DNA of 64,000 nucleotides from Scyliorhinus canicula (GCF_902713615.1 NC_052151.1:220746863-220810862), one strand, 5' to 3'; numbered from the stretch's first letter, positions 1 to 64,000 are shown. The notes: generated by a model from the letters alone, not told the origin. Numbers and translations are program-made.

Positions 1-844
1 AGTCGGCTGGTTCAACGATTCGGATCCTCAGGCTCGACATCTTATCGTTCCCACTTTTTGTGATTTCAAATCCACTTTTGAAGCTCTCTTCGTATTGAAC
101 TTCATTGCCTCTATACTTACTGCCGATCAACGTGAATCCTTCTCCGGGAATGAGGCGATACCAGAGCATGGTAGCACGCACTGTCTCATTCTGGAGACAA
201 TTAAACCGGACCTCCTGTCCTTGTTCAACAGCGATTGAGGCCGGCCACTGATGTATGACATCCGCCAAAAGACATTCTGAATAGAAACAGGTGACAGTTT
301 AATTAACCGCATGCTTTTCAAAATTCCTACATGTTGATAAACTCCTTGGCCATTCGAATTGATGCTTCATGAATATCCGACATTAAAGCGAGTTTCAGCT
401 GCATGCAAGTTTTCCAACACACAATGCCAGTATAAATAAAGAAATCCTATAAATCTCGCGTTATCAGCAAATTGAAAAGTGGGTAATGAATAACCATGTA
501 ATGCTCGGCACAACATCGAGGGCCGAAGGGCATGTTCTGTGCTGTACTGTTCTATATGTTCTATGTTAAAGAACAATTCAACTCTGGAAGCGTAAGTTTA
601 ATTTTGAATATATTTTGGCAGTTACAGTATATTTAGTGCCTGTTCGGTAGATTCGTTCTAATTGTATTGAATTATTCTTGTTAGATTTTATTCTTCTGGT
701 GGACATGTAATTATTCTGTAAAATTTCAGTACCGCATAATTTTCTAAATTTGGTTCACCATGAGAGAATAGCAAGGTTGTGAGACAAAATGATCTTACTT
801 GGCGTCAGATGAAGAAGAGCAAAGACAAGACAATTGAGCTGCAT
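1..844 (-). CDS. TRBV: T-cell receptor V gene segment V-a (family A, TRBV-like). Leader exon 799-844, V exon 1-276, truncated by the window edge before Cys104 and the RSS
   Basis: Leader ATG..MQLNCLVFALLHLTP + 1 nt, then GTAAG donor (46 nt). Acceptor ttctattcag, then (K)CLLADVIHQWPASIAVEQGQEVRFNCLQNETVRATMLWYRLIPGEGFTLIGSKYRGNEVQYEESFKSGFEITKSGNDKMSSLRIRIVEPAD: open frame with Cys23 and Trp41 of an Ig V domain; paralog of V-d. Confidence 0.9.
495..570 (+). mobile_element. 3' tail fragment of HE1-type SINE / HER1-type LINE
   Basis: ctcggcacaacatcgagggccgaagggc..gttctgtgctgtactgttctat(atgttct)n; same tail as the copies at ~18.6 kb and ~37.9 kb. Confidence 0.7.
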
Positions 845-1194
845 GGCTGAGATCAAGTGTCCACATAATGTTTCAGTCAAGGGCTGAGAGTGATTCAGAG
901 GATGTAACGCCAAGGCCGGAAGTTGGCAAAGCAAATAGAAATAAAGAATGCGCGAGCCGCAGTCTTTTCGACTGTCAATCAGCAGTGAATGTTACCGACA
1001 TGAATGAGCTTCAATAATAAAGTCTCCCCTTCGTCCGACCGACTGAGTTTGATATGGGCCGGCGTCCGGATACAGTTTGTGTGGGGTGAAGGGGGGCGGC
1101 GGTGATGGGGTCCCAGTGCTAGGGGAGATGGTGATGGTTCGGATATCGGGGTGTTGGGGATGTGCATTATGGGGGTGAGGGACTATTTTATCCA

Positions 1195-1420
1195 TTGATG
1201 GGATTTGGGCATGGCTGAGCGGGCCACTATTTATTATTCATTTCAGAGTGATTATAGGAATCAGTCACATTGCAGTTGGATTGGGCCGGTACATTTCCTG
1301 CCATAAAGGGCATTGGTCAACTTATTTTATTACGAGAATGGTCAATGGTTTCATGGTCATCAGAAGACTTTGAACATTAATTAACTTCAAGCGGGGTTCC
1401 TGCCCCTCCATGCGGATAAG
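1195..1420 (-). mobile_element. Degenerate LF-SINE-like element
   Basis: aatggtttcatggtcatcagaagacttt is the reverse complement of the gatgaccatgaaac(c/g)attg core seen in the better-preserved copy at 38.3-38.5 kb. Confidence 0.45.
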
Positions 1421-1494
1421 TCCAGACGCAGGGAGCAGCCGGCCAATCTGATTCTCCGAACACTCGCTGGTGTTTGAAGTACCTGAAGCTATTA

Positions 1495-1745
1495 AATCTC
1501 TACAGTGCAGAAGAAAACTATTCGGCCAATAGAGTCGGCACCGACCCTTTGACAGTTTGCCTGGGCGCATGTCCCGGCCTCATCCCCGCATCACCGTCAG
1601 CTAACGGGCATATCTTTGGACACTGAGGTGACATTTAGTATGGAAAATCCACCTGACCTTCAAATGTTTCAGCTTTGGGAGGAAACCGGAGTACCGGAAG
1701 AAACCTAGGCAGCCACTGTGACCCCTCTACAGACCCACCCCAGGG
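1495..1745 (-). mobile_element. Degenerate HE1/V-SINE copy
   Basis: cagtgcagaagaa..attcggcc tail and tttggg aggaaaccggag body, matching other copies in the window. Confidence 0.6.
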
Positions 1746-1869
1746 GCACCAAAACAGTTTTCCCTCATCGTGGTTAGACACGCAATGCGTAAAGCGTTGC
1801 CGATGCGCCAGAGTGCTGAACACTTCAGGTCAAACATTTTCAAGCAGAGTATACCAGAGCATGCAGCTG

Positions 1870-2935
1870 CCGGGTACCTAGCTGGGTTCGGCAGCTGCCC
1901 ACAACTCTGTTACCCAACAGGAAATACCGTCCTCAGCAATCTGTTGTGTTCCCATTTATTAATAGCGTCGGTTAACTTCATTGAAAAAGGAACACATTTG
2001 AGTGGATGGAGGGAAGGTGGTGGTCGAGGAGTTGGAGGGATGAGCATGGCTTCGGAGTAAATTAGCTGTTTATTCGAAGCCGAGAGCAGGAAATATTGTG
2101 AAGGCAATGCTGTCTAATGTGCAAAGGTACAAAACCTTGGTGAGGCCACATTTGGAGTACTATGTGCAGTTCTGGTCGCCTCATTTTAGGATGGATGTGG
2201 AAGCTTTGGAAAAGGTGCAAAGCAGATTTACCAGGATGTGGCCTGGAATGGAGAGTAGGTCTTACGAGGAAAGGTTGAGGGTGCTCGGCCTTTTCTCATT
2301 AGAACGGAAAAGGATGAGGGGCGACTTGATAGAGGTTTATAAGATGATCAGGGGAATAGATAGAGTAGACAGTCAGAGATTTTTCCCCCGGTAGCATTGT
2401 GGATAGCACAATTGCTTCACAGCTCCAGGGTCCCAGGTTCGATTCCGGCTTGGGTCACTGTCTGTGCGGAGTCTGCACATCCTCCCCCTGTGTGCGTGGG
2501 TTTCCTCCGGGTGCTCCGGTTTCCTCCAACCGTCCAAAGATCTGCACGTTAGGTGGATTGGCCGTGATAAATTGCCGTTAGTGGCCCAAATTTGCCCTTA
2601 GTGTTGGGTGGGGTTACTGGGTTATGGCGTTATGGGGATAGGGTGGAGGTGTAAATCTTGGGTAGGGTGCTCTTTCCAGGAGCCGGTGCAGACTCGATGG
2701 GCCGAATTGCCTCCTCCTGCACTGTAAATAATATGTCTATTACAAGGGGACATAAATTTAAGGTGAATGTTGGAAGATATAGGGGGATGGCAGAGGTAGG
2801 TTCTTTACCCCACAGAGTAGTGGAGGCATGGAATGCACTGCCTGTGGAAGTAGTTGAGTCGGAAACATTAGGGACCTTCATGCAGCTATTGGATAGGTAC
2901 ATGGATTACGGTAGAATAATGAAGTGTAGATTAAT
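1870..2935 (+). mobile_element. CR1-clade (HER1-like) LINE 3' fragment, interrupted by a SINE
   Basis: YKTLVRPHLEYYVQFWSPH...LFSLERKRMRGDLIEVYKMIRGIDRVD and TRGHKFKV..VVEAWNALP are typical CR1 ORF2 C-terminal motifs. Confidence 0.85.
2391..2730 (+). mobile_element. HE1/V-SINE family tRNA-derived SINE nested in the LINE
   Basis: tRNA-like head (gatagcac...ggttcgattcc), V-domain gtgggtttcctccgggtgctccggtttcc, LINE-like tail gatgggccgaa. Confidence 0.85.
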
Positions 2936-2946
2936 TTGTTCTTAAG

Positions 2947-3385
2947 AGCAGCATGGTAGCATTGTGGATAGCACAATTGATTCACAGCTCCAGTGTCCCA
3001 GGTTCCATTCCGGCTTGGGTCACTGTCTGTGTGGAGTCTGCACATCCTCCCAGTGTATGCGTGGGTTTCCTCCGGATACTGCGGTTTCCACCCACAGTCC
3101 AATGATGTGGTTAGGTGGATTGGCCATGATACATTGCCCTTAGTCTCCGAAATTGCCCTTAGTGTTGGGTGGGGTTACTGGGTTATGGGGGATAGGGTGG
3201 AGGTGTTGACCTTGGGTAGTGTGCTCTTTCCACGAGCCGCTGCAGACCCGATGGGCCGAATGGCCTCCTTCTGCAGTGTAAATTCTACGATAATCTATGA
3301 TTAATCTAGGACAAAAGTTCGGCACAGCATCGTGGGCCGAAGGGCCTGTTCTGTGCTGTATTTTTCTACGTTCTATGTTCTATAA
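2947..3385 (+). mobile_element. HE1/V-SINE copy followed by a LINE tail
   Basis: Near-identical to the 2391-2730 copy; ends gggcctgttctgtgctgta..gttctatgttcta. Confidence 0.85.
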
Positions 3386-3670
3386 TGGAATTTTGGAATG
3401 ACGATTCTGCAATACACATTCAAACAAAGGAAATCGAACATGTAGGTGATCACGAACAACACCCATGGTTGCGAGAAACGAAAGAGGCGTGGTGCTGTTT
3501 ACCATCTGGTTCTGTAAAATGAGCTGGGACCAGCAATGGGAACAGAATGGCTTCTTCTGTCTTACACTATTCTCTAATTCCATGGTCTGGTTCCATTCAA
3601 TGTGCGTCAAACATCAAACTTATGCTGCCACCTAATGGCAGAAAGACACCTAATATCAACGCAAATTGTC

Positions 3671-3709
3671 GGTTTTTGTAGCTGCAGAGCCGCCGTCTGA
3701 AACGCTGTG
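3671..3709 (-). other. 23-RSS of V-b: heptamer CACAGCG, 23-nt spacer, nonamer ACAAAAACC
   Basis: Heptamer 3703-3709, spacer 3680-3702 (tttcagacggcggctctgcagct, 23 nt counted), perfect nonamer 3671-3679, abutting the V exon. Confidence 0.95.
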
Positions 3710-4570
3710 CGAGACTGCAAGCGCAGAAGTAGACAGCGCTTTGAGATGAAGAAAGATTTGCCATATTCAGAGTAAACAACGTTTCACTGTTTCTTTTGGC
3801 TTCAAAAGACTCAGATGTGTAAGCTGTCGTTTCCCCTTTTCCAAACGAGTAGAATAACGCTTCCAGGGTCCGGTCTTGTCGTTGTCTGTACCAGTACATA
3901 TAGCTGTATGCAGTATTCGTTAGAATGCAACGAAGTGTTGTCGATTGTCCGACTTCAATCGATATACTGGAAGGTGACTGTTCCACGAAAGTGGCAAACG
4001 TTCCTGTGAAGTGGAAGAAAGTACAGGCTCACATCGCTTCTAATGACGGGTTGGAAAACGGGTTACATGTGTGGAAAGATTTACATTCACATAGCGCCCA
4101 TCAGAACTTCTTGCGCGCTTCACATAACAAAGTATATATTTAAGTGCTCTCAGCTAAAATATAGGCAAAGCCGTGGACAATTTACGACGGAAAATTCAAA
4201 TCAATAGCAACATTACAATTCTCATGCTTTATGTGCTCTATTTGGAGTTGGGTCCGTTTCAAATCTTTATCCTGGACACAGGAACTACCGTTCGACAAGT
4301 GTAGCTATGAGATCATTTGGGGCACTGAAGAGGACATTCATGGTGGATATTACAACGAAACGGATGCCACCCTAAAGGGGAAGGTTTACGAATTAGAAAC
4401 AGCAAGAGTATAATGTCACCTCATCCATCTTGAATGAGATTCGAACCTTTAACTCTCTGATATTAGAGCGTTACCGACTAAACTGCAGCTAACAATATAA
4501 GGTACCGGGTTCATAACTTACCAGGCAAAAGTGCAGCCATTGATATCAGATAACAAAGTTCATGCAACAT
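3710..4570 (-). CDS. TRBV: T-cell receptor V gene segment V-b (family B, TRBV30-like), apparently functional. Leader 4522-4570, V exon 3710-4003
   Basis: Leader MLHELCYLISMAALLP + G|gtaag (49 nt); acceptor cacag|GA; open V exon ..VEQSPSSISIEVGQSTTLRC..YMYWYRQ..LEALFYSFGKG..SAVYFCACSL; intact 23-RSS. The WYRQ..LFYSxG.G..S/KR pattern resembles mammalian TRBV30 (recalled, not aligned). Confidence 0.92.
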
Positions 4571-4663
4571 TTTTCATTGGCAAGTAGTTGGATGTGAGGA
4601 CGACTTTGGACCAACTCCGCAAAGAATGCAGTTTCTCTTCTGCACCCTCTGAAATAACAAACA

Positions 4664-4698
4664 TGTGGTTGTCCTGACAAGACAAAGTCATTTCCTGT
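4664..4698. promoter_or_regulatory. Candidate V-b promoter motifs: RUNX (TGTGGTT, 4664-4670) and ETS (ACAGGAA on minus, 4692-4698)
   Basis: Motifs lie 95-130 bp upstream of the leader ATG; short motifs, function inferred. Confidence 0.35.
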
Positions 4699-5107
4699 TC
4701 AACGGAAGTACTTTTCTGAGCTGGTCCCCCCTATTGGGCATTTCAGTAAAATTGTAGAATGATGTTGGACAGTACGACAGGCAGGTACTGCAGAGAAGGA
4801 TTTTTAAAAATTTCCGTCCTGATTCCTCAGAGTAGAATGGAAGGGTTAATGTATCTAGTGGGTTGTCGGGAATACAGAGTCCACAGGGTGAATAGAATCG
4901 GCACAAGTACACATCATAGATGAGGAAAGCTGTGTCTGTGCTCCCCAATATTCACATTGCCTGGAAGTGAATTGAGATGGAACATTAGGATCTTTCAAAT
5001 GAGAATTGGCCAATCAATTGGACTGGAAGATACCTGGCCTGTAGGGGAAAAAAAACAATAGACATAGGGTGGACGGAATTCAGGTCAGTAACGTGATTTT
5101 ATATACA

Positions 5108-5421
5108 TAGAACATACACTACAGAAGGAGACCATTCGGCCCATAGAGCCTGCACCGACCCACTTAAGCCCTCACTTCCACCCTATGCCCATAACTCAAT
5201 AACCCCTCCTAACCTTTTTGGACACTAAGGGTTATTTATCATGCCCACCTAATGTGCACGTCTTTTGGACTGTGTGAGGAAAGCCGGAGGACCCGGAGAA
5301 ACACACGCAGACACGGGGAGAACCTGCAGACTCCACACAGATAGTGACGCAGCGGTGAATCGAACCTGGGACCCTGGCGCTGTGAAGCCACAGTGCTAGC
5401 CACGTGTGCTATCGTGCTGCC
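5108..5421 (-). mobile_element. HE1/V-SINE copy
   Basis: Reverse complement of SINE tail, V-domain and tRNA head. Confidence 0.8.
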
Positions 5422-5469
5422 CTATGTGCCTGTTGATGCCCATTTTGTGTCCGTTGATGCATAGAGTCA

Positions 5470-6720
5470 TGCATATTTCCAACACACTATTCAATAAACT
5501 TAATTGTCAAAATAGTGATAAGCACAAAACGTATTTTGTTACCATTCATTGATAGGGTGTGGGTGTCTCTGGTATAGGCACCACTTATTGCTCATTCCGG
5601 CTTTGTGCTGAGTTGACGATCGTCACAGATAGAGGCCGACGCTCAGGAAACGCCATTCAACACATCGCGCCTGAGCCTGTAAAATACAACCACCTAACTA
5701 TTCTTTCCCATATTCCAGCACTTGGCCCATAGCCGTGTCTGCCTTGGCATTGCAACTTGGCAAATGTTCTGATGATCGCAGCCTCTACCAACATTTCAGG
5801 CAGTGAGTACCAGACTCCCACCAGCCTCTGGGTTGAAATTTTTTTTCTCACATCCCCTCTAAACCTCCTGGCCTTTAACATAAATCTACGCCCCCTAGTC
5901 ATTGATCACCCACCAGAGGAAATGGCCCTTTCTATCTACTCCATCTATGCCACTCGTAACATTACTGATCTGAATTATACCTACGAGCAGTCTCCTCTGC
6001 TCCAAGGAAAAGGACTCCAGTCAATCCAATCTCTCTGAGTAGCCAAAACTCTCCATCACAGACAACATGATGGGAAATCTCCTCTCCACCCTTTCCAGTG
6101 TATCACATGGCCCATATAATGTGGATTGCAGAACTTCATGCTGTACTCTATCTGTGGCTTCACCAATGTTTCTTTTATCATCACAGCATCACCTCCCTGC
6201 CCTTAAGCACAATTCCTCGGCCACTAAGGCAAGCATAACATATGCTCTCATAAACACTGTTTATACCTTCCCAGCTAATTTAAGCAACGACTATGCATCT
6301 TTACCAATGTCCCTCTCGTTCTCGGTGGTCCCCAAATTCCGACTGTTTATAATGCGTTCTCCTGATATTTTTGCCCAGCGCAGATGAATCACCTCTCACG
6401 TATCATGATTAAATTCCATTGACCACTGATCAACCGCGGTGTCCAAACCGTCTACATCCTACTGCAATCGCAGGCTGCATTCCTCATTATATACCAACGC
6501 CCACATTTTCGTATCATCCAGTAATTTACTGATCAGTCTTCCTACATTCATGTCTACATCATTTATACAAACCACAAACAGCAAGGGCATCAAGAGACAT
6601 ATCCTGTGGCCAGAAAGGACTTGGAAATTGTTGCCAGCGCCCCTCTAATTTCCTCCTTTGCGCCACTCAACAGCCTGGGCCTTGAGATGGTGAACGGCCT
6701 TCACTATCACCACCATTATC
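5470..6720 (-). mobile_element. CR1/HER1-like LINE 3' fragment, decayed
   Basis: MTRGRRFMLKARRFRGDVRK..TQRLVGVWYSLP on minus; upstream remnants of the RT region. Confidence 0.75.
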
Positions 6721-6739
6721 ATCTGCACTCCATCATTTG

Positions 6740-6960
6740 GATTTGGATTTAGATTTGATTATTGTCACGTTTGCCCAGGTACAGTGAATAGTATTTTTCT
6801 ACGAGCAGCTGAAACAGATAATTTAATAAATGAAAATAAAAGAAAAAGAAAAAACATAAAAAGACAACACAAGCTCCACAATACAACTACATCGACAACC
6901 GGCATCGGGTGAAGCATGCAGGAGTGTAGTGTTAATCAGGTCATTTCGTAGGAGGGCACG
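6740..6960 (-). mobile_element. LINE 3' end with (TCCAA)n-type tail
   Basis: Reverse complement of the 61360-61590 element (ttattgtcacg...ggtacagtgaa..agtattttt..gagcagct). Confidence 0.6.
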
Positions 6961-7412
6961 TCGTGACGTTGCATTACTTATGGATTTCTGGCACATTTCA
7001 GAGAGTAATTGGAAGTCAGCTATATTGAAATTGGGCCGATGCATTTCAGACCCAATAAAGGCAGCAGGACATCTTTCGGAAAGCACATCAGAGGATCGTA
7101 TGTGTATTTATGACAATCGCTATTAGTTCTTAGGTCACAATATAGCTTTCAATTGCAGATATTTGTTAATGTAAGAGAATAGCAAATATTATTTCGAGGA
7201 GGCGACATAGACACAAGGAAGAAAGCAAATAAGGTTATTCGATCGGGTGAGATGAACAAGGGTGCAGCAGGTCTTTGTGATTTTAAGTTATTACCATCTA
7301 AACGCGTTTGCAGAGACCGTAATTGCTTAATGGGACTCTTTCGTTCGCAACAATTGTCTGATTTAACACAGTAAAGAACTTTTTCTTCTCTCCTTTTATG
7401 ATATCTAGGCAT

Positions 7413-7814
7413 TGATGTGTTGTGTAAGCTGGGTCTGCGAGGACTGCGTTTACTGCAGTGGTGAGAGAGACAGGCTTCCAACAATTGAAGAAATGCAACT
7501 CGATTTTATTGAACTCTTAACTATCATATACATTTTGACAGTGGATTGACACTGTGCTGAGTTGACTGGAGAGCTGAGGCTAACCTGATCAGACTATCTT
7601 ACTACCACATGGTGTATGTTCTAGTTGCTGCTCACGAGCTCTGACTGTCTCAGCAGCTGGATCCAGAAACAGCGGTAAAACTAGTGCCCTCTGGCTTTAT
7701 AGTGGCCGTGTCCTGTCTGGTGATTGGCTGCTGTGCTCTGTGTGTTCATTGGTCATCCTGTGTGAATCACTGCTTGTCTCTGCACCATCATATACCTGTG
7801 TTTATATTATGACA
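7413..7814 (-). mobile_element. Solo LTR (402 bp) related to the LTRs of the Gypsy element at 41-46 kb
   Basis: TG..CA ends (tgatgtgttg...tattatgaca), same length and collinear blocks (aaaactagtgccctctggctttatagtg, tgcaccatcatata); flanks GGCAT/GGCGT form a 5-bp TSD with one mismatch. Confidence 0.85.
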
Positions 7815-8699
7815 GGCGTCACTGCAATGTTACTTTTATTTCCCACCGATAATTGTCATTTAGTACGTGGTTGTGAGCTATATACTTCAACCTCTACAGT
7901 CGACGGAATGCAAGTACATCCAGGATGCAGGTAGGAAGGGAGGTCCGATATTTGAACCCAGCGACTGTGAAACAGATTCAATATAGGTCAAGGTCAGATA
8001 GGTGTGCTGCTTTACCAAGTATCTAATACGCCTGTTCTTCTGATTGGTAGTGGGACGCGATTCTATCGAATGAGCATGGGTGAGTTACTGCAGTCCATCT
8101 AATCGATGACACTCATCGTCTTTTCGTGCTTCATACAATGGAGCGTTCTGTTACTGTGTTCGATGTTTCGTTCAAAGGGTGTGGAAGGAAGGGGCGCCAG
8201 GCAGTTGCACAATCGTCATAAACACCTGGATCCCTGATGGAGGCGCTCCATTATGCATGCGATCTTAAACCGACCTTTCTCTCAGTTGGTCACCCCAGAT
8301 CTTTAAATGTTGGGCTGCTCTCATCTCTAATTGGTCTTGGAAAATTGCGTTGTCTTCATTTCCCGGCGCAGATCCGTGAAGCCTATACATTTTTTTCAAC
8401 TAACCTCACCGTTCCGCGGTAACAATGAAAGACATTCATTTAATGTGATGTAACTCCCATACCGCCATCTTTCCAATTTCAGCATGGGTTTTGGTGTCAC
8501 TACTCTAGGCCGCTATATTAGTGGTCTACCAATCTACCATAATGTTAGTGTAAAGTGGTAAAGAAGATTCAATGCTTTAATATTTAGTGATATGAATTCA
8601 TACTTTCTAAGAAAACAGTCACACGAAGATAACTTCCGGACTAGCTACCAAGCGGTTTTGACACAGATTCTGAAAAACAACGAGGAGGAATATGACCAG

Positions 8700-8910
8700 A
8701 ATGCCTTGTGGCATTGACCTTTTTTTGCAATTAATGGACAACTTAATGTGGCCATTCCACCTACCCTGCACATCTGTTTGTGTTCTGGGGGTGATACCCA
8801 CGTAGAAACGCGAGATTGTGCAAACTCCATACGGTCAGTGACCAGGGGCTAGGATCAATCCCGGGCCCTCGGCGCCGTCAGGCAGCGGTTCCAATCACTG
8901 TGCACCTTAT
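8700..8910 (-). mobile_element. Degenerate V-SINE-type copy
   Basis: ccacctaccctgcacatct..., caaactccatacggtcagtgacc, aatcactgtgcacc. Confidence 0.55.
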
Positions 8911-9423
8911 GCCTCAGCTTTAGAGCGATACCAGAGGCGAGTAATACACTGGCAGCAGTAGTGTTGAACATCAATGTGTAGGCAGACGGGAGAAGTTCCA
9001 ATGGCTGCGCACAATGTAGGAAGAGCAAGCGGAGATTTAGTAGAGCGTCTTCAAATAGGGAGTAGGTTCGTTAGTTTAATGACGAGTGGCCGCTTCTACT
9101 GATAGAAGGGCTGAAAAACCAAGAGGAACAGATCGAACGTAATTGACTAAATCATCTGGGGAGAAAGAGCGAAGTTCCTTTTGAGGATGAAGTTACGGTG
9201 ATCTTGCAGGCACAAGCATCTGAGAAGAAGATGGTTGCAGATTTAATGGTAGCATTGAAAATAGAGCGCGACTCGGCAAATCGGTGAAGGAAACCAATCG
9301 GGTGAGTGGAAAGACCCGGTCGTTTTTGCAGCTAACCTGCTTCTCTGAAAGCACTGCAACGGGGAAGACGGGAGGAATGAGTTCTCCGGCCCTGCATTGT
9401 TCCATGAATCCTAGATGGTGGCA

Positions 9424-9569
9424 GAAAATGAACCCAGAACAGCAATGTCTCACTGCCACCTTGTGACGGAAATTGAACCCACACAGCAATGTCTCACGTA
9501 CACCTTCTGGTGGAAAATGAACCCAGAACAGTAATGTTTCACTGCCATCTTGTGACGGAAATTGAACCC
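9424..9569. repeat. Short imperfect tandem duplication directly 3' of the V-c RSS
   Basis: gaaaatgaacccagaacag(c/t)aatgt(c/t)tcactgcca(c/t)cttgtgacggaaattgaaccc occurs twice, separated by a partial third copy. Confidence 0.8.
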
Positions 9570-9593
9570 GGAGCCACCGACTCGAAACCTGTC

Positions 9594-9632
9594 GGTTTTT
9601 GTAGCTGCAGAATCGCTTTCTCAAACGCTGTG
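9594..9632 (-). other. 23-RSS of V-c: CACAGCG, 23 nt, ACAAAAACC
   Basis: Heptamer 9626-9632, spacer 9603-9625 (23 nt), nonamer 9594-9602. Confidence 0.95.
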
Positions 9633-10590
9633 CAATACTACAAGCGCAGAAGTAGACAGCGTCGTAAGATGGAGCGGCCTCGATCAATTCCAACATAAAC
9701 AGTGTTTGGCTGGGCCTCTTGGCATTAAAAGACTCCGATGTGTAAGCTTGAATAGCATCCTTGCCAGCCGAAAAGAACAGAGCTTCGATTGCCTCGCCTC
9801 GTTGTTGTCTGTACCAGTACATGTTGGGGTAGCCAGTATTCTTCAGCTGGCATCTGAGTATTGTCGAGTCTCCTTTGGCTATCGATAGGAACGGAGGCGA
9901 CTGTTCAACGTCAGAGGCGAGAATTCCTGATGAATTGAATATCGAATCGATTCGAGGTTAAATCAAAAATGCGTTATAACCAGGGCACTGAAACAATTAG
10001 CTTGCATATATATGCAGTTATTAGAATCTCGTGACATCCGAACATGTTTTCGAACTATTTAAAAATGCAATGCTGATCACGAAATGCATGAAACGCCGTT
10101 GGGAATTGTGGACAGTACATTGCCGCAGACAGCAATCTGCTGATAACTAATTCATAAGGGCTCTTTTCAGCGGATTGATGTTTGAAAGGTGATGCAAGAC
10201 ACGGGGATAATCCTCTGCCCTCCGTGTCGAGCAAAGCGATCATTTCCGTGCACTCGCAAGGACTGATCCGATGACATGTTATCCAATGGCTGGCCGCTGT
10301 GAAATGTCATCCCTGCAGAGGCAGGCGCCGGAATGTGGCGACTAGGGTCTTTTCACGGTAACTTTAGTTGAAGCCTACTTGTTACAATAAGCGATTTTCA
10401 TTTCAAATTGTGTGTTTTAAATTTGAAGCCCCGCTTTTGGAAGAAGTGTGGAACATATGGGATTGTACCTCAGATATGGGATTGCAACAGCCTCAGTTAC
10501 AGCTGACCTTGCAATGCAATGAAGTTGAAATTTCGACTTACCTGGAAGAAGTGCAGCCAATGACATGACATAACAACATTCCAGCAACAT
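9633..10590 (-). CDS. TRBV: T-cell receptor V gene segment V-c (family B, TRBV30-like), apparently functional. Leader 10542-10590, V exon 9633-9926
   Basis: Leader MLLECCYVMSLAALLP + G|gtaag; acceptor ttcatcag|GA; V exon ILASDVEQSPPFLSIAKGDSTILRCQLKNTGYPNMYWYRQ..EALFFSAGK..DAVYFCACSI (294 nt, same length as V-b; about 57% aa identity by hand count); intact RSS. Confidence 0.92.
10315..10410 (+). mobile_element. 3' part of a second tRNA-derived SINE family
   Basis: ccggaatgtggcgactaggg..ttttcac.gtaactt..gaagcctact.gt.acaataagcgattttcatttc; also at 27.9 kb and 60.9 kb; lies in the V-c leader intron. Confidence 0.7.
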
Positions 10591-10693
10591 GGTCGTGTAC
10601 TTGGCCTCTCGTTCGGTGTGAGAACAGGGTTCAGTTCAATAGACAGTTAGATGGACGTTTCACTGCTGCATCTTGTTAAATGCTGAACATTTC

Positions 10694-10720
10694 ATTTGCA
10701 TTCTTATGCGAACGTCACTT
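10694..10720 (-). promoter_or_regulatory. Perfect octamer (ATGCAAAT on the coding strand, 10694-10701) next to a CRE/Vbeta-decamer-like AGTGACGTTC (10710-10719) in the V-c promoter
   Basis: Motifs read directly, about 105-130 bp upstream of the leader ATG at 10590. Confidence 0.5.
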
Positions 10721-11016
10721 CCCCCGGAACCTGCGCTCCTCCCTATTACTCTCCTCAGAAATTATGTCCAATCATTCGACACAGTGTGGCGGGAAATAAC
10801 TAAATAATAAGGTTGAATTTTCAGAGTTTTCTTTCGAGCAGATTACGAGAGTCAATTCGCCTGGTGGATTACAGCTGACAATATTCATAGATGGAAGATA
10901 ATTGGAAATATTTGACATGAAATGTGCACATGGTACCTGGGGTCCATATATATATTTTATTTCCTGCAGCAACATGGTGTGCTGTGGTCAGAAACGCATT
11001 GCCTGAAATAATTATC

Positions 11017-11355
11017 TTAGAATTTACAGTGCAGAAGGAGGCCATTCGGCCCATCGAGTCTGCACCGGCTCTTGGAAAGAGCACCCAAGGTCAACGAATC
11101 CACCCGATCCCCATAACCCAGTAACCCCACCTAACACTAAGGGCAATTTTGGACACTAAGGGCAATTTATCATGGCCAATCCACCTAATCTGCACATCTT
11201 TGGACTGTGGGAGAAAACCGGAGCACCCGGAGGAAACCCACGCACACACGAGGAGGATGTGCAGAGTCCGCACAGACAGTGACCCAAGCCAGAATCGAAC
11301 CTGGGACCCCGGAACTGTGAAGCAATTGTGCTATCCACGATGCTACCGTGCTGCC
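11017..11355 (-). mobile_element. HE1/V-SINE copy, full length and young
   Basis: Near-exact reverse complement of the 2391, 2947 and 56443 copies. Confidence 0.88.
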
Positions 11356-11559
11356 CGTTATGTTAGCAGAATGATAACATCTTGGAGAATTGAATTGAGT
11401 GCATGCTGGAGCACCAAATTAAGTATGTTAACGGTTGAGATTTATAGATTTTCACGAGTACGGAATCAATGATTAGATCCATTGAATCCCCACAGTGCAA
11501 ATGAGGTATATCCATCCATCCCGTTTGAACCGACTCCCTGAAAGAAGACGCTACATTGG

Positions 11560-11800
11560 GTGGCACTCCCCCGCCAATCCATTGGATTGGACAGCATCTT
11601 TAGACATTAAGTGGCAATTTAGCATATGCCAATCTGCCGAAGCTGGAGATCTTTGAACTCAGGAGGAAAGCGGAGGACACGGAAAAATCCCACACAGGCA
11701 CAGGGAGAACTTACAAACTCCCCATAGACAGTCCCCCAAAGCTAGAATTGAACCCAGGTCTCTCGCACTGTGAGGCAGCAGTGCTAATCTACCATGCCAT
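11560..11800 (-). mobile_element. Degenerate V-SINE-type copy
   Basis: tggcaatttagcat..ccaatc, caaactccccatagacag, tgtgaggcagcagtgcta. Confidence 0.6.
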
Positions 11801-11949
11801 TATGGACAATTAAGTGGAGTTGAGTATTTCGTCAGAATAGCCATCTAATAGCAGGCGGAGCAGTCTTGCCAAGTGGCCTATTCTGCTCCTACGCATTATG
11901 ATCCAAACTGGCAGACCATCCGAAGTTAGCAATTTAAATCGCTTCTATC

Positions 11950-12500
11950 GGACCGCTGCCTGCCAAGCAGAATTGTCCAGAGGAAGCTAGCCCTTCTGAA
12001 CAATGTCCGGGCAAACCATTAGGTGGGAACTTCCTAGATGGATTCCCCAGCTCATCATTGGGTGCCCCCTAAATGCGACGACGCCTGAAATCCAGAGAAT
12101 TATAGGCATCGCTCTCGCATTGGAGTAAAAGGGGATTTGAACGGATTCTTCCTTGCGGCACAGAACACATTTGGGTCCAATTCTTGCCCGTCTGACCCAA
12201 CGAGCTCTGAATCTCGCGCTGGTACGGGTCTTCAGTCTGCTGGAATTGTAAACCGTAACAGGGAAGTGGTGGTGACAGGCGCCTCAGATGGGGCATCTGT
12301 TTTGCAGTCATTGTAAAACTGAGCTTCTACAGCATCGGCTACCCACATTTCCGGTGTGCTTCCATACAAAATTGCCCTTGAGAACACAAAGGTGACTAGT
12401 TTGTTGAATCCACATTGATGGCTTGCTATTCCAGTTCTATGATAGATTGATAATCGGTCGAGAGGTAGCCCCAGGAACATCCGTCCTCGATGGGGAACTT
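11950..12500 (-). mobile_element. Decayed Tx1/L1-like ORF2 C-terminal fragment
   Basis: Minus strand reads ..GPKCVLCRKEESV / LLLQC across a frameshift, resembling the CxxC...HxxxxC finger of non-LTR ORF2. Confidence 0.4.
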
Positions 12501-12514
12501 TTGGCGCAATATCA

Positions 12515-12740
12515 GTGAACTAGTAAAACCTAGGTTCAAATCCCACTACAGCAGATGGTTAAATTTGAGTTCCATACAAATTTGTAAGCAATGGTTTAAG
12601 GATTTCCGTCCCCTTTTCTGAGAAATCTCACCTGGTGTGCTAATGTTACTTAGAGTAGGAAGTTTGCTATTCTTACCTGATGGAGCTCCAGAACCCAGCG
12701 AAATTGTTAATCATGGAATGCTCTATCAAGCCATTCAGAA
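12515..12740 (+). mobile_element. Degenerate LF-SINE-like element
   Basis: ggttcaaatcccac.acagcagatgg..aaatttga.tt and cacctgg..ctaatgt..ttagagtaggaa parallel the 38.3-kb copy. Confidence 0.5.
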
Positions 12741-13276
12741 GAAATGGACAACAAATGATAGGTCAACCAAAAAATGTATTATCGACGCAATAATTATTGA
12801 TCCAAGATTGTGACGTTTATTTAATTACATTTTCATTACATTGTGGGGGATTGTGTTTTCACCTAATGCAATGGGGTATTTACTTCAGAACTCTGGATTA
12901 GTAGCCTAGGAAGGTTATTATGGTGCTGCCATATTTGAGGGACAAACGCGAACTCAAGGGTTAACATATTCAGTATTTGCTGTTTGTCTGAAAAGTGTGC
13001 AAATCGGCACCTGCATCAAAGCGCAAACTGCCTTGAAAGCATTCAGAAACCGCACTCAGGAAACAGGTGTCCAAGACTGCATCATATCTGGAGAGTCCTC
13101 TCAAATTTTCAAATGGCACATTGTTCCTGACCTATTTAAGACCGGCAGTATTTTTCTGTTGCGGAAGTACACGACTGCTTAATGCTGCAGAGGTTACAGC
13201 GAGTTCTCAGAGAATGATAACAGAAACTCTAGCCTTCAGCAATAATGAGAGACTGGAGAGACAGATGGCATTTTTG

Positions 13277-14290
13277 TTTCGGGACAAGAGGTGTTTTTCA
13301 TTTTGGATACAATGATCCAGTTCAGGGACAAAAGGTGTTTTTCATATTGGATTCAATGATCGAGTTCAGGGACAAAAGGTGTTTTTCATATTGATTACAA
13401 TGATCCAGTTCAGGGACAAAAGGTGTTTTTCATTTTGGATACAATGATCCAGTTCAGGGACAAAAGGTGTTTTTCATATTGGATTCAATGATCGAGTTCA
13501 GGGACAAAAGGTGTTTTTCATATTGATTACAATGATCCAGTTCAGGGACAAAAGGTGTTTTTCATATTGGATACAATGATCCAGTTCAGGGACAAAAGGT
13601 GTTTTTCATATCGGATACAATGATCCAGTTCAGGGACAAAAGGTGTTTCTCATATCGGACACAATGATCCAGTTCAGGGACAAAAGGTGTTTTTCATATT
13701 GGATACAATGATCCAGTTCAGGGACAAAAGGTGTTTTTCATATTGGATTCAATGATCGAGTTCAGGGACAAAAGGTGTTTTTCATATTGATTACAATGAT
13801 CCAGTTCAGGGACAAAAGGTGTTTTTCATATTGGATACAATGATCCAGTTCAGGGACAAAAGGTGTTTTTCATATCGGATACAATGATCCAGTTCAGGGA
13901 CAAAAGGTGTTTCTCATATCGGACACAATGATCCAGTTCAGGGACAAAAGGTGTTTTTCATATTGGATACAATGATCCAGTTCAGGGACAAAAGGTGTTT
14001 TTCATATTGGATACAATGATCCAGTTCAGGGACAAAAGGTGTTTTTCATATTGATTACAATGATCCTGTTCCGGGACAAAAGGTGTTTTTCATGTTGATT
14101 ACAATGATCCAGTTCAGGGACAAAAGGTGTTTTTCATATCGGATACAATGATCCAGTTCAGGTACGAAAGGTGTTTTTCATATTGGATACAATGATCCAG
14201 TTCAAGGACTAAAGGTGTTTTTCATATAGGATACAATGATCCAGTTCAGGTACAAAATGTGTTTTTCATATTGGATACAGATGATCCAAT
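13277..14290. repeat. 44-bp minisatellite, about 23 copies, with higher-order organisation
   Basis: Unit gatacaatgatccagttcagggacaaaaggtgtttttcatattg repeated head to tail with no spacers; degenerate at both ends. Confidence 0.95.
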
Positions 14291-14949
14291 TCAGAGAATC
14301 TTTTGATAGAGTAGCAATGGGAAACTCTTCCAACTGCAGTCACTGTGGTGACCAGATGACGCATGAAGGGAAAATTACGAGGAGGCGGATGATGGGGTGG
14401 GTGGGGGGATTGTCTCTGTCAGTGTGCTGCAATGATTCAGATGAAACATCCAGAAATGGTGAGGGCAGCAGATTTGATCACAACATTCAGTCAAGAATTG
14501 TTCAAATATTTGCCACGGAAAAAAGTGGAAAGCAGAATATTCAAACGATTGGGTAGCTCTTAAAAGTCACCGCTAGATTTAGTGATGATCTGTAGTTCTG
14601 CATCATTCCACGCTCAGATGAAAATGTTAAGCTCTCGTCTTCATGGTAACAACGAGATAAATACCACCAGGTGTGTTAAATATCTGCTCACTATCTGTCA
14701 CAGACTTCTTTACCGAAGGCTGTAGTGGAGTCACAGCGTCATCTGGTGCCAATATCAATCAAGCACAAGAGGCTGAAATGTATCTCTTATTCCAGGTATC
14801 TCTGGTCACGGACATTGTGCGGATTTGTTTCAATGATGTCAATGAATCTCAACCTCTTCTCTATCAATGTTGTAGAAAAGGAACTAAATTTTAAGCGGCA
14901 GCAATTGCCCTTTATGGAGGAGGGTTCCAAATCTCAGTTGTTTCTGAGT

Positions 14950-16020
14950 ACAAGTGCTTCCTGAGATCTCTCCTGAATAGCCTAGCCAGAATTTTTAGAC
15001 TTTGCCTCCTAGTTTTAAAATGTCCAACTATGTAAATAGTTTAGATTCATCTACACTGTCAATTCCTGCCAATACCCTAAAGAGTTCGATCAGGTCACCC
15101 CCTAACATCTACTTTCTGGAGAAAACAGGCCGAATTAAAATAATCTCTCCTCATAGCTTATTCGCTGCTCTCCCGGCATTATGCTTGTAAACCTACATTA
15201 CAAACCATCCAAGTTCGAAATAGCCTTTCTGAGATACCGAGATCTGCACATGGTACCCCTCGTGGGGTTTAAATAGGGCTTTTCAAAACTGCAGCGCAAT
15301 TATTGGTTCCCAGTACTCCAGATATAAAAGCCACCATTTCATTCGCCTTCGTGATTAATTTTGTGGCATTTTAAAGATCTATGTACCTGAAGCCCGAAGT
15401 TTCTTAGGGCACCCAATGAATTTAGCTTCACAGCATCTAGAAAGTATCCTTCTCTATTCCTTTTTGGTCCACAATAGGTGACCTCACAACTGCTTACACT
15501 GAAATCCATCTACCACAGTTCTGCCCATTCACTTAGTTTATTAATATTACTTTGTACTTTTATGCTGTCTACAACGACATTCAACTTTGAGTCATCAGAA
15601 CATTTAGATTTAGTACTTCCTATGCCATTGGTCAAGTCGTGAATTAATAATTTGAACAATTGAAGCACTAACAATTGAGGCCCTTTGGGACACCACCAGT
15701 CACATCCGGCCAATTTGACTACCTACCCATTATCGCTACTTTCTGTAGCATGTCGCAACCAATTTTCCACCCATGTAATTTGCCCTCATTTCAGTGAGCT
15801 TCTTTACGAGTTACCAGTTTGTTAGCCTGGACTTCATTAAATGTCTTCTGGAAGTTCATATAAACTACATCCAGATATATTCTACTATCCACTACCTTAG
15901 ACAACCCTTAAAAAAACCTCAGTGAATGTTTACCAGGTAAACCTACCTGTCAGGACTCCACGTTGGGTCTTCCTGATAAATCCTTGATTAGAGATTCCAA
16001 CAATTTCCCCATCACATACT
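14950..16020 (-). mobile_element. CR1-clade LINE RT fragment, decayed
   Basis: Minus strand GPQLLVLQLF..IHDL..SKCSDDSKL..W, a degenerate GVPQGSVLGP..FADD motif series. Confidence 0.65.
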
Positions 16021-16402
16021 TTAGGCTGGTTCTAATGTTATCATAAAGTGTTCCTCTCCGAAACCCTTGACTTTATTTTTAAGCAGATCCTAATTGGTGA
16101 ATATCACGCCAATTCTGATGCACTACAACAACCAAAGAGCCACCTGAAACCAGGAAGTACTTGGGTAGGATTAGAAATGTTAAGATACACTGGTGACGCT
16201 GAACGTTTGAAGTACTGCAAAGCTAACGAAGCCAACGAGGACAATTAGCCTTGTCCTAATTACGCGTTCTGCAACAAATATCAAACATCATATCAAAAAC
16301 ACCTGTGTCCCCAAATGTGAACTGAGTAAACGGTTTATCTCACATAAAGAATTCTTTCTGTTCTCACGGTACTGTATGGTAATACGATATTTCCTTTGGA
16401 AC

Positions 16403-16441
16403 GGTTTTTGTCAGGGTTTCTGGTGTGTGTGCAGCGCTGTG
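16403..16441 (-). other. 23-RSS of V-d: CACAGCG, 23 nt, ACAAAAACC
   Basis: Heptamer 16435-16441, spacer 16412-16434 (23 nt), nonamer 16403-16411. Confidence 0.95.
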
Positions 16442-17271
16442 CTCCATCACTGGCGGCGCAGAAATACACAGCCGAATCTCCAGGTTTAACCTTCTTGATC
16501 GTCAGCGTGGACATCTTATCTTCCATTGTCCGTGTAATTTCAAATCCAGGTTTGAAACCCTTCTCATATTGCGCTTCGCTGCCTTTGTAGCTGGACCCGA
16601 CGAGCGTGAGCCCTTGTCCAAGTACTTGCCGATACCAGAGCATCATATTCCGCAAAGTGTCATTCTGATAGCAATTTAACACGGCCTCTTGTCCCTGTTG
16701 GACAGCGATAGCAGCCGGCCACTGATGTATCAGATCGGCAAGCAGACATTCTGATAGAAAAACAAACAGGTCAGTTTTACTAACCAGATTAATTCCATTA
16801 CTTTCCAGACATTTTCAATTGCTGCTTGGGCGAATAACCGACTACAGAATGGGCAGCCCATGTACACCCGGTTTCTTTCAATATCTGGAGATCGTACCTA
16901 ACTTAACTCGAGACGTGTGCTGCACCAGCAAAACAAAAATGTGAGAATTAATACTTTAAGTCAAAAGAAGCAAATTATGCAGGTTTTAGCTGAACCGATA
17001 ATATCTGCTATCAATCCATCTTATGGGAATCAAAATAATATTAATTGCAGTTCCTAAAAACTTTGCACCGAATATAATGTGAGATCGTTGCTGGTTTATA
17101 TGTTTCATCGCGCATTCACAATTCCCCCGTTATAACATCATGAAACGCCAGAATATAATTTCTAAATTGATTCGTAGAAAACACGAGGGAAGAACAAAGC
17201 TGATAAATAGTCGCTGTCCCCTTACTTGGGGCCAGATATAGCAGGGACAAAGTCAGCAGTTTTAGATGCAT
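16442..17271 (-). CDS. TRBV: T-cell receptor V gene segment V-d (family A, TRBV-like), apparently functional. Leader 17226-17271, V exon 16442-16750
   Basis: Leader MHLKLLTLSLLYLAP + A|gtaag; acceptor ctatcag|AA; V exon CLLADLIHQWPAAIAVQQGQEAVLNCYQNDTLRNMMLWYRQVLGQGLTLVG..YEKGFK..DSAVYFCAASDG; the CAAS end and 23-RSS fit a beta chain. Confidence 0.93.
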
Positions 17272-17699
17272 GTCTGAAGGCAGTCGAAGATCTAATGGTG
17301 CTCTCAGGGCTCAGGTTTGAAGGGAAGCTGCTGGTTCCGCCCATGCACACGTGAGATTCGATATCTCGTCAGCGAGTAGAACAGGACAAGTCCCACATTT
17401 GCCTTGGCTCTCTTCCTGTCACAAGACAATCATTGCCTTTATCGAACCTGCAATGTTTCTTTAAGGGAAGCCACAGCGAGAAACTTGTTCACAACATAGT
17501 CCGCTTACCAGTTCTGGGCCCTCAATCGGCTAATGTGTTTTTTGTGTTGATGGTTGAAGGATATTTATTGGTTTCGATACCAGCAGAAATTCCGAACCGT
17601 TCTTGTCAAAACGAACAGCGGGGTGGTGGGGGAGGAGGGTGGGAGAATTAATATTCAACTGAGAACGCCTGATTTCATTATTCCTTCAGCAACATTGCA

Positions 17700-18230
17700 G
17701 TCCTTCTCAGTATTGCACTCGATGCTGCTCGAAAACTTTGCCCACGTAATGTCTTTTCAGGATCGCAACGGCGTTTCCGTACGTGGTCGAGTCGTCGATT
17801 AGTAAAAAGATTCTGTGGCTCCCCCGGGCATTGAGGAGACTCAGCTGGTGTGCCTCGGTGACGGCAGGTGAGTAGATGTAGGCGTGGTGGGCCTCTGAGC
17901 AGTGGAGCCAATGTGAGATGATTCCATTGGCTTCAGCTGCCTGTGCGTCGAGTTCTAGTCGATCAGGTTTGAGGGCTGCTTCCATTGCGATATCTTAGCT
18001 TATTAAATTGATGCGACCATCAATTCACACGAGAGATTAGCAGAAGTGAACAGTGGTTTTTATAAGCTAGATCTTTGCGTGCCTGCGACTGCTCTGTACT
18101 GAGTGCAGCCTACAGGCTTCAGGGTTTATGTATCACCTCAGAGGGGGCAGAGCCATAGGCGGAGCCCACAGGGGCATGAACATAATACAGTACAACACAG
18201 TGGTGAATTGCAGTAGCAATACATTCACCA
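17700..18230 (-). mobile_element. Truncated Gypsy-type LTR element: LTR 18009-18230 plus gag N-terminus
   Basis: LTR with TG..CA ends; downstream MEAALKPDRLELDAQAAEA..W..LLNARGSHRIFLLIDDSTTYGNAVAILKRHY looks like a gag N-terminus. Confidence 0.65.
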
Positions 18231-18329
18231 CTGAAAGGTCAAGGGGAGATGAGGATAAATAATGAGGATGAGAAAGATATCAGCTATGATTGAATGATTG
18301 AGGGGCCTCACGCTATGATTGAGGGGTCT

Positions 18330-18665
18330 CACGGTAGCATGGTGGTTAGCATCAATGCTTCACAGCTCCAGGGTCCCAGGTTCGATTCCCGGCTGGGTCA
18401 CTGTCTGTGTGGAGTCTGCACGTCCTCCCTGTGTGTGCGTGGGTTTCCTCCGGGTGCTCCGGTTTCCTCCCACAGCCCAAAGATGTGCGGGTTAGGTGAA
18501 TTGGCCATGCTAAATTGCCCGTAGTGTAAGGTTAATGGGGGGATTGTTGGGTTACGGGTATACAGGTTACGTGGGTTTAAGTAGGGTGATCATTGCTCGG
18601 CACAACATCGAGGGCCGAAGGGCCTGTTCTGTGCTGTACTGTTCTATGTTCTATGTTCTATGTCG
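18330..18665 (+). mobile_element. HE1/V-SINE copy (second subfamily)
   Basis: tRNA head, V-domain, tail gggggattgttgggttacggg..ctcggcacaacatcgagggcc; near-identical to 37895-38145. Confidence 0.85.
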
Positions 18666-19184
18666 GAGCAGATTCGATGGGCCGAGCGGCCTAATTGCGC
18701 TCCAATGTTTTATGATATTACGGGCGTTTAGTCTTATTAAAGTTTTCGAATAAAAAGAACTGATTCAGAGATCTCTATCGCAGCGTTCACTTCTAATTCA
18801 GCACTTTCTCAAACTCATAAATTTCCACTGTTAGTTCTGACTTTTAATCACATACAAAGAACATGATTTAATTTCCAACCATGTTCATTAAAAACACTTG
18901 AAATCCAGTTATAGGAAGCGAAGGACGTGGAATGTTGTCACATGTTGCAAATGAATTTAAGATGGAGTCAGGCGTGGTTTTGTACAGTTGTGCAGCGTTT
19001 TGATGAGATGGTTTCGAGATGAATGTGTACCATACTGGACTCGTTAATTAAGGTCCCTTAGTGGAACACAGCCCGATAGAAATTAGAGTTTATTTATTTT
19101 AGCTACGTGGAAGACAAAGTCACAGGACTACGGATTAATGTGCAATTAAATAACATTTATTTTATTAAATATACAGAAAATATA

Positions 19185-19410
19185 TCAGCGCGGTGGCGCA
19201 TTGGTTAGCACTGCTGCTTCACGGCACCGAGGTCCCAAGTTCGATCCTGGCTCTGGGTCACTGTCCGCGAGGAGTTCGCAGATTCTTCCAGTGTTAGCAT
19301 GGGTTTCACTGACACAGCGTAAAGGTGTGCACGGCAGTTGAATTGGCAACGCTAGATTGCCCCTCAATTGTAAAAAATGAATTGGGTACTCCACATTTAT
19401 AAAAATTAGA
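19185..19410 (+). mobile_element. V-SINE copy (short subfamily ending aattgggtactc..aaaaa)
   Basis: ggtggcgcattggttagcactgctgc..gttcgatcctggctctgggtcactgtc; related to 44472-44697. Confidence 0.75.
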
Positions 19411-19659
19411 AAATAATAATAATAAACTGATAGTAACTGGATGACGCAATTCCTTTACCTCAGATATCTTCGAGGTGCATAGAGGTATTTAACAATAGTA
19501 CCGGTCACAAAATATAACTGACATCTTCAGTTAGTGCACAGCACATGTTTACAATTGGCGGCGGCGAGCGAGGAGGTCGCAGGGAGAGGGGCTCCCGCAA
19601 GCGGTGGACAGCAGGAGGAACAGCCCCCCCCCCCCCCGACAGGCCGGACGGCGGAGGAG

Positions 19660-20445
19660 GAGCGCCGGCGGAGGTGCCGGAGCGGGAGCCGAGGAGCCGA
19701 GGAGCCGGAGCGGAGGAGCCGAGGAGCCGGAGCGGAGGAGCCGAGGAGCCGGGGCGGAGGAGCCGAGGAGCCGGAGCGGAGGAGCCGGAGCGGAGGAGCC
19801 GAGGAGCCGGAGCGGGAGCCGAGGAGCCGGAGCCGAGGAGCCGGAGCGGAGGAGCCGAGGAGCCGGAGCGGAGGAGCCGGAGCGGAGGAGCCGGAGCGGC
19901 GACAGGGGGGCCCAACAGCAGCAGGTCCATCCCCTCTCCCTCCCCCCCCCCCCCACGCGGGCCAGGAGCGGTGCGGCGGCGGCCCCTCTTCTCTCCCCCC
20001 CCCCCACGCGACCCAGGAGCGGTGCGGCGGCGGCGGCCCCTCTTCTCTCCCCCCCCCCCCTCCACGCGGGCCAGGAGCGGTGCGGCGGCGGCGGCCCCTC
20101 TTCTCTCCCCCCCCCCCCCACGCGGGCCAGGAGCGGTGCGGCGGCGGCGGCCCCTCTTCTCTTCCCCCCCCCCCCCAGCCAGCAGCGGGGACCCCCCCCC
20201 AGCCAACAGCGGGGACCCCCCCCCCAGCCAGCAGCGGGGACCCCCCCCCCAGCCAGCAGCGGGGACACAACCCCCCCCCCCAAGCCAGCAGCGGGGACAC
20301 AACCCCCCCCCCCCCCACCCAGCAGCGGGGACACAACCCCCCCCCCAGCCAGCAGCGGGGACACAACCCCCCCCCCCAGCCAGCAGCGGGGACACAACCC
20401 CCCCCCCCAGCCAGCAGCGGGGACCCCCCCCCCCCCAACCAGCAG
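19660..20445 (+). repeat. Three nested GC-rich tandem arrays in the L1 5'UTR
   Basis: ~12/21-bp cggagcggaggagccgaggagc units (19660-19905); four ~60-bp cacgcgggccaggagcggtgcggcggc..cccctcttctc units (19930-20175); about nine agccagcagcgggga(cacaa)Cn units (20175-20445). Confidence 0.9.
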
Positions 20446-20620
20446 CGACCACCGGCCCACTCGCCCCTCCCCCCCCCCCAACTGCTGTGACCACCACGTG
20501 GCAAAGACAAAGGGACTCTCTCTCCTGGTTGAGTGGGGAAAAAAGAAAAAAGAGACTTGTATTTCTGTTCTTCCCAAAAGAAAACTGGTAAAGAGAAAAG
20601 GGGTAGGGGAAATAAATTTA

Positions 20621-20661
<41 letters not shown>

Positions 20662-20737
20662 TAGATATATAATAATAAATAAAATAAAAATAGGGTGCGG
20701 AAAAGGGGGAAAAAGAAGAACAAGGAGAGAAGAAAAG

Positions 20738-21763
20738 ATGAAGGGGAAGGGGGAGAAAAAAGTGCCAGAAAGGAGCCAAGAGAAAGGGGGCACCGGAAGT
20801 AGACTGGGCAAAGGGAAAGCCAGCTCGGGCGAACGAGTCAACACGCGAAGCGGCGGGAAGGATGCTTCGCCGCATCCAGAAGAGCTGGACGGGCGGGCAA
20901 CCTCTCCCCTGGGGTTAGAGGGGGGCGTGAATTGGAAGGAAGCCTTTGCCGAGGTGGTGAGGGAGCAGCTGCAGGCATTCAAGGCAGAGTTAAAAGCAGA
21001 CGCAGAGGCCGCAGCACAGGCAGCAGTGACCAGGGCCATGTCAGGGGTGCAGCAGGTTCTGACCAGATTGGAGAAGAAAGTGGATGCCCAAGGGAAGATA
21101 CTGGAAGCCCAAGGGAAGATACTGGAAGCCCAGGGGGCAACCATTAAAGAGCTGGAGAAGGCAGCGACTGACGCGAGCGACCGGGTCATATCCCTGGAGA
21201 GGGGAATGGTGAAACTGAGTGCAACACAGGGGAGCCTGAAGGGCAGGGTAGACGACCAGGAGATCAGCTCGAGAAGGCAAAATATCAAGATAGTGGGCCT
21301 GCCAGAGGGGATAGAGGGTAGAAATCCCACAACATTCGTGGCTGCGATGCTGGGCTCCTTAGTGGGGCGGGAAACTTTTCCCACCCCACCGGAAATGGAC
21401 AGAGCTCATCGGTCACTGCGCCCGAAGCCCAAGGAAGGGGAAAAACCGAGAGCAGTTATAGCCAGACTGCACCGGTACCGGGATAGGGAGACAATCCTGC
21501 GCTGGGCCAAGGAGAATAGAGCCTGCAATTGGGACGGGCACGCCATCCGAATCTACGAGGATTTTGGAGCGGACATAGCTAAGAGACGGGCGGAGTTCAA
21601 CAGAGCGAAAGCAGCTCTCTATAAGAACAAAGTACGTTTTGGTATGCTGTACCCAGCAAAACTCTGGGTCACATACCAACACAAGGAATATTTCTTTACA
21701 GCCCCTGCCGAGGCGAATAGATTCGTCGAGGAGCACGGGCTGGAAAAACGCCATGGGAAGTAG
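20738..21763 (+). CDS. L1 ORF1p (341 aa; coiled coil, RRM, CTD)
   Basis: First ATG of the element; heptads AQGKILE-AQGKILE-AQGATIK, then SRRQNIKIVGLPEG, RAHR, VIARLH and RFGMLYPAKLWVT motifs of the L1 ORF1 (Transposase_22) family. Confidence 0.88.
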   Translation: MKGKGEKKVPERSQEKGGTGSRLGKGKASSGERVNTRSGGKDASPHPEELDGRATSPLGLEGGVNWKEAFAEVVREQLQAFKAELKADAEAAAQAAVTRAMSGVQQVLTRLEKKVDAQGKILEAQGKILEAQGATIKELEKAATDASDRVISLERGMVKLSATQGSLKGRVDDQEISSRRQNIKIVGLPEGIEGRNPTTFVAAMLGSLVGRETFPTPPEMDRAHRSLRPKPKEGEKPRAVIARLHRYRDRETILRWAKENRACNWDGHAIRIYEDFGADIAKRRAEFNRAKAALYKNKVRFGMLYPAKLWVTYQHKEYFFTAPAEANRFVEEHGLEKRHGK

Positions 21764-22536
21764 GGACGAGGGGCCCATGGCAAGGAGACACGTCATGCCG
21801 ACGGGGGGGGTGGGGAGGGGCGAGGCAAAGCCAGCCCCCTCCCCCCTGGCAGAAACACCCAGAACGGAAAACAACCCAATGCCCTAGGGCCCGCTCCAGG
21901 TGGGAGGCCAGGCCCCGGCACGAGGGAACGGGAGTACTGGAGAGGGGAGAGGGGAAGCGGGACAGCAACCTCCGAGAGGGGAGCCACCGTGCTAGCAGGA
22001 AAGCTAGCGAAGGGGGCGCGCAACAGAGCAGGGCCGCAGCGCACCCCCAACAGGGGGGAAGGCGCCAGGCAGGGGAGGGGGGGGATCACCCATCAAAGGT
22101 GGGAGAGCAAATGGGGACAGGAATGGGGGAGAGAGGGGCAATGGAGGGGTACACAGGGGTATCCCCGAAAGGGATAGAGCGGGGGGGGGGGCACCCGGGG
22201 GGCGAGAGACCAGGGAGGGGAAACGCAGGGACGAAGGGACAAAAGAGGCCAGTAAGGGAATAGGGCCACAAAGTGCCACAGACAAGGGCTCGAAACAGGG
22301 AACTGCTGCAAGCACCCACCCAGTACGGTCTGTGGGTGAAGGGGCCCCCCGGAGTGCAGGGGACTACCCGCGTGGCGGATACAAAGTGGACGGCCATGGC
22401 GGGTGTCCCCGGGACAAGGGGGAACCCCGGAGCGCAGGGACCCGACCGCATGGGGAGAGCAGTGATAGTGGACATCCTGGACGGCCCCCTAACATAGGGA
22501 AACCCCAGAGGGCAGGGGCGCGTCCACCGGACAAAT

Positions 22537-25500
22537 ATGGTTAACCCCACAGGAGCAAGGGGGCAGAAGCCCCCCACCAGAATAGTCACCTGGAACGTAA
22601 GGGGACTTAACGGCCCAGTGAAGAGATCTAGAGTCCTCACCCACCTTAGAAACAAGAGGGCCGACATAGTCTTCCTCCAAGAGACGCACTTGAGGGAGCA
22701 GGACCAACTGCGGGTAAGAAAGGGCTGGGTGGGACAAACCTATCATTCCTGTTATGGGGCAAGGGCCAGGGGGGTGGCGATCCTGATTGGCAAGAGGACA
22801 ATGTTTAGGGCGACAAAGACGGTTACGGACCCAGGGGGACGGTATGTCATGGTCAGCGGGGCCCTGGATGGGGCGCCGGTAGTTCTAGTTAACGTGTACG
22901 CGCCCAACTGGGACGACACGAGCTTCATCCAAAAGACCATGGCAGAAATCCCGGACATAGCGACGCACCGACTAATCATGGGGGGGGACTTCAACTGTGT
23001 ACAGGACCCAACGACGGACAGATCAAACCCCAGAACGGGGAAAACCTCAAACATGGCAAGGGAACTCAGCCACTATATGGAGCAGATGGGAGCAGTAGAC
23101 CCCTGGAGATTCGCCCACCCGGGGGAGAAAGAATTCTCTTTCTTCTCCCCAGTACACAACGTGTACACCAGAATTGACTTCTTTGTGGTGGGGAAAACGG
23201 TGCTTCCAGAGATAGACAAGGTGGAATACTCCGCAATTGTGATATCAGACCATGCTCCACACTACATGGATGTGCGGCTAGAGACGGGAAGGGCCCAGCG
23301 CCCCAAATGGAGGTTGGACGGTGCCTTACTAGCTGACAAGGCCTTCAGCGAAAGGATAGCGCAGGCCATAGCGGAGTACACTGAGATCAACCAAAACGGG
23401 GAGGTCTCACCCTCCACGTTCTGGGAAGCGCTTAAGGCCGTACTAAGAGGGGAAATCATAGCCTACAAAGCGCAAAGAGATAGGGAGGAAAGGGTGGCTA
23501 GGCAGAAGCTGGTCGACTCCATACTGGAGGTAGACCATAAATACTCCGAGGCCCCGACTGTAGAACTCCTGGCGGAGAGAAAAGAATTACAAAGGAACTT
23601 TGACCTGCTCTCCACCAGGAAAGCAGTACACCAACTCCGCCAGGCACGCGGGGCCCTATACGAACACGGAGACAAAGCCAGCCGCCTGTTGGCCCACCAG
23701 CTGAGAAAGCAGGCAGCCAGCAGAGAAATTGCGCAAATCAGAGATACCAGAGGCACGTTGGAAACAGAACCAGAGAAGATTAACAAAACCTTCAAGGCCT
23801 TCTACCAAGAGCTGTACACCTCAGAGCCCCCAACGGGGAAGGCTGGGATGAACCGGTTTCTTGACGGACTGAACATACCAGTTGTGGGAGAGGGCAGAAA
23901 ACGGGATCTGGAAGCACCACTAGCACTGGGAGAGATCATGGAGAGCATTAGCTCCATGCAGGCGGGGAAGGCGCCGGGACCGGACGGATTCCCGGCGGAC
24001 TTCTACAAAAAATTTGCGACAGCGCTGGCCCCGCACATGCGGGAGATGTTCACAGACTCGCTAGCTAGGGGCACGTTGCCACCCACGTTAGCACAGGCCT
24101 CAATCTCGCTGATACCTAAGAAAGACAAAGACCCAACGGAATGTGGGTCATACAGACCCATATCTCTGCTGAATGCAGACGCCAAAATACTGGCCAAAAT
24201 CCTAGCCAAAAGGCTAGAAGACTGTGTACCTGAGGTGGTCACAGAGGACCAGACGGGCTTTGTCAAAGGTAGACAGCTGACCGCGAACATCAGGCGCCTG
24301 CTGAACGTGATAATGACCCCCTCCGGGGAGAGAACACAAGAGGTGATCGTCTCCCTGGACGCAGAAAAGGCCTTCGACAGAGTCGAATGGATATACCTCA
24401 TAGAGGTACTGGAGCGGTTCGGGCTTGGAACAGGGTTCACAGCTTGGGTAAAGCTCCTGTACAACGCTCCCATGGCGAGTGTACAGACCAACAATACCAA
24501 CTCCCAATACTTCCAGCTGCACAGGGGCACCAGACAAGGATGCCCACTGTCCCCGCTGCTGTTCGCACTAGCAATCGAACCGCTAGCAATCGCGCTCAGG
24601 GCAGCAAAAAATTGGAGGGGGATCCGAAGGGGAGGTAGAGAGCACAGAGTCTCACTCTATGCGGATGATCTGCTCCTCTATATCTCGGACCCACAAAGCA
24701 GCATGGACGGAATCATCGCGCTCCTGAAAGAGTTTGGAGCCTTCTCGGGCTACAAACTCAACATGAGCAAAAGTGAGATCTTCCCATTACACCCGCAAGG
24801 GGGGGGGGGGGGCAGCACTAAAGGGGCTGCCGTTCAAACAAGCCCGACATAAATTCCGCTACCTCGGGATCCAAATAGCCCATGACTGGAAAGGGATCCA
24901 CAAATGGAACCTCACCAGCCTGACGGAGGAAGTTAAAAAGGACCTGCAAAGATGGAACACACTCCCGCTCTCCCTCGCGGGGAGAGTTCAGACGATCAAA
25001 ATGAACGTACTGCCCAGGTTCCTCTTCCTGTTTAGATCCATTCCGATCTACATCCCCAAGGCCTTTTTCAAAGCGCTGGACAAACTCATCATGGCGTTCG
25101 TATGGGGGGGTAAAAATGCTAGGATCCCAAAGAAGGTCTTACAAAAAACAAAAACCAGGGGAGGGTTAGCCCTCCCGAATCTACAATTCTACCACTGGGC
25201 AGCAACAGCCGAGCGAGTAAGGGGATGGATCCAGGAGCCAGAAGCTGAGTGGGTGCGTGCGGAGGAGGCCTCCTGCATGGGAACCTCCCTCCGGGCCCTC
25301 GCCATGGCAGCACTCCCATCCCCACCCAAAAAACACTCCAGCAGCCCAGTGGTGACAGCCACCCTCCAATCCTGGAACCAACTGCGGCAGCAACTTGGCC
25401 TGACCAAAATGTCGAACAGGGCTCCCATCTGCAACAACCATAGGTTCAAACCAGCACTGACCGACGCCACCTTCAAAAGGTGGAGGCAGGACGGGGGGAC

Positions 25501-26365
25501 ACTGACAGTCAGGGACCTATACACGGACGACAGGATCGCAACACTGGACGAACTGACAGAGAAATTTCAGCTAGCTGGGGGGAACGAGCTACGGTACCTG
25601 CAGCTCAAAAACTTCCTACGAAAGGAGACAACGACGTACCCACAACCGCCACGACAGACACTACTGGAAGACCTACTGGACGCAAGTATCCTAGAGAAAG
25701 GGAACTGTAGTGACATGTATGACCGACTGGTAGATAGGGACGACACCGTACTGGACGCAACAAGGAGGAAATGGGAGGACGACCTGGGGATGGAGATCGG
25801 GTGGGGACTCTGGAGCGAAGCACTGCATAGGGTCAACTCCACCTCCACGTGCGCAAGGCTCAGCCTGACGCAACTAAAAGTGGTACATAGAGCCCACTTA
25901 ACAAGAACCCGTATGAGTAGGTTCTTCCCGGAGGTGGAAGACAGATGTGAACGGTGCCAAAGAGGCCCGGCCAACCACGCCCACATGTTCTGGTCCTGCC
26001 CCAGACTCGTGGAGTACTGGACAGCCTTCTTCGAGGTAATGTCCAAAGTGGTGGGAGTGAGGGTGGAGCCATGCCCGATAGTGGCGGTCTTCGGGGTTTC
26101 AGAACAGCCAGATCTATTCCTGGGGAGGAGGGTGGATGCCCTTGCCTTTGCCTCCCTGATCGCCCGCCGTAGAATCCTGTTTGGCTGGCGGTCAGCAGCA
26201 CCGCCCAGAGCTGCGGACTGGCTGTCCGACCTCTCGGAATCTCTCCAAATGGAGAAAATCAAATTTGCCATCCGAGGGTCGGACGACGGCTTCCACAGAA
26301 CGTGGGAGCCATTCATGCAACTGTTCCGGGACCTATTTGTGGCCAATGTACAAGAGGAAGAATAG
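22537..26365 (+). CDS. L1 ORF2p (APE endonuclease, RT, CCHC); about 1,275 aa if one G is removed from the G14 run at 24799-24812
   Basis: EN: VTWNVRGLN, LQETH, NVYAPN, GGDFN, RIDFF, SDHAP. RT: KAPGPDG, YRPISLLN, DAEKAFD, RQGCPLSP, YADD. C-terminal CERC..HAHMFWSC. Only lesion seen is a +1 shift in a G homopolymer. Confidence 0.92.
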
Positions 26366-27819
26366 TCGGGGGAAGGTAGCGGGAGGGGGGGGGGGGGCTA
26401 CAGGTTCGTTACGGGGGTTCGATGGCTAGCTAAGGCCCAAAACCAAGCTAAATAAACATGTTGAGGGGGGGAGGGGGGGGGGGCGCAGTTACTACTACGA
26501 AGATGCTTACCTGTAAATATGTATGTTAATTTTTGCGTGTTTGTTTTTGTTTGTTTTTTTTTTTTTTCTCTCTCCTAACAATTTGTAATTTGTTCAATAT
26601 AAAATACGAAAACTGAATAAAAACATTTATAAAAAAAAAATGTTTACAATTGGCGAAACGTTGTCAGACATGCCACTCCCTGAAACCAAGTGACACTTGC
26701 GGCAGAAAATAACTTCCGTGGACATCTCATCAATCCCAGTTTATTATTACACTGTGAGTCATCTGGCCTGATTGAAATTATATCTCTCACACCATGGTTT
26801 CCACACTCCACTTTCGAAGCACATGCTTAGCATCCTTTCCAAAGCACACATTCTCTGGATGAAATGATCAAGAAACCACTTTCAGGATGTCCGTTTCTAA
26901 TTTCAGTATTCCTCTCGCCTGGATTACATTTTAAATCGAAGCTTCCACACAATCTGGCAGCTAGCAACGAAGCCAACAGAGCAGTGTTACCAACCATAGG
27001 AGCAACTCGGATTCCTGGCCACTCGATAGCTTGCTAGCACTTGCAGACTTGCCTTTCACAGGGACACTCTCTCGCGGCTCTTGTTTACACGAAGCAAAAC
27101 CCTTTCAAAGTATATCTGTAATCTGTTCCTTTAATTTGCCGTTTTATTCCAATGTCTGATTCTTGAGCCTCTGGGAGCTGTGACCTGTCCATCTGTATTC
27201 TGCGGCCTTTTATGGCAGTGCTTAAAAGTCTCTTGCTGCTGGTTCCAACTGAAGTTAAATGTCTCTTAGATTTAGAGTGGCCGTTTCGTCCCAAGGGACA
27301 GGTTAGCCGATAATTGATTTAGGCCGCAGATATAACTCAGATATAACAATGCACACAAAGTACAAAGTGAAACTCAAACCTTCATATGTGTTGACTTCTT
27401 TACTAAACACTGAGCTAAACGTTTTAGCTCTTTCTGAGCACATACATAGAGAAAAAACATACAATACAAATAAAAGTTTATTACACGATCTCTATTTGCT
27501 AGTGGACGCTGAGAGGTTGCTTTCTAATATTTGAGAGGTTGGAGCTGGTGAGAAAATTTTATAAAGTAGACGTTTGCCATATCGAACTGAAATCAGGATT
27601 TCATTACTCTCTGAGAGTCGTGAATCTGTGGAGTTCGCTGACAGAGACAATGGTGAAGGGCAGGGTTACTGAATATTTTTAAGCCAAAGGCAGGCATATT
27701 TTTCACTAGCATAGAGTTTTATTTATCGGAGCTGGTGGCGAATGTGGTGTTGAGGCCACAATCGGAACACTCTGGTTTTGTTGAATGGCAAAATAGGTTC
27801 CCGAAGCCAAATGGAGAGG

Positions 27820-27990
27820 CGTTGTGTGCTTGGTTTAGCACACTGGGCTAAATCGCTGGCTTTTCAAGCAGGCCAGCAGCACGGTTCGATTCCCGTACCA
27901 GCCGGAATATGGCGACTAGGGGCTTTCCAACATCACTTCATTTGAAACCTACTCGTGACAATAAGCGATTTTCATTTCATTTCATCCCTT
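27820..27990 (+). mobile_element. tRNA-derived SINE, second family
   Basis: ggtttagcacactgggctaaatcgctggct..ggttcgattcccg..ggcgactaggg..acaataagcgattttcatttcatttc. Confidence 0.75.
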
Positions 27991-28329
27991 CGAAACAATC
28001 GTCCCCTTTTCTTAAATCTATGCGCCCTGGTCAATGATCACCACCACGGGCAAGGTTTCTTCCTCTCTGATCTATCTATGCCCCCCATCATTTTTACTTC
28101 ACAAACATTCTCGCCCTCCACTCAGTTTATTCTGCTCCACGGAATATATTACCAGATCTACTCTCATTAGGATATATCCGCGCTCACATTTATGTGGATT
28201 CCAGAACTGCGAACTAATGTCCAGCATTATCGTAACCAATATTCCATACCCTTCCAACAGAACCTTGGTGCTCTTAAACTCAATGCTTCGACTAATAAAG
28301 GCAACTTTATTGTATGCTGTTTTCCCCAT

Positions 28330-29280
28330 TTATTTCCAATTAAGGGGCCTTTTAGCGTGGGCATTCCGCCTGTCCAGCAAATCGTTGGGTTGTGGGGCTG
28401 AGGCCCGGGAAGAATGTGCAAAGTCCACACGGACAGTTATCAGGATCCGGGATGAAACCGGGTGATCGGAGCTGTGAGGCAGCAGTGCTAACCACTGCAC
28501 CACCGTTATGCCCTATCATATGCTTTCTGCACCACTTCATCCACACGTCCTGCAACCATAAACGGTGGTGTACATCCAAACCAAGGTACTTCTGATCCTC
28601 GATGCGGCCCAGGATCCCGCCATTCATCCTGTATTCCCTGAGCTTGTTTGTCCTGCCAAGTGCATCACCTCATATTTAGCCGGATTGAATTCTATTTCCC
28701 ACTGACGTGCCCATCTGACCAACACATCATACCCTCCTGTAATCTAAAGCGATCCTCCTCATTATTTACCACCACACCAATATTCTTATTGTCCCTAAAA
28801 TTACTGATTAATCGTCCTAAATTCTTCCACCTACCTCCTGACATACTTCCTCCAACATTCAAGTCCAATTCATTGATACATGCATAGGCCACAGAACTGA
28901 CACCTGTGCGCCATCCCTGGGCACAGGGCTGGTAGGGTACTGTAGGAACGATAGAAGCGGGTTCGCTATCAAAGAAGCAACAGTGCAGAGGCGGCCATTT
29001 GGCCCATTGCGTGTGCACCTGCCCCTGGAAAGAGCCAGTGCAAACTTAAGTTTACGCCTCCATCCCAAAACCAGACCTCACCCTCTTTTTTGGATCGGAA
29101 GGGGAATTAAGCATGCCAATCCACCTAACCTGCACATCATTTAGCTGTGGGAGGAAATGGGAGCACGTGGAGGGAACCCAAGCGCACATGGGGAGACTCC
29201 GCCCAGAAGGTGATCCAAGCCAGAATCGAATCTGGGACCCTGGAGCTGTGAAGCCACAGTGCTAACCACTGTGCCCCGCT
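28330..29280 (-). mobile_element. Cluster of two degenerate V-SINEs (28330-28510, 28960-29280) and a CR1 fragment (28500-28890)
   Basis: SINE heads gtgctaaccactg; CR1 motif KYLGLDVH..VVNNEEDRFRLQE..W on minus. Confidence 0.6.
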
Positions 29281-29284
29281 TAAA

Positions 29285-30850
29285 ACGAACCTTAGCGACT
29301 GCACCGGCTCCGTTCGTCCCTGGTCCATATTTACCCTGTGCTTTAGAGGGAGCTGCTACTGACCGTACACTTTCAGTTGTATTATTCCAGGAACGACATG
29401 GCAGGCTAGGTCCCGTGGCAAGTGCCTCCCGAGTTTTAAATCCCGCAGAGCAAGGCATCTCTGGCTGCGAACGAACTTGCTACCTGTATTCTGGAGCACT
29501 CTGCCTATATTACTGGACTCAATCCAGTTATCTTTCTTACCGAACACACTCCAACAGAATTTGTCTTAGACGGTAGACTGAAAGACCGGTGAGTAAGTCA
29601 GGTCCGTGCTGCACATTGGACCGACAGGGTAGGGATATTTCAGTTGAACGAACTGAGGTCCCCACATTTCTGGCCGAAAATATGCAGTACGGGGTGCCCC
29701 ACGAGTGCGAGATTGTAGCGACTAAACATCCTCCAGGCCCGTTTATTCCCAAACGGCTAGAGTGATAGGTACCTGACAAAGGTACAGAGACCATGCCCTA
29801 CGAATTGATGTGGACGGTTCATCCTCAATAGAGAACCGTAATAAAATAACTGGTTGTGTGATTCATTAGCCGTTAGAGGAAATAGCTCTCAGCTATTGAG
29901 ATCTTAGTGGACGCCTTAGTGTCACAAGCAACCGAGATAGGTGCAGTAGCCTATGTGGTTACCAACCTCCATTCGTTTCCCACTCCAGCCAACATACAGT
30001 CTGATAGCATGTATGTCTGTAACAGCCTTACAGAATACCTTCTGCTCCAACAATCCCGAGGTTTCGTCTCTGCGGACGGCATACCTCTATCAACTGCCCA
30101 TTGTTCAAATATACATTACAAGAGGCTGCTGGTCGCACATAGGCATTGTTAAAGTCAAGGCTCACCGCCGCACCTCCCCACCCAATAACAGCAAGGCTGT
30201 TGCCTTAGCGTTTCCCAGACCAATATTGCTGACTTAACCTAGCACAGCGTGCTTACAAAGCTCTCAAAACAGCCTGGACGGTACATAGCTGGCAAGTACG
30301 GCAAGTGGAGATAAACTCGATATCAGGGATGAACTGATTTTAAAAGATGGCAATAGTGGTCGCCACTCAGCATTGGAATCATGCTTATTTACCAGGTGGA
30401 CGGCGGACAGGGACACTAAGGCACAGATGTCACATGTGATCACCTTAAGGCGCTCTTGTGGCGTCAGGAACTTCGGTACGATGACATGCATTATGTTGAA
30501 AATTGCCTAATCTGCCCCAGAATATCACCGACAGATATTTCACGAAGGGAGAATTGCCCCGTGGAAAGGCCATGGACGAATCTCCAGGTGGACTATATCG
30601 GCCCGCTCATGTGTTAGTAGTTATTGATACCTTCAATAATTGGGTTGAAGCATTCCCGACCCACTCCAACACAACACAAGGTCAACACAAAAATCTGACC
30701 CAACAAATCTTTATGCCATGCGGTCGTCCCCGCAGTACAGAGTCCGACCAGGGAAGACATTTTACGTGGCACGTGATGCAAAACTTTATGGCCTTGTGTA
30801 AGATTAAATAAAAGTTCCAAATTTCATGCCACCCCAGTCCACTGAAAATA
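29285..30850 (+). mobile_element. Decayed retroviral-type pol fragment: tether RNase H-like domain, RNase H, integrase
   Basis: ASRVLNPAEQG..CER (tether); VDGSS..SDSMYVCNSLTEYL..RGFVSADG..KVKAH (RNase H); PWTNLQVDYIGPL, VIDTFNNWVEAFP, ESDQGRHFT (integrase); multiple stops and frameshifts. Confidence 0.75.
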
Positions 30851-31829
30851 CAAATACCGGACTCCCAGCTTGTTGTCCAGCCCAGATCAAGAGATTATAT
30901 AATCGACCGACTAAAATATTGTCAAAAGGTAAGGAATGACAGGTAAGAGGAGAAATGTACACAACAGGAATGACTAATATTAATTATTTAAACTTGAAGA
31001 ATCTGGAAGAACAAATAACAGTTTAACAAGCCAAGTGAAAATATGTTGGATAAATGAATCAAAAATGTTCAACAAAATATCTGAGGAAATGAAAAAAAAC
31101 AATCGAGGCATGTTAGATACTGTGAAAATACATAAACGACATGGGAAAACAATTAATTAGATGATAAAAGGGAAAGCTAATGATTGAGAATTAGATTCAA
31201 ATTACTTGCAGAATTTATAGAAAATGGATGATCCAGCACGTGAGGGTAAACCTGGAAGGAATTAATAAAGTATTAGTATGGAACGGGAACTAAATTTCAT
31301 TTAATTTGAAATGCTTTAAACAAATTCGAATCGTGCTAGAATTCTAAACGGTTGTGGTTGAGTTTGAAAAAAACTACGAGAACAAATTCAAACTGTGAAA
31401 CCTGTACAAAAGAAAAGATAAATGGCAGAAATCCAATTTGATTCTTCCAAAACATGTGTGATATAAAAATGTAGAGTGACCATTTAAAACCCGTTTCAAC
31501 AAATTTATTTTGTAACTTTCGTTGAGAAGCAGAACATGCGAATGTAAAATGGGTTATAAAAGGATCGACAAAAGACATAGAATTCGAGAAACGTTGAAGG
31601 AACAGAACAAAAACGTTTTTAATTTACTGAAAGGATCGCAATGCCGTTCTCCGCCACATTAGGTTTTATCGGAAAATTAACCATTTCACCAGACAGCTCT
31701 TTGTCCCAAATCGACCGTAAAATCATGTATCGATGATTACGTATATGTCTATGTTAATTTATATGAGATCTAATTGTGAATTTGTGAGATTTCAATTCAG
31801 GCCTTCAGTAACTGTCGATGTAGAGTTTG

Positions 31830-32060
31830 CATTTTCTCCTGGTGTCTGCCTGGGTTTCTCCGGGTGCTCCCGTTTCCAGCCACAGTCCAAAGATGTACAA
31901 ATTAGGTGGAATGGCGATGGTAAATTGCCCCTGACAGTGCACCGGTTAGGTGGGGTACGCATTTTTTCAGGACGTGAATCTGGGTAGTGCTCCTTCAAAG
32001 GCTCAGTAAAAACTCGTTCTACCGAATGTCCTCCTTCTGCACTGCAGAGATTCTATGACG
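31830..32060 (+). mobile_element. Degenerate V-SINE copy
   Basis: ctgggtttctccgggtgctcc..cacagtccaaagatgt..aggtgga..cttctgcactg. Confidence 0.65.
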
Positions 32061-32469
32061 ATGCTGCACAAATGTCAGCAAGTCAACAACATTTTAATCT
32101 GTCTATCTCTGTCTCTATCCAATATTCCCCTCTGATCAAGCAAATGTGGCTTTAAGGCAAATGGATACAACTTGTACCCCAGAATTCATAATCCTAAAAA
32201 CAACGATGCCAAGGGTTGCACATGTGGGTAACGGAGCATACTGTGTTGCAATCTCTGAGAAGATACTGGCATGGGACCAGCATGTGCCCGTTTGATAAAC
32301 CCACACTTCCATAAAACCCCCAGGTTTCAACTGGAATTCGGAAAATTGAGTTAGTTGATAATTATAAACGAAAACAAGAGCGATATTAAATCTGAACGAA
32401 AGGATTATTGGGACAAATGCATGACAAATACACAACTGTTGCTAGAAACATTTAGAAATATTTTTAAAG

Positions 32470-33371
32470 CCCCGTTTACATACTCATATGAGTGAGGACG
32501 CAGTCTCCCTATGGGACCTGGCACCCGCCGGATCCCGGCCACCCCCACCCCCCACTGGCGCCATCCCCTCATACCAGCCTCCCCCAACCCCAACTGCCCC
32601 CGGAAGGCGCCCCCCTGCACCACCGACTCCCTTACCCGCGCTGCCCAGAGGATCGGACGCCCCTTCCCCGGCACGGCCCTCGTCAGCTCTACTAGGGGTA
32701 CGGATGCAGCCACAAGGACCGGATTACCACTCCCGGAGTCATGGACGCCCGCAACTCCAACGTCTCCAGCGAAGCTCCGCAGATCGCAGAGGACGTCCGA
32801 GGCCCCTGACCGGATGATCGAGTCGACATAAACTGTTGATGGACACTTTTGTTTTTGATTGCTCTCTTTCGTCTTTTTTTTCTCTCAAACCTGTATATAG
32901 TTACTGTGTTCTGACACAAACCTGTACATAGTTTTCGGGCCAGTGGGCAGCCACCGTTGGATAGGAATGATCCGCTTTACTAGTCATACTACCAGTCTCA
33001 TACACACTCGCACGGGACACCCCCCCCCCCCCATGTCCTCCCCCCCCCCCCCGCTACACACGCCCCCCCTCTCTCCGGTTCCCTTCTCAACAAGGAGTGA
33101 ATGTGGTAGTATGATTAGGGGTATTACGGTACCTGGGAGTGGGAGCTTCCATTGATGCCGAGGGCTCGCTGCCCTATGGCCCAAGTATCGTGTTCTCTGT
33201 ATGTTCATTGGTGAAGAGGAAGGTAGCTCCGCCTAAGAGGCGGGGTATAATAAGCCGTGTTCCCCAGCAGCCAGGCCATTTCTGTACTCCTGCTGCCGGG
33301 CTCACTTCTTGTTGATTAAAGCCTTTCAATTCGGACTTCACCTCCGTTTCGTGTTCATTGATTGTGCATCA
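32470..33371 (+). mobile_element. 3' end of an LTR retrotransposon with LTR 33102-33371
   Basis: Pro-rich internal end, purine tract aaggagtgaa, then TGtggtagt...gcatCA containing ggggtataataag (TATA) and attaaa; same architecture as the 18-kb LTR. Confidence 0.6.
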
Positions 33372-33399
33372 CTGACCTCTCGGAATTTCGCCACCTTTA

Positions 33400-34015
33400 G
33401 AAGATCAAGTATACCATCCGAGGCTCGGGGGAAAGACTCCTTATTGCATGGGGGCAGTGTGTTGGCCTATTCCAGACTCTGTTCCATGGGGCCTGTTCCA
33501 GAACCTGTTCAGGCCAGCAAAAACTAAAAAGATGAAGGAACGGGAAATTTTGAATGAAAAGGGAAAGGAGAAATAAAAATAAAGACGGGTGGAAATCACA
33601 GGAAGCTCCAAACAGGGGAGAGGGGGTGGGGGGGGGGGGGGGGAGTGAAGAGGAGAAAAGGCTGGAAGTACACAAAAGGGTCAACATGGGACGGAGGATA
33701 ACACCTCCCCAATCATGGTTGAAGCACAGCTAAAGTTGACTGGGGAAGAAAATAAATGGGGGGGAGGGGATAGAAAGGGCGAGGGACCCCTAAACCGTTC
33801 TGGGTGGACACAAGGAGGGGGGAGGGGGGCCAGGACGGGGCAGGCTTGGGGGCGGGAGGGTCGACACGTTGAGCCAGAGGGCGGCAGAATGTAAATACGG
33901 GAAATTAAGGAAAGGAAAATACTACCTTTCTGTATTGTGCAGTGAATAAACACGACCAACAATGTACATAACTGTTCATACATTTTGAGAATGTCAATCA
34001 AAAGATTTTTTTTAA
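33400..34015 (+). mobile_element. 5'-truncated L1 3' fragment
   Basis: ccatccgaggctcggg.. parallels the end of ORF2 of the intact L1 (gccatccgagggtcgg); G-rich 3'UTR and A/T-rich tail. Confidence 0.55.
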
Positions 34016-34715
34016 ACTAGCAAGAGATTTGAAGTAAGGATAACCGTTTTTCTAATAAAGGTGTTGCTGCAGAATGGGGATGAGAAAATTGTCAGCCATG
34101 ATTGAATGGCGGTGCGGACTCGATGGGCCGAGTTGCCTAATTCTGCTCCTACGTCTTTTGGTCTTATGGTCTGAAAACAAGTAGAGGTCAGTGAGCTGAG
34201 GTAATGAGTGGTGAATTTGACTCAATATGAGGTAAGTCATAGATTTTGCTGATGGCGAGTTTATTGAGGGTGGAAAATGGGAGCGCAGACAGAATTCCTT
34301 TGGAATCCTCGTGTTCTGAGAAAACAGTGGAATGGGTGATGGTTTGAAAAGCTGCTAGGCTGACACAGGATGATTATCAGGTGACGTTATGGAGGTGAAT
34401 AAAAGCTGAATGTCCACTTGCCAATAAATCAGCGCTCACCTCGCTTAAAGAAATGGGGCATTGCTCTTCACCTGGTAATCTTGTGAAATCTCCTGACCAC
34501 AGGAAACGGGAAACTTCAACCGCCCTCTTTTCCCCACAATATTCAAGTTCACCATTACTAAATATATAAAATGTATCTATAAATAGATCGATGGACGATC
34601 GCCCTGCCTGTGTTATTGGCTGTTTGAGGTTTTAGAATCCTCCAGCCTCTTTCTGTTCCTTCCTACGGTGGTCCCCTCCTGCTCTATAGATTCGATCATT
34701 GAGCTGCTTTAAATG

Positions 34716-36432
34716 TTATCGTTTATTAATCAAATTAATAATTGATGTAACTGGATATTTCACCGCGCTCTTCAACTGGTCTCTGAATTGGGACTGAGTC
34801 ACCACATAAATAAATGTGTTTGTGCAGCAACTTAAATTCCGCAGCATATTTCCAATTCTTCCAAAGGTATAATAAGAATCACTATCTAACCCATTTGCAA
34901 CACCAAAAAAATATAAAAGGTACACCAACCACAGAAGTATGAAGCTGCCGGATATGCTGAAGAGTAAAACAATAGACTTCCTTCTGCTCTCCATCTCAGG
35001 GTCACTCTGATTCTCTCCCTTGCTCTGGCCCCTCAGTGCCTTACGGACTCGACTGGTCACTAAAATGTGTCTGACTGTCAGAGCGTTAAGCAACAGAATT
35101 AACCCGAATGGTATCAATGGGGTTAAAGCCTTTTCAAACATTCTGAATCCAATCCATATCGGGTCAGTAAAATAGCTTCGTCTATTAGAACAGTACATTG
35201 GTACATTGTCGATGATCTTCCCAGGTTCAAATCGAAAGTACATTGGAATGTTTTTTAAAGAAAGTAAAATCCCGGCTGTTGCTAGAACCACGGCCGCAGT
35301 TTTCTTGGTGCAATATTTATATTTCAGCTTCTGCCAACAAATGGCAACAAATCGATCAAATGTGAAAGCGACGGTGAACCAGACAGAACAGTCCAGGGCT
35401 GCACGATTAAGAACATATTGAACTTCGCACAGAGGGGTGATCCGCAGGAATGTTAACTGGAAATAACTACCGTTGATTCGCCTGGTAATAACCTCAGTAA
35501 TAATGACCAGAAGATCTGCCGCTGACATTGCCACCAGGTATCGAGTGGTGCAGGTGGAGAGACCACAGTTTCCACGGGACAGGATAACGATTGCTATTCC
35601 GTTAACTGAAGGATAAAGAAGGCAAAATGGATGGAAATTACGGAAGTAATCCTCCGTGTCTGAGTATCGGCAGCATGGAATTTAACAGCAGTAAATTTTG
35701 GTTAGGATTGGATAAGATGTTACTCAATCTCAACCATTACCTAAGCTACCCTCCAAAACGTAGATTTCCAGTTACCCCTACCAAGGAGACATCGAGAACC
35801 AAATCATTCTGAGGTACAGCCTTGGGAAACTAGTTTAATCACTACCATAACGTTCTGTCATTAACTCTACTTGGAGTAAGAGTTAGATGTTCCCCCACAC
35901 TGAATATAGTGACAGAATGCCCAGGAAACGCATATATCTGTTGTCCAGTCTTGACTCCAGTTTACAATCCACACTCGGGGCAATTTTAAATTGACAAATA
36001 CCAGTACATGTTAACACATGATCACTGATGTCAGGTCTTCCGCTCCGGTTTAGTCTCACACATTCCACACAGCGTATGTCAATGGATAAACCTGGTAAGG
36101 TCAGGTTTCCTGGTTTGAGGTTTGGTTCAACAGGATACCACGTTGTGCTGAATGCAATAACTTAATCACACAGAGAACCTTCGAGCTAGAAAATGTATGC
36201 AGTATATATTTGCAGAGATTATTCGGGAAAACTAATAAATACACCTTATTGTAACGGCGTATGACAACAATAATTTGATCAAATTGAACTTGATCATTCA
36301 CATGATAATACCACAAAGAAGCTCATGCATAGATTTATTGTGCATTATGGGCTTTATACACTTACCAGGAACAGCAACTATGGCAAGAATCATATAGAAT
36401 ATTTTCATGATCCATTCAATTGTTTGATGCAT
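34716..36432 (-). CDS. GPR139-like orphan class A GPCR, copy 1 (318 aa). Exon 1 36366-36432, exon 2 34716-35605
   Basis: MHQTIEWIMKIFYMILAIVAVP + G|gtaag, ccttcag|TT NGIAIVILSRGNCGLSTCTTRYLVAMSAADLLV; 7TM with FTFDRFVAIC (DRY-like), TPLIPF, SCCTNTFIY (NPxxY-like); 67+890 nt = 957 nt, in frame. Confidence 0.9.
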
Positions 36433-37069
36433 TTTCTGTTTTAAGTGAATCTGTTCCCTGATCCACCATACAATGTCTCTGAAGTAAGATGTGAGGTAAT
36501 ACATTCCCAAAACATTAACTTTATACATTTGAGTATCTCCAAGGAGATAGTGACGTTTCAATATTGTTCAAACTGTTTTTTTCAACCTTAGATCAATTAC
36601 AACATCTGCGTAATTCCCAGCTGTGAATAGGCGAGGCTCTGAGACTTAATTAGAAAACAACATACCTCATAAACTGCTCAAGTATGATTATATTAAATAA
36701 TAAATTATAATTGGAAGCTGTGTTAAACAGCGGTAGAAATGTTCCTTGATCACATATTGTTTCAGAGATGACATTCACTCTGACTGACCATTTAGAAATT
36801 CAATCATTAATGTCAGAGTTTTTCTTCAGATACCCTGTACTCTGGAATTTGGGTGTTCTATTTAGATGGGGCAAGTCGATTCAATGATTAATTGAATGAA
36901 AATATCACAGAATGTTTACAGACCTGCTGTTGGCTATTTGGGGCGTCTGTACAGCAAGATCAGCTCAGCTAATCTCAATTTCCCGTCTCCTCGTCATTGT
37001 GCTGCAAATCGCCTCTCCAGTTGCTTATTCAATTTGCTTCTGATTTCAATCTGTTCTACCAAGTGAATC

Positions 37070-37158
37070 GTTCACCGGAGGAAGGAGCAGTGTTCCGAAA
37101 GCTACTGATTTGAAACAAACCTGTTGGACTTTAACCTGGTGTTATAAGATTTCTTACT
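37070..37158 (+). mobile_element. Penelope-like element terminal fragment with a hammerhead-like motif
   Basis: accggaggaaggagcagtgttccgaaagcta..gaaacaaacctgttggactttaacctggtgtt; second copy inverted at 39068-39147. Confidence 0.5.
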
Positions 37159-37164
37159 GGTGAT

Positions 37165-37508
37165 TTAAAATTAATAACAGTGGTGACTTTAACCTGATGT
37201 GCTTCTGGTACGAGGTGTTTCAAGTCTCATGGATGTTAAAAGGAAAGCTTAAAGGATTCCTTAGTGTTCTATTCTTTGGGGGTTGAATTTGAATTAATGG
37301 TTGCTGAGATGTTTACTGTATGTTTCAAAAAGATTAACTTGAGTTCATAGAATAAACATTGTTTTGCTTTAAAAAATACTTTTCCATTTCTGCTGTACCA
37401 CACCTGTAGAGTGGGCTGTGTGCTCCTCATACTACAATCTATTAAAAGTTGTGGGTCAGGTGAAATCCATGATACACTTTGGGGTCCACTAAACGCTGGT
37501 CCATAACA
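37165..37508 (+). mobile_element. LTR-like fragment
   Basis: Contains aataaa and ends ..ccataaCA; family assignment from recall only. Confidence 0.4.
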
Positions 37509-37894
37509 GTAGCAGTACAATACCCTATCTGAAGATTCAAAAGTTGCAAAAGAATGAGAAAAAGTAAAAGGAGTCTCCTCCCGTTCTGCACATAATTTCC
37601 AATCTGTGGGAAATTCCTGAGTTTCAAACTCACTCTGGCTTTGTCTCACTCCAAATGTGGTCTCCCCCACTGCTCGTGTACAGGAGTTTAACTTTCGACT
37701 CGTTCACCATATTCCAACATATAATTATAGCATGGTTCATCTTGTCGCGGCCTCAACATCACTTTCCTCCCTGCCCCGACATCTGCTGACTCCCATGTAA
37801 ATCAGAAAATGGACTACATTCAGTCACCAAGCCACTGCTCTGTATCCAAGTGAACTCGAAATGCTCAGGAGACGTCAGCAGCAGAGATTAGAAT

Positions 37895-38145
37895 AGAATA
37901 TAGAACAGTACAGCACAGAACAGGCCCTTCGGCCCTCGATGTTGTGCCGAGCAATGATCACCCTACTTAAACCCACGTAACCCGTATACCCGTAACCCAA
38001 CAATCCCCCCATTAACCTTACACTACGGGCAATTTAGCATAGCCAATCCACCTAACCCGCACATTTTTGGACTGTGGGAGGAAACCGGAGCCCCCGGAGG
38101 AAACCCACGCACACACGGGGAGGACGTGCAGACTCCACATCGACA
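37895..38145 (-). mobile_element. HE1/V-SINE copy (5'-truncated, same subfamily as 18330)
   Basis: Reverse complement near-identical to 18400-18665. Confidence 0.85.
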
Positions 38146-38267
38146 GTTACTGAAGGCCTGAATTGATACTGTCACTGAAAGTATCTACCTTCTTAATTTA
38201 AGTGCCCTAAAAGCTACAAAATATTATTTAGTTACTCCATTGCATGAGGCAGGGGCATTGGGGAGGC

Positions 38268-38545
38268 GGTGGCCTCGTGGTAGTGTTACTGGACTAGTAA
38301 ATGAATGCTCTGGGGACGTGGGTTCGAATCCCACCACTGCAGAATCCTGAAATTTGAATTCAATAATAACAGTCTGGAATTAAAAGTCGAATGATGACCA
38401 TGAAACGATTGTCGTAAATACCCACCTGGTTCAGTAAAGGCCTTTAGGGAAGGAAATCTGGCATCCTTACCTTGTGAACCCATAGCAATGCGGTTGAATC
38501 TTAACTGCCCTCATAAGGGCAAGAACAAATGCCCAATAAATGCTG
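38268..38545 (+). mobile_element. LF-SINE-like element
   Basis: tRNA head (ggtggcctcgtggtagtgttactggactagtaa..ggttcgaatcccacc) and core cacctggttca.taa.g.cctttagggaaggaaatct matching the LF-SINE consensus as recalled. Confidence 0.65.
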
Positions 38546-39067
38546 GGCACGCCTGCGACGCCCACGTCACATGAACGAATGAAAACAAAAATCTGTTTTA
38601 ACATAACATTGAATATTAATTGTCTCCACTTCAGTGCACTTCTTTCTTCAAAAGAGTAATTTAAAGATCAACGTTCTCTTCTGGGCCTTAAACACGAGTC
38701 AACGCTACCTTCTCCAAACATCTTGAATTACCAAACAGAGTAGTCACATGGTACCAAGAGTGGTCATCAATGTAGTCCTGTCAGATTTAGAAGGGTCTAA
38801 TCCCGAGGGAAAAAGTCTGGCGAAAGAAAATCGAAGTGGAGTCAATGCCGGGAGGTGGGTGAGTGGTTTAAGTTTTCATGTGTGGGGTGGAAATGTGGGA
38901 GGGTCATTGAGCTACCATTCTCATTCTGACTTATCTTTTTTCCTTTTTTCTGAGAAGTATTTCTCCTCAACATAATGAAGGACTCTTTGTAGGACTAACC
39001 ATACAGGTTCACACATGGATTGAGGAACGACCCATCGAATTAGTCTTGTCTCAAATTGTTTTTTTTC

Positions 39068-39147
39068 AGTAAGAAGTCTTCCAACACCAGGTTAAAGTCC
39101 AACAGGTTTGTTTCAAACACTAGCTTTCAGAGCATTGCTCCCTCCGG
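39068..39147 (-). mobile_element. Penelope-like terminal fragment (inverted copy)
   Basis: Reverse complement ggagcaatgctctgaaagctagtgtttgaaacaaacctgttggactttaacctggtgttggaagacttcttactg. Confidence 0.5.
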
Positions 39148-39559
39148 TTTTTTTTCATTTTGGGAATAAAGAATTGTTAATTGGATTGGGAAATTGTATT
39201 GGATCTGGTCTCTGATCCTAGAAAAATACGTTCTATTGTACCTATCGTGCCTCCGGGCTGACTGGAAACGGGGAGGAGTGTTTCGGTGCACATCCGTACG
39301 TGGCAGCAAAATCCTACCCTCTATTGTGTCTGCTGATTGAGCAATGGCAGAAGCTACATTAGAATTTTGGCTTTGGCTAATTCCTTTATAGGTGGAGACT
39401 TCAATTAACACCATAACCCCGAGATGCACAAAGGTCCAGTAACCAACCCCTCCCCACAACCCAACCCAACAGACAGGGGCGCGAGCTTTGTTAATGAGGA
39501 TGTGGGGTTCTCAGATGTGGAGCACACAACATCCTCAGGACCAAGAATTCACATCTTTT

Positions 39560-40420
39560 CAGCTCCCCATGAATGACATACTACAATTCACTATTTCGTC
39601 ATATCAAGATCAATCAATCCTGTACTCGATGGGCACCTGCTCCATATGCAGAATAGGGATTTTCAATCAAGCTTGTTTTGTCAAGTTTTACTTGAGTTCC
39701 CCCCCCCCCCCCACCACCCCCACCCCACCCCCACCCCCACCCCACACCCTTCCGATCTAGGTTGTGAAGAGTGGGCGGTTCTCTGCTCAGGAACAAATTT
39801 AGTTCCACATATTCTAAGATGAAATTTGACATCTTCTGCTCGGTCAATCTGTCTCTGATGTGAGTCCTTCTATCCTGTGGGAAACTTGTCACGCTTTTGC
39901 TCGGGGGCAAGTCACTTCTAAAACAGCCCCCCCCCCCCCCCCCCAAAGGTGTACAATGCTGGAGCAGCTGTGCCAATTGATAGTAAAATTGGCCGCAGGA
40001 GAGAGGGAGAATGGCAGGTTGCTGTTGAAGGAAATAATCGAGCTGCACTGGACTCCTTGCTGATTCAGCAGGATGTGAGCAGTTTAAAGTTTGCGGAACA
40101 AAAGGTACATGAATTTGAAATCAAACCGAGTAGGTTCCTGGCCTTTTTGAGTTGGAAGAAGTGTCGCTCTAGGGCTATTCCGCATGTGCCGGATCCCAAG
40201 GGGAATAGACTGATCAATACTGAGGATATCAACAACGTTTGTATCCCAGTTTATCTAAATCAGGCCAGTTTGGGAATGCACTGACTCTAATGGAGTCAAG
40301 CTCCTAACGATCTCGGAGAACCAAGAGCTGGTCCTAAATGCCTCTATTTATCAAGGGGAAGGGGCTCTGTCATTGAAGGAGCTTCATCTATGAGGTTGCA
40401 GATTGCGGTTGAATACAATT
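39560..40420 (+). mobile_element. Decayed L1 ORF2 fragment
   Basis: SILWETCHAFARGQVTS and HEFEIKPSRFLAF parallel FWEALKAVLRGEII and YEHGDKASRLLAH in the intact L1. Confidence 0.6.
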
Positions 40421-40956
40421 CCGGTGCTGCTGCTGGCCCTCAACGCTCATGGATGCATTGTGATCACCACCTTACAAAGTTACAACTCCACAAAGAAAAA
40501 CAAATCAGCCCCAGCACCACACAATAGACAAAACATCAAAATTTCAAAAACCCAGCAAATATCTTCTCAAGTTCTTTAAGTATTCCAGCCCAGAAGGGTT
40601 GAGTTTTGACACATGACCACGCACAATGAATTTAGTCACCCTCGACCACCTTGACCTTTTCTCACATCGAGGATGTAGCAGATCAAACCTGTGTCTCTAT
40701 CTTCGTGTGTTATGCAGACCGTGTAATACCTGAAACTTCTAGTCTGTCACATATTGAAATTGTACAAGCATGTTGCGATATAATACCCCAATTCTCCGCA
40801 TCAATTCTGACTGAAAGGTCTTTTTCCAAAGACTGCGGTGCTTCCAATAAGCCCACACAGTACCTAGATCACAGTGTCATAAAATGTACTGAAAGCAGGT
40901 TTTGTTCCCACCAGGAACTTGAAGCGTCAAGATGCATAGTTGTCTTCTGAAGGATA

Positions 40957-43900
40957 TGATGTGTTGGGTACTCTGGATCTGTGGAGACTGTGGTTACCTT
41001 AGCAGTAACATAGACAGGCTACCAACACTTGTCATAATACAACTCTATTTTATTTAACTAAGAGTTGTTAAGCATCTTGCACTGTGGGTCGACCATATGT
41101 GAGATTGACTGAAGACCTATGCCTAACCTGACCAGCCTATACTGCTGGCACATGGTGGATATTTGTGCTACTGACTGCGGGCTCTGTCAGTCTCAGAGGT
41201 TTCATCCCGAATGAGCGATAAAACTAGTGCCCTCTGGCTTTATAGTGACCGTGCTCTAACTGGTGATTGGCTGTTTTGTTGTTGTGTGTTGATTGGTCTT
41301 GCAGTGTGTCAGTCAATGTGTGTCTCTGCACCATCATATACTGATGTGTATATTATGACATCCCCCTTTTTAAAAAACAATGTGTGTTCGTGGAAATAAA
41401 TAACGTAGTGTGTGAATGTTCCTTACTGTGTGTGGCATATGTGAGCATATTTACAGGACGATGTACAGGAACTCTAAGATATTTACATTGGAAGGTGTCC
41501 AGTGCAGATGGACAGTATGTAACACAAAAATATAACTGGAACAACAATATGTACAAACCAGTGAGTTAATGGAACAGGGTAACGAAACAATCAGTTCATG
41601 AGTTCAAAGAGTCCATGAATTTAGGCAGTTCATAAATTTAGTCTCTGAGGTAGGCGAGAATTCTGGTTGACCGCCTCAAGGGTGGGTCAGGGGCCGCCTG
41701 TTGTGGAATGGGCGGGAATGTGTCAGACTCAGAGGGCGGCAGAGCGAAAGGGAGATCAGCAAAGTCCGTAACGGGATCGTCGTGATGGCGAGGCTGGACA
41801 TGATGATCTGGTGGCGGGCGAGGAAGGAGTCGTAGTGCCCGCCTATTTCGGCGAAAAAGAGAGCCGTCTTGTAGACGAACCAAAAAAATTACCTGGGGGC
41901 CACGTATCTGAGTACCACAGCGGTGGCGGACCAACCACTATCGGAAAGTTGGACACGAACCTCCTCATCAGGAGTCAGAGCAGGGAGATCCGTGGCACGG
42001 TCGCCGTATGCCGATTTGTGTTGGGCCCGAGACAGCTGCATTCGGTGAAGGACCGGAAGTTGTCCAAGTCCGGGACACGAATGGCCGGCACCATCATCCG
42101 CAGCGTGCGATTCATCAATAATTGAGCAGGTGACAGGCCGGTGGACAATAGAGCTGATCTGTAAGCAAGCAGAGCGAGGTAAAAATCGGATCCTGCATCA
42201 GCCACCTTGCGCAGGAGTCCTTTGACAATGTGCACACCCTTTTCAACTTTGCCATTGGATTGGGGGTAATGGGGACTGGACGTGACATGTGTAAAGTTGT
42301 ATCATTTGGCAAATTTGGACCACTCCTGACTGGCAAAACACGGGCCATTGACGGACATGACCATGAGCGGGAAGCCATGGCGAGCGAAGGTTCCCTTGCA
42401 CGCACGGTTGACCGCAGTTGAGGTGAGGTCGTGCAGCCTAACTACCTCTGGGTAGTTTGGGAAATAGTTCACTATGAGGACATCGTCCCGGCCAAGTGCA
42501 TGGAATAGGTCGATGCCTACCTTGGTCCAGGGAGACGTGACCAACTCATGAAGTTGCAAGGTTTCCTTTGGTTGAGCAGGCTGGAAACGCTGGCATGTTG
42601 GGCAGTTGAGAATGGCGCTGGCTATGTCCTCGATGATACCAGGCCAGTACACTGCCTCACGGGCCCGTCGGCGGCATTTCTCCGCTCCTGGTGGCCCTCA
42701 TGGAGCTGCTCAAGGGCGAGGTTGGGCATGCTGTGCAGAATGACGATCCTGTCCAACTTAGTAGAATTCCATCTACCACCGCCAGGTCATCTTTAATGTT
42801 ATAGAATTGAGGGCATTGGCCCTTGAGCCACCCGTCTGTCAGGTGGCGCATAACACGTTGGAGCAGGGGATCGTTGGCCATCTCATGACAAATCTGGATG
42901 TCGGTCATCCGTAGCGGGCAGACTGGATGCAGCGAATGCCACCTGAGCAGCAATCTGGCACATGAAGCCCACTGGGTCGCAGGGTGTGGTAACGAATCGG
43001 AAGAGTGCATTGCGATGATGAGCTCCTTACCCGGGGTGTAGACGAGTTTGAAGCCATACCGCCTGAGCTTAAGGAGAATGCACTGCAGGCGCGGTGTCAT
43101 GTCATTAAGGCCTTTTTGAATGATATTGGCCAGTGGCCTGTGTTCTGTCTCGACTGTGAACTTTGGGAGTCCATAGACATAGTCATGGAAGTTGACGACT
43201 CTGGTAAGAAGGCCAAGGCACTATTTTTCAATTTGCAATTAGCGCTGTTCGGTGGGCGTCGTTGCACGTGATGCGTATGCGACAGGACCCCATGAGGAGG
43301 TGTCGTCACGTTCAAGGAGCACCGCTCCAATGTCGGACTGACTGGCATCCGTGGATATCTTTGTTTCTTTGTCCGGATTGAAAAATGCCAACACCGGGGC
43401 CTTGGTCAGCTTCGCCCTGAGTTCCCGCCATTCTTGTTCGTGGGCGGGGAGCCATTGGAACTCTGTCGTCTTCTTGATCAGGTTCCTGAGAGCCGTGGTG
43501 TGGGAGGCGACGTTAGGGATGAATTTCCCCAGGAAATTGACCATGCCCAGGAAGCGGAGGACCACCTTCTTGTCCTCCGGTGTCTTCATGGCCTTAATGG
43601 CAGATACCTTGTTAACATCCGGCTGCACGCCAAACTGTGAAATGTGGTTTCCGAGGAATTTAAGTTTTGTTTGGCCAAAGGAATTTTTTGCGCTGTTGAG
43701 GCGGAGCCATGCTCATGGATTCGTCGCAAGATGCGTTGGAGGCAATCACAGTGCTCCTGCGAGGTGGAAGACCAGACGATGATGTCGTCCACATATATGT
43801 GAACCGCTTCGTTACCTTCCATTATCTGCTCCATTATTCGGTGGAACACTTCCGATGCAGAGATGATGCCAATCGGCATCCTATTGTAACAATACCGGCC

Positions 43901-46454
43901 AAAAGGTGCAGAGCTTCCGACTGGATGCTTCAAGTTGGATATGCCAGAGCCCCTTGGATACATCTAGCTTAGTGACAAATGTGGCGCGAACCATCTTGTT
44001 GGTGAGTTCTTCGCGCTTTGGAATGGGACAATGTTCTCTCATAATATTGCGGTTTAGGTCCTTGGGATCAATATATATACGTAATTTGCCGGATGGCTTT
44101 TTTCACGTACACCATCGAGCTGACCCAGTCAGTTGGTTCTGTAACTTTCGAAATTACGCCCTGGACCTGGACTTCCTGCAGCTGCTGCTTGAGGCGGTCC
44201 TTGAGGGGTGCTGGTACCCTGCGAGGCGCGTACACCACAGGCGTGGCATTTGGTTTTAACAAGATTTTATAAGTGTACGGGTGTCTATCCATGCCCTCGA
44301 ATAGACCATGGTGTCCAGCTGTGACCGAAAGACAGCGTCCTGAGTTGCAGAAGAGTCAGCGGAAAACAGGGAGTGAACCCTTTGGACAAGGTTTAGGAGT
44401 TTGCACGCCTGAGCAACAAGCAGGGAGGTGTTAGTTGATCCCACTATTTCCAATGGCAGGTTAGTCTTTAATTTTTAAAAAAATTTAGAGTACCCCATTA
44501 TTTTTTTCCAATTAAGGGGCAATATAGCGTGGCCAATCCACCTACGCTGCACATATTTGGGTTGTGGGGGCGAAATCCACACAGACACGGGGAGAATGTG
44601 CAAATTCCACACGGACAGTGACCGAGAGCCGGAATTCGAAACCGGGTCCTCAGCACCGTAGGCAACAATGCTAACCACTGTGCCACCGTGCTACCCTAGG
44701 TTAGCCTTTAATAAATGGTGCGACACTTCAAGCTGGCAAGAGCAACTGGCAGCAATGGCATTACCCTTATAGTCCAGAAATTGGCAGGCGGAGGGCATGA
44801 TGGTAGGCTTGACATGGAGGCTTTCGAGGTCAGATCGCACAATGAGGTTATCTGAAGAACCGGTGTTCAGGCGGAATCGCATGCGGGATCGGATGACCGT
44901 GAGAGTGGCACACCAGTCGTCGTCCGGATAAATGGTGAATTTTGGGAGAGACTTGGCTTTTGTCTTCGGGAGCATCTTGTGTTTGGTGATGATGCCCACC
45001 CGAAATGGTGCTTTAGGGTCCTCGGTGTCAAGGTCCGGAATCAAGTTAGTCAGAATCGGTGACCGGTGGCTGGATGGAGCGACGAGAGGTGGTAGGTTGA
45101 GCAGACCTGCATCAGGCTGTTTCGTGGCCAAGCTTGCCACATTGGAGACAGTGTCGAGATTTTGTCGGACATTGCCGCTTTAAGTGGGTGGAGCCACAGT
45201 TGCCGCACGTCGTGATGTCAGAACGTTCGGTGCGCCACCGCGCATGCGCGGTGCAGTCGTACGTGGTGCGCAACTGCGGAGTGTGGTCTTCGGACTCGCC
45301 GTATCCTCGGTTAGTGCGCGGGAGTCCGCAAAAAGTGCACACATTGGCCGCCATCATCCAGGCTTATGCCCTGGAGTTGTTTAACGGCTTCCACCCGCTC
45401 TGCCTCGTGGGGACTTTGTCGCACCGTTTCAGCCGCTTGAATGTGCGAGTGTCGATTAGTGTTGTGTTCATGCAGAACGCAGGTCTCGATGGCAATCGCA
45501 AGGGTGAGCTGTTTAACCTTGAGGAGCTGCTGGCGTAGAGGGTCCAATTGCACACCGAAAATGATCTGGTCATGTATCATCTAATCGGCGGTGGAGCCAT
45601 AATTGCAGGACTGCGTGAGGATGCGAAGGTTGGTGAGAAATGATTAAAAAGTTCATCCATATCCTACAGACGCTGTTGAAAGACATAGTGCTCAAATCTT
45701 TAATTTAACTCGATATCACAGTGACTGTCGAATTTGAGCAGGACTGTCTTGAACTTGGACTTGTCTTCGCGTTCAGCGAAAGTGAGAGTTGAAGATGTGG
45801 ATGTCGTGGTCCCCGGCCGTGGAAAGGAAGCGATCAATTTTCCTTGCATCTGAAACAGCTTCCAGGTCTGTAGCTTCGAGGTCTGGCTGAAATCGTTCCT
45901 TAAAGATTTTCTAGTTCGCACCGAGGTTGTTGGTGATGCAGAGCGGCGTTGGAGGGCGGAGGCCTTCTATACTACTGGATGGCTGATTGCTGATCGAAGG
46001 CAGATCACTTGAAGTTAGGTCTATTATAGTCTAACATCACGTACTGGTACCATGATGTGTTGGGTACTCTGGATCTGTGGAGTCTGCGTTTACCTCAGCA
46101 GCAACATAGACAGGCTACCAACACTTGTAATAGTACAACTCTATTTTATTTAACTAAGAGCTGATGAACATACTTGCACTGTGGGTCGACACTATGTTAG
46201 ATTGACTGAAGACCTATGCCTAATCTGACCAGCCTATACTGCTAGCACATGGTGGATATTTGTGCTACTGACTGCGGGCTCTGATTGTCTCAGGCTGCAT
46301 CCCGAATGAGCGGGAAAACTAGTGCCGTCTGGATTTATAGTGACCGTGCCCTAACTGGTGATTGGCTGCTGTGTTTTGTGTGTTGATTGGTCTTGCAGTG
46401 TGTCAGTCAGTGTGTGTCTCTGCACCATCATATACTGATGTGTATATTATGACA
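40957..46454 (-). mobile_element. Full-span but defective Gypsy (Ty3) LTR retrotransposon: 3'LTR 40957-41360, 5'LTR 46053-46454, TSD GGATA
   Basis: LTRs TG..CA; PPT (aaaaaaggggga) at 41361-41372; PBS TGGTACCAG next to the 5'LTR; gag CCHC knuckles CGNCGSTHLKRQC / CLQCGKLGH; protease LNTGS (DTG mutated); RT YVDDII; RH TDASQ; IN PWTKVGIDLF; many stops and frameshifts. Confidence 0.92.
44472..44697 (-). mobile_element. V-SINE inserted into the Gypsy pol
   Basis: Flanked by aggttagtctttaa (44458-44471) and aggttagcctttaa (44698-44711), a 14-bp TSD with one mismatch. Confidence 0.85.
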
Positions 46455-49400
46455 GGATAAAGTCTCTAAATTGGAGATATTTAAACAATTAGTATCGCTG
46501 AATATCAAATTATTGCCATGGCATAAATGACGAGGAAGCGCCGCGGAACATATCTCCCAGGTCACAAATACCTCTATCTCTCTTGATATTGATTCCATTG
46601 TCCAGCAAGCTGGTTGGAAACCTGCGTTGTCCTAAATAGGAGAGAGAGTACACGTTAATTTTGACTTCCCTTCCAGGTGACGGACTATCTTCCTCGTTCT
46701 AAGTGTTGATGATGATAGGATTCTCACACAGACCAATACTTGAAATCCGTGTAACACAACGGGGCCTGTGAGGAGTACACAGATTGGCCTGATTCAATGT
46801 CGAGCCAAATGGAGGAGGGGACCCTTCTGTCCCAATCTCTCAGAAACCTCAGCAGTGCAACAAATTGATACATGTTAATATCCGACGCCCTCTCTGGAAA
46901 TGGGCAGCAGCCTTTTGGCTAGTTTGAAAGGAGGATGTTTGTTGTTCCATATAAAGGATCTAAGGATCCCGTACAATTCCTTTAGGACCTAAGCAGAAAG
47001 CAAGATTGGCAGCGTCTGTGAGGGATACAGTAACAGGGCAGCACATCCCCCTTAACCAACGTTATTTTGCCCAACCACTAAATCGGCAAGAATGACCAAC
47101 GTAGAGGTACAACCTAGATCCAATTAACGTGTGTGGGGGGGGGGGGGGGTGGATTTCCCCTTTTAAATGTTTAAAGGGGGTAACCATTATACTAAGAGAG
47201 GTGAACCCCGAAAGGGACAACTTAATAATAATAATGTTCATTGTAACATGTAGGCCTACATTAACACTGCAATGAAGTCACTGTGAAAAGGCCCTAGTCA
47301 CCATACTCCGGCGCCTGTTCAGGTACACAGAGGGAGAATTCCGAATGTCCAATTCACCTAACACACGTTTTGTGTACTTGTTTGACGCACGCGGGAATCT
47401 AACCTTGGAGCCTGAGGCTGTGAAGCAATAGAGCTAACCACTGTGCTACCGTGCTGCACTTGAATGAGCATTAGGAAAGGAGAGAGGTCGCTCTCTGAGT
47501 CTATCCAATGTTGTAGTTTCAAACTTTGTTGAATTAATTCTGTTGCCAGAAAAAGGCTAAATCTATCCATCACTTAGTAGCAGGATCAGAAACGTCCGTC
47601 TTAGACACAAAGAGCAACACGTTGTCTGCGTAGAGCGCGGTCTTCTTCCGCTTCCCTTCATTATGTAGCCCAGAAACCAAAGGGTCCTGTCTTATTGTGT
47701 CTGCCAGAGGTTCTATGATTATTGCAGACAATAACGGAGAAAATCAGCCCCCCTGTCCAGTCCCTCGTTGGAGACACAAATTGTCTGACCCATAACCATC
47801 GTAAGCACAGCCGCTCGAGGGGTTTTGTAAAGTCCCCCTGTCCACTTGACATACTGCCCTTTAGAAGTCAGGTATTTCTAATAAACCTAATATAGGCAAA
47901 AGAAAGCTGTTGAAGCGTAAATATTAAGCCCCAGTTTTAAATTAAGGATTAAAAACACATATTCTGCAAATTAATTTAATCATTTTCCCCAACAGAACTT
48001 TTAGGTACATAGTTTTAAAGTAACACGGAAGTCTGATAAGACAAACACTTTTCACTACATTTCCCCAAGGACAAGGGCTGAATCCATGGCAACGAGCTGA
48101 CAAGAGCACAGTAACTTAAAAGCTCTATTGTTCTCATTTCGGGCCATTAGTGATTACAGCCTGAATCACATTCTATAACTTATACATGTTGAAACATTCT
48201 ATACTATGCTGGCTTGTTTTTAATAAATGTACAGTTAGAACATTGAATCAAATATATTTGATTCCGACATTCTCATAACATAACAATTTCATAGAAGCAG
48301 CATAATTCACTTTACTAGATTAAAACAGACAGTTTGATTTACATTTTTCAAGTCATTGCCCAGAATTACATGACAAGATAACATGAAGTCTCCATTGTTA
48401 CAATAGCCAAGTCATCAGAAAACCAGTTTCTACTAGCTTTGATAAAGCACAATATCGCATTCTGTAACACATACAAGTATGTAGAGACGCAACAATTAGA
48501 AGTAATGTTACATATTAAAGATGGACAGCTTGCCGCCAAATCAGATGTATTTGAGTCTAACGCAAACCAATTAGGATTATATTGGGGTGTGATCCGATGG
48601 CTTAAGACAGATATGAAGCAGTATAACTGAAGAGTTTCGTTCCGCCATTTTTTGGGTAGGTCGATAGGTTAGTTTTGGGTAGGTGGGTTGGTTAGTTGGT
48701 TAGTGGTGTTAGTTTGAAGCTGAGGATTAGCTGGATTTCTCTCTCACTTTTTCTTGAATCATCTATACTTTGATCTGAACTATTCACTGTCTCCCTGTAT
48801 TCATATTTCATTTTCAGACTTCAATTTTAAAGTTACTGTCGAGCTGCTTGCCGAAGCAAGAAGATAATTTCTGTGATTCTCTGAAAGTTTTAAATTGTCT
48901 ACTAATTGGCTTTAAAATCACTTTCAAATTGTAATCAATAGAAGACAAATAATACAATTCTTTTCTGCACCTGAGAAGTTTTAACTTACATTTCTACTGA
49001 GTTCCAGTAATCGCAAAGTGCTGCTGGTAACCGAATTGTTTAAATCAATCAACCGTAAGCACAGCCGATCGAGGGGTCTCATAAAGTCCTCCTGTCCACT
49101 TCACATACTTCCCTCCCAACACAAACTTTTACAGAGTACAGAATGAATGCTTCCACTCTCCCTGGTCTAAAGCTTTCTCTGTATCTCAGGAGATCATTAA
49201 CCCTTTCAACACCCTTCTATAAAAGACCTGAATAACATTCATTACTCTCTCAATACTGTTACACAAATTGTTACACCCTTTATGAACCCAGTCTGATCGA
49301 ACGTGATGGTCAGCGGGAGAACGCCTTCCAGGCTCCACGTTAATCCTTTCGAAAACATCTTCATATCTACATTCAGGAGTGAATTGGCCGACAGGAGTCG

Positions 49401-50984
49401 AACTATTCAGGATTATTCCAGCCTTCAGGAATAAGGGAATATTCGCTTCCCGGAGCGACTACGGCAGCAGACCTGCTTCAAATGAGTGACGAAACACGAC
49501 AATCAGTGGATCCATTAGCAAGTCATTAAATTCCTGTAAAACTCACAGCCAAAAGCAGCAAGTTGGGGCCTGAACAGATTGAAGCTCCTTCAATGACAGC
49601 CACTTCCCCTTTAGAAATAGCAGGATTTAGGTTCAGCCTTTGGTCCTCGGAGATCTCTGGGAGCTTGAGAGACGAGAATAAGCTTTCACTCAGTGTCAGT
49701 GCATCCCCAGACTGGTCTGGTTTAGATAAACTGGGAAAAAACGATGTTGATATCCTCAGTGTTGATCAGTCTATTCCCGTTGGAATCTATAACGGGGGAA
49801 TAGCCCGAAAGTCCATCTTCTTCAAAGTCAAAAAGGGCAGGAACCGACATGGTTTGATTGCAAATTCAGATAATTTCTGATTGGCAAACTTTAATCTGCT
49901 CACATCCAGCTTAGTCAGCAAGGGCTCCAGTGCAGCTCCAGTTATTTCCATCAACAACACGCGGTTGGGCCTCCTGCCATTCTCCCTGTCTGCTGAAGCT
50001 CATTTCACTATCAGCTGGCAAAGCTGCTCCGGCACACAACACCTTTTGTTGGCCGTGTTTGAAGTGACTCACGCCCAGCATAAACCTTGCCAGTTACCCC
50101 CAGGATCGAAAGGCAAACATCAGAGATAGAATTGACTTGGAAAAAGCGGCCAAATTATATCTTAAAATATAATGTGAAACAATTATGTCTGAGCAGAGAG
50201 TGCTGAATCTTCACGACCCTGATCGGGATGGATGGAGGCCCTCACGTAAAAGCTGTATAAAAACAGGTGCATGATCGGAAACCTCTATCCAGTCTATGGA
50301 GCAGGACTGCAGGATTGATCTGGACATGAAGAAATAGTCAGTTGTAGTATGACATTGAATGGGAGCAGAAAAAAATGTGACTTCTTTATCCTAAGGATGT
50401 TGTGTTGTCCACACCTCTGAGTGCCTCACATCCTCACAATCAACGCTCCCACCCCTGACTGTCGGATGGTGGAGAGGCTGTGTGGGGAAGGGGTTTGGTT
50501 ACTGGAAGTTTGTGCTTCAATGGGTTAACGTGACAATTGAAGTGTCCACCTATCAAGGAATTAGCCGAGGCCAGGCCAGCAAAGTGCATGAAGACTGAGT
50601 AACACAATCAGGGGCATTGTTAAGACGGCCATATACATTCATTATTGACCCAACCTCCCCTATTGAAAAGCGCTTGACAATCACATACCAAACACGCCTT
50701 CTCGTTCACAACTTCTCTATTTTGAAAGGCTCATTTGTGATGACTGATTCCCAATACTGGTCGGGAAAGAAGCAAAGTAAAACCTGCCCCGTGCAGTCAC
50801 ACCTGAACGATAAGTCTTTCTTGTTACCCAAATGAGTTTCCTGAAACACAACTTTGTCAAATTGCTCTTGTATGAAGAAATGACAAAACCTAATTCCTCT
50901 GAACAGGACGATGTAGTCCCCATACATTCCAGGAGCATATTTGTAATGTTGCTATTGTCATTTTTGAATCAGCAGAGAGAATAC

Positions 50985-51330
50985 ATAGAATTTACAATGC
51001 AGAAGGAGGCCATTCGGCCCATCGAGTCAGCATTGGCTCTTGGAAAGAGCACCCCACCTCCAAGGTCAACACCTCCACCCCATCCCCATAACCCAGTAAT
51101 CCCACCTAACACAAAGCACAATTTTGGACACGAATGGCAATTTATCATGGACAATGCACCTAACCTGCACATCTTTGGACTGTGGGAGGAAACCGGAGCA
51201 TCCGGAGGAAACCCAGGCACACACGGGGAGGATGTGCAGACTCCGCACAGGCAGTGACCCAAGCCGGAATCGAACCTGGGACACTAGAGCTGTGAAGCAA
51301 TTATGCTATCCACAATGCTAACGTGCTGCC
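50985..51330 (-). mobile_element. HE1/V-SINE copy
   Basis: Near-identical to 11017-11355. Confidence 0.85.
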
Positions 51331-51789
51331 CACAAATAGAAGGAAGGAAATAGAATTGAAGGAAGGATTTGGTGCCACGTTCTAGTGTGCACCGAAACAC
51401 TCCTCCCCTTTTCCAGTCAAATCAGAGGCACCATAGATACAATATAACCTATTTGTACAGAATGAGACACCTGGCCTATAGCTCTTGGGGCTAAAGGAAT
51501 CTAGGGGCAAGGGAAAGGCTGGATCAGGGTTTGGAACTGATGATCAGCTGTGACCACAAGGAATGACAGAACAAGCTCAAAGGGCCGAATGACCTCCTCC
51601 TGTTTCTATTTCCTATGCATGTTTCTATGTATAAAGAGGTGGAATCTGGACCCTATGTTGCTCTGAGCCGAGGAGAGATTGAGGCAGATTGAAAATTCTG
51701 TCTCATTCTGGACACGACATTGAGAAACAATGCGAGGGTTTTAGAAACAGTGTCGAAATTGATGCAGATAAATGTCCTTTGCCAGATGA

Positions 51790-52150
51790 CCTTCTGTTAC
51801 GTGGAGGGATAAGATAAGGTGGGATTGTTATCCTTGGAGAAGGGAAAGTTGTGGGAAAATTTGACAGAGGTTTTCAGAATAGAGACGGGTGTTAACGGGA
51901 TAAAGAGATATTCACCAAGGCAGACATGTCGAGAACCAAAGGACATAGGTTTGATGTGACTGGAGATAGAATCAGCGGCTGAATGAGAAAACACAGTTTA
52001 ACAGGGCACTTTGTTAGGATCTGAAATGTGCAGTCGTAGAGTGTGGCGAAGCCAGATTCAAATCAGAAGCAAATTGAATAAGTAACTGGAGAGGCGATTC
52101 GCAGTACAATGACGAGGCGACGGGGAATTGAGATTAGCTGAGCTGATCTT
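51790..52150 (+). mobile_element. CR1-type LINE 3' fragment, decayed
   Basis: gggattgttatccttggagaaggga..gaggttttcagaat..gtcgagaaccaaaggacatagg. Confidence 0.55.
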
Positions 52151-52671
52151 GCAGGGAGCCGCCGCTGTACAGAAACCCCAAATGTTCAACTGCAGATTTA
52201 TAAACATTCTGTGATATTTTCATTCAATTAATTATTAAATCGAATTGCCCCAGCGACATAGAACAGTCACATTCCAGAGTACAGAAGGAACATTTAATTT
52301 CTGAATGGTCAGTCAGAGTGAATGTCATCTCTGAAACGATATGAGACCACGGGACATTTCTACCGCTGTTTAACACAGCTTCCAATTATAATTTATGATT
52401 TAATGTAATCATACTTGAGCAGTTTATGAGGTAGGTTGTTGTTTAATTAAGTCTCAGAGCCTCGCCCATTCACAGCTGGGAATTAACGCAGGTATCGTAT
52501 TTGTTTGAATCAAGTTTTTTAAAAGCAACAATTTGAACAATATTGCAACGTCACTATCTCCTTGGAGAATCTCGAATGTATAAAATTAGTGCTGAGGGAA
52601 TGTATCACCTTACATCTTACTTCAGAGACATTGTCTGCTGGGTCAAGGAACAGATTCACTTCACACAGAAA

Positions 52672-54385
52672 ATGCATCAACCCATTCAATGGGTCAGGAA
52701 AATATTCTATATGAGTCTTGCCATAGTTGGTGTTCCTGGTAAGTGTCTAAAGTCCATTATCCTGAGTAAATTGGTGCGTAAGATTGTTTGTGGTATTATT
52801 CTGCGAATGACATGCTAAATTTGATCAAATTATTATTTTATACATTCGCCCCTACAGTAAACTGCATTTATGATATTTCCTGAATGATCTCTGCAAATAT
52901 ATACTGCATGCATTTACCACCACAATGGCTCTCTGTGAGAAAGTTGTTGCATTCAGCACAATGTGATATCCTGTTGAATCATACCTCAAACCAGGAAACT
53001 TGGCGTTTTCAAGTTTTTCTCTTAACCTAATGTATACAGAATGAGTGTGATTAACTGGAGCAGACTACCTGAGCCCAGTGACCATGTGTTAGTATTTCTG
53101 ATTCTAAAGGTGCACTCAGTGTGGGTTATTAACTGGAGTCAAGACCCGGCTGCAGTGACATGCATTTCCTGGACGTTCTGGCATTGTACAACTGTATTCA
53201 GTGTGGTGAATCTTCTCACTCTTATTCCAAGTAGAGATAATGACAGAACTTTATGGTACTGATTAATCGCCTTCTCCAAGGATAGTCCTGATAATGGTTT
53301 GGTTACGAATGTTTGGTTGCGGGGGAAATTGGAAATTGTGTTTTGGATGGTAGCTGAGGTAATGGTTGAGATTGATTAACCTCTGAGCCAACCCTAACCC
53401 ACAATTTATTGATGTTAAATTCAATGCAGCCTATGCTCACAAATGGAGAATTACTGTCAGTAATTTCCAACTATTTTTCCTTCTTCGTCGTTCAGTTAAC
53501 GGAGTGGCAATCGTGACCCTGTCCCTTGGAAACTGCGGCCTCTCCACATGCACCACTCGATACCTGGTGGTAATGTCAACGGCGGATCTACTGGTCATTA
53601 TTACTGACGTTATTACCAGTCGAATCAATGATTATTATTTCCAGCTAACTTTCGTGCAGATGACACCTGTGTGCAGTGTTCAATATGTTCTTATCCGTGC
53701 AGCCCTAGATTGTTCTGTTTGGTTCACCATCGCTTTCACTTTTGATCGATTTGTTGCCATTTGTTGGCAGAAACTGAAATATAAATATTGCACCAAGAAA
53801 ACTGCGGCCGTGGTTCTCGCAACAGCCGGGATTTTGCTCTGTTTAAAGAACATTCCCATGTATTTTAGATTTGAACCTGGGAATATCATCGACAATGTAC
53901 CAATGTACTGTTCTAATAAGCAAAGTTATTTTACTGACCCGAGATGGATTGGATTTAGAATGTTTGAAAAGGCTTTAACCCCATTGATACCATTCGGGTT
54001 AATTCTGTTGCTTAACGCTCTGACAGTCAGACACATTTTAGTGACCAGTCGAGTCCGTAAGGAACTGAGGGGCAAGAGCAAGGGAGATAATCAGAGTGAC
54101 CCAGAGATGGAGAGCAGAAGGAAGTCTATTGTCTTACTCTTCAGCATATCCGGCAGCTTCATACTCCTGTGGTTGGTGTACCTTTTGTATTTCTTTGGTG
54201 CTGCAGATGGATTAGATGATGATTCTTTTTTTATCTTTGAAAAAATTGCATATATGCTGCGGGATTTAAGTTGCTGCACAAACACATTTATTTATGTGGT
54301 GACTCAGTCCCAATTCAGAGACCAGTTAAAGAGCGCGGTGAATTATCCAGTTACATTAATTATTAATTTGATTAATAAACGATAA
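52672..54385 (+). CDS. GPR139-like orphan class A GPCR, copy 2 (318 aa). Exon 1 52672-52738, exon 2 53496-54385
   Basis: MHQPIQWVRKIFYMSLAIVGVP + G|gtaag, ttcag|TT NGVAIVTLSLGNCGLSTCTTRYLVVMSTADLLV; DRF and NTFIY motifs; exon sizes identical to copy 1 (67+890 nt). Confidence 0.9.
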
Positions 54386-54559
54386 CATTGAAAGCAGTTC
54401 AATGATCCAATCTACAGAGCAGGAGGGGACCGCTGCAGGAACGAAAATAGGGCCAGGAGGATTCTGAAACCTCAAAGAACCATTAACACAGATACGTCGT
54501 CCATCCCTGCATCCAACTATTTTCCGGAATATTTTCCGAATTTACTGACACTGAACTTG

Positions 54560-55680
54560 AATATTGCTGAAAATAGAGAAATGTCGAGGTTTCCCGTCTT
54601 ACTGTCGTCAGGATAGTTCAATAGATTACCAAATGATGAGGAAAGCCACTCCACATTTGTGGAAAAATAAGGCTCAGGCATTCGCAATAATCTTCAGCCG
54701 GAAGTGCCGAGTGGATGATCCATCTAGGTCACCTCCAGAGGTCCCCAGCATCACGATGTCGGTCTTCAGCCATTACGATTCACTCCACGTGATATCAAGA
54801 AACGGCCAAAGGAACTGGATACTGGAAAGGCTGTGGACACTCACAATATTCCGACAATAGTACTGAAGTCTTGTGCTCCAGAATTTGCTTCACCCCTTGC
54901 CAAGCTGTTGCAGTACAGCTACAACACTGGCATCTAACCAGAAATATAGTACCTAGCCCAGGTGTGTCCTGTACACATGAAGCAGGAAAAATCCAACCCA
55001 GCCAATTACCGTCCTATCAGTATACTCTCCACCATCAGAAAAGAAGTTGAAGACGTTATTAACCGTGTTATCACGCAGCACTTAAGTGGCAATAACCTTC
55101 TCACCGACTCTCAGTTTTGGTTCCGCCAAGGTCACTTAGCTCCTGACGTCATTACAGCCTTGGGTCAAACATGGACAAAGGAATTGACCGCCAGAGGTGA
55201 GCTGGGTGTCTGCCTTTGACATTATCGCAGTGTTTGTTCGAGAAGAGCACAAAGGAGGCCTAGCAAAACTGGAGTCAATGAGAATCGGAGGGAAACCTCT
55301 CGACTGGTAGGAGTCATCTGTAATATAAAGGAAAATGGTTCTTGTTGTTGAGGGTCAATCATCCCAGCTCCGGGACTTCACTGCAGGAGTTCCTCAGGGT
55401 CGTATCCTCTGCCCAACCATCTTCAGCTGCTTCATCCATGACCTACCTTCCATAATAAGGTCTGAAGTGCGATGTTTTCTGATGACTGCAGTGTTCAGCA
55501 TCATTCGTTGCTCCTCAGACACTGAAGAAGTCCACGTGCAAACCGAGAGAATATCCAGATTTGGGCTGACAAGTGGTAAATAATATTCGTCCCACAGAGA
55601 TGCCAGGCAATGAGCACCTTCAATAAGAGAGAAGCAAACCATCGCCTTTAGCATACAATGGCAACAAGCCGAGATATCCT
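54560..55680 (+). mobile_element. CR1/L2-group LINE RT fragment, decayed
   Basis: KSNPANYRPISILS, NNLLTDSQFWFR, AGVPQG.ILCPTIFSCFIHDL motifs. Confidence 0.75.
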
Positions 55681-56442
55681 TGATGACTTTTTAATGATAT
55701 TCGCAGTCATCATCAGCGAGATCAGAGTCTGATCGAAGATCAGGTTACGACATTGAGGACTTAATTCCGCCCCAGTTGCATTCGACCGCTCCCCTTTAAT
55801 CAACGATTTTCATAGGATTCCTCGACATTTTTTTTTCACCACCACTTAGCCAGAATCTTCTCGGACATTACTATGGAGTGTTGACTCGTGAATTAGGGCC
55901 ACGTGAACAGGAGGAATGAGAGGATTAAAGGATGAATAACACCACAGTTCACGGAAATGCTGCTCTTCCCGCGCCTGCATAACGTAATCCCCGCGGATGC
56001 TTATTTTGAAAAACAAGTCTAAAACACCTCCTCCCCGACACGTGTTGAGAGAAATTCAGTGCCCATTCTCGGTCCCTCTCCTATCTGTAACAAAATAAAT
56101 TAAAGTGTTTCAAGTTATAACGTAACAGTTTCATGTGCACCATGGCAGCGTGAATATTATTTTATCTCATGCGTGACGACTAAAATATTTCATTTGCTAA
56201 GTCACGAAAATTAATATTTTGTTGTTTTAAGCCTCAATGGTATAGATACATGTATGGGTGGCACGATAGGGCAGGGTGACAGATATAGCGGGAGTGGAGA
56301 GTGGCCGAAGCAGGCTGTTCTTTCGGAGCGTCAATGCAGATTCGATGGGCCGAATGGCCTACTTCTGCACTGCAGGAATTCTGTGGTTATATGGGTTCTA
56401 AAAGGATGTTGACATTTTTACAGTGCAAATTTTCTTTTCTTG

Positions 56443-56790
56443 TGGGCAGCACGGTGCCATTGTGACTAGCACAATCGCTTCACAGCTCCAGGATCCCAGG
56501 TTCGATGCTGGCTTGGATCACTGTCTGTGCGAAGTCTGCACATCCTCCCCGTGTGTGCGTGGGTTTCCTCCGGGTGCTCCGGTTTCCTCCCACATTCAAA
56601 AGGTGTGCAAGTTAGGTGGATTGGACATGATAAATTGCCCTTAGTGTCCAAAATTGCCCTTAGTGTTGGGTGGGGTTACTGGGTTGTGGGGATAGGGTGG
56701 AGGTGTTAACCTTGGGTATGGTGCTCTTTCCAGGAGTCGGTGCAGACTCGATGGGCCGAATGGCCTCCTTCTGCACTGTAAATTCTATGA
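56443..56790 (+). mobile_element. HE1/V-SINE copy
   Basis: Full head, V-domain and tail; near-identical to 2947-3300. Confidence 0.85.
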
Positions 56791-56999
56791 TCTATGGTCT
56801 AAATATTTCACTTCAAACTAGTATGTTAAAGTAGCACAGCTCAATATTTGTGCCTTGTTCAATATTCTTTCATCAATGCCAATAATAAAGCTTGACAATC
56901 AATAACGAAGGTAACTACTATAATTTCGCTGATTGTTCACAGTCGTTACATTGATGTTGGTGCACATTTCAAAATGCATTCCACAAAAGGATGGCAAAA

Positions 57000-57615
57000 T
57001 TGGAAGAAGCATTGTGTGTAATGACTGGAGATGGCTGTAGTAATAGGGAGGTTTGTATAGACTGGAGGAGGTTACAGAGGTAGGGAGGATGATAGGGGCT
57101 GGAGGTGGTTGCAGATATAGGGAGTTTTGGAAGAACTCAAGGAGTTACAGAGATGGGGGTGGTTGTAGCGACTGGAAGTGGTTACAGCGATAGGGTATGT
57201 TGTACAGATTGGAAATGGTGACAGAGATAGAGAGGGTTGTATAGAGTCAGATGGTGACAGAGATTGGGTGGGTTGTACAGAGTGGAGATGGTGACAGAGA
57301 TAGTGGTACAGTGGAGATAGTGACAGAGAATGAGAGGGTTGTACAGAGTGGAGAGGGTGACAGATAGGGAGGGTTGGAAAGAGTGATGGTGACAGAGATA
57401 GGGAGGGTTGTATATAGTGGAGATGGTGACAGAGATTGGGAGGGTTGTACAGAGTCAGAGATGGTGACAGAGATAGGGAGGGTTGTAGGGGCTGGAGGAG
57501 GTTACAGAGATAGAGTGGGCTGCAGGATTTGGAGGATATTTCAGAGATAGGGAGTGTTGCGGGTGTTAGAGCAGATTTCAGGGATAGGGAGTGCTGTAAG
57601 AACTGGAGGAGGTTC
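57000..57615. repeat. Degenerate purine-rich minisatellite (~37-39 bp)
   Basis: Repeated gagatggtgacagagatagggagggttgtacagagtg-like units. Confidence 0.8.
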
Positions 57616-57789
57616 ATAAAATCATAGAACGACTAAAGTGCAGAAGGAAGCCATTCGGCCCATTGACTCTGCACAGACCCCCCCGAAAGTGCACCCAAAC
57701 CCCCACTCTATTCCCGTAACGCCACCTAACCGTTGGGCACCAAGGGGCAATTTAGTATCGCCAATCCAACTAACCGGGAACGGGGAGAC

Positions 57790-59300
57790 ACTGCGGCCAG
57801 TGACTGTGCGGATGCACAATCTTTTGGAGAAGGAAATGATCCTGCGATGGCCCAGGGAGAAGTGAGACTGAATGAGAGGGGAACTAGGTTTGCAGAAACT
57901 AAGATATCGGTGTGGATCTGGCAAAGAGGCGTGAAGCTTTCAACAGGACCAAGGCGATTTTATTCCAAAAGAAAATTCTCTTCCGCGTTTTTTCCCCAGC
58001 GAAACTGTGGATCACATGTGAAGGCCAGGAATACTAAATTTAACCGCCAGAAGAGGCGGATTACTTCAGAGAACATATACTGGGGGAGAACTGAGAGTTT
58101 GTGTAAGATGGAGGAGCTGTACCTGTAATTGTTGGAGGGTATAGTTGTTGTTTGTTGTCGGAAGGTTGTGTGGGTCCTTGTGGTCTTGGTTGTTGATTGA
58201 ACAAAGAACAATACAGTGAGTTGTGGTAAAGAACAATACAGAAAGGAGGGTGGGAGGGGGATGGTGAGGTGCAGAGGCTGGAAAGGATTGGCGATCAGCA
58301 AAATGTGGAAAAGATGGACATTAAACATGATCATGGAGCAAGAGGGGGGCCATCTTGGATGGGCCAGATAAAGGGCGATATTAGAAAAGGCAGTGCCAGA
58401 AGGGGGTAGTGGCGGATGATAGAGGGGAATGGAGGCGTAGAATCCAGATAAGGTTTGTAACATGGAATGTTCGGGGGCTAGATGGGCTGATTGAAAGATT
58501 TCGGGCCTTTGCAAACTTGATGAATTTGAAAGCTGGGGTGATGTTCGCATAGGAGACGTTCCTGCGATTGAAGGACCAGATCAGGCTGAGGAAGCGATGG
58601 GTGGGACAACTATTCCACGGGGGGGGAGGGGGGGGGGGAGGGGGGGAGGGGGGGGGGTGTTGACTCGAAGTCGCAGTGATTGTCCATTTTGCTGAATAAT
58701 AAAATGCGGTTTGTGAGAGCTATGGAGGTTCGTGGCTTGGGGGACATCCTGGAGAATATGGGCAGGGTCATGGGACCTCGTTTGGTGTAATTTGTGCAGT
58801 GGGGAGAGCGCGATACTTCCAGTGAACGCAGCGGGGTTCAGACCCAACTTCGGAGTGCGAAATTTTGAGGTGGAGCTTAGATATTTGGAGATCCAGGTGA
58901 CGAGGGAATGGCCTCAGAGGCGTAAGTGAGAGAGGTCAGTTACCGTGGGAGGGGACAAGGGTGGGGAAAAGGATATGGTGGTGTAACAGTATTAAAGTAA
59001 TTGGTGGAAGAATTAGACGGGACACTAGGGAGTTTTTACACAGAGGGTGTGGTAGGTGTGCAAAATGTGTTGCTGAAATTGATGGTGGAGGCAGAATCCC
59101 CTCGGCTCATTCGACCAGCATCCGGATCTGCAGCTAAAGCGCTGTAACCGGCAGAAAATGGCTCTGGACCGGGTTGCTGGTGGGCTGTTGGTCTATAATT
59201 CCCAAACCAGCAGTGTAGTTGTGCTGGGCTAAATGGCCTCATTCTGTGCAATAACTTATGTATGCTTTCTGATGTGCTGTAACTGGGCAGGAAGGATATG
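57790..59300 (+). mobile_element. Decayed relative of the intact L1 (ORF1 C-terminus, spacer, ORF2 endonuclease)
   Basis: RPVTVRMHNLLEKEMILRWPREK parallels RAVIARLHRYRDRETILRWAKE; RFVTWNVRGLDG and ETFLRLKDQIRLRKRWVGQ parallel the start of ORF2. Confidence 0.7.
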
Positions 59301-59379
59301 TCGGTGGTAATAAAAATAAGAGGGGAGAGGTGGCAAAATGTTGAGATAAAGGTGAGATTTTCCTGAAACTCTGCTGAAA

Positions 59380-60420
59380 GGGAATATAAAGATGGACCAG
59401 AACTGGCTCGGTCACAGAAGGCAGAGAGCAGCAGTAGAAGGATGTTTTTTCTGAATGGACGGCTGTGACTAGTGGCGTTCCACAGGGACCTGTGCTTTTG
59501 CCTCTTTTGTTTGTGGTCTGATTAGCAAATTCGCAAATGACACCAAGGTTCGTGGCGTGGCAGATAGTGTTGAGGATTGTCAGAAGATACAGCAGGAAAT
59601 GAACAGGTTAGAGACTTGGGCAGATAGTGGAATTTAATCCGGACAAATGTGAGATAACATATTTTGATAGGTCTAACAGAGAGGGGAAATATACCGTAAA
59701 TGGCAAAACTCTTAGGAATATGGAAAGTCAGAGAGCTCTGGGTGCGCAGGTCCACGGATCTTTTAGGTGGCAGCACAAGTGGACAAGGCAGTCAGGAAAG
59801 CAGACGGAATGCTTGCCTTCATTGGACGAGGCACCTTGTATAAAAACTGGCACGTCATGCTACAGTTGTATAGAACCTTGGTAAGGCCATACTTGGATTA
59901 TTGCGCACAATTCTGGTCTCCACTGTACTAGAAGGATGTAGAGGCTTTGGAGAGGGTGCTGAGGAGTTTCTCCAGGATGTTCCCTGGTCTGGAGGGGTCA
60001 GCTATGCAGAGAGGCTGAATAGACTCCGACTGTTTTATTGGAATGAAGGAGGTTGAGGCGGTGACCTGCTACAGATCTGCAAGATTGTGAGGGGCATTGA
60101 TAGAGTGGATGGACAGACACGCTTTCCAAGGGAGGAGGGGCCACTCACCAGGGGGCATAGATTAAAGATCTGTTGTGCAAAGTTTCGAGCTGATGTGCAT
60201 AGCAGGTTTTTTTACATAATGGGTGGTGTGCCTGGAACGCGTTGCCAGGGGTGTTTGTGGAAGCAGATACATTAACAGCGTTCGAAAGGCATCTCGGCAA
60301 ATACAAGGATAGAATGGGTACAGAGGACTGCGGCATTAGGAAGTGCTGAGGGTTTTGACCAAGGGCGGTATCATGACCGGTACTGACTTGGAGGACCGAA
60401 GGGCCTGTTCCTATGTTGTA
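59380..60420 (+). mobile_element. CR1/HER1-like LINE 3' fragment
   Basis: MEFNPDKCE, YRTLVRPYLDYCAQFW, RGIDRVDGQTRFP..TRGHRLKI; HER1-type tail gaagggcctgtt. Confidence 0.8.
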
Positions 60421-60799
60421 TTATCCTTTGTTTTTTGTTCTAAAAGCGGCTTGTCCGACTCAAAGATTCCCGTTATGGGATGCACATGGACAATGAACTC
60501 ACAAGACCACACACAGTGCGCTGCAGTTGCCAGAGTCAGCTGAGGAAGTTGCATTTTCGACAATCAGAATTCGCTCCTCCGTTGCATCTAGCCTGTTATT
60601 AGCATTCTTCAGCTCGAGATTTTCTTTTGCTCCTCCCCTCTTAACTGCGACTCTTCGCTTTTTATGTGAGATACAGCGTGAGAAATTGTGAACACTACGC
60701 CCAATCGGATTTGAATGTGTAAAAACGGGCTTTCCATAAGGCAAGATCACAGGGGTTTATTATTATATTGGATCACACAGACTGAGGGTTTGGGATATC

Positions 60800-61262
60800 A
60801 TGGATTACAGAATTTACAGCACAGAAAGAGGCCATTCGGCCCATCGAGTCTTCACGGATCTTGGAAAGAGCATCCACTTAAATGAAATGAAAATCGCTTA
60901 TTGTCACGAGTAGGCTTCAATGAAGTTACTGTGAAAAGCCCCTCGTCGCCACATTCCAGCTGGTACGGGAATCGAACCGTGCTGCTTGCCTGCTTCAAAA
61001 GCCAGCGATTTAGCCCAGTGAGCTAAACCAAGCACACACCGCCTCTCCATAACCCAGGAAACCCCAACTAACCTCAGGACAATTTAGCATGGCCAATCCA
61101 CATAACTTGCACATCTTTGGACTGTGGCGGGAAACCGGAGCACCTCGAGGAAACACACGCACACACGGGGAGAACGTGTAGAATAGTGACACAAGCCGGG
61201 AATCGAACCTCGGACCCTGGAGCTGTGAAGCAACTGTGCTAACCACTGTGCTATCGTGCCAC
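60800..61262 (-). mobile_element. V-SINE with a nested second-family SINE (~60879-61040)
   Basis: HE1-type tail at 60800-60875 and body at 61045-61262, split by the reverse complement of the 27820-type SINE. Confidence 0.75.
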
Positions 61263-61359
61263 TGCATACGTTATATATATATATAAATACAGTTTTATTG
61301 AAGTGTTTTCCATTTTTAGCATATCAAACCCTCAAAACAGATACAGTGCAGTGTAAGTG

Positions 61360-61590
61360 ACTGACCTCATTAACACTGCACCCTGTATGCTTCAACCGAT
61401 GCCAATGCTTATGTAGTTACATTGTATATCTTGTGTTGCCCTATTATGTATTCTCATGTATTTTCTTGAATTTTGTTTAATTCCCTTTTCTTCCATGTAC
61501 TGAATGATCTGTTGAGCTGCTTGCGGAAAAATACTTTTCACTGTACCTCGGTACACGTGACAATAAATAAATCCAATCCAATCCAATCCA
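61360..61590 (+). mobile_element. LINE 3' end with (TCCAA)n tail
   Basis: ..tgtacctcggtacacgtgacaataaataaatccaatccaatccaatcc; homologous to 6740-6960. Confidence 0.65.
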
Positions 61591-61949
61591 AAGAGTGTCT
61601 GTATACATGAGTACAGAAAATGACAGGATAACGACAACACAATTGGTTCAGTTTTAACTTTAGTCTTCGTGTCTCCGACAATCACAAAGAATAACGAGCG
61701 GATACGCTAGAGAATATGGGAGAGGAGGCTAAGGTCATGTAAATACCCAATAGGGTGTACACCAACACGGATAGCGAGTTCCAGACTGTGCAACATGACT
61801 TATGGAAAACCTTGTCGGAGAAAGTCAGACATATCGGAGCTTATAGATCAGAATGCATCCGATTTAGAACCGAATGTGTAAGTTAGGATCCAATCCCTAA
61901 TTCAATGCAAATTCTGAATTGAAGTATAATTATTGCTAAGCAATGAACA

Positions 61950-64000
61950 AAGTATATTCTTCCGGGCCACAGAACTTAGGATGCTATAAAAGCTGCTTTA
62001 AGAGCGTCAAATTTATAACTCATCGAGGAGTCTCAAAGTGAGGAATAACGGATCAAATTCTATGGGCGGACTGAATACCTTCTCAAAGTCTTTGAGTATA
62101 CCACCCAGTAAGGTTGAATTAAGACACAGGACCACGCACATTGCATGTTGTCACCCTCGACTACCTTGCACTTTTGGTACAATGAGGGTATAGCAGATTG
62201 AACCTCCGTCTCAAGTTTGGTGTGTTATGCAGATGATGAAAAATCTGAATCTGAATCTATTTCATTCTATTACAGACGGAAATGATATTCTCATACTCCC
62301 ATATAATACCCCAAGTGTCCTCATGAATACTGTCTGTAAAGTAGTTTTTTTCCAGTACGGCAGTGTTTCTAATGGACTCACACAGGATCTGGAACACAGT
62401 GTCATAAAATGTATTAATTAATTGCTTAGGGTCTGCAGAAACCATGATTTCTTTCCACCAGGGATATGGCAACGTCAAGATGCATAGTTCCTTTTTTGAG
62501 GATAACGTCACTAAGTTAGAGATATTTTTTAAAAAGGAGTATCTCCGCAACTCAAATGTTTGTCATAGCTGCACAAAAGATGACAAGGAAATACTACTGA
62601 ACATATCTCTCAGCCTAAAAATAGCTCTAACTTTCCAAATATCGCATCTATGGGCCATAGCCTGGCAGGAAATGCGGGTAATCCTGAATGGGCAGAAGGT
62701 CGAAGTTAATTTTGAATTCCCTTCCAGCTGAAGGACTATACTCCATTTTCTGAGCCTGTTGATAAGTGTAGGATTCTCACACGGCAGACCCAGCCAATGA
62801 TATCCCTATAAACAACAGAGCATTTAAGGAGCAGAAAGACTGGCTTGCTTCAATGCCGAGCCAAATAGAGGAGTGGTCCCCTCAGACCCAATCGCTTATA
62901 AACTTCAGATGTGAAGCTAAGTGATATATGTCAATATTCAACACCCCCAACCCCCTCTTTGAACTGGGAAGCTGCAGTTTGCAGCTTTAAACAAGGTTTT
63001 TTTTCTTGTTCCATACAAAGCAACTAAGCATTCCGTTCAATTCATTTTGGGTCATTGCAAAAAGCAAGATTGTCAGCATCGGTAAAGGATACAATAACCC
63101 CGGCAGCACTTTCACCTTAACCAACGCTGTTCTGTCTAAAGCCCAAAATGGGCCAGGATGACCATTGGAGAGGTGCAGCCGAATAGACGCAATTAACGGA
63201 GGGAGATTTGCCAATCTCAATGTTTAAAGGGGGAAAGCACTATACCCAGATAGGTACACCCCGAAAGGGACCCCTTGAATGGAGAATTAGAAAGGGGGCG
63301 AGGTCTGTGAGCCCACCCAATGATATAGTATCAAACTTGGACAAATTAATTCTGCTGCCAGAGAAAAGGCTAAATCTATCCACCAGTAGCAGGGGCAGAA
63401 ATGTCCGATTTAAACACAAGAACCAACAACTACGCTTGTCTGCGGACAGCACGGTCTTATACTGCTTCCCTTAACTCTGTAGCCTAGAAACCAAAGAGTC
63501 CTGTCTAATTGTGTCTGGCAGAGCGGCTGTGGTATTGCGGACAATAACGGAGAACATCTGCTCCTCTGCCTAGTCCCTCGTTGGAGATCCAAACTATCCA
63601 TCCTCAGGAATAAGGGAATAATCACTTCCCGGAGCGAGTGCGGCAGCAGACCTGCTTCAAATGAGTGACTAAACCCGACAATCAGTGGGTCCATTAGAAA
63701 GTAATTAAATTCCTGTAAAACTCACAGCCAAATCCAGCAGGTTGGGGCCTGACCAGATTGAAGCTCGTTGAATGCCATTACATCTTTAGAAATAGCAGGA
63801 TTTAGGAACAGCCTTTGGTCCTCGGGGATCGCTGTGGAGCTTGAGAGACGTGAAGAAGCTTTCACTCAGTGTCAGTGCATCCCCAGAATGGTCTGCTTTA
63901 GATAAACTGGGGGAAAAAACTCAAGTGCTTTTTGATAGCCACAGTTTTGATCAGTCTATTCCGCTTGGAATCTATAACAGGGCGAATAGCCCTAAAGTCC
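61950..64000 (-). mobile_element. Old L1 ORF2 relic, same family and orientation as 40420-50960
   Basis: Collinear blocks, e.g. 63600-64000 with 49420-49830 and 62700-63000 with 46660-46990. Confidence 0.65.

Follow-up and report, generated by a model that had tools for sequence, protein, structure and literature searches.

A divergent pair of receptor paralogues in the catshark Scyliorhinus canicula from a putative elasmobranch-only class A GPCR family

The gene pair

The window analysed here comprises 64,000 nt of Scyliorhinus canicula DNA (NC_052151.1:220746863-220810862), and all positions refer to its whole length. It carries two intact two-exon genes for class A receptors of the G protein-coupled type (GPCRs)—termed A and B in the following—which each translate into 318 aa without stops and are arranged divergently (head to head), with start codons 16,240 bp apart. 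The original prediction of two divergent 318-aa genes about 16 kb apart is thereby borne out: both ORFs read through, and all strings quoted in it were found. Likewise, both receptors are intact as claimed, with no stops or frameshifts and with preserved splice sites and start codons. The features of the locus are:

34457-34715, minus strand: 3' flank of gene A, homologous to the 3' flank of gene B (54386-54647); outer duplication edge (blastn block)
34716-35605, minus strand: exon 2 of gene A, codons 23-318 plus stop, from the end of TM1 to helix 8 (ORF/translation; Pfam 7tm_1 E=6.7e-18; tblastn 87.5% to B)
35606-36365, minus strand: intron of gene A, GT...AG, phase 1 (sequence read; 77.8% identity to the B intron, 9 indel events)
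36366-36432, minus strand: coding exon 1 of gene A, 22 codons plus 1 nt (start is the usual family start MH.PI)
36433-37053, minus strand: conserved region upstream of gene A, holding the putative promoter/5'UTR and possibly 24 further N-terminal codons that begin with the ATG at 36504 (87.6% identity to the B upstream region)
39207-40386, no strand assigned: degraded inner left arm with inverted homology to 49580-51471 (blastn, 70-80% identity)
40956-46454, minus strand: degenerate Ty3/gypsy-type LTR retrotransposon in the spacer (LTRs 40956-41360 and 46052-46454; domains)
52053-52671, plus strand: conserved region upstream of gene B, putative promoter/5'UTR plus a possible N-terminal extension with ATG at 52600 (alignment to the A upstream region)
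52672-52738, plus strand: coding exon 1 of gene B (sequence read, translation)
52739-53495, plus strand: intron of gene B, GT...AG, phase 1 (sequence read, alignment to the A intron)
53496-54385, plus strand: exon 2 of gene B, codons 23-318 plus stop (ORF/translation; Pfam 7tm_1 E=1.4e-19)
53606-53695, plus strand, in B and 35406-35495, minus strand, in A: variable block, codons 60-89, TM2 top, ECL1 and TM3 top (13 of 30 residues differ; dN 0.21, dS 0.31)
54200-54265, plus strand, in B and 34836-34901, minus strand, in A: most divergent block, codons 258-279, ECL3 and TM7 top (12 non-synonymous versus 1 synonymous change)

The introns measure 757-760 nt and interrupt TM1 immediately ahead of N1.50. 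Both genes bear an in-frame ATG 24 codons further upstream, so that translation may start at either site and give 318 or 342 aa. An N-terminal extension resembling that of B is also seen in the family members P0010 and P0065. No additional family copy or fragment was found by tblastn within the window.

Origin of the pair and its neighbourhood

Genes A and B arose when a segment was duplicated in inverted orientation; this event is old, and its arms measure at least 6 kb. The main inverted block (34457-37053 versus 54647-52053) shows 82.8% identity over 2636 columns and spans introns and upstream regions, confirming that homology extends beyond the coding exons; weaker homology continues further inward (39207-40386 versus 51471-49580). 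At the outer edge, the 3' flanks begin with 93% identity, which declines to 55% over some 250 bp. The LTR retrotransposon, whose LTRs are 91.9% identical to each other and whose integrase, RNase H and RT domains lie on the minus strand, entered the spacer between the arms later than the duplication. In a phylogenetic tree, A groups with another catshark paralogue, P0002—hence, the A/B split does not represent the latest duplication. The inverted orientation of the copies and their divergence of 8-25% rule out an assembly artefact or haplotig, and the kept intron rules out retroposition.

The T-cell receptor (TCR) locus said to adjoin the pair is real: V segments of TCR type occur at a distance of 17-31 kb from gene A, and the intervening stretch contains an L1 element plus roughly 8 kb of further DNA. 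As neighbours, they are uninformative about the function of A and B.

Receptor architecture

Matches to Pfam PF00001 (7tm_1) place both proteins in class A, and an AF2 model of P0005, a 74%-identical family member, displays seven helices plus helix 8 (pLDDT 80, pTM 0.77). Foldseek yields TM scores of 0.7-0.76 to many class A receptors. Fold searches against AlphaFold/Swiss-Prot and PDB return generic peptide-receptor class A matches with GPR139 only at rank 20-42 and, thus, do not discriminate between receptor types. C82, C161, W248, R107 and N285 are invariant throughout the family, as are the micro-switches N1.50, D2.50, R3.50 (as DRF), W6.48, N7.49 and Y7.53 together with both cysteines. 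Departures are P6.50, which is replaced by V, and P7.50, which is replaced by T (NTFIY). Judged by sequence, these motifs are variant, yet plausible for class A.

Divergence between A and B

The coding regions differ at 82 of 957 nt (91.4% nucleotide identity) and the proteins at 43 residues (86% identity). These differences are distributed unevenly along the receptor. TM1 (9/31), TM2 (6/31), ECL1 (3/8), ECL3 (2/8) and TM7 (9/28) accumulate changes, whereas TM6 (0/31), ICL1 (0/6) and ICL2 (0/10) bear none. Overall, 30 of 145 residues differ in the extracellular half versus 13 of 173 in the intracellular half—a 2.8-fold enrichment (Fisher p=8e-4)—so that the proposed extracellular clustering, with blocks at ECL1/TM3 and ECL3/TM7, is not random. 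Charge changes are indeed frequent: 17 of the 43 differences alter the charge, and 12 of these are found extracellularly, where the net shift amounts to 4 units. At the differing extracellular sites, the vestibule charge amounts to +3 in A versus -1 in B.

The differing sites also coincide with positions that vary in the family as a whole, as 17 of the 43 fall into its 45 most variable columns (OR 5.8, p=5.6e-6). Moreover, of 20 positions that correspond to binding-site residues published for GPR139, 6 are not the same in A and B (p=0.038; residue list from PMC5430874 and PMC12775434). Differences within this putative pocket comprise 2.61 (R/S), 3.32 (N/I) and 7.35-7.42. The variants at the top of TM7 are common to other paralogues—those of A with P0002 and those of B with P0001—and were hence not invented after the A/B duplication.

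Selection, constraint and gene conversion

Both genes have kept their ORFs, splice sites and a conserved upstream region, and constraint acts on both. The coding region shows 0 indels in 957 nt versus 9 indel events in 773 intron columns (P=1.4e-5), and the upstream region (87.6% identical) has K=0.135 versus K=0.263 for the intron. At the codon level, which was analysed for the coding DNA of the A/B pair, whole-gene dN/dS amounts to 0.37-0.5 and falls to 0.13 outside three variable blocks.

The uneven dN/dS implied by the original prediction was found only in part. Extracellular and intracellular halves are similar (0.37 versus 0.30), the ratio being no higher extracellularly because dS is also higher in that half. 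In contrast, the ECL3/TM7 block (codons 258-279) reaches a dN/dS of 3.7 and is heterogeneous versus the rest of the gene (p=0.0055). Its 12:1 ratio departs from the local synonymous rate (P=8e-4), but not from the 5' rate (P=0.58); it is thus compatible with neutral evolution as well as with positive selection, being neutral if the block escaped homogenisation. Positive selection on the pair is a possible reading. A faster-changing extracellular face is a general rule among GPCR paralogues, and hence the A/B pattern alone is no proof of adaptive diversification.

A breakpoint scan places a change in synonymous divergence after codon 176, with dS of 0.238 before and 0.075 after it (p=0.028); a search for a synonymous-poor tract with a fixed window of 77 codons did not reach significance. 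The coding divergence is thus a mosaic, whose unevenness suggests that gene conversion took place or that the 3' half was homogenised later. The near-identity of the intracellular parts, as originally proposed, therefore stands for the surfaces, which are nearly invariant in pair and family, but not as a purely protein-level constraint, since the 3' 45% of the CDS shows a 3-fold reduced synonymous divergence. In the 5' part, on the other hand, dS is at the neutral level, yet intracellular codons show very few replacements, so constraint is uneven at the protein level as well.

An elasmobranch-only family

The best 120 protein matches are all from elasmobranchs, 67 of them from Heterodontus. 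At E<=1e-30, the family forms 110 clusters at 50% identity, and 30 of 30 sampled representatives at >=38% identity derive from sharks or batoids. In a tree built without bona fide GPR139 and GPR142 and not rooted on them, the family is monophyletic (98/92) with an amphibian plus sturgeon group as sister (100/100), while P0275, the catshark orthologue of the next group, falls outside its clade. The family is thus large and non-orthologous to GPR139, as anticipated. Judged by its sequences, it is a large lineage-specific expansion with birth-and-death evolution and species-specific clades, as would be expected of a chemosensory-type repertoire, and the public name 'probable GPR139' is, on the same grounds, a misnomer for a separate elasmobranch expansion. 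In the literature searched, including two catshark olfaction/sensory papers, no paper on the elasmobranch "GPR139" family was found. The exact A and B proteins are absent from the searched public protein collection, in which the close paralogues P0001 and P0002 are annotated.

Family-wide entropy is high in ECL3 (2.46) and N-terminus/TM1 (1.48) and low in ICL1 (0.33), ICL2 (0.45) and TM6 (0.64). Hypervariable positions are 2.61, 2.64-2.65, 3.28-3.32, 3.36, ECL2, 5.40, 6.54, ECL3 and 7.28-7.42; the nearly invariant elements are ICL1 and ICL2, TM6 at its inner end, helix 8 and, within ICL3, an SDPEMESRRKS motif. Sites that correspond to the binding residues of GPR139 show an entropy of 1.72 versus 0.93 elsewhere (p=8.5e-5), the pocket being assigned by an alignment to GPR139 at 21-25% identity and by generic numbering. 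The proposed focus of variation on extracellular and pocket positions hence recurs family-wide, and the combination of a hypervariable pocket with a conserved signalling face is again as would be expected of a chemosensory repertoire.

Relation to GPR139

Human GPR139 (PDB 7VUG/9M42) is a receptor of the brain that couples to Gq/Gi and is switched on by L-Trp and L-Phe. Its aromatic amino-acid site consists of F109 (3x33), H187 (5x43), W241 (6x48), N271 (7x38) and R244 (6x51) (PMC5430874). Among solved structures, GPR139 is the best match to the family profile (E=2e-14; next 1.6e-9). For a single family sequence, however, the match to solved GPR139 drops to 29.5 bits, level with GPR21, GPR15 and GPR52, and identity in the structural alignment is 21% (about 21-25%). 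The label "GPR139-like" thus shrinks to a distant clan relationship, with two conserved vertebrate orthogroups between the elasmobranch family and GPR139 in the tree that lacks bona fide GPR139/GPR142. Of the five ligand determinants, 1-2 are kept: F109 is replaced by R, H187 by E and R244 by Y in A and B, N271 is N in A and Y in B, and W6.48 alone is present in both. Because this pocket is not conserved, the suggested analogy to aromatic amino-acid ligands fails.

Expression and sensory context

Neither A nor B was found in any indexed RNA run. When four raw RNA runs (tissue not known) were compared with 52000-54700, gene B itself received no read and its 3' flank a single partial one, which does not count as a valid negative result. 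A study of catshark sensory organs (PMC11979771) lists no GPCR among the top olfactory-specific genes; it gives 2 OR, 3 ORA, 3 TAAR and 2 TARL genes for this species. Canonical odorant receptors are very few in sharks and rays in general.

Interpretation

We consider it probable that A and B are functional paralogues of an elasmobranch-only class A family, most likely with different ligands and the same output. Each protein would be a seven-helix receptor with a TM3-ECL2 disulphide, a W6.48 switch, DRF and NTFIY. The ligand is predicted to bind in a transmembrane pocket and an extracellular vestibule lined by the hypervariable positions. Since pocket positions 2.61, 3.32 and 7.35-7.42 and the vestibule charge differ, A and B most likely recognise different ligands while signalling alike; since the intracellular surfaces are nearly invariant across paralogues, all of them probably couple to one common transducer via these shared surfaces. 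Aromatic amino acids in a binding mode like that of GPR139 would not be expected as ligands. Part of the contrast between variable and identical regions probably stems from gene conversion, or from homogenisation that later affected the 3' CDS half.

This pattern might also arise without adaptation, if A and B are redundant, if constraint was relaxed in the ordinary way at loops and helix tops and if patchy conversion erased differences elsewhere, while ligand specificity did not diverge. Such a process would fit the dS step at codon 176, the similar dN/dS of both halves with a whole-gene value below 1, the neutral-compatible ECL3/TM7 block when set against the older synonymous rate and the TM7-top variants that predate the duplication. 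Yet, it appears rather unlikely: the differing sites match hypervariable and GPR139-site positions beyond the extracellular half in general, replacements are few in the intracellular 5' part despite neutral-level dS, and charge changes concentrate extracellularly. Even less probable are silent relics, that is, one or both genes unexpressed and pseudogenising, with an intact look maintained through conversion by active paralogues. The missing RNA matches, the lack of the exact proteins in a public set that contains P0001 and P0002 and the homogenisation signs in the 3' half would agree with it, but neither copy has acquired stops or frameshifts, compared with nine indel events that hit the intron, both retain their splice sites and start codons, upstream conservation is twice that of neutral sequence and purifying selection is seen in the 5' part with its neutral-level dS.

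That A and B are immune-sensing receptors functionally tied to the neighbouring V cluster is very improbable; the proximity of the V segments would speak for it, but family copies are so many and dispersed that such an adjacency is expected by chance, L1 and other DNA intervene, and no shared regulatory feature was found. Most improbable of all are merely duplicated, true GPR139/GPR142-type sensors of aromatic amino acids. The profile match, the proline-free TM7 motif, similar TM1-TM3 motifs and the public name point in this direction, whereas the generic single-sequence score at 21% identity, the two intervening orthogroups, the replaced binding residues—including Y for N271 in B—and a C3.25-ECL2 pair where GPR139 has D point away from it.

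The pair offers a convenient natural experiment, 86% identical and with most differences in two short blocks at the putative ligand entrance, and is hence suited to chimera-based de-orphanisation. Taken alone, the locus adds two more members to a family already in public gene lists. The way this family has evolved bears the signature of a sensor array with diversified ligands, in a catshark with few canonical odorant receptors. Tentatively, and with low confidence, the 'probable GPR139' genes of sharks and rays might constitute an unrecognised chemosensory repertoire, derived from a single ancestral jawed-vertebrate gene, tuned at the pocket and coupled to one transducer. If true, it could compensate for the very small elasmobranch OR, TAAR and V1R repertoires; should sensory or barrier tissues express it, the family would mark a new branch of vertebrate chemoreception and also show the evolutionary potential of a lost relative of the drug target GPR139.

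Comparison with known systems

With GPR139, the family shares the class A fold, W6.48, a TM7 motif without proline (NTFIY in the family, NFFLY in GPR139) and similar motifs in TM1 (GxPxN), TM2 (AxADxLV) and TM3 (xDRxxAxC). They differ in number, GPR139 being one gene of high conservation (PMC12208981) and the elasmobranch family an expansion of hundreds. E108 (3x32) of GPR139 corresponds to N in A and I in B, P6.50 to V in the family and the D aligned at 3.25 to the cysteine paired with ECL2; the N- and C-termini of the family are very short.

The amphibian/sturgeon 'probable GPR139' (P0244, P0413-P0431, P0432) is the sister of the family, about 340 aa long and carries the same automatic name; both are mutual next-best matches at 30-33% identity. 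Unlike the elasmobranch family, it is unexpanded: each genome has a single copy, and conservation among amphibians is 66-74%. The conserved 'probable GPR139/GPR142' orthogroup (P0249, P0275 and others) occurs in coelacanth, sharks, ray-finned fishes, amphibians and reptiles, with some models fused to TMEM183A. It belongs to the same clan, at about 30% identity to B (91 bits), and its best solved match is also GPR139 (70 bits), but it forms a separate clade with P0275 as single catshark orthologue and has kept R6.51.

Nearest neighbours of the family in feature space include rotifer, echinoderm and nematode Srw-type expansions, which is a lead only. Odorant receptors, TAARs, MRGPRs and nematode Srw-type receptors differ from the family in that it has no sequence membership in any of them and that the A/B coding region is split by the TM1 intron. 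In pattern, they are alike: many paralogues in species-specific clades, compact genes with short termini and a hypervariable pocket set against an invariant intracellular face.

Gene models of the receptor pair

For genes A and B, the ORF listing and direct reading of the sequence gave the following models:

36432-36366, minus strand: gene A, exon 1
35605-34716, minus strand: gene A, exon 2
52672-52738, plus strand: gene B, exon 1
53496-54385, plus strand: gene B, exon 2

In both genes, exon 1 closes with the splice donor CCTG/GTAAGT and exon 2 is preceded by a pyrimidine tract and CAG. The introns, of phase 1 and 760 nt (A) or 757 nt (B) long, split TM1 right before the conserved Asn1.50. The spliced frames are stop-free, encode 318 aa each and match Pfam 7tm_1 (E=7e-18 for A, 1e-19 for B). 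The genes lie head-to-head with 16,240 bp between their start codons—in agreement with the original prediction of two divergent, intact genes about 16 kb apart, whose quoted sequence strings were all found. A and B differ at 82/957 nucleotides and 43/318 residues, with no indels.

Both copies have an alternative in-frame ATG 24 codons farther upstream (36504 in A, 52600 in B), and some annotated relatives bear an N-terminal extension similar to this version. Since the MH.PI methionine is the start in most family models and the 24-codon stretch itself differs between the copies (8 nucleotides; 6/24 residues by eye), the 318-aa model is the better, if unproven, guess. At the other end, a canonical AATAAA signal sits within the last codons (I-N-K-R-stop) of both genes (34716-34727; 54374-54385), and homology past the stop codon fades over about 60-250 bp. 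The 3'UTRs may be very short, in which case the family's conserved C-terminal LINK motif might double as polyadenylation signal.

An old inverted duplication

By blastn, the genes share a single inverted block (34457-37053 versus 54647-52053; 82.8% over 2636 columns) and a tract of weaker inverted homology (39207-40386 versus 51471-49580); hence, the duplication arms originally measured at least 6 kb. A tblastn search of the window gave no family copies beyond A and B.

Divergence between the duplication arms
Intron: K=0.263, 9 indel events
3' flank: K=0.303
547 bp upstream: K=0.135
Exon 2: K=0.089
Coding sequence: zero indels

The intron indel rate predicts about 11 indels per 957 nt (P of none = 1.4e-5). 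The lack of coding indels together with the low K shows that both reading frames and the upstream region are kept under constraint. The upstream 550 bp (36505-37053; 52053-52599), which diverge about half as much as the intron (K 0.135 versus 0.263), include two stretches at 93-94% identity, one of them AT-rich with TAAT-type cores, and are a candidate shared promoter.

The spacer holds a retrotransposon:

40956-46454, minus strand: degenerate Ty3/gypsy-type LTR element with gag zinc knuckle, RT, RNase H and integrase in fragments

Its LTRs are 91.9% identical. The arms have diverged about three times as much, so the duplication is old and the retrotransposon was inserted later. Around the locus, copies of a short interspersed repeat (~130-150 bp) occur in either orientation at 78-88% identity (31791-31930, 38020-38166, 51128-51273, 56520-56647), and a reverse-transcriptase fragment (RVT_1, E=7e-6; 54962-55219) lies directly downstream of B, beyond the duplicated block.

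A receptor family of sharks and rays

The protein search returned 2093 matches, of which the best 120 belong without exception to sharks or a ray (Heterodontus francisci 67, Scyliorhinus canicula 4) and are mostly labelled 'probable G-protein coupled receptor 139'. The top matches, P0001 (88%) and P0002 (84%), are catshark paralogues distinct from A and B. When 1.84 billion representatives were scored, 110 clusters (50% identity) reached E<=1e-30; all 30 representatives looked up at >=38% identity are shark or batoid, the latter from Mobula, Narcine, Rhinoraja, Leucoraja and Hypanus.

Two conserved groups come next at about 30% identity. One spans coelacanth, sharks (with P0275 as the catshark orthologue), ray-finned fishes, amphibians and reptiles. 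The other has a single copy in amphibians and a relative in sturgeon; its own next-best matches are the elasmobranch genes. The maximum-likelihood tree recovers the elasmobranch family as one clade (98/92) with the amphibian/sturgeon group as its sister (100/100) and the coelacanth-to-reptile group outside both. A small family orthologous to GPR139, the outcome which the original prediction had set against itself, is thus not what was found. Several deep subfamilies mix sharks and rays; hence, the expansion started before the shark/ray split. The clade of A, B, P0001 and P0002 contains only catshark genes (100/99), and within it A pairs with P0002 (100/96), so A and B are not mutual closest relatives. 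As an identical P0002 protein is encoded at two places on one 226-Mb chromosome (S. canicula GCA_902713615.2), duplication appears to be ongoing in this subclade.

The family is already known in public gene lists, where it is misleadingly named. Automatic names within this one clade comprise GPR139, neuropeptides capa receptor-like, vasopressin V2 receptor-like, CCR3-like, FMRFamide receptor-like and uncharacterized; several public models carry long N-terminal extensions or fusions, which are probably spurious.

Divergence at the extracellular side

Helix boundaries were taken from the AlphaFold model of the database protein P0005 (74% identical, co-linear, pLDDT 80). A/B differences number 30/145 in the extracellular half versus 13/173 in the intracellular half (p=8e-4), and TM6, ICL1 and ICL2 show none—bearing out the predicted extracellular clustering and near-identical intracellular parts. 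Of 17 charge-altering changes, 12 fall in the extracellular half; summed over the differing sites, the net charge is +3 in A and -1 in B. In an alignment of 85 family members, variation peaks at the N-terminus/TM1 top, 2.61-2.65, ECL1, 3.28-3.36, ECL2, 5.40, 6.54, ECL3 and 7.28-7.42, and 17/43 A/B differences coincide with the top 45 columns by variability (OR 5.8, p=5.6e-6). ICL1, ICL2, TM6 and the ICL3 motif SDPEMESRRKS are near-invariant. ICL3 is usually the least conserved GPCR loop; here, the motif (alignment positions 224-233) holds throughout the elasmobranch family and includes an RRxS kinase-type site.

Evidence on selection and gene conversion

Whole-gene dN/dS of A/B is 0.37-0.5. 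Between the two halves, dN/dS is about equal (0.37 extracellular versus 0.30 intracellular), as dS is also raised on the extracellular side (0.28 versus 0.12). In a breakpoint scan, synonymous divergence falls after codon 176 (0.238 versus 0.075, permutation p=0.028), which indicates that the 3' 45% of the coding sequence was homogenised by gene conversion. Inside this part, ECL3 and the TM7 top (codons 258-279) have 12 non-synonymous changes to 1 synonymous—a strong excess against the local synonymous rate (P=8e-4) and neutral against the 5' rate (P=0.58). Both TM7-top variants recur in a further paralogue (that of A in P0002, that of B in P0001) and, hence, are older than the youngest duplications. 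Outside the three variable blocks, dN/dS is 0.13. Constraint is thus strongly uneven and released at the ligand entrance, and positive selection, although plausible, is not demonstrated.

New at this locus are the inverted arrangement, the mosaic divergence, the ECL3/TM7 block and the apparent absence of both exact proteins from the protein collection searched.

Expression and genomic neighbours

Neither gene was found in any indexed RNA run, and the 0 reads of gene B in four raw RNA runs do not constitute a valid negative. A catshark sensory-organ study has no GPCR in its list of top olfactory-specific genes and is silent on the family. Toward the start of the window lie:

3597-3986, minus strand: V-type exon
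9193-9822, minus strand: V-type exon
16335-16682, minus strand: V-type exon
19500-26400, plus strand: L1-type LINE with long ORFs, between the V cluster and gene A

The V-type exons (WYRQ...YFCA motifs) end in C-A-C-S in two cases and C-A-A-S in one, with one weak Pfam V-set match; they are TCR-type V segments and fit the TCR V cluster of the original prediction. In the LINE, a 771-aa ORF bearing endonuclease and reverse transcriptase domains precedes one of 530 aa with a zf-RVT match. No functional link of the V segments or the L1 element to the receptors was found.

Relation to GPR139

A and B are best read as functional members of a large receptor expansion that is elasmobranch-specific and undescribed. 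They probably recognise different ligands while using a single, common signalling interface. Of the proposed ligand diversification behind a common interface, which is partly supported, the large non-GPR139 family and the extracellular bias stand; the aromatic amino-acid analogy with GPR139/GPR142 falls away.

A single sequence scores 29.5 bits against solved GPR139, on par with GPR21, GPR15 and GPR52; with the family profile, GPR139 is clearly top (E=2e-14 versus 1.6e-9 for the runner-up), and fold searches do not discriminate. GPR139 binding-site residues (PMC5430874; PMC12775434) were mapped through the family profile alignment.

GPR139 binding-site residues and their equivalents
D84 (2x61): Arg in A, Ser in B
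E108 (3x32): Asn in A, Ile in B
F109 (3x33): Arg in both
H187 (5x43): Glu in both
W241 (6x48): Trp in both, kept
R244 (6x51): Tyr in both
N271 (7x38): Asn in A, Tyr in B

At the positions matching the 20 mappable residues, variability across the family is higher (1.72 bits versus 0.93 elsewhere, p=8.5e-5), and A and B are unlike at 6/20 (p=0.038). With F109, H187 and R244 replaced, an aromatic amino-acid site of the GPR139 type would not be expected. The family is thus a distant clan relative and not an orthologue of GPR139. It bears a TM3-ECL2 cysteine pair, whereas the aligned 3.25 position of GPR139 is Asp, and it has Val at 6.50 and NTFIY in TM7.
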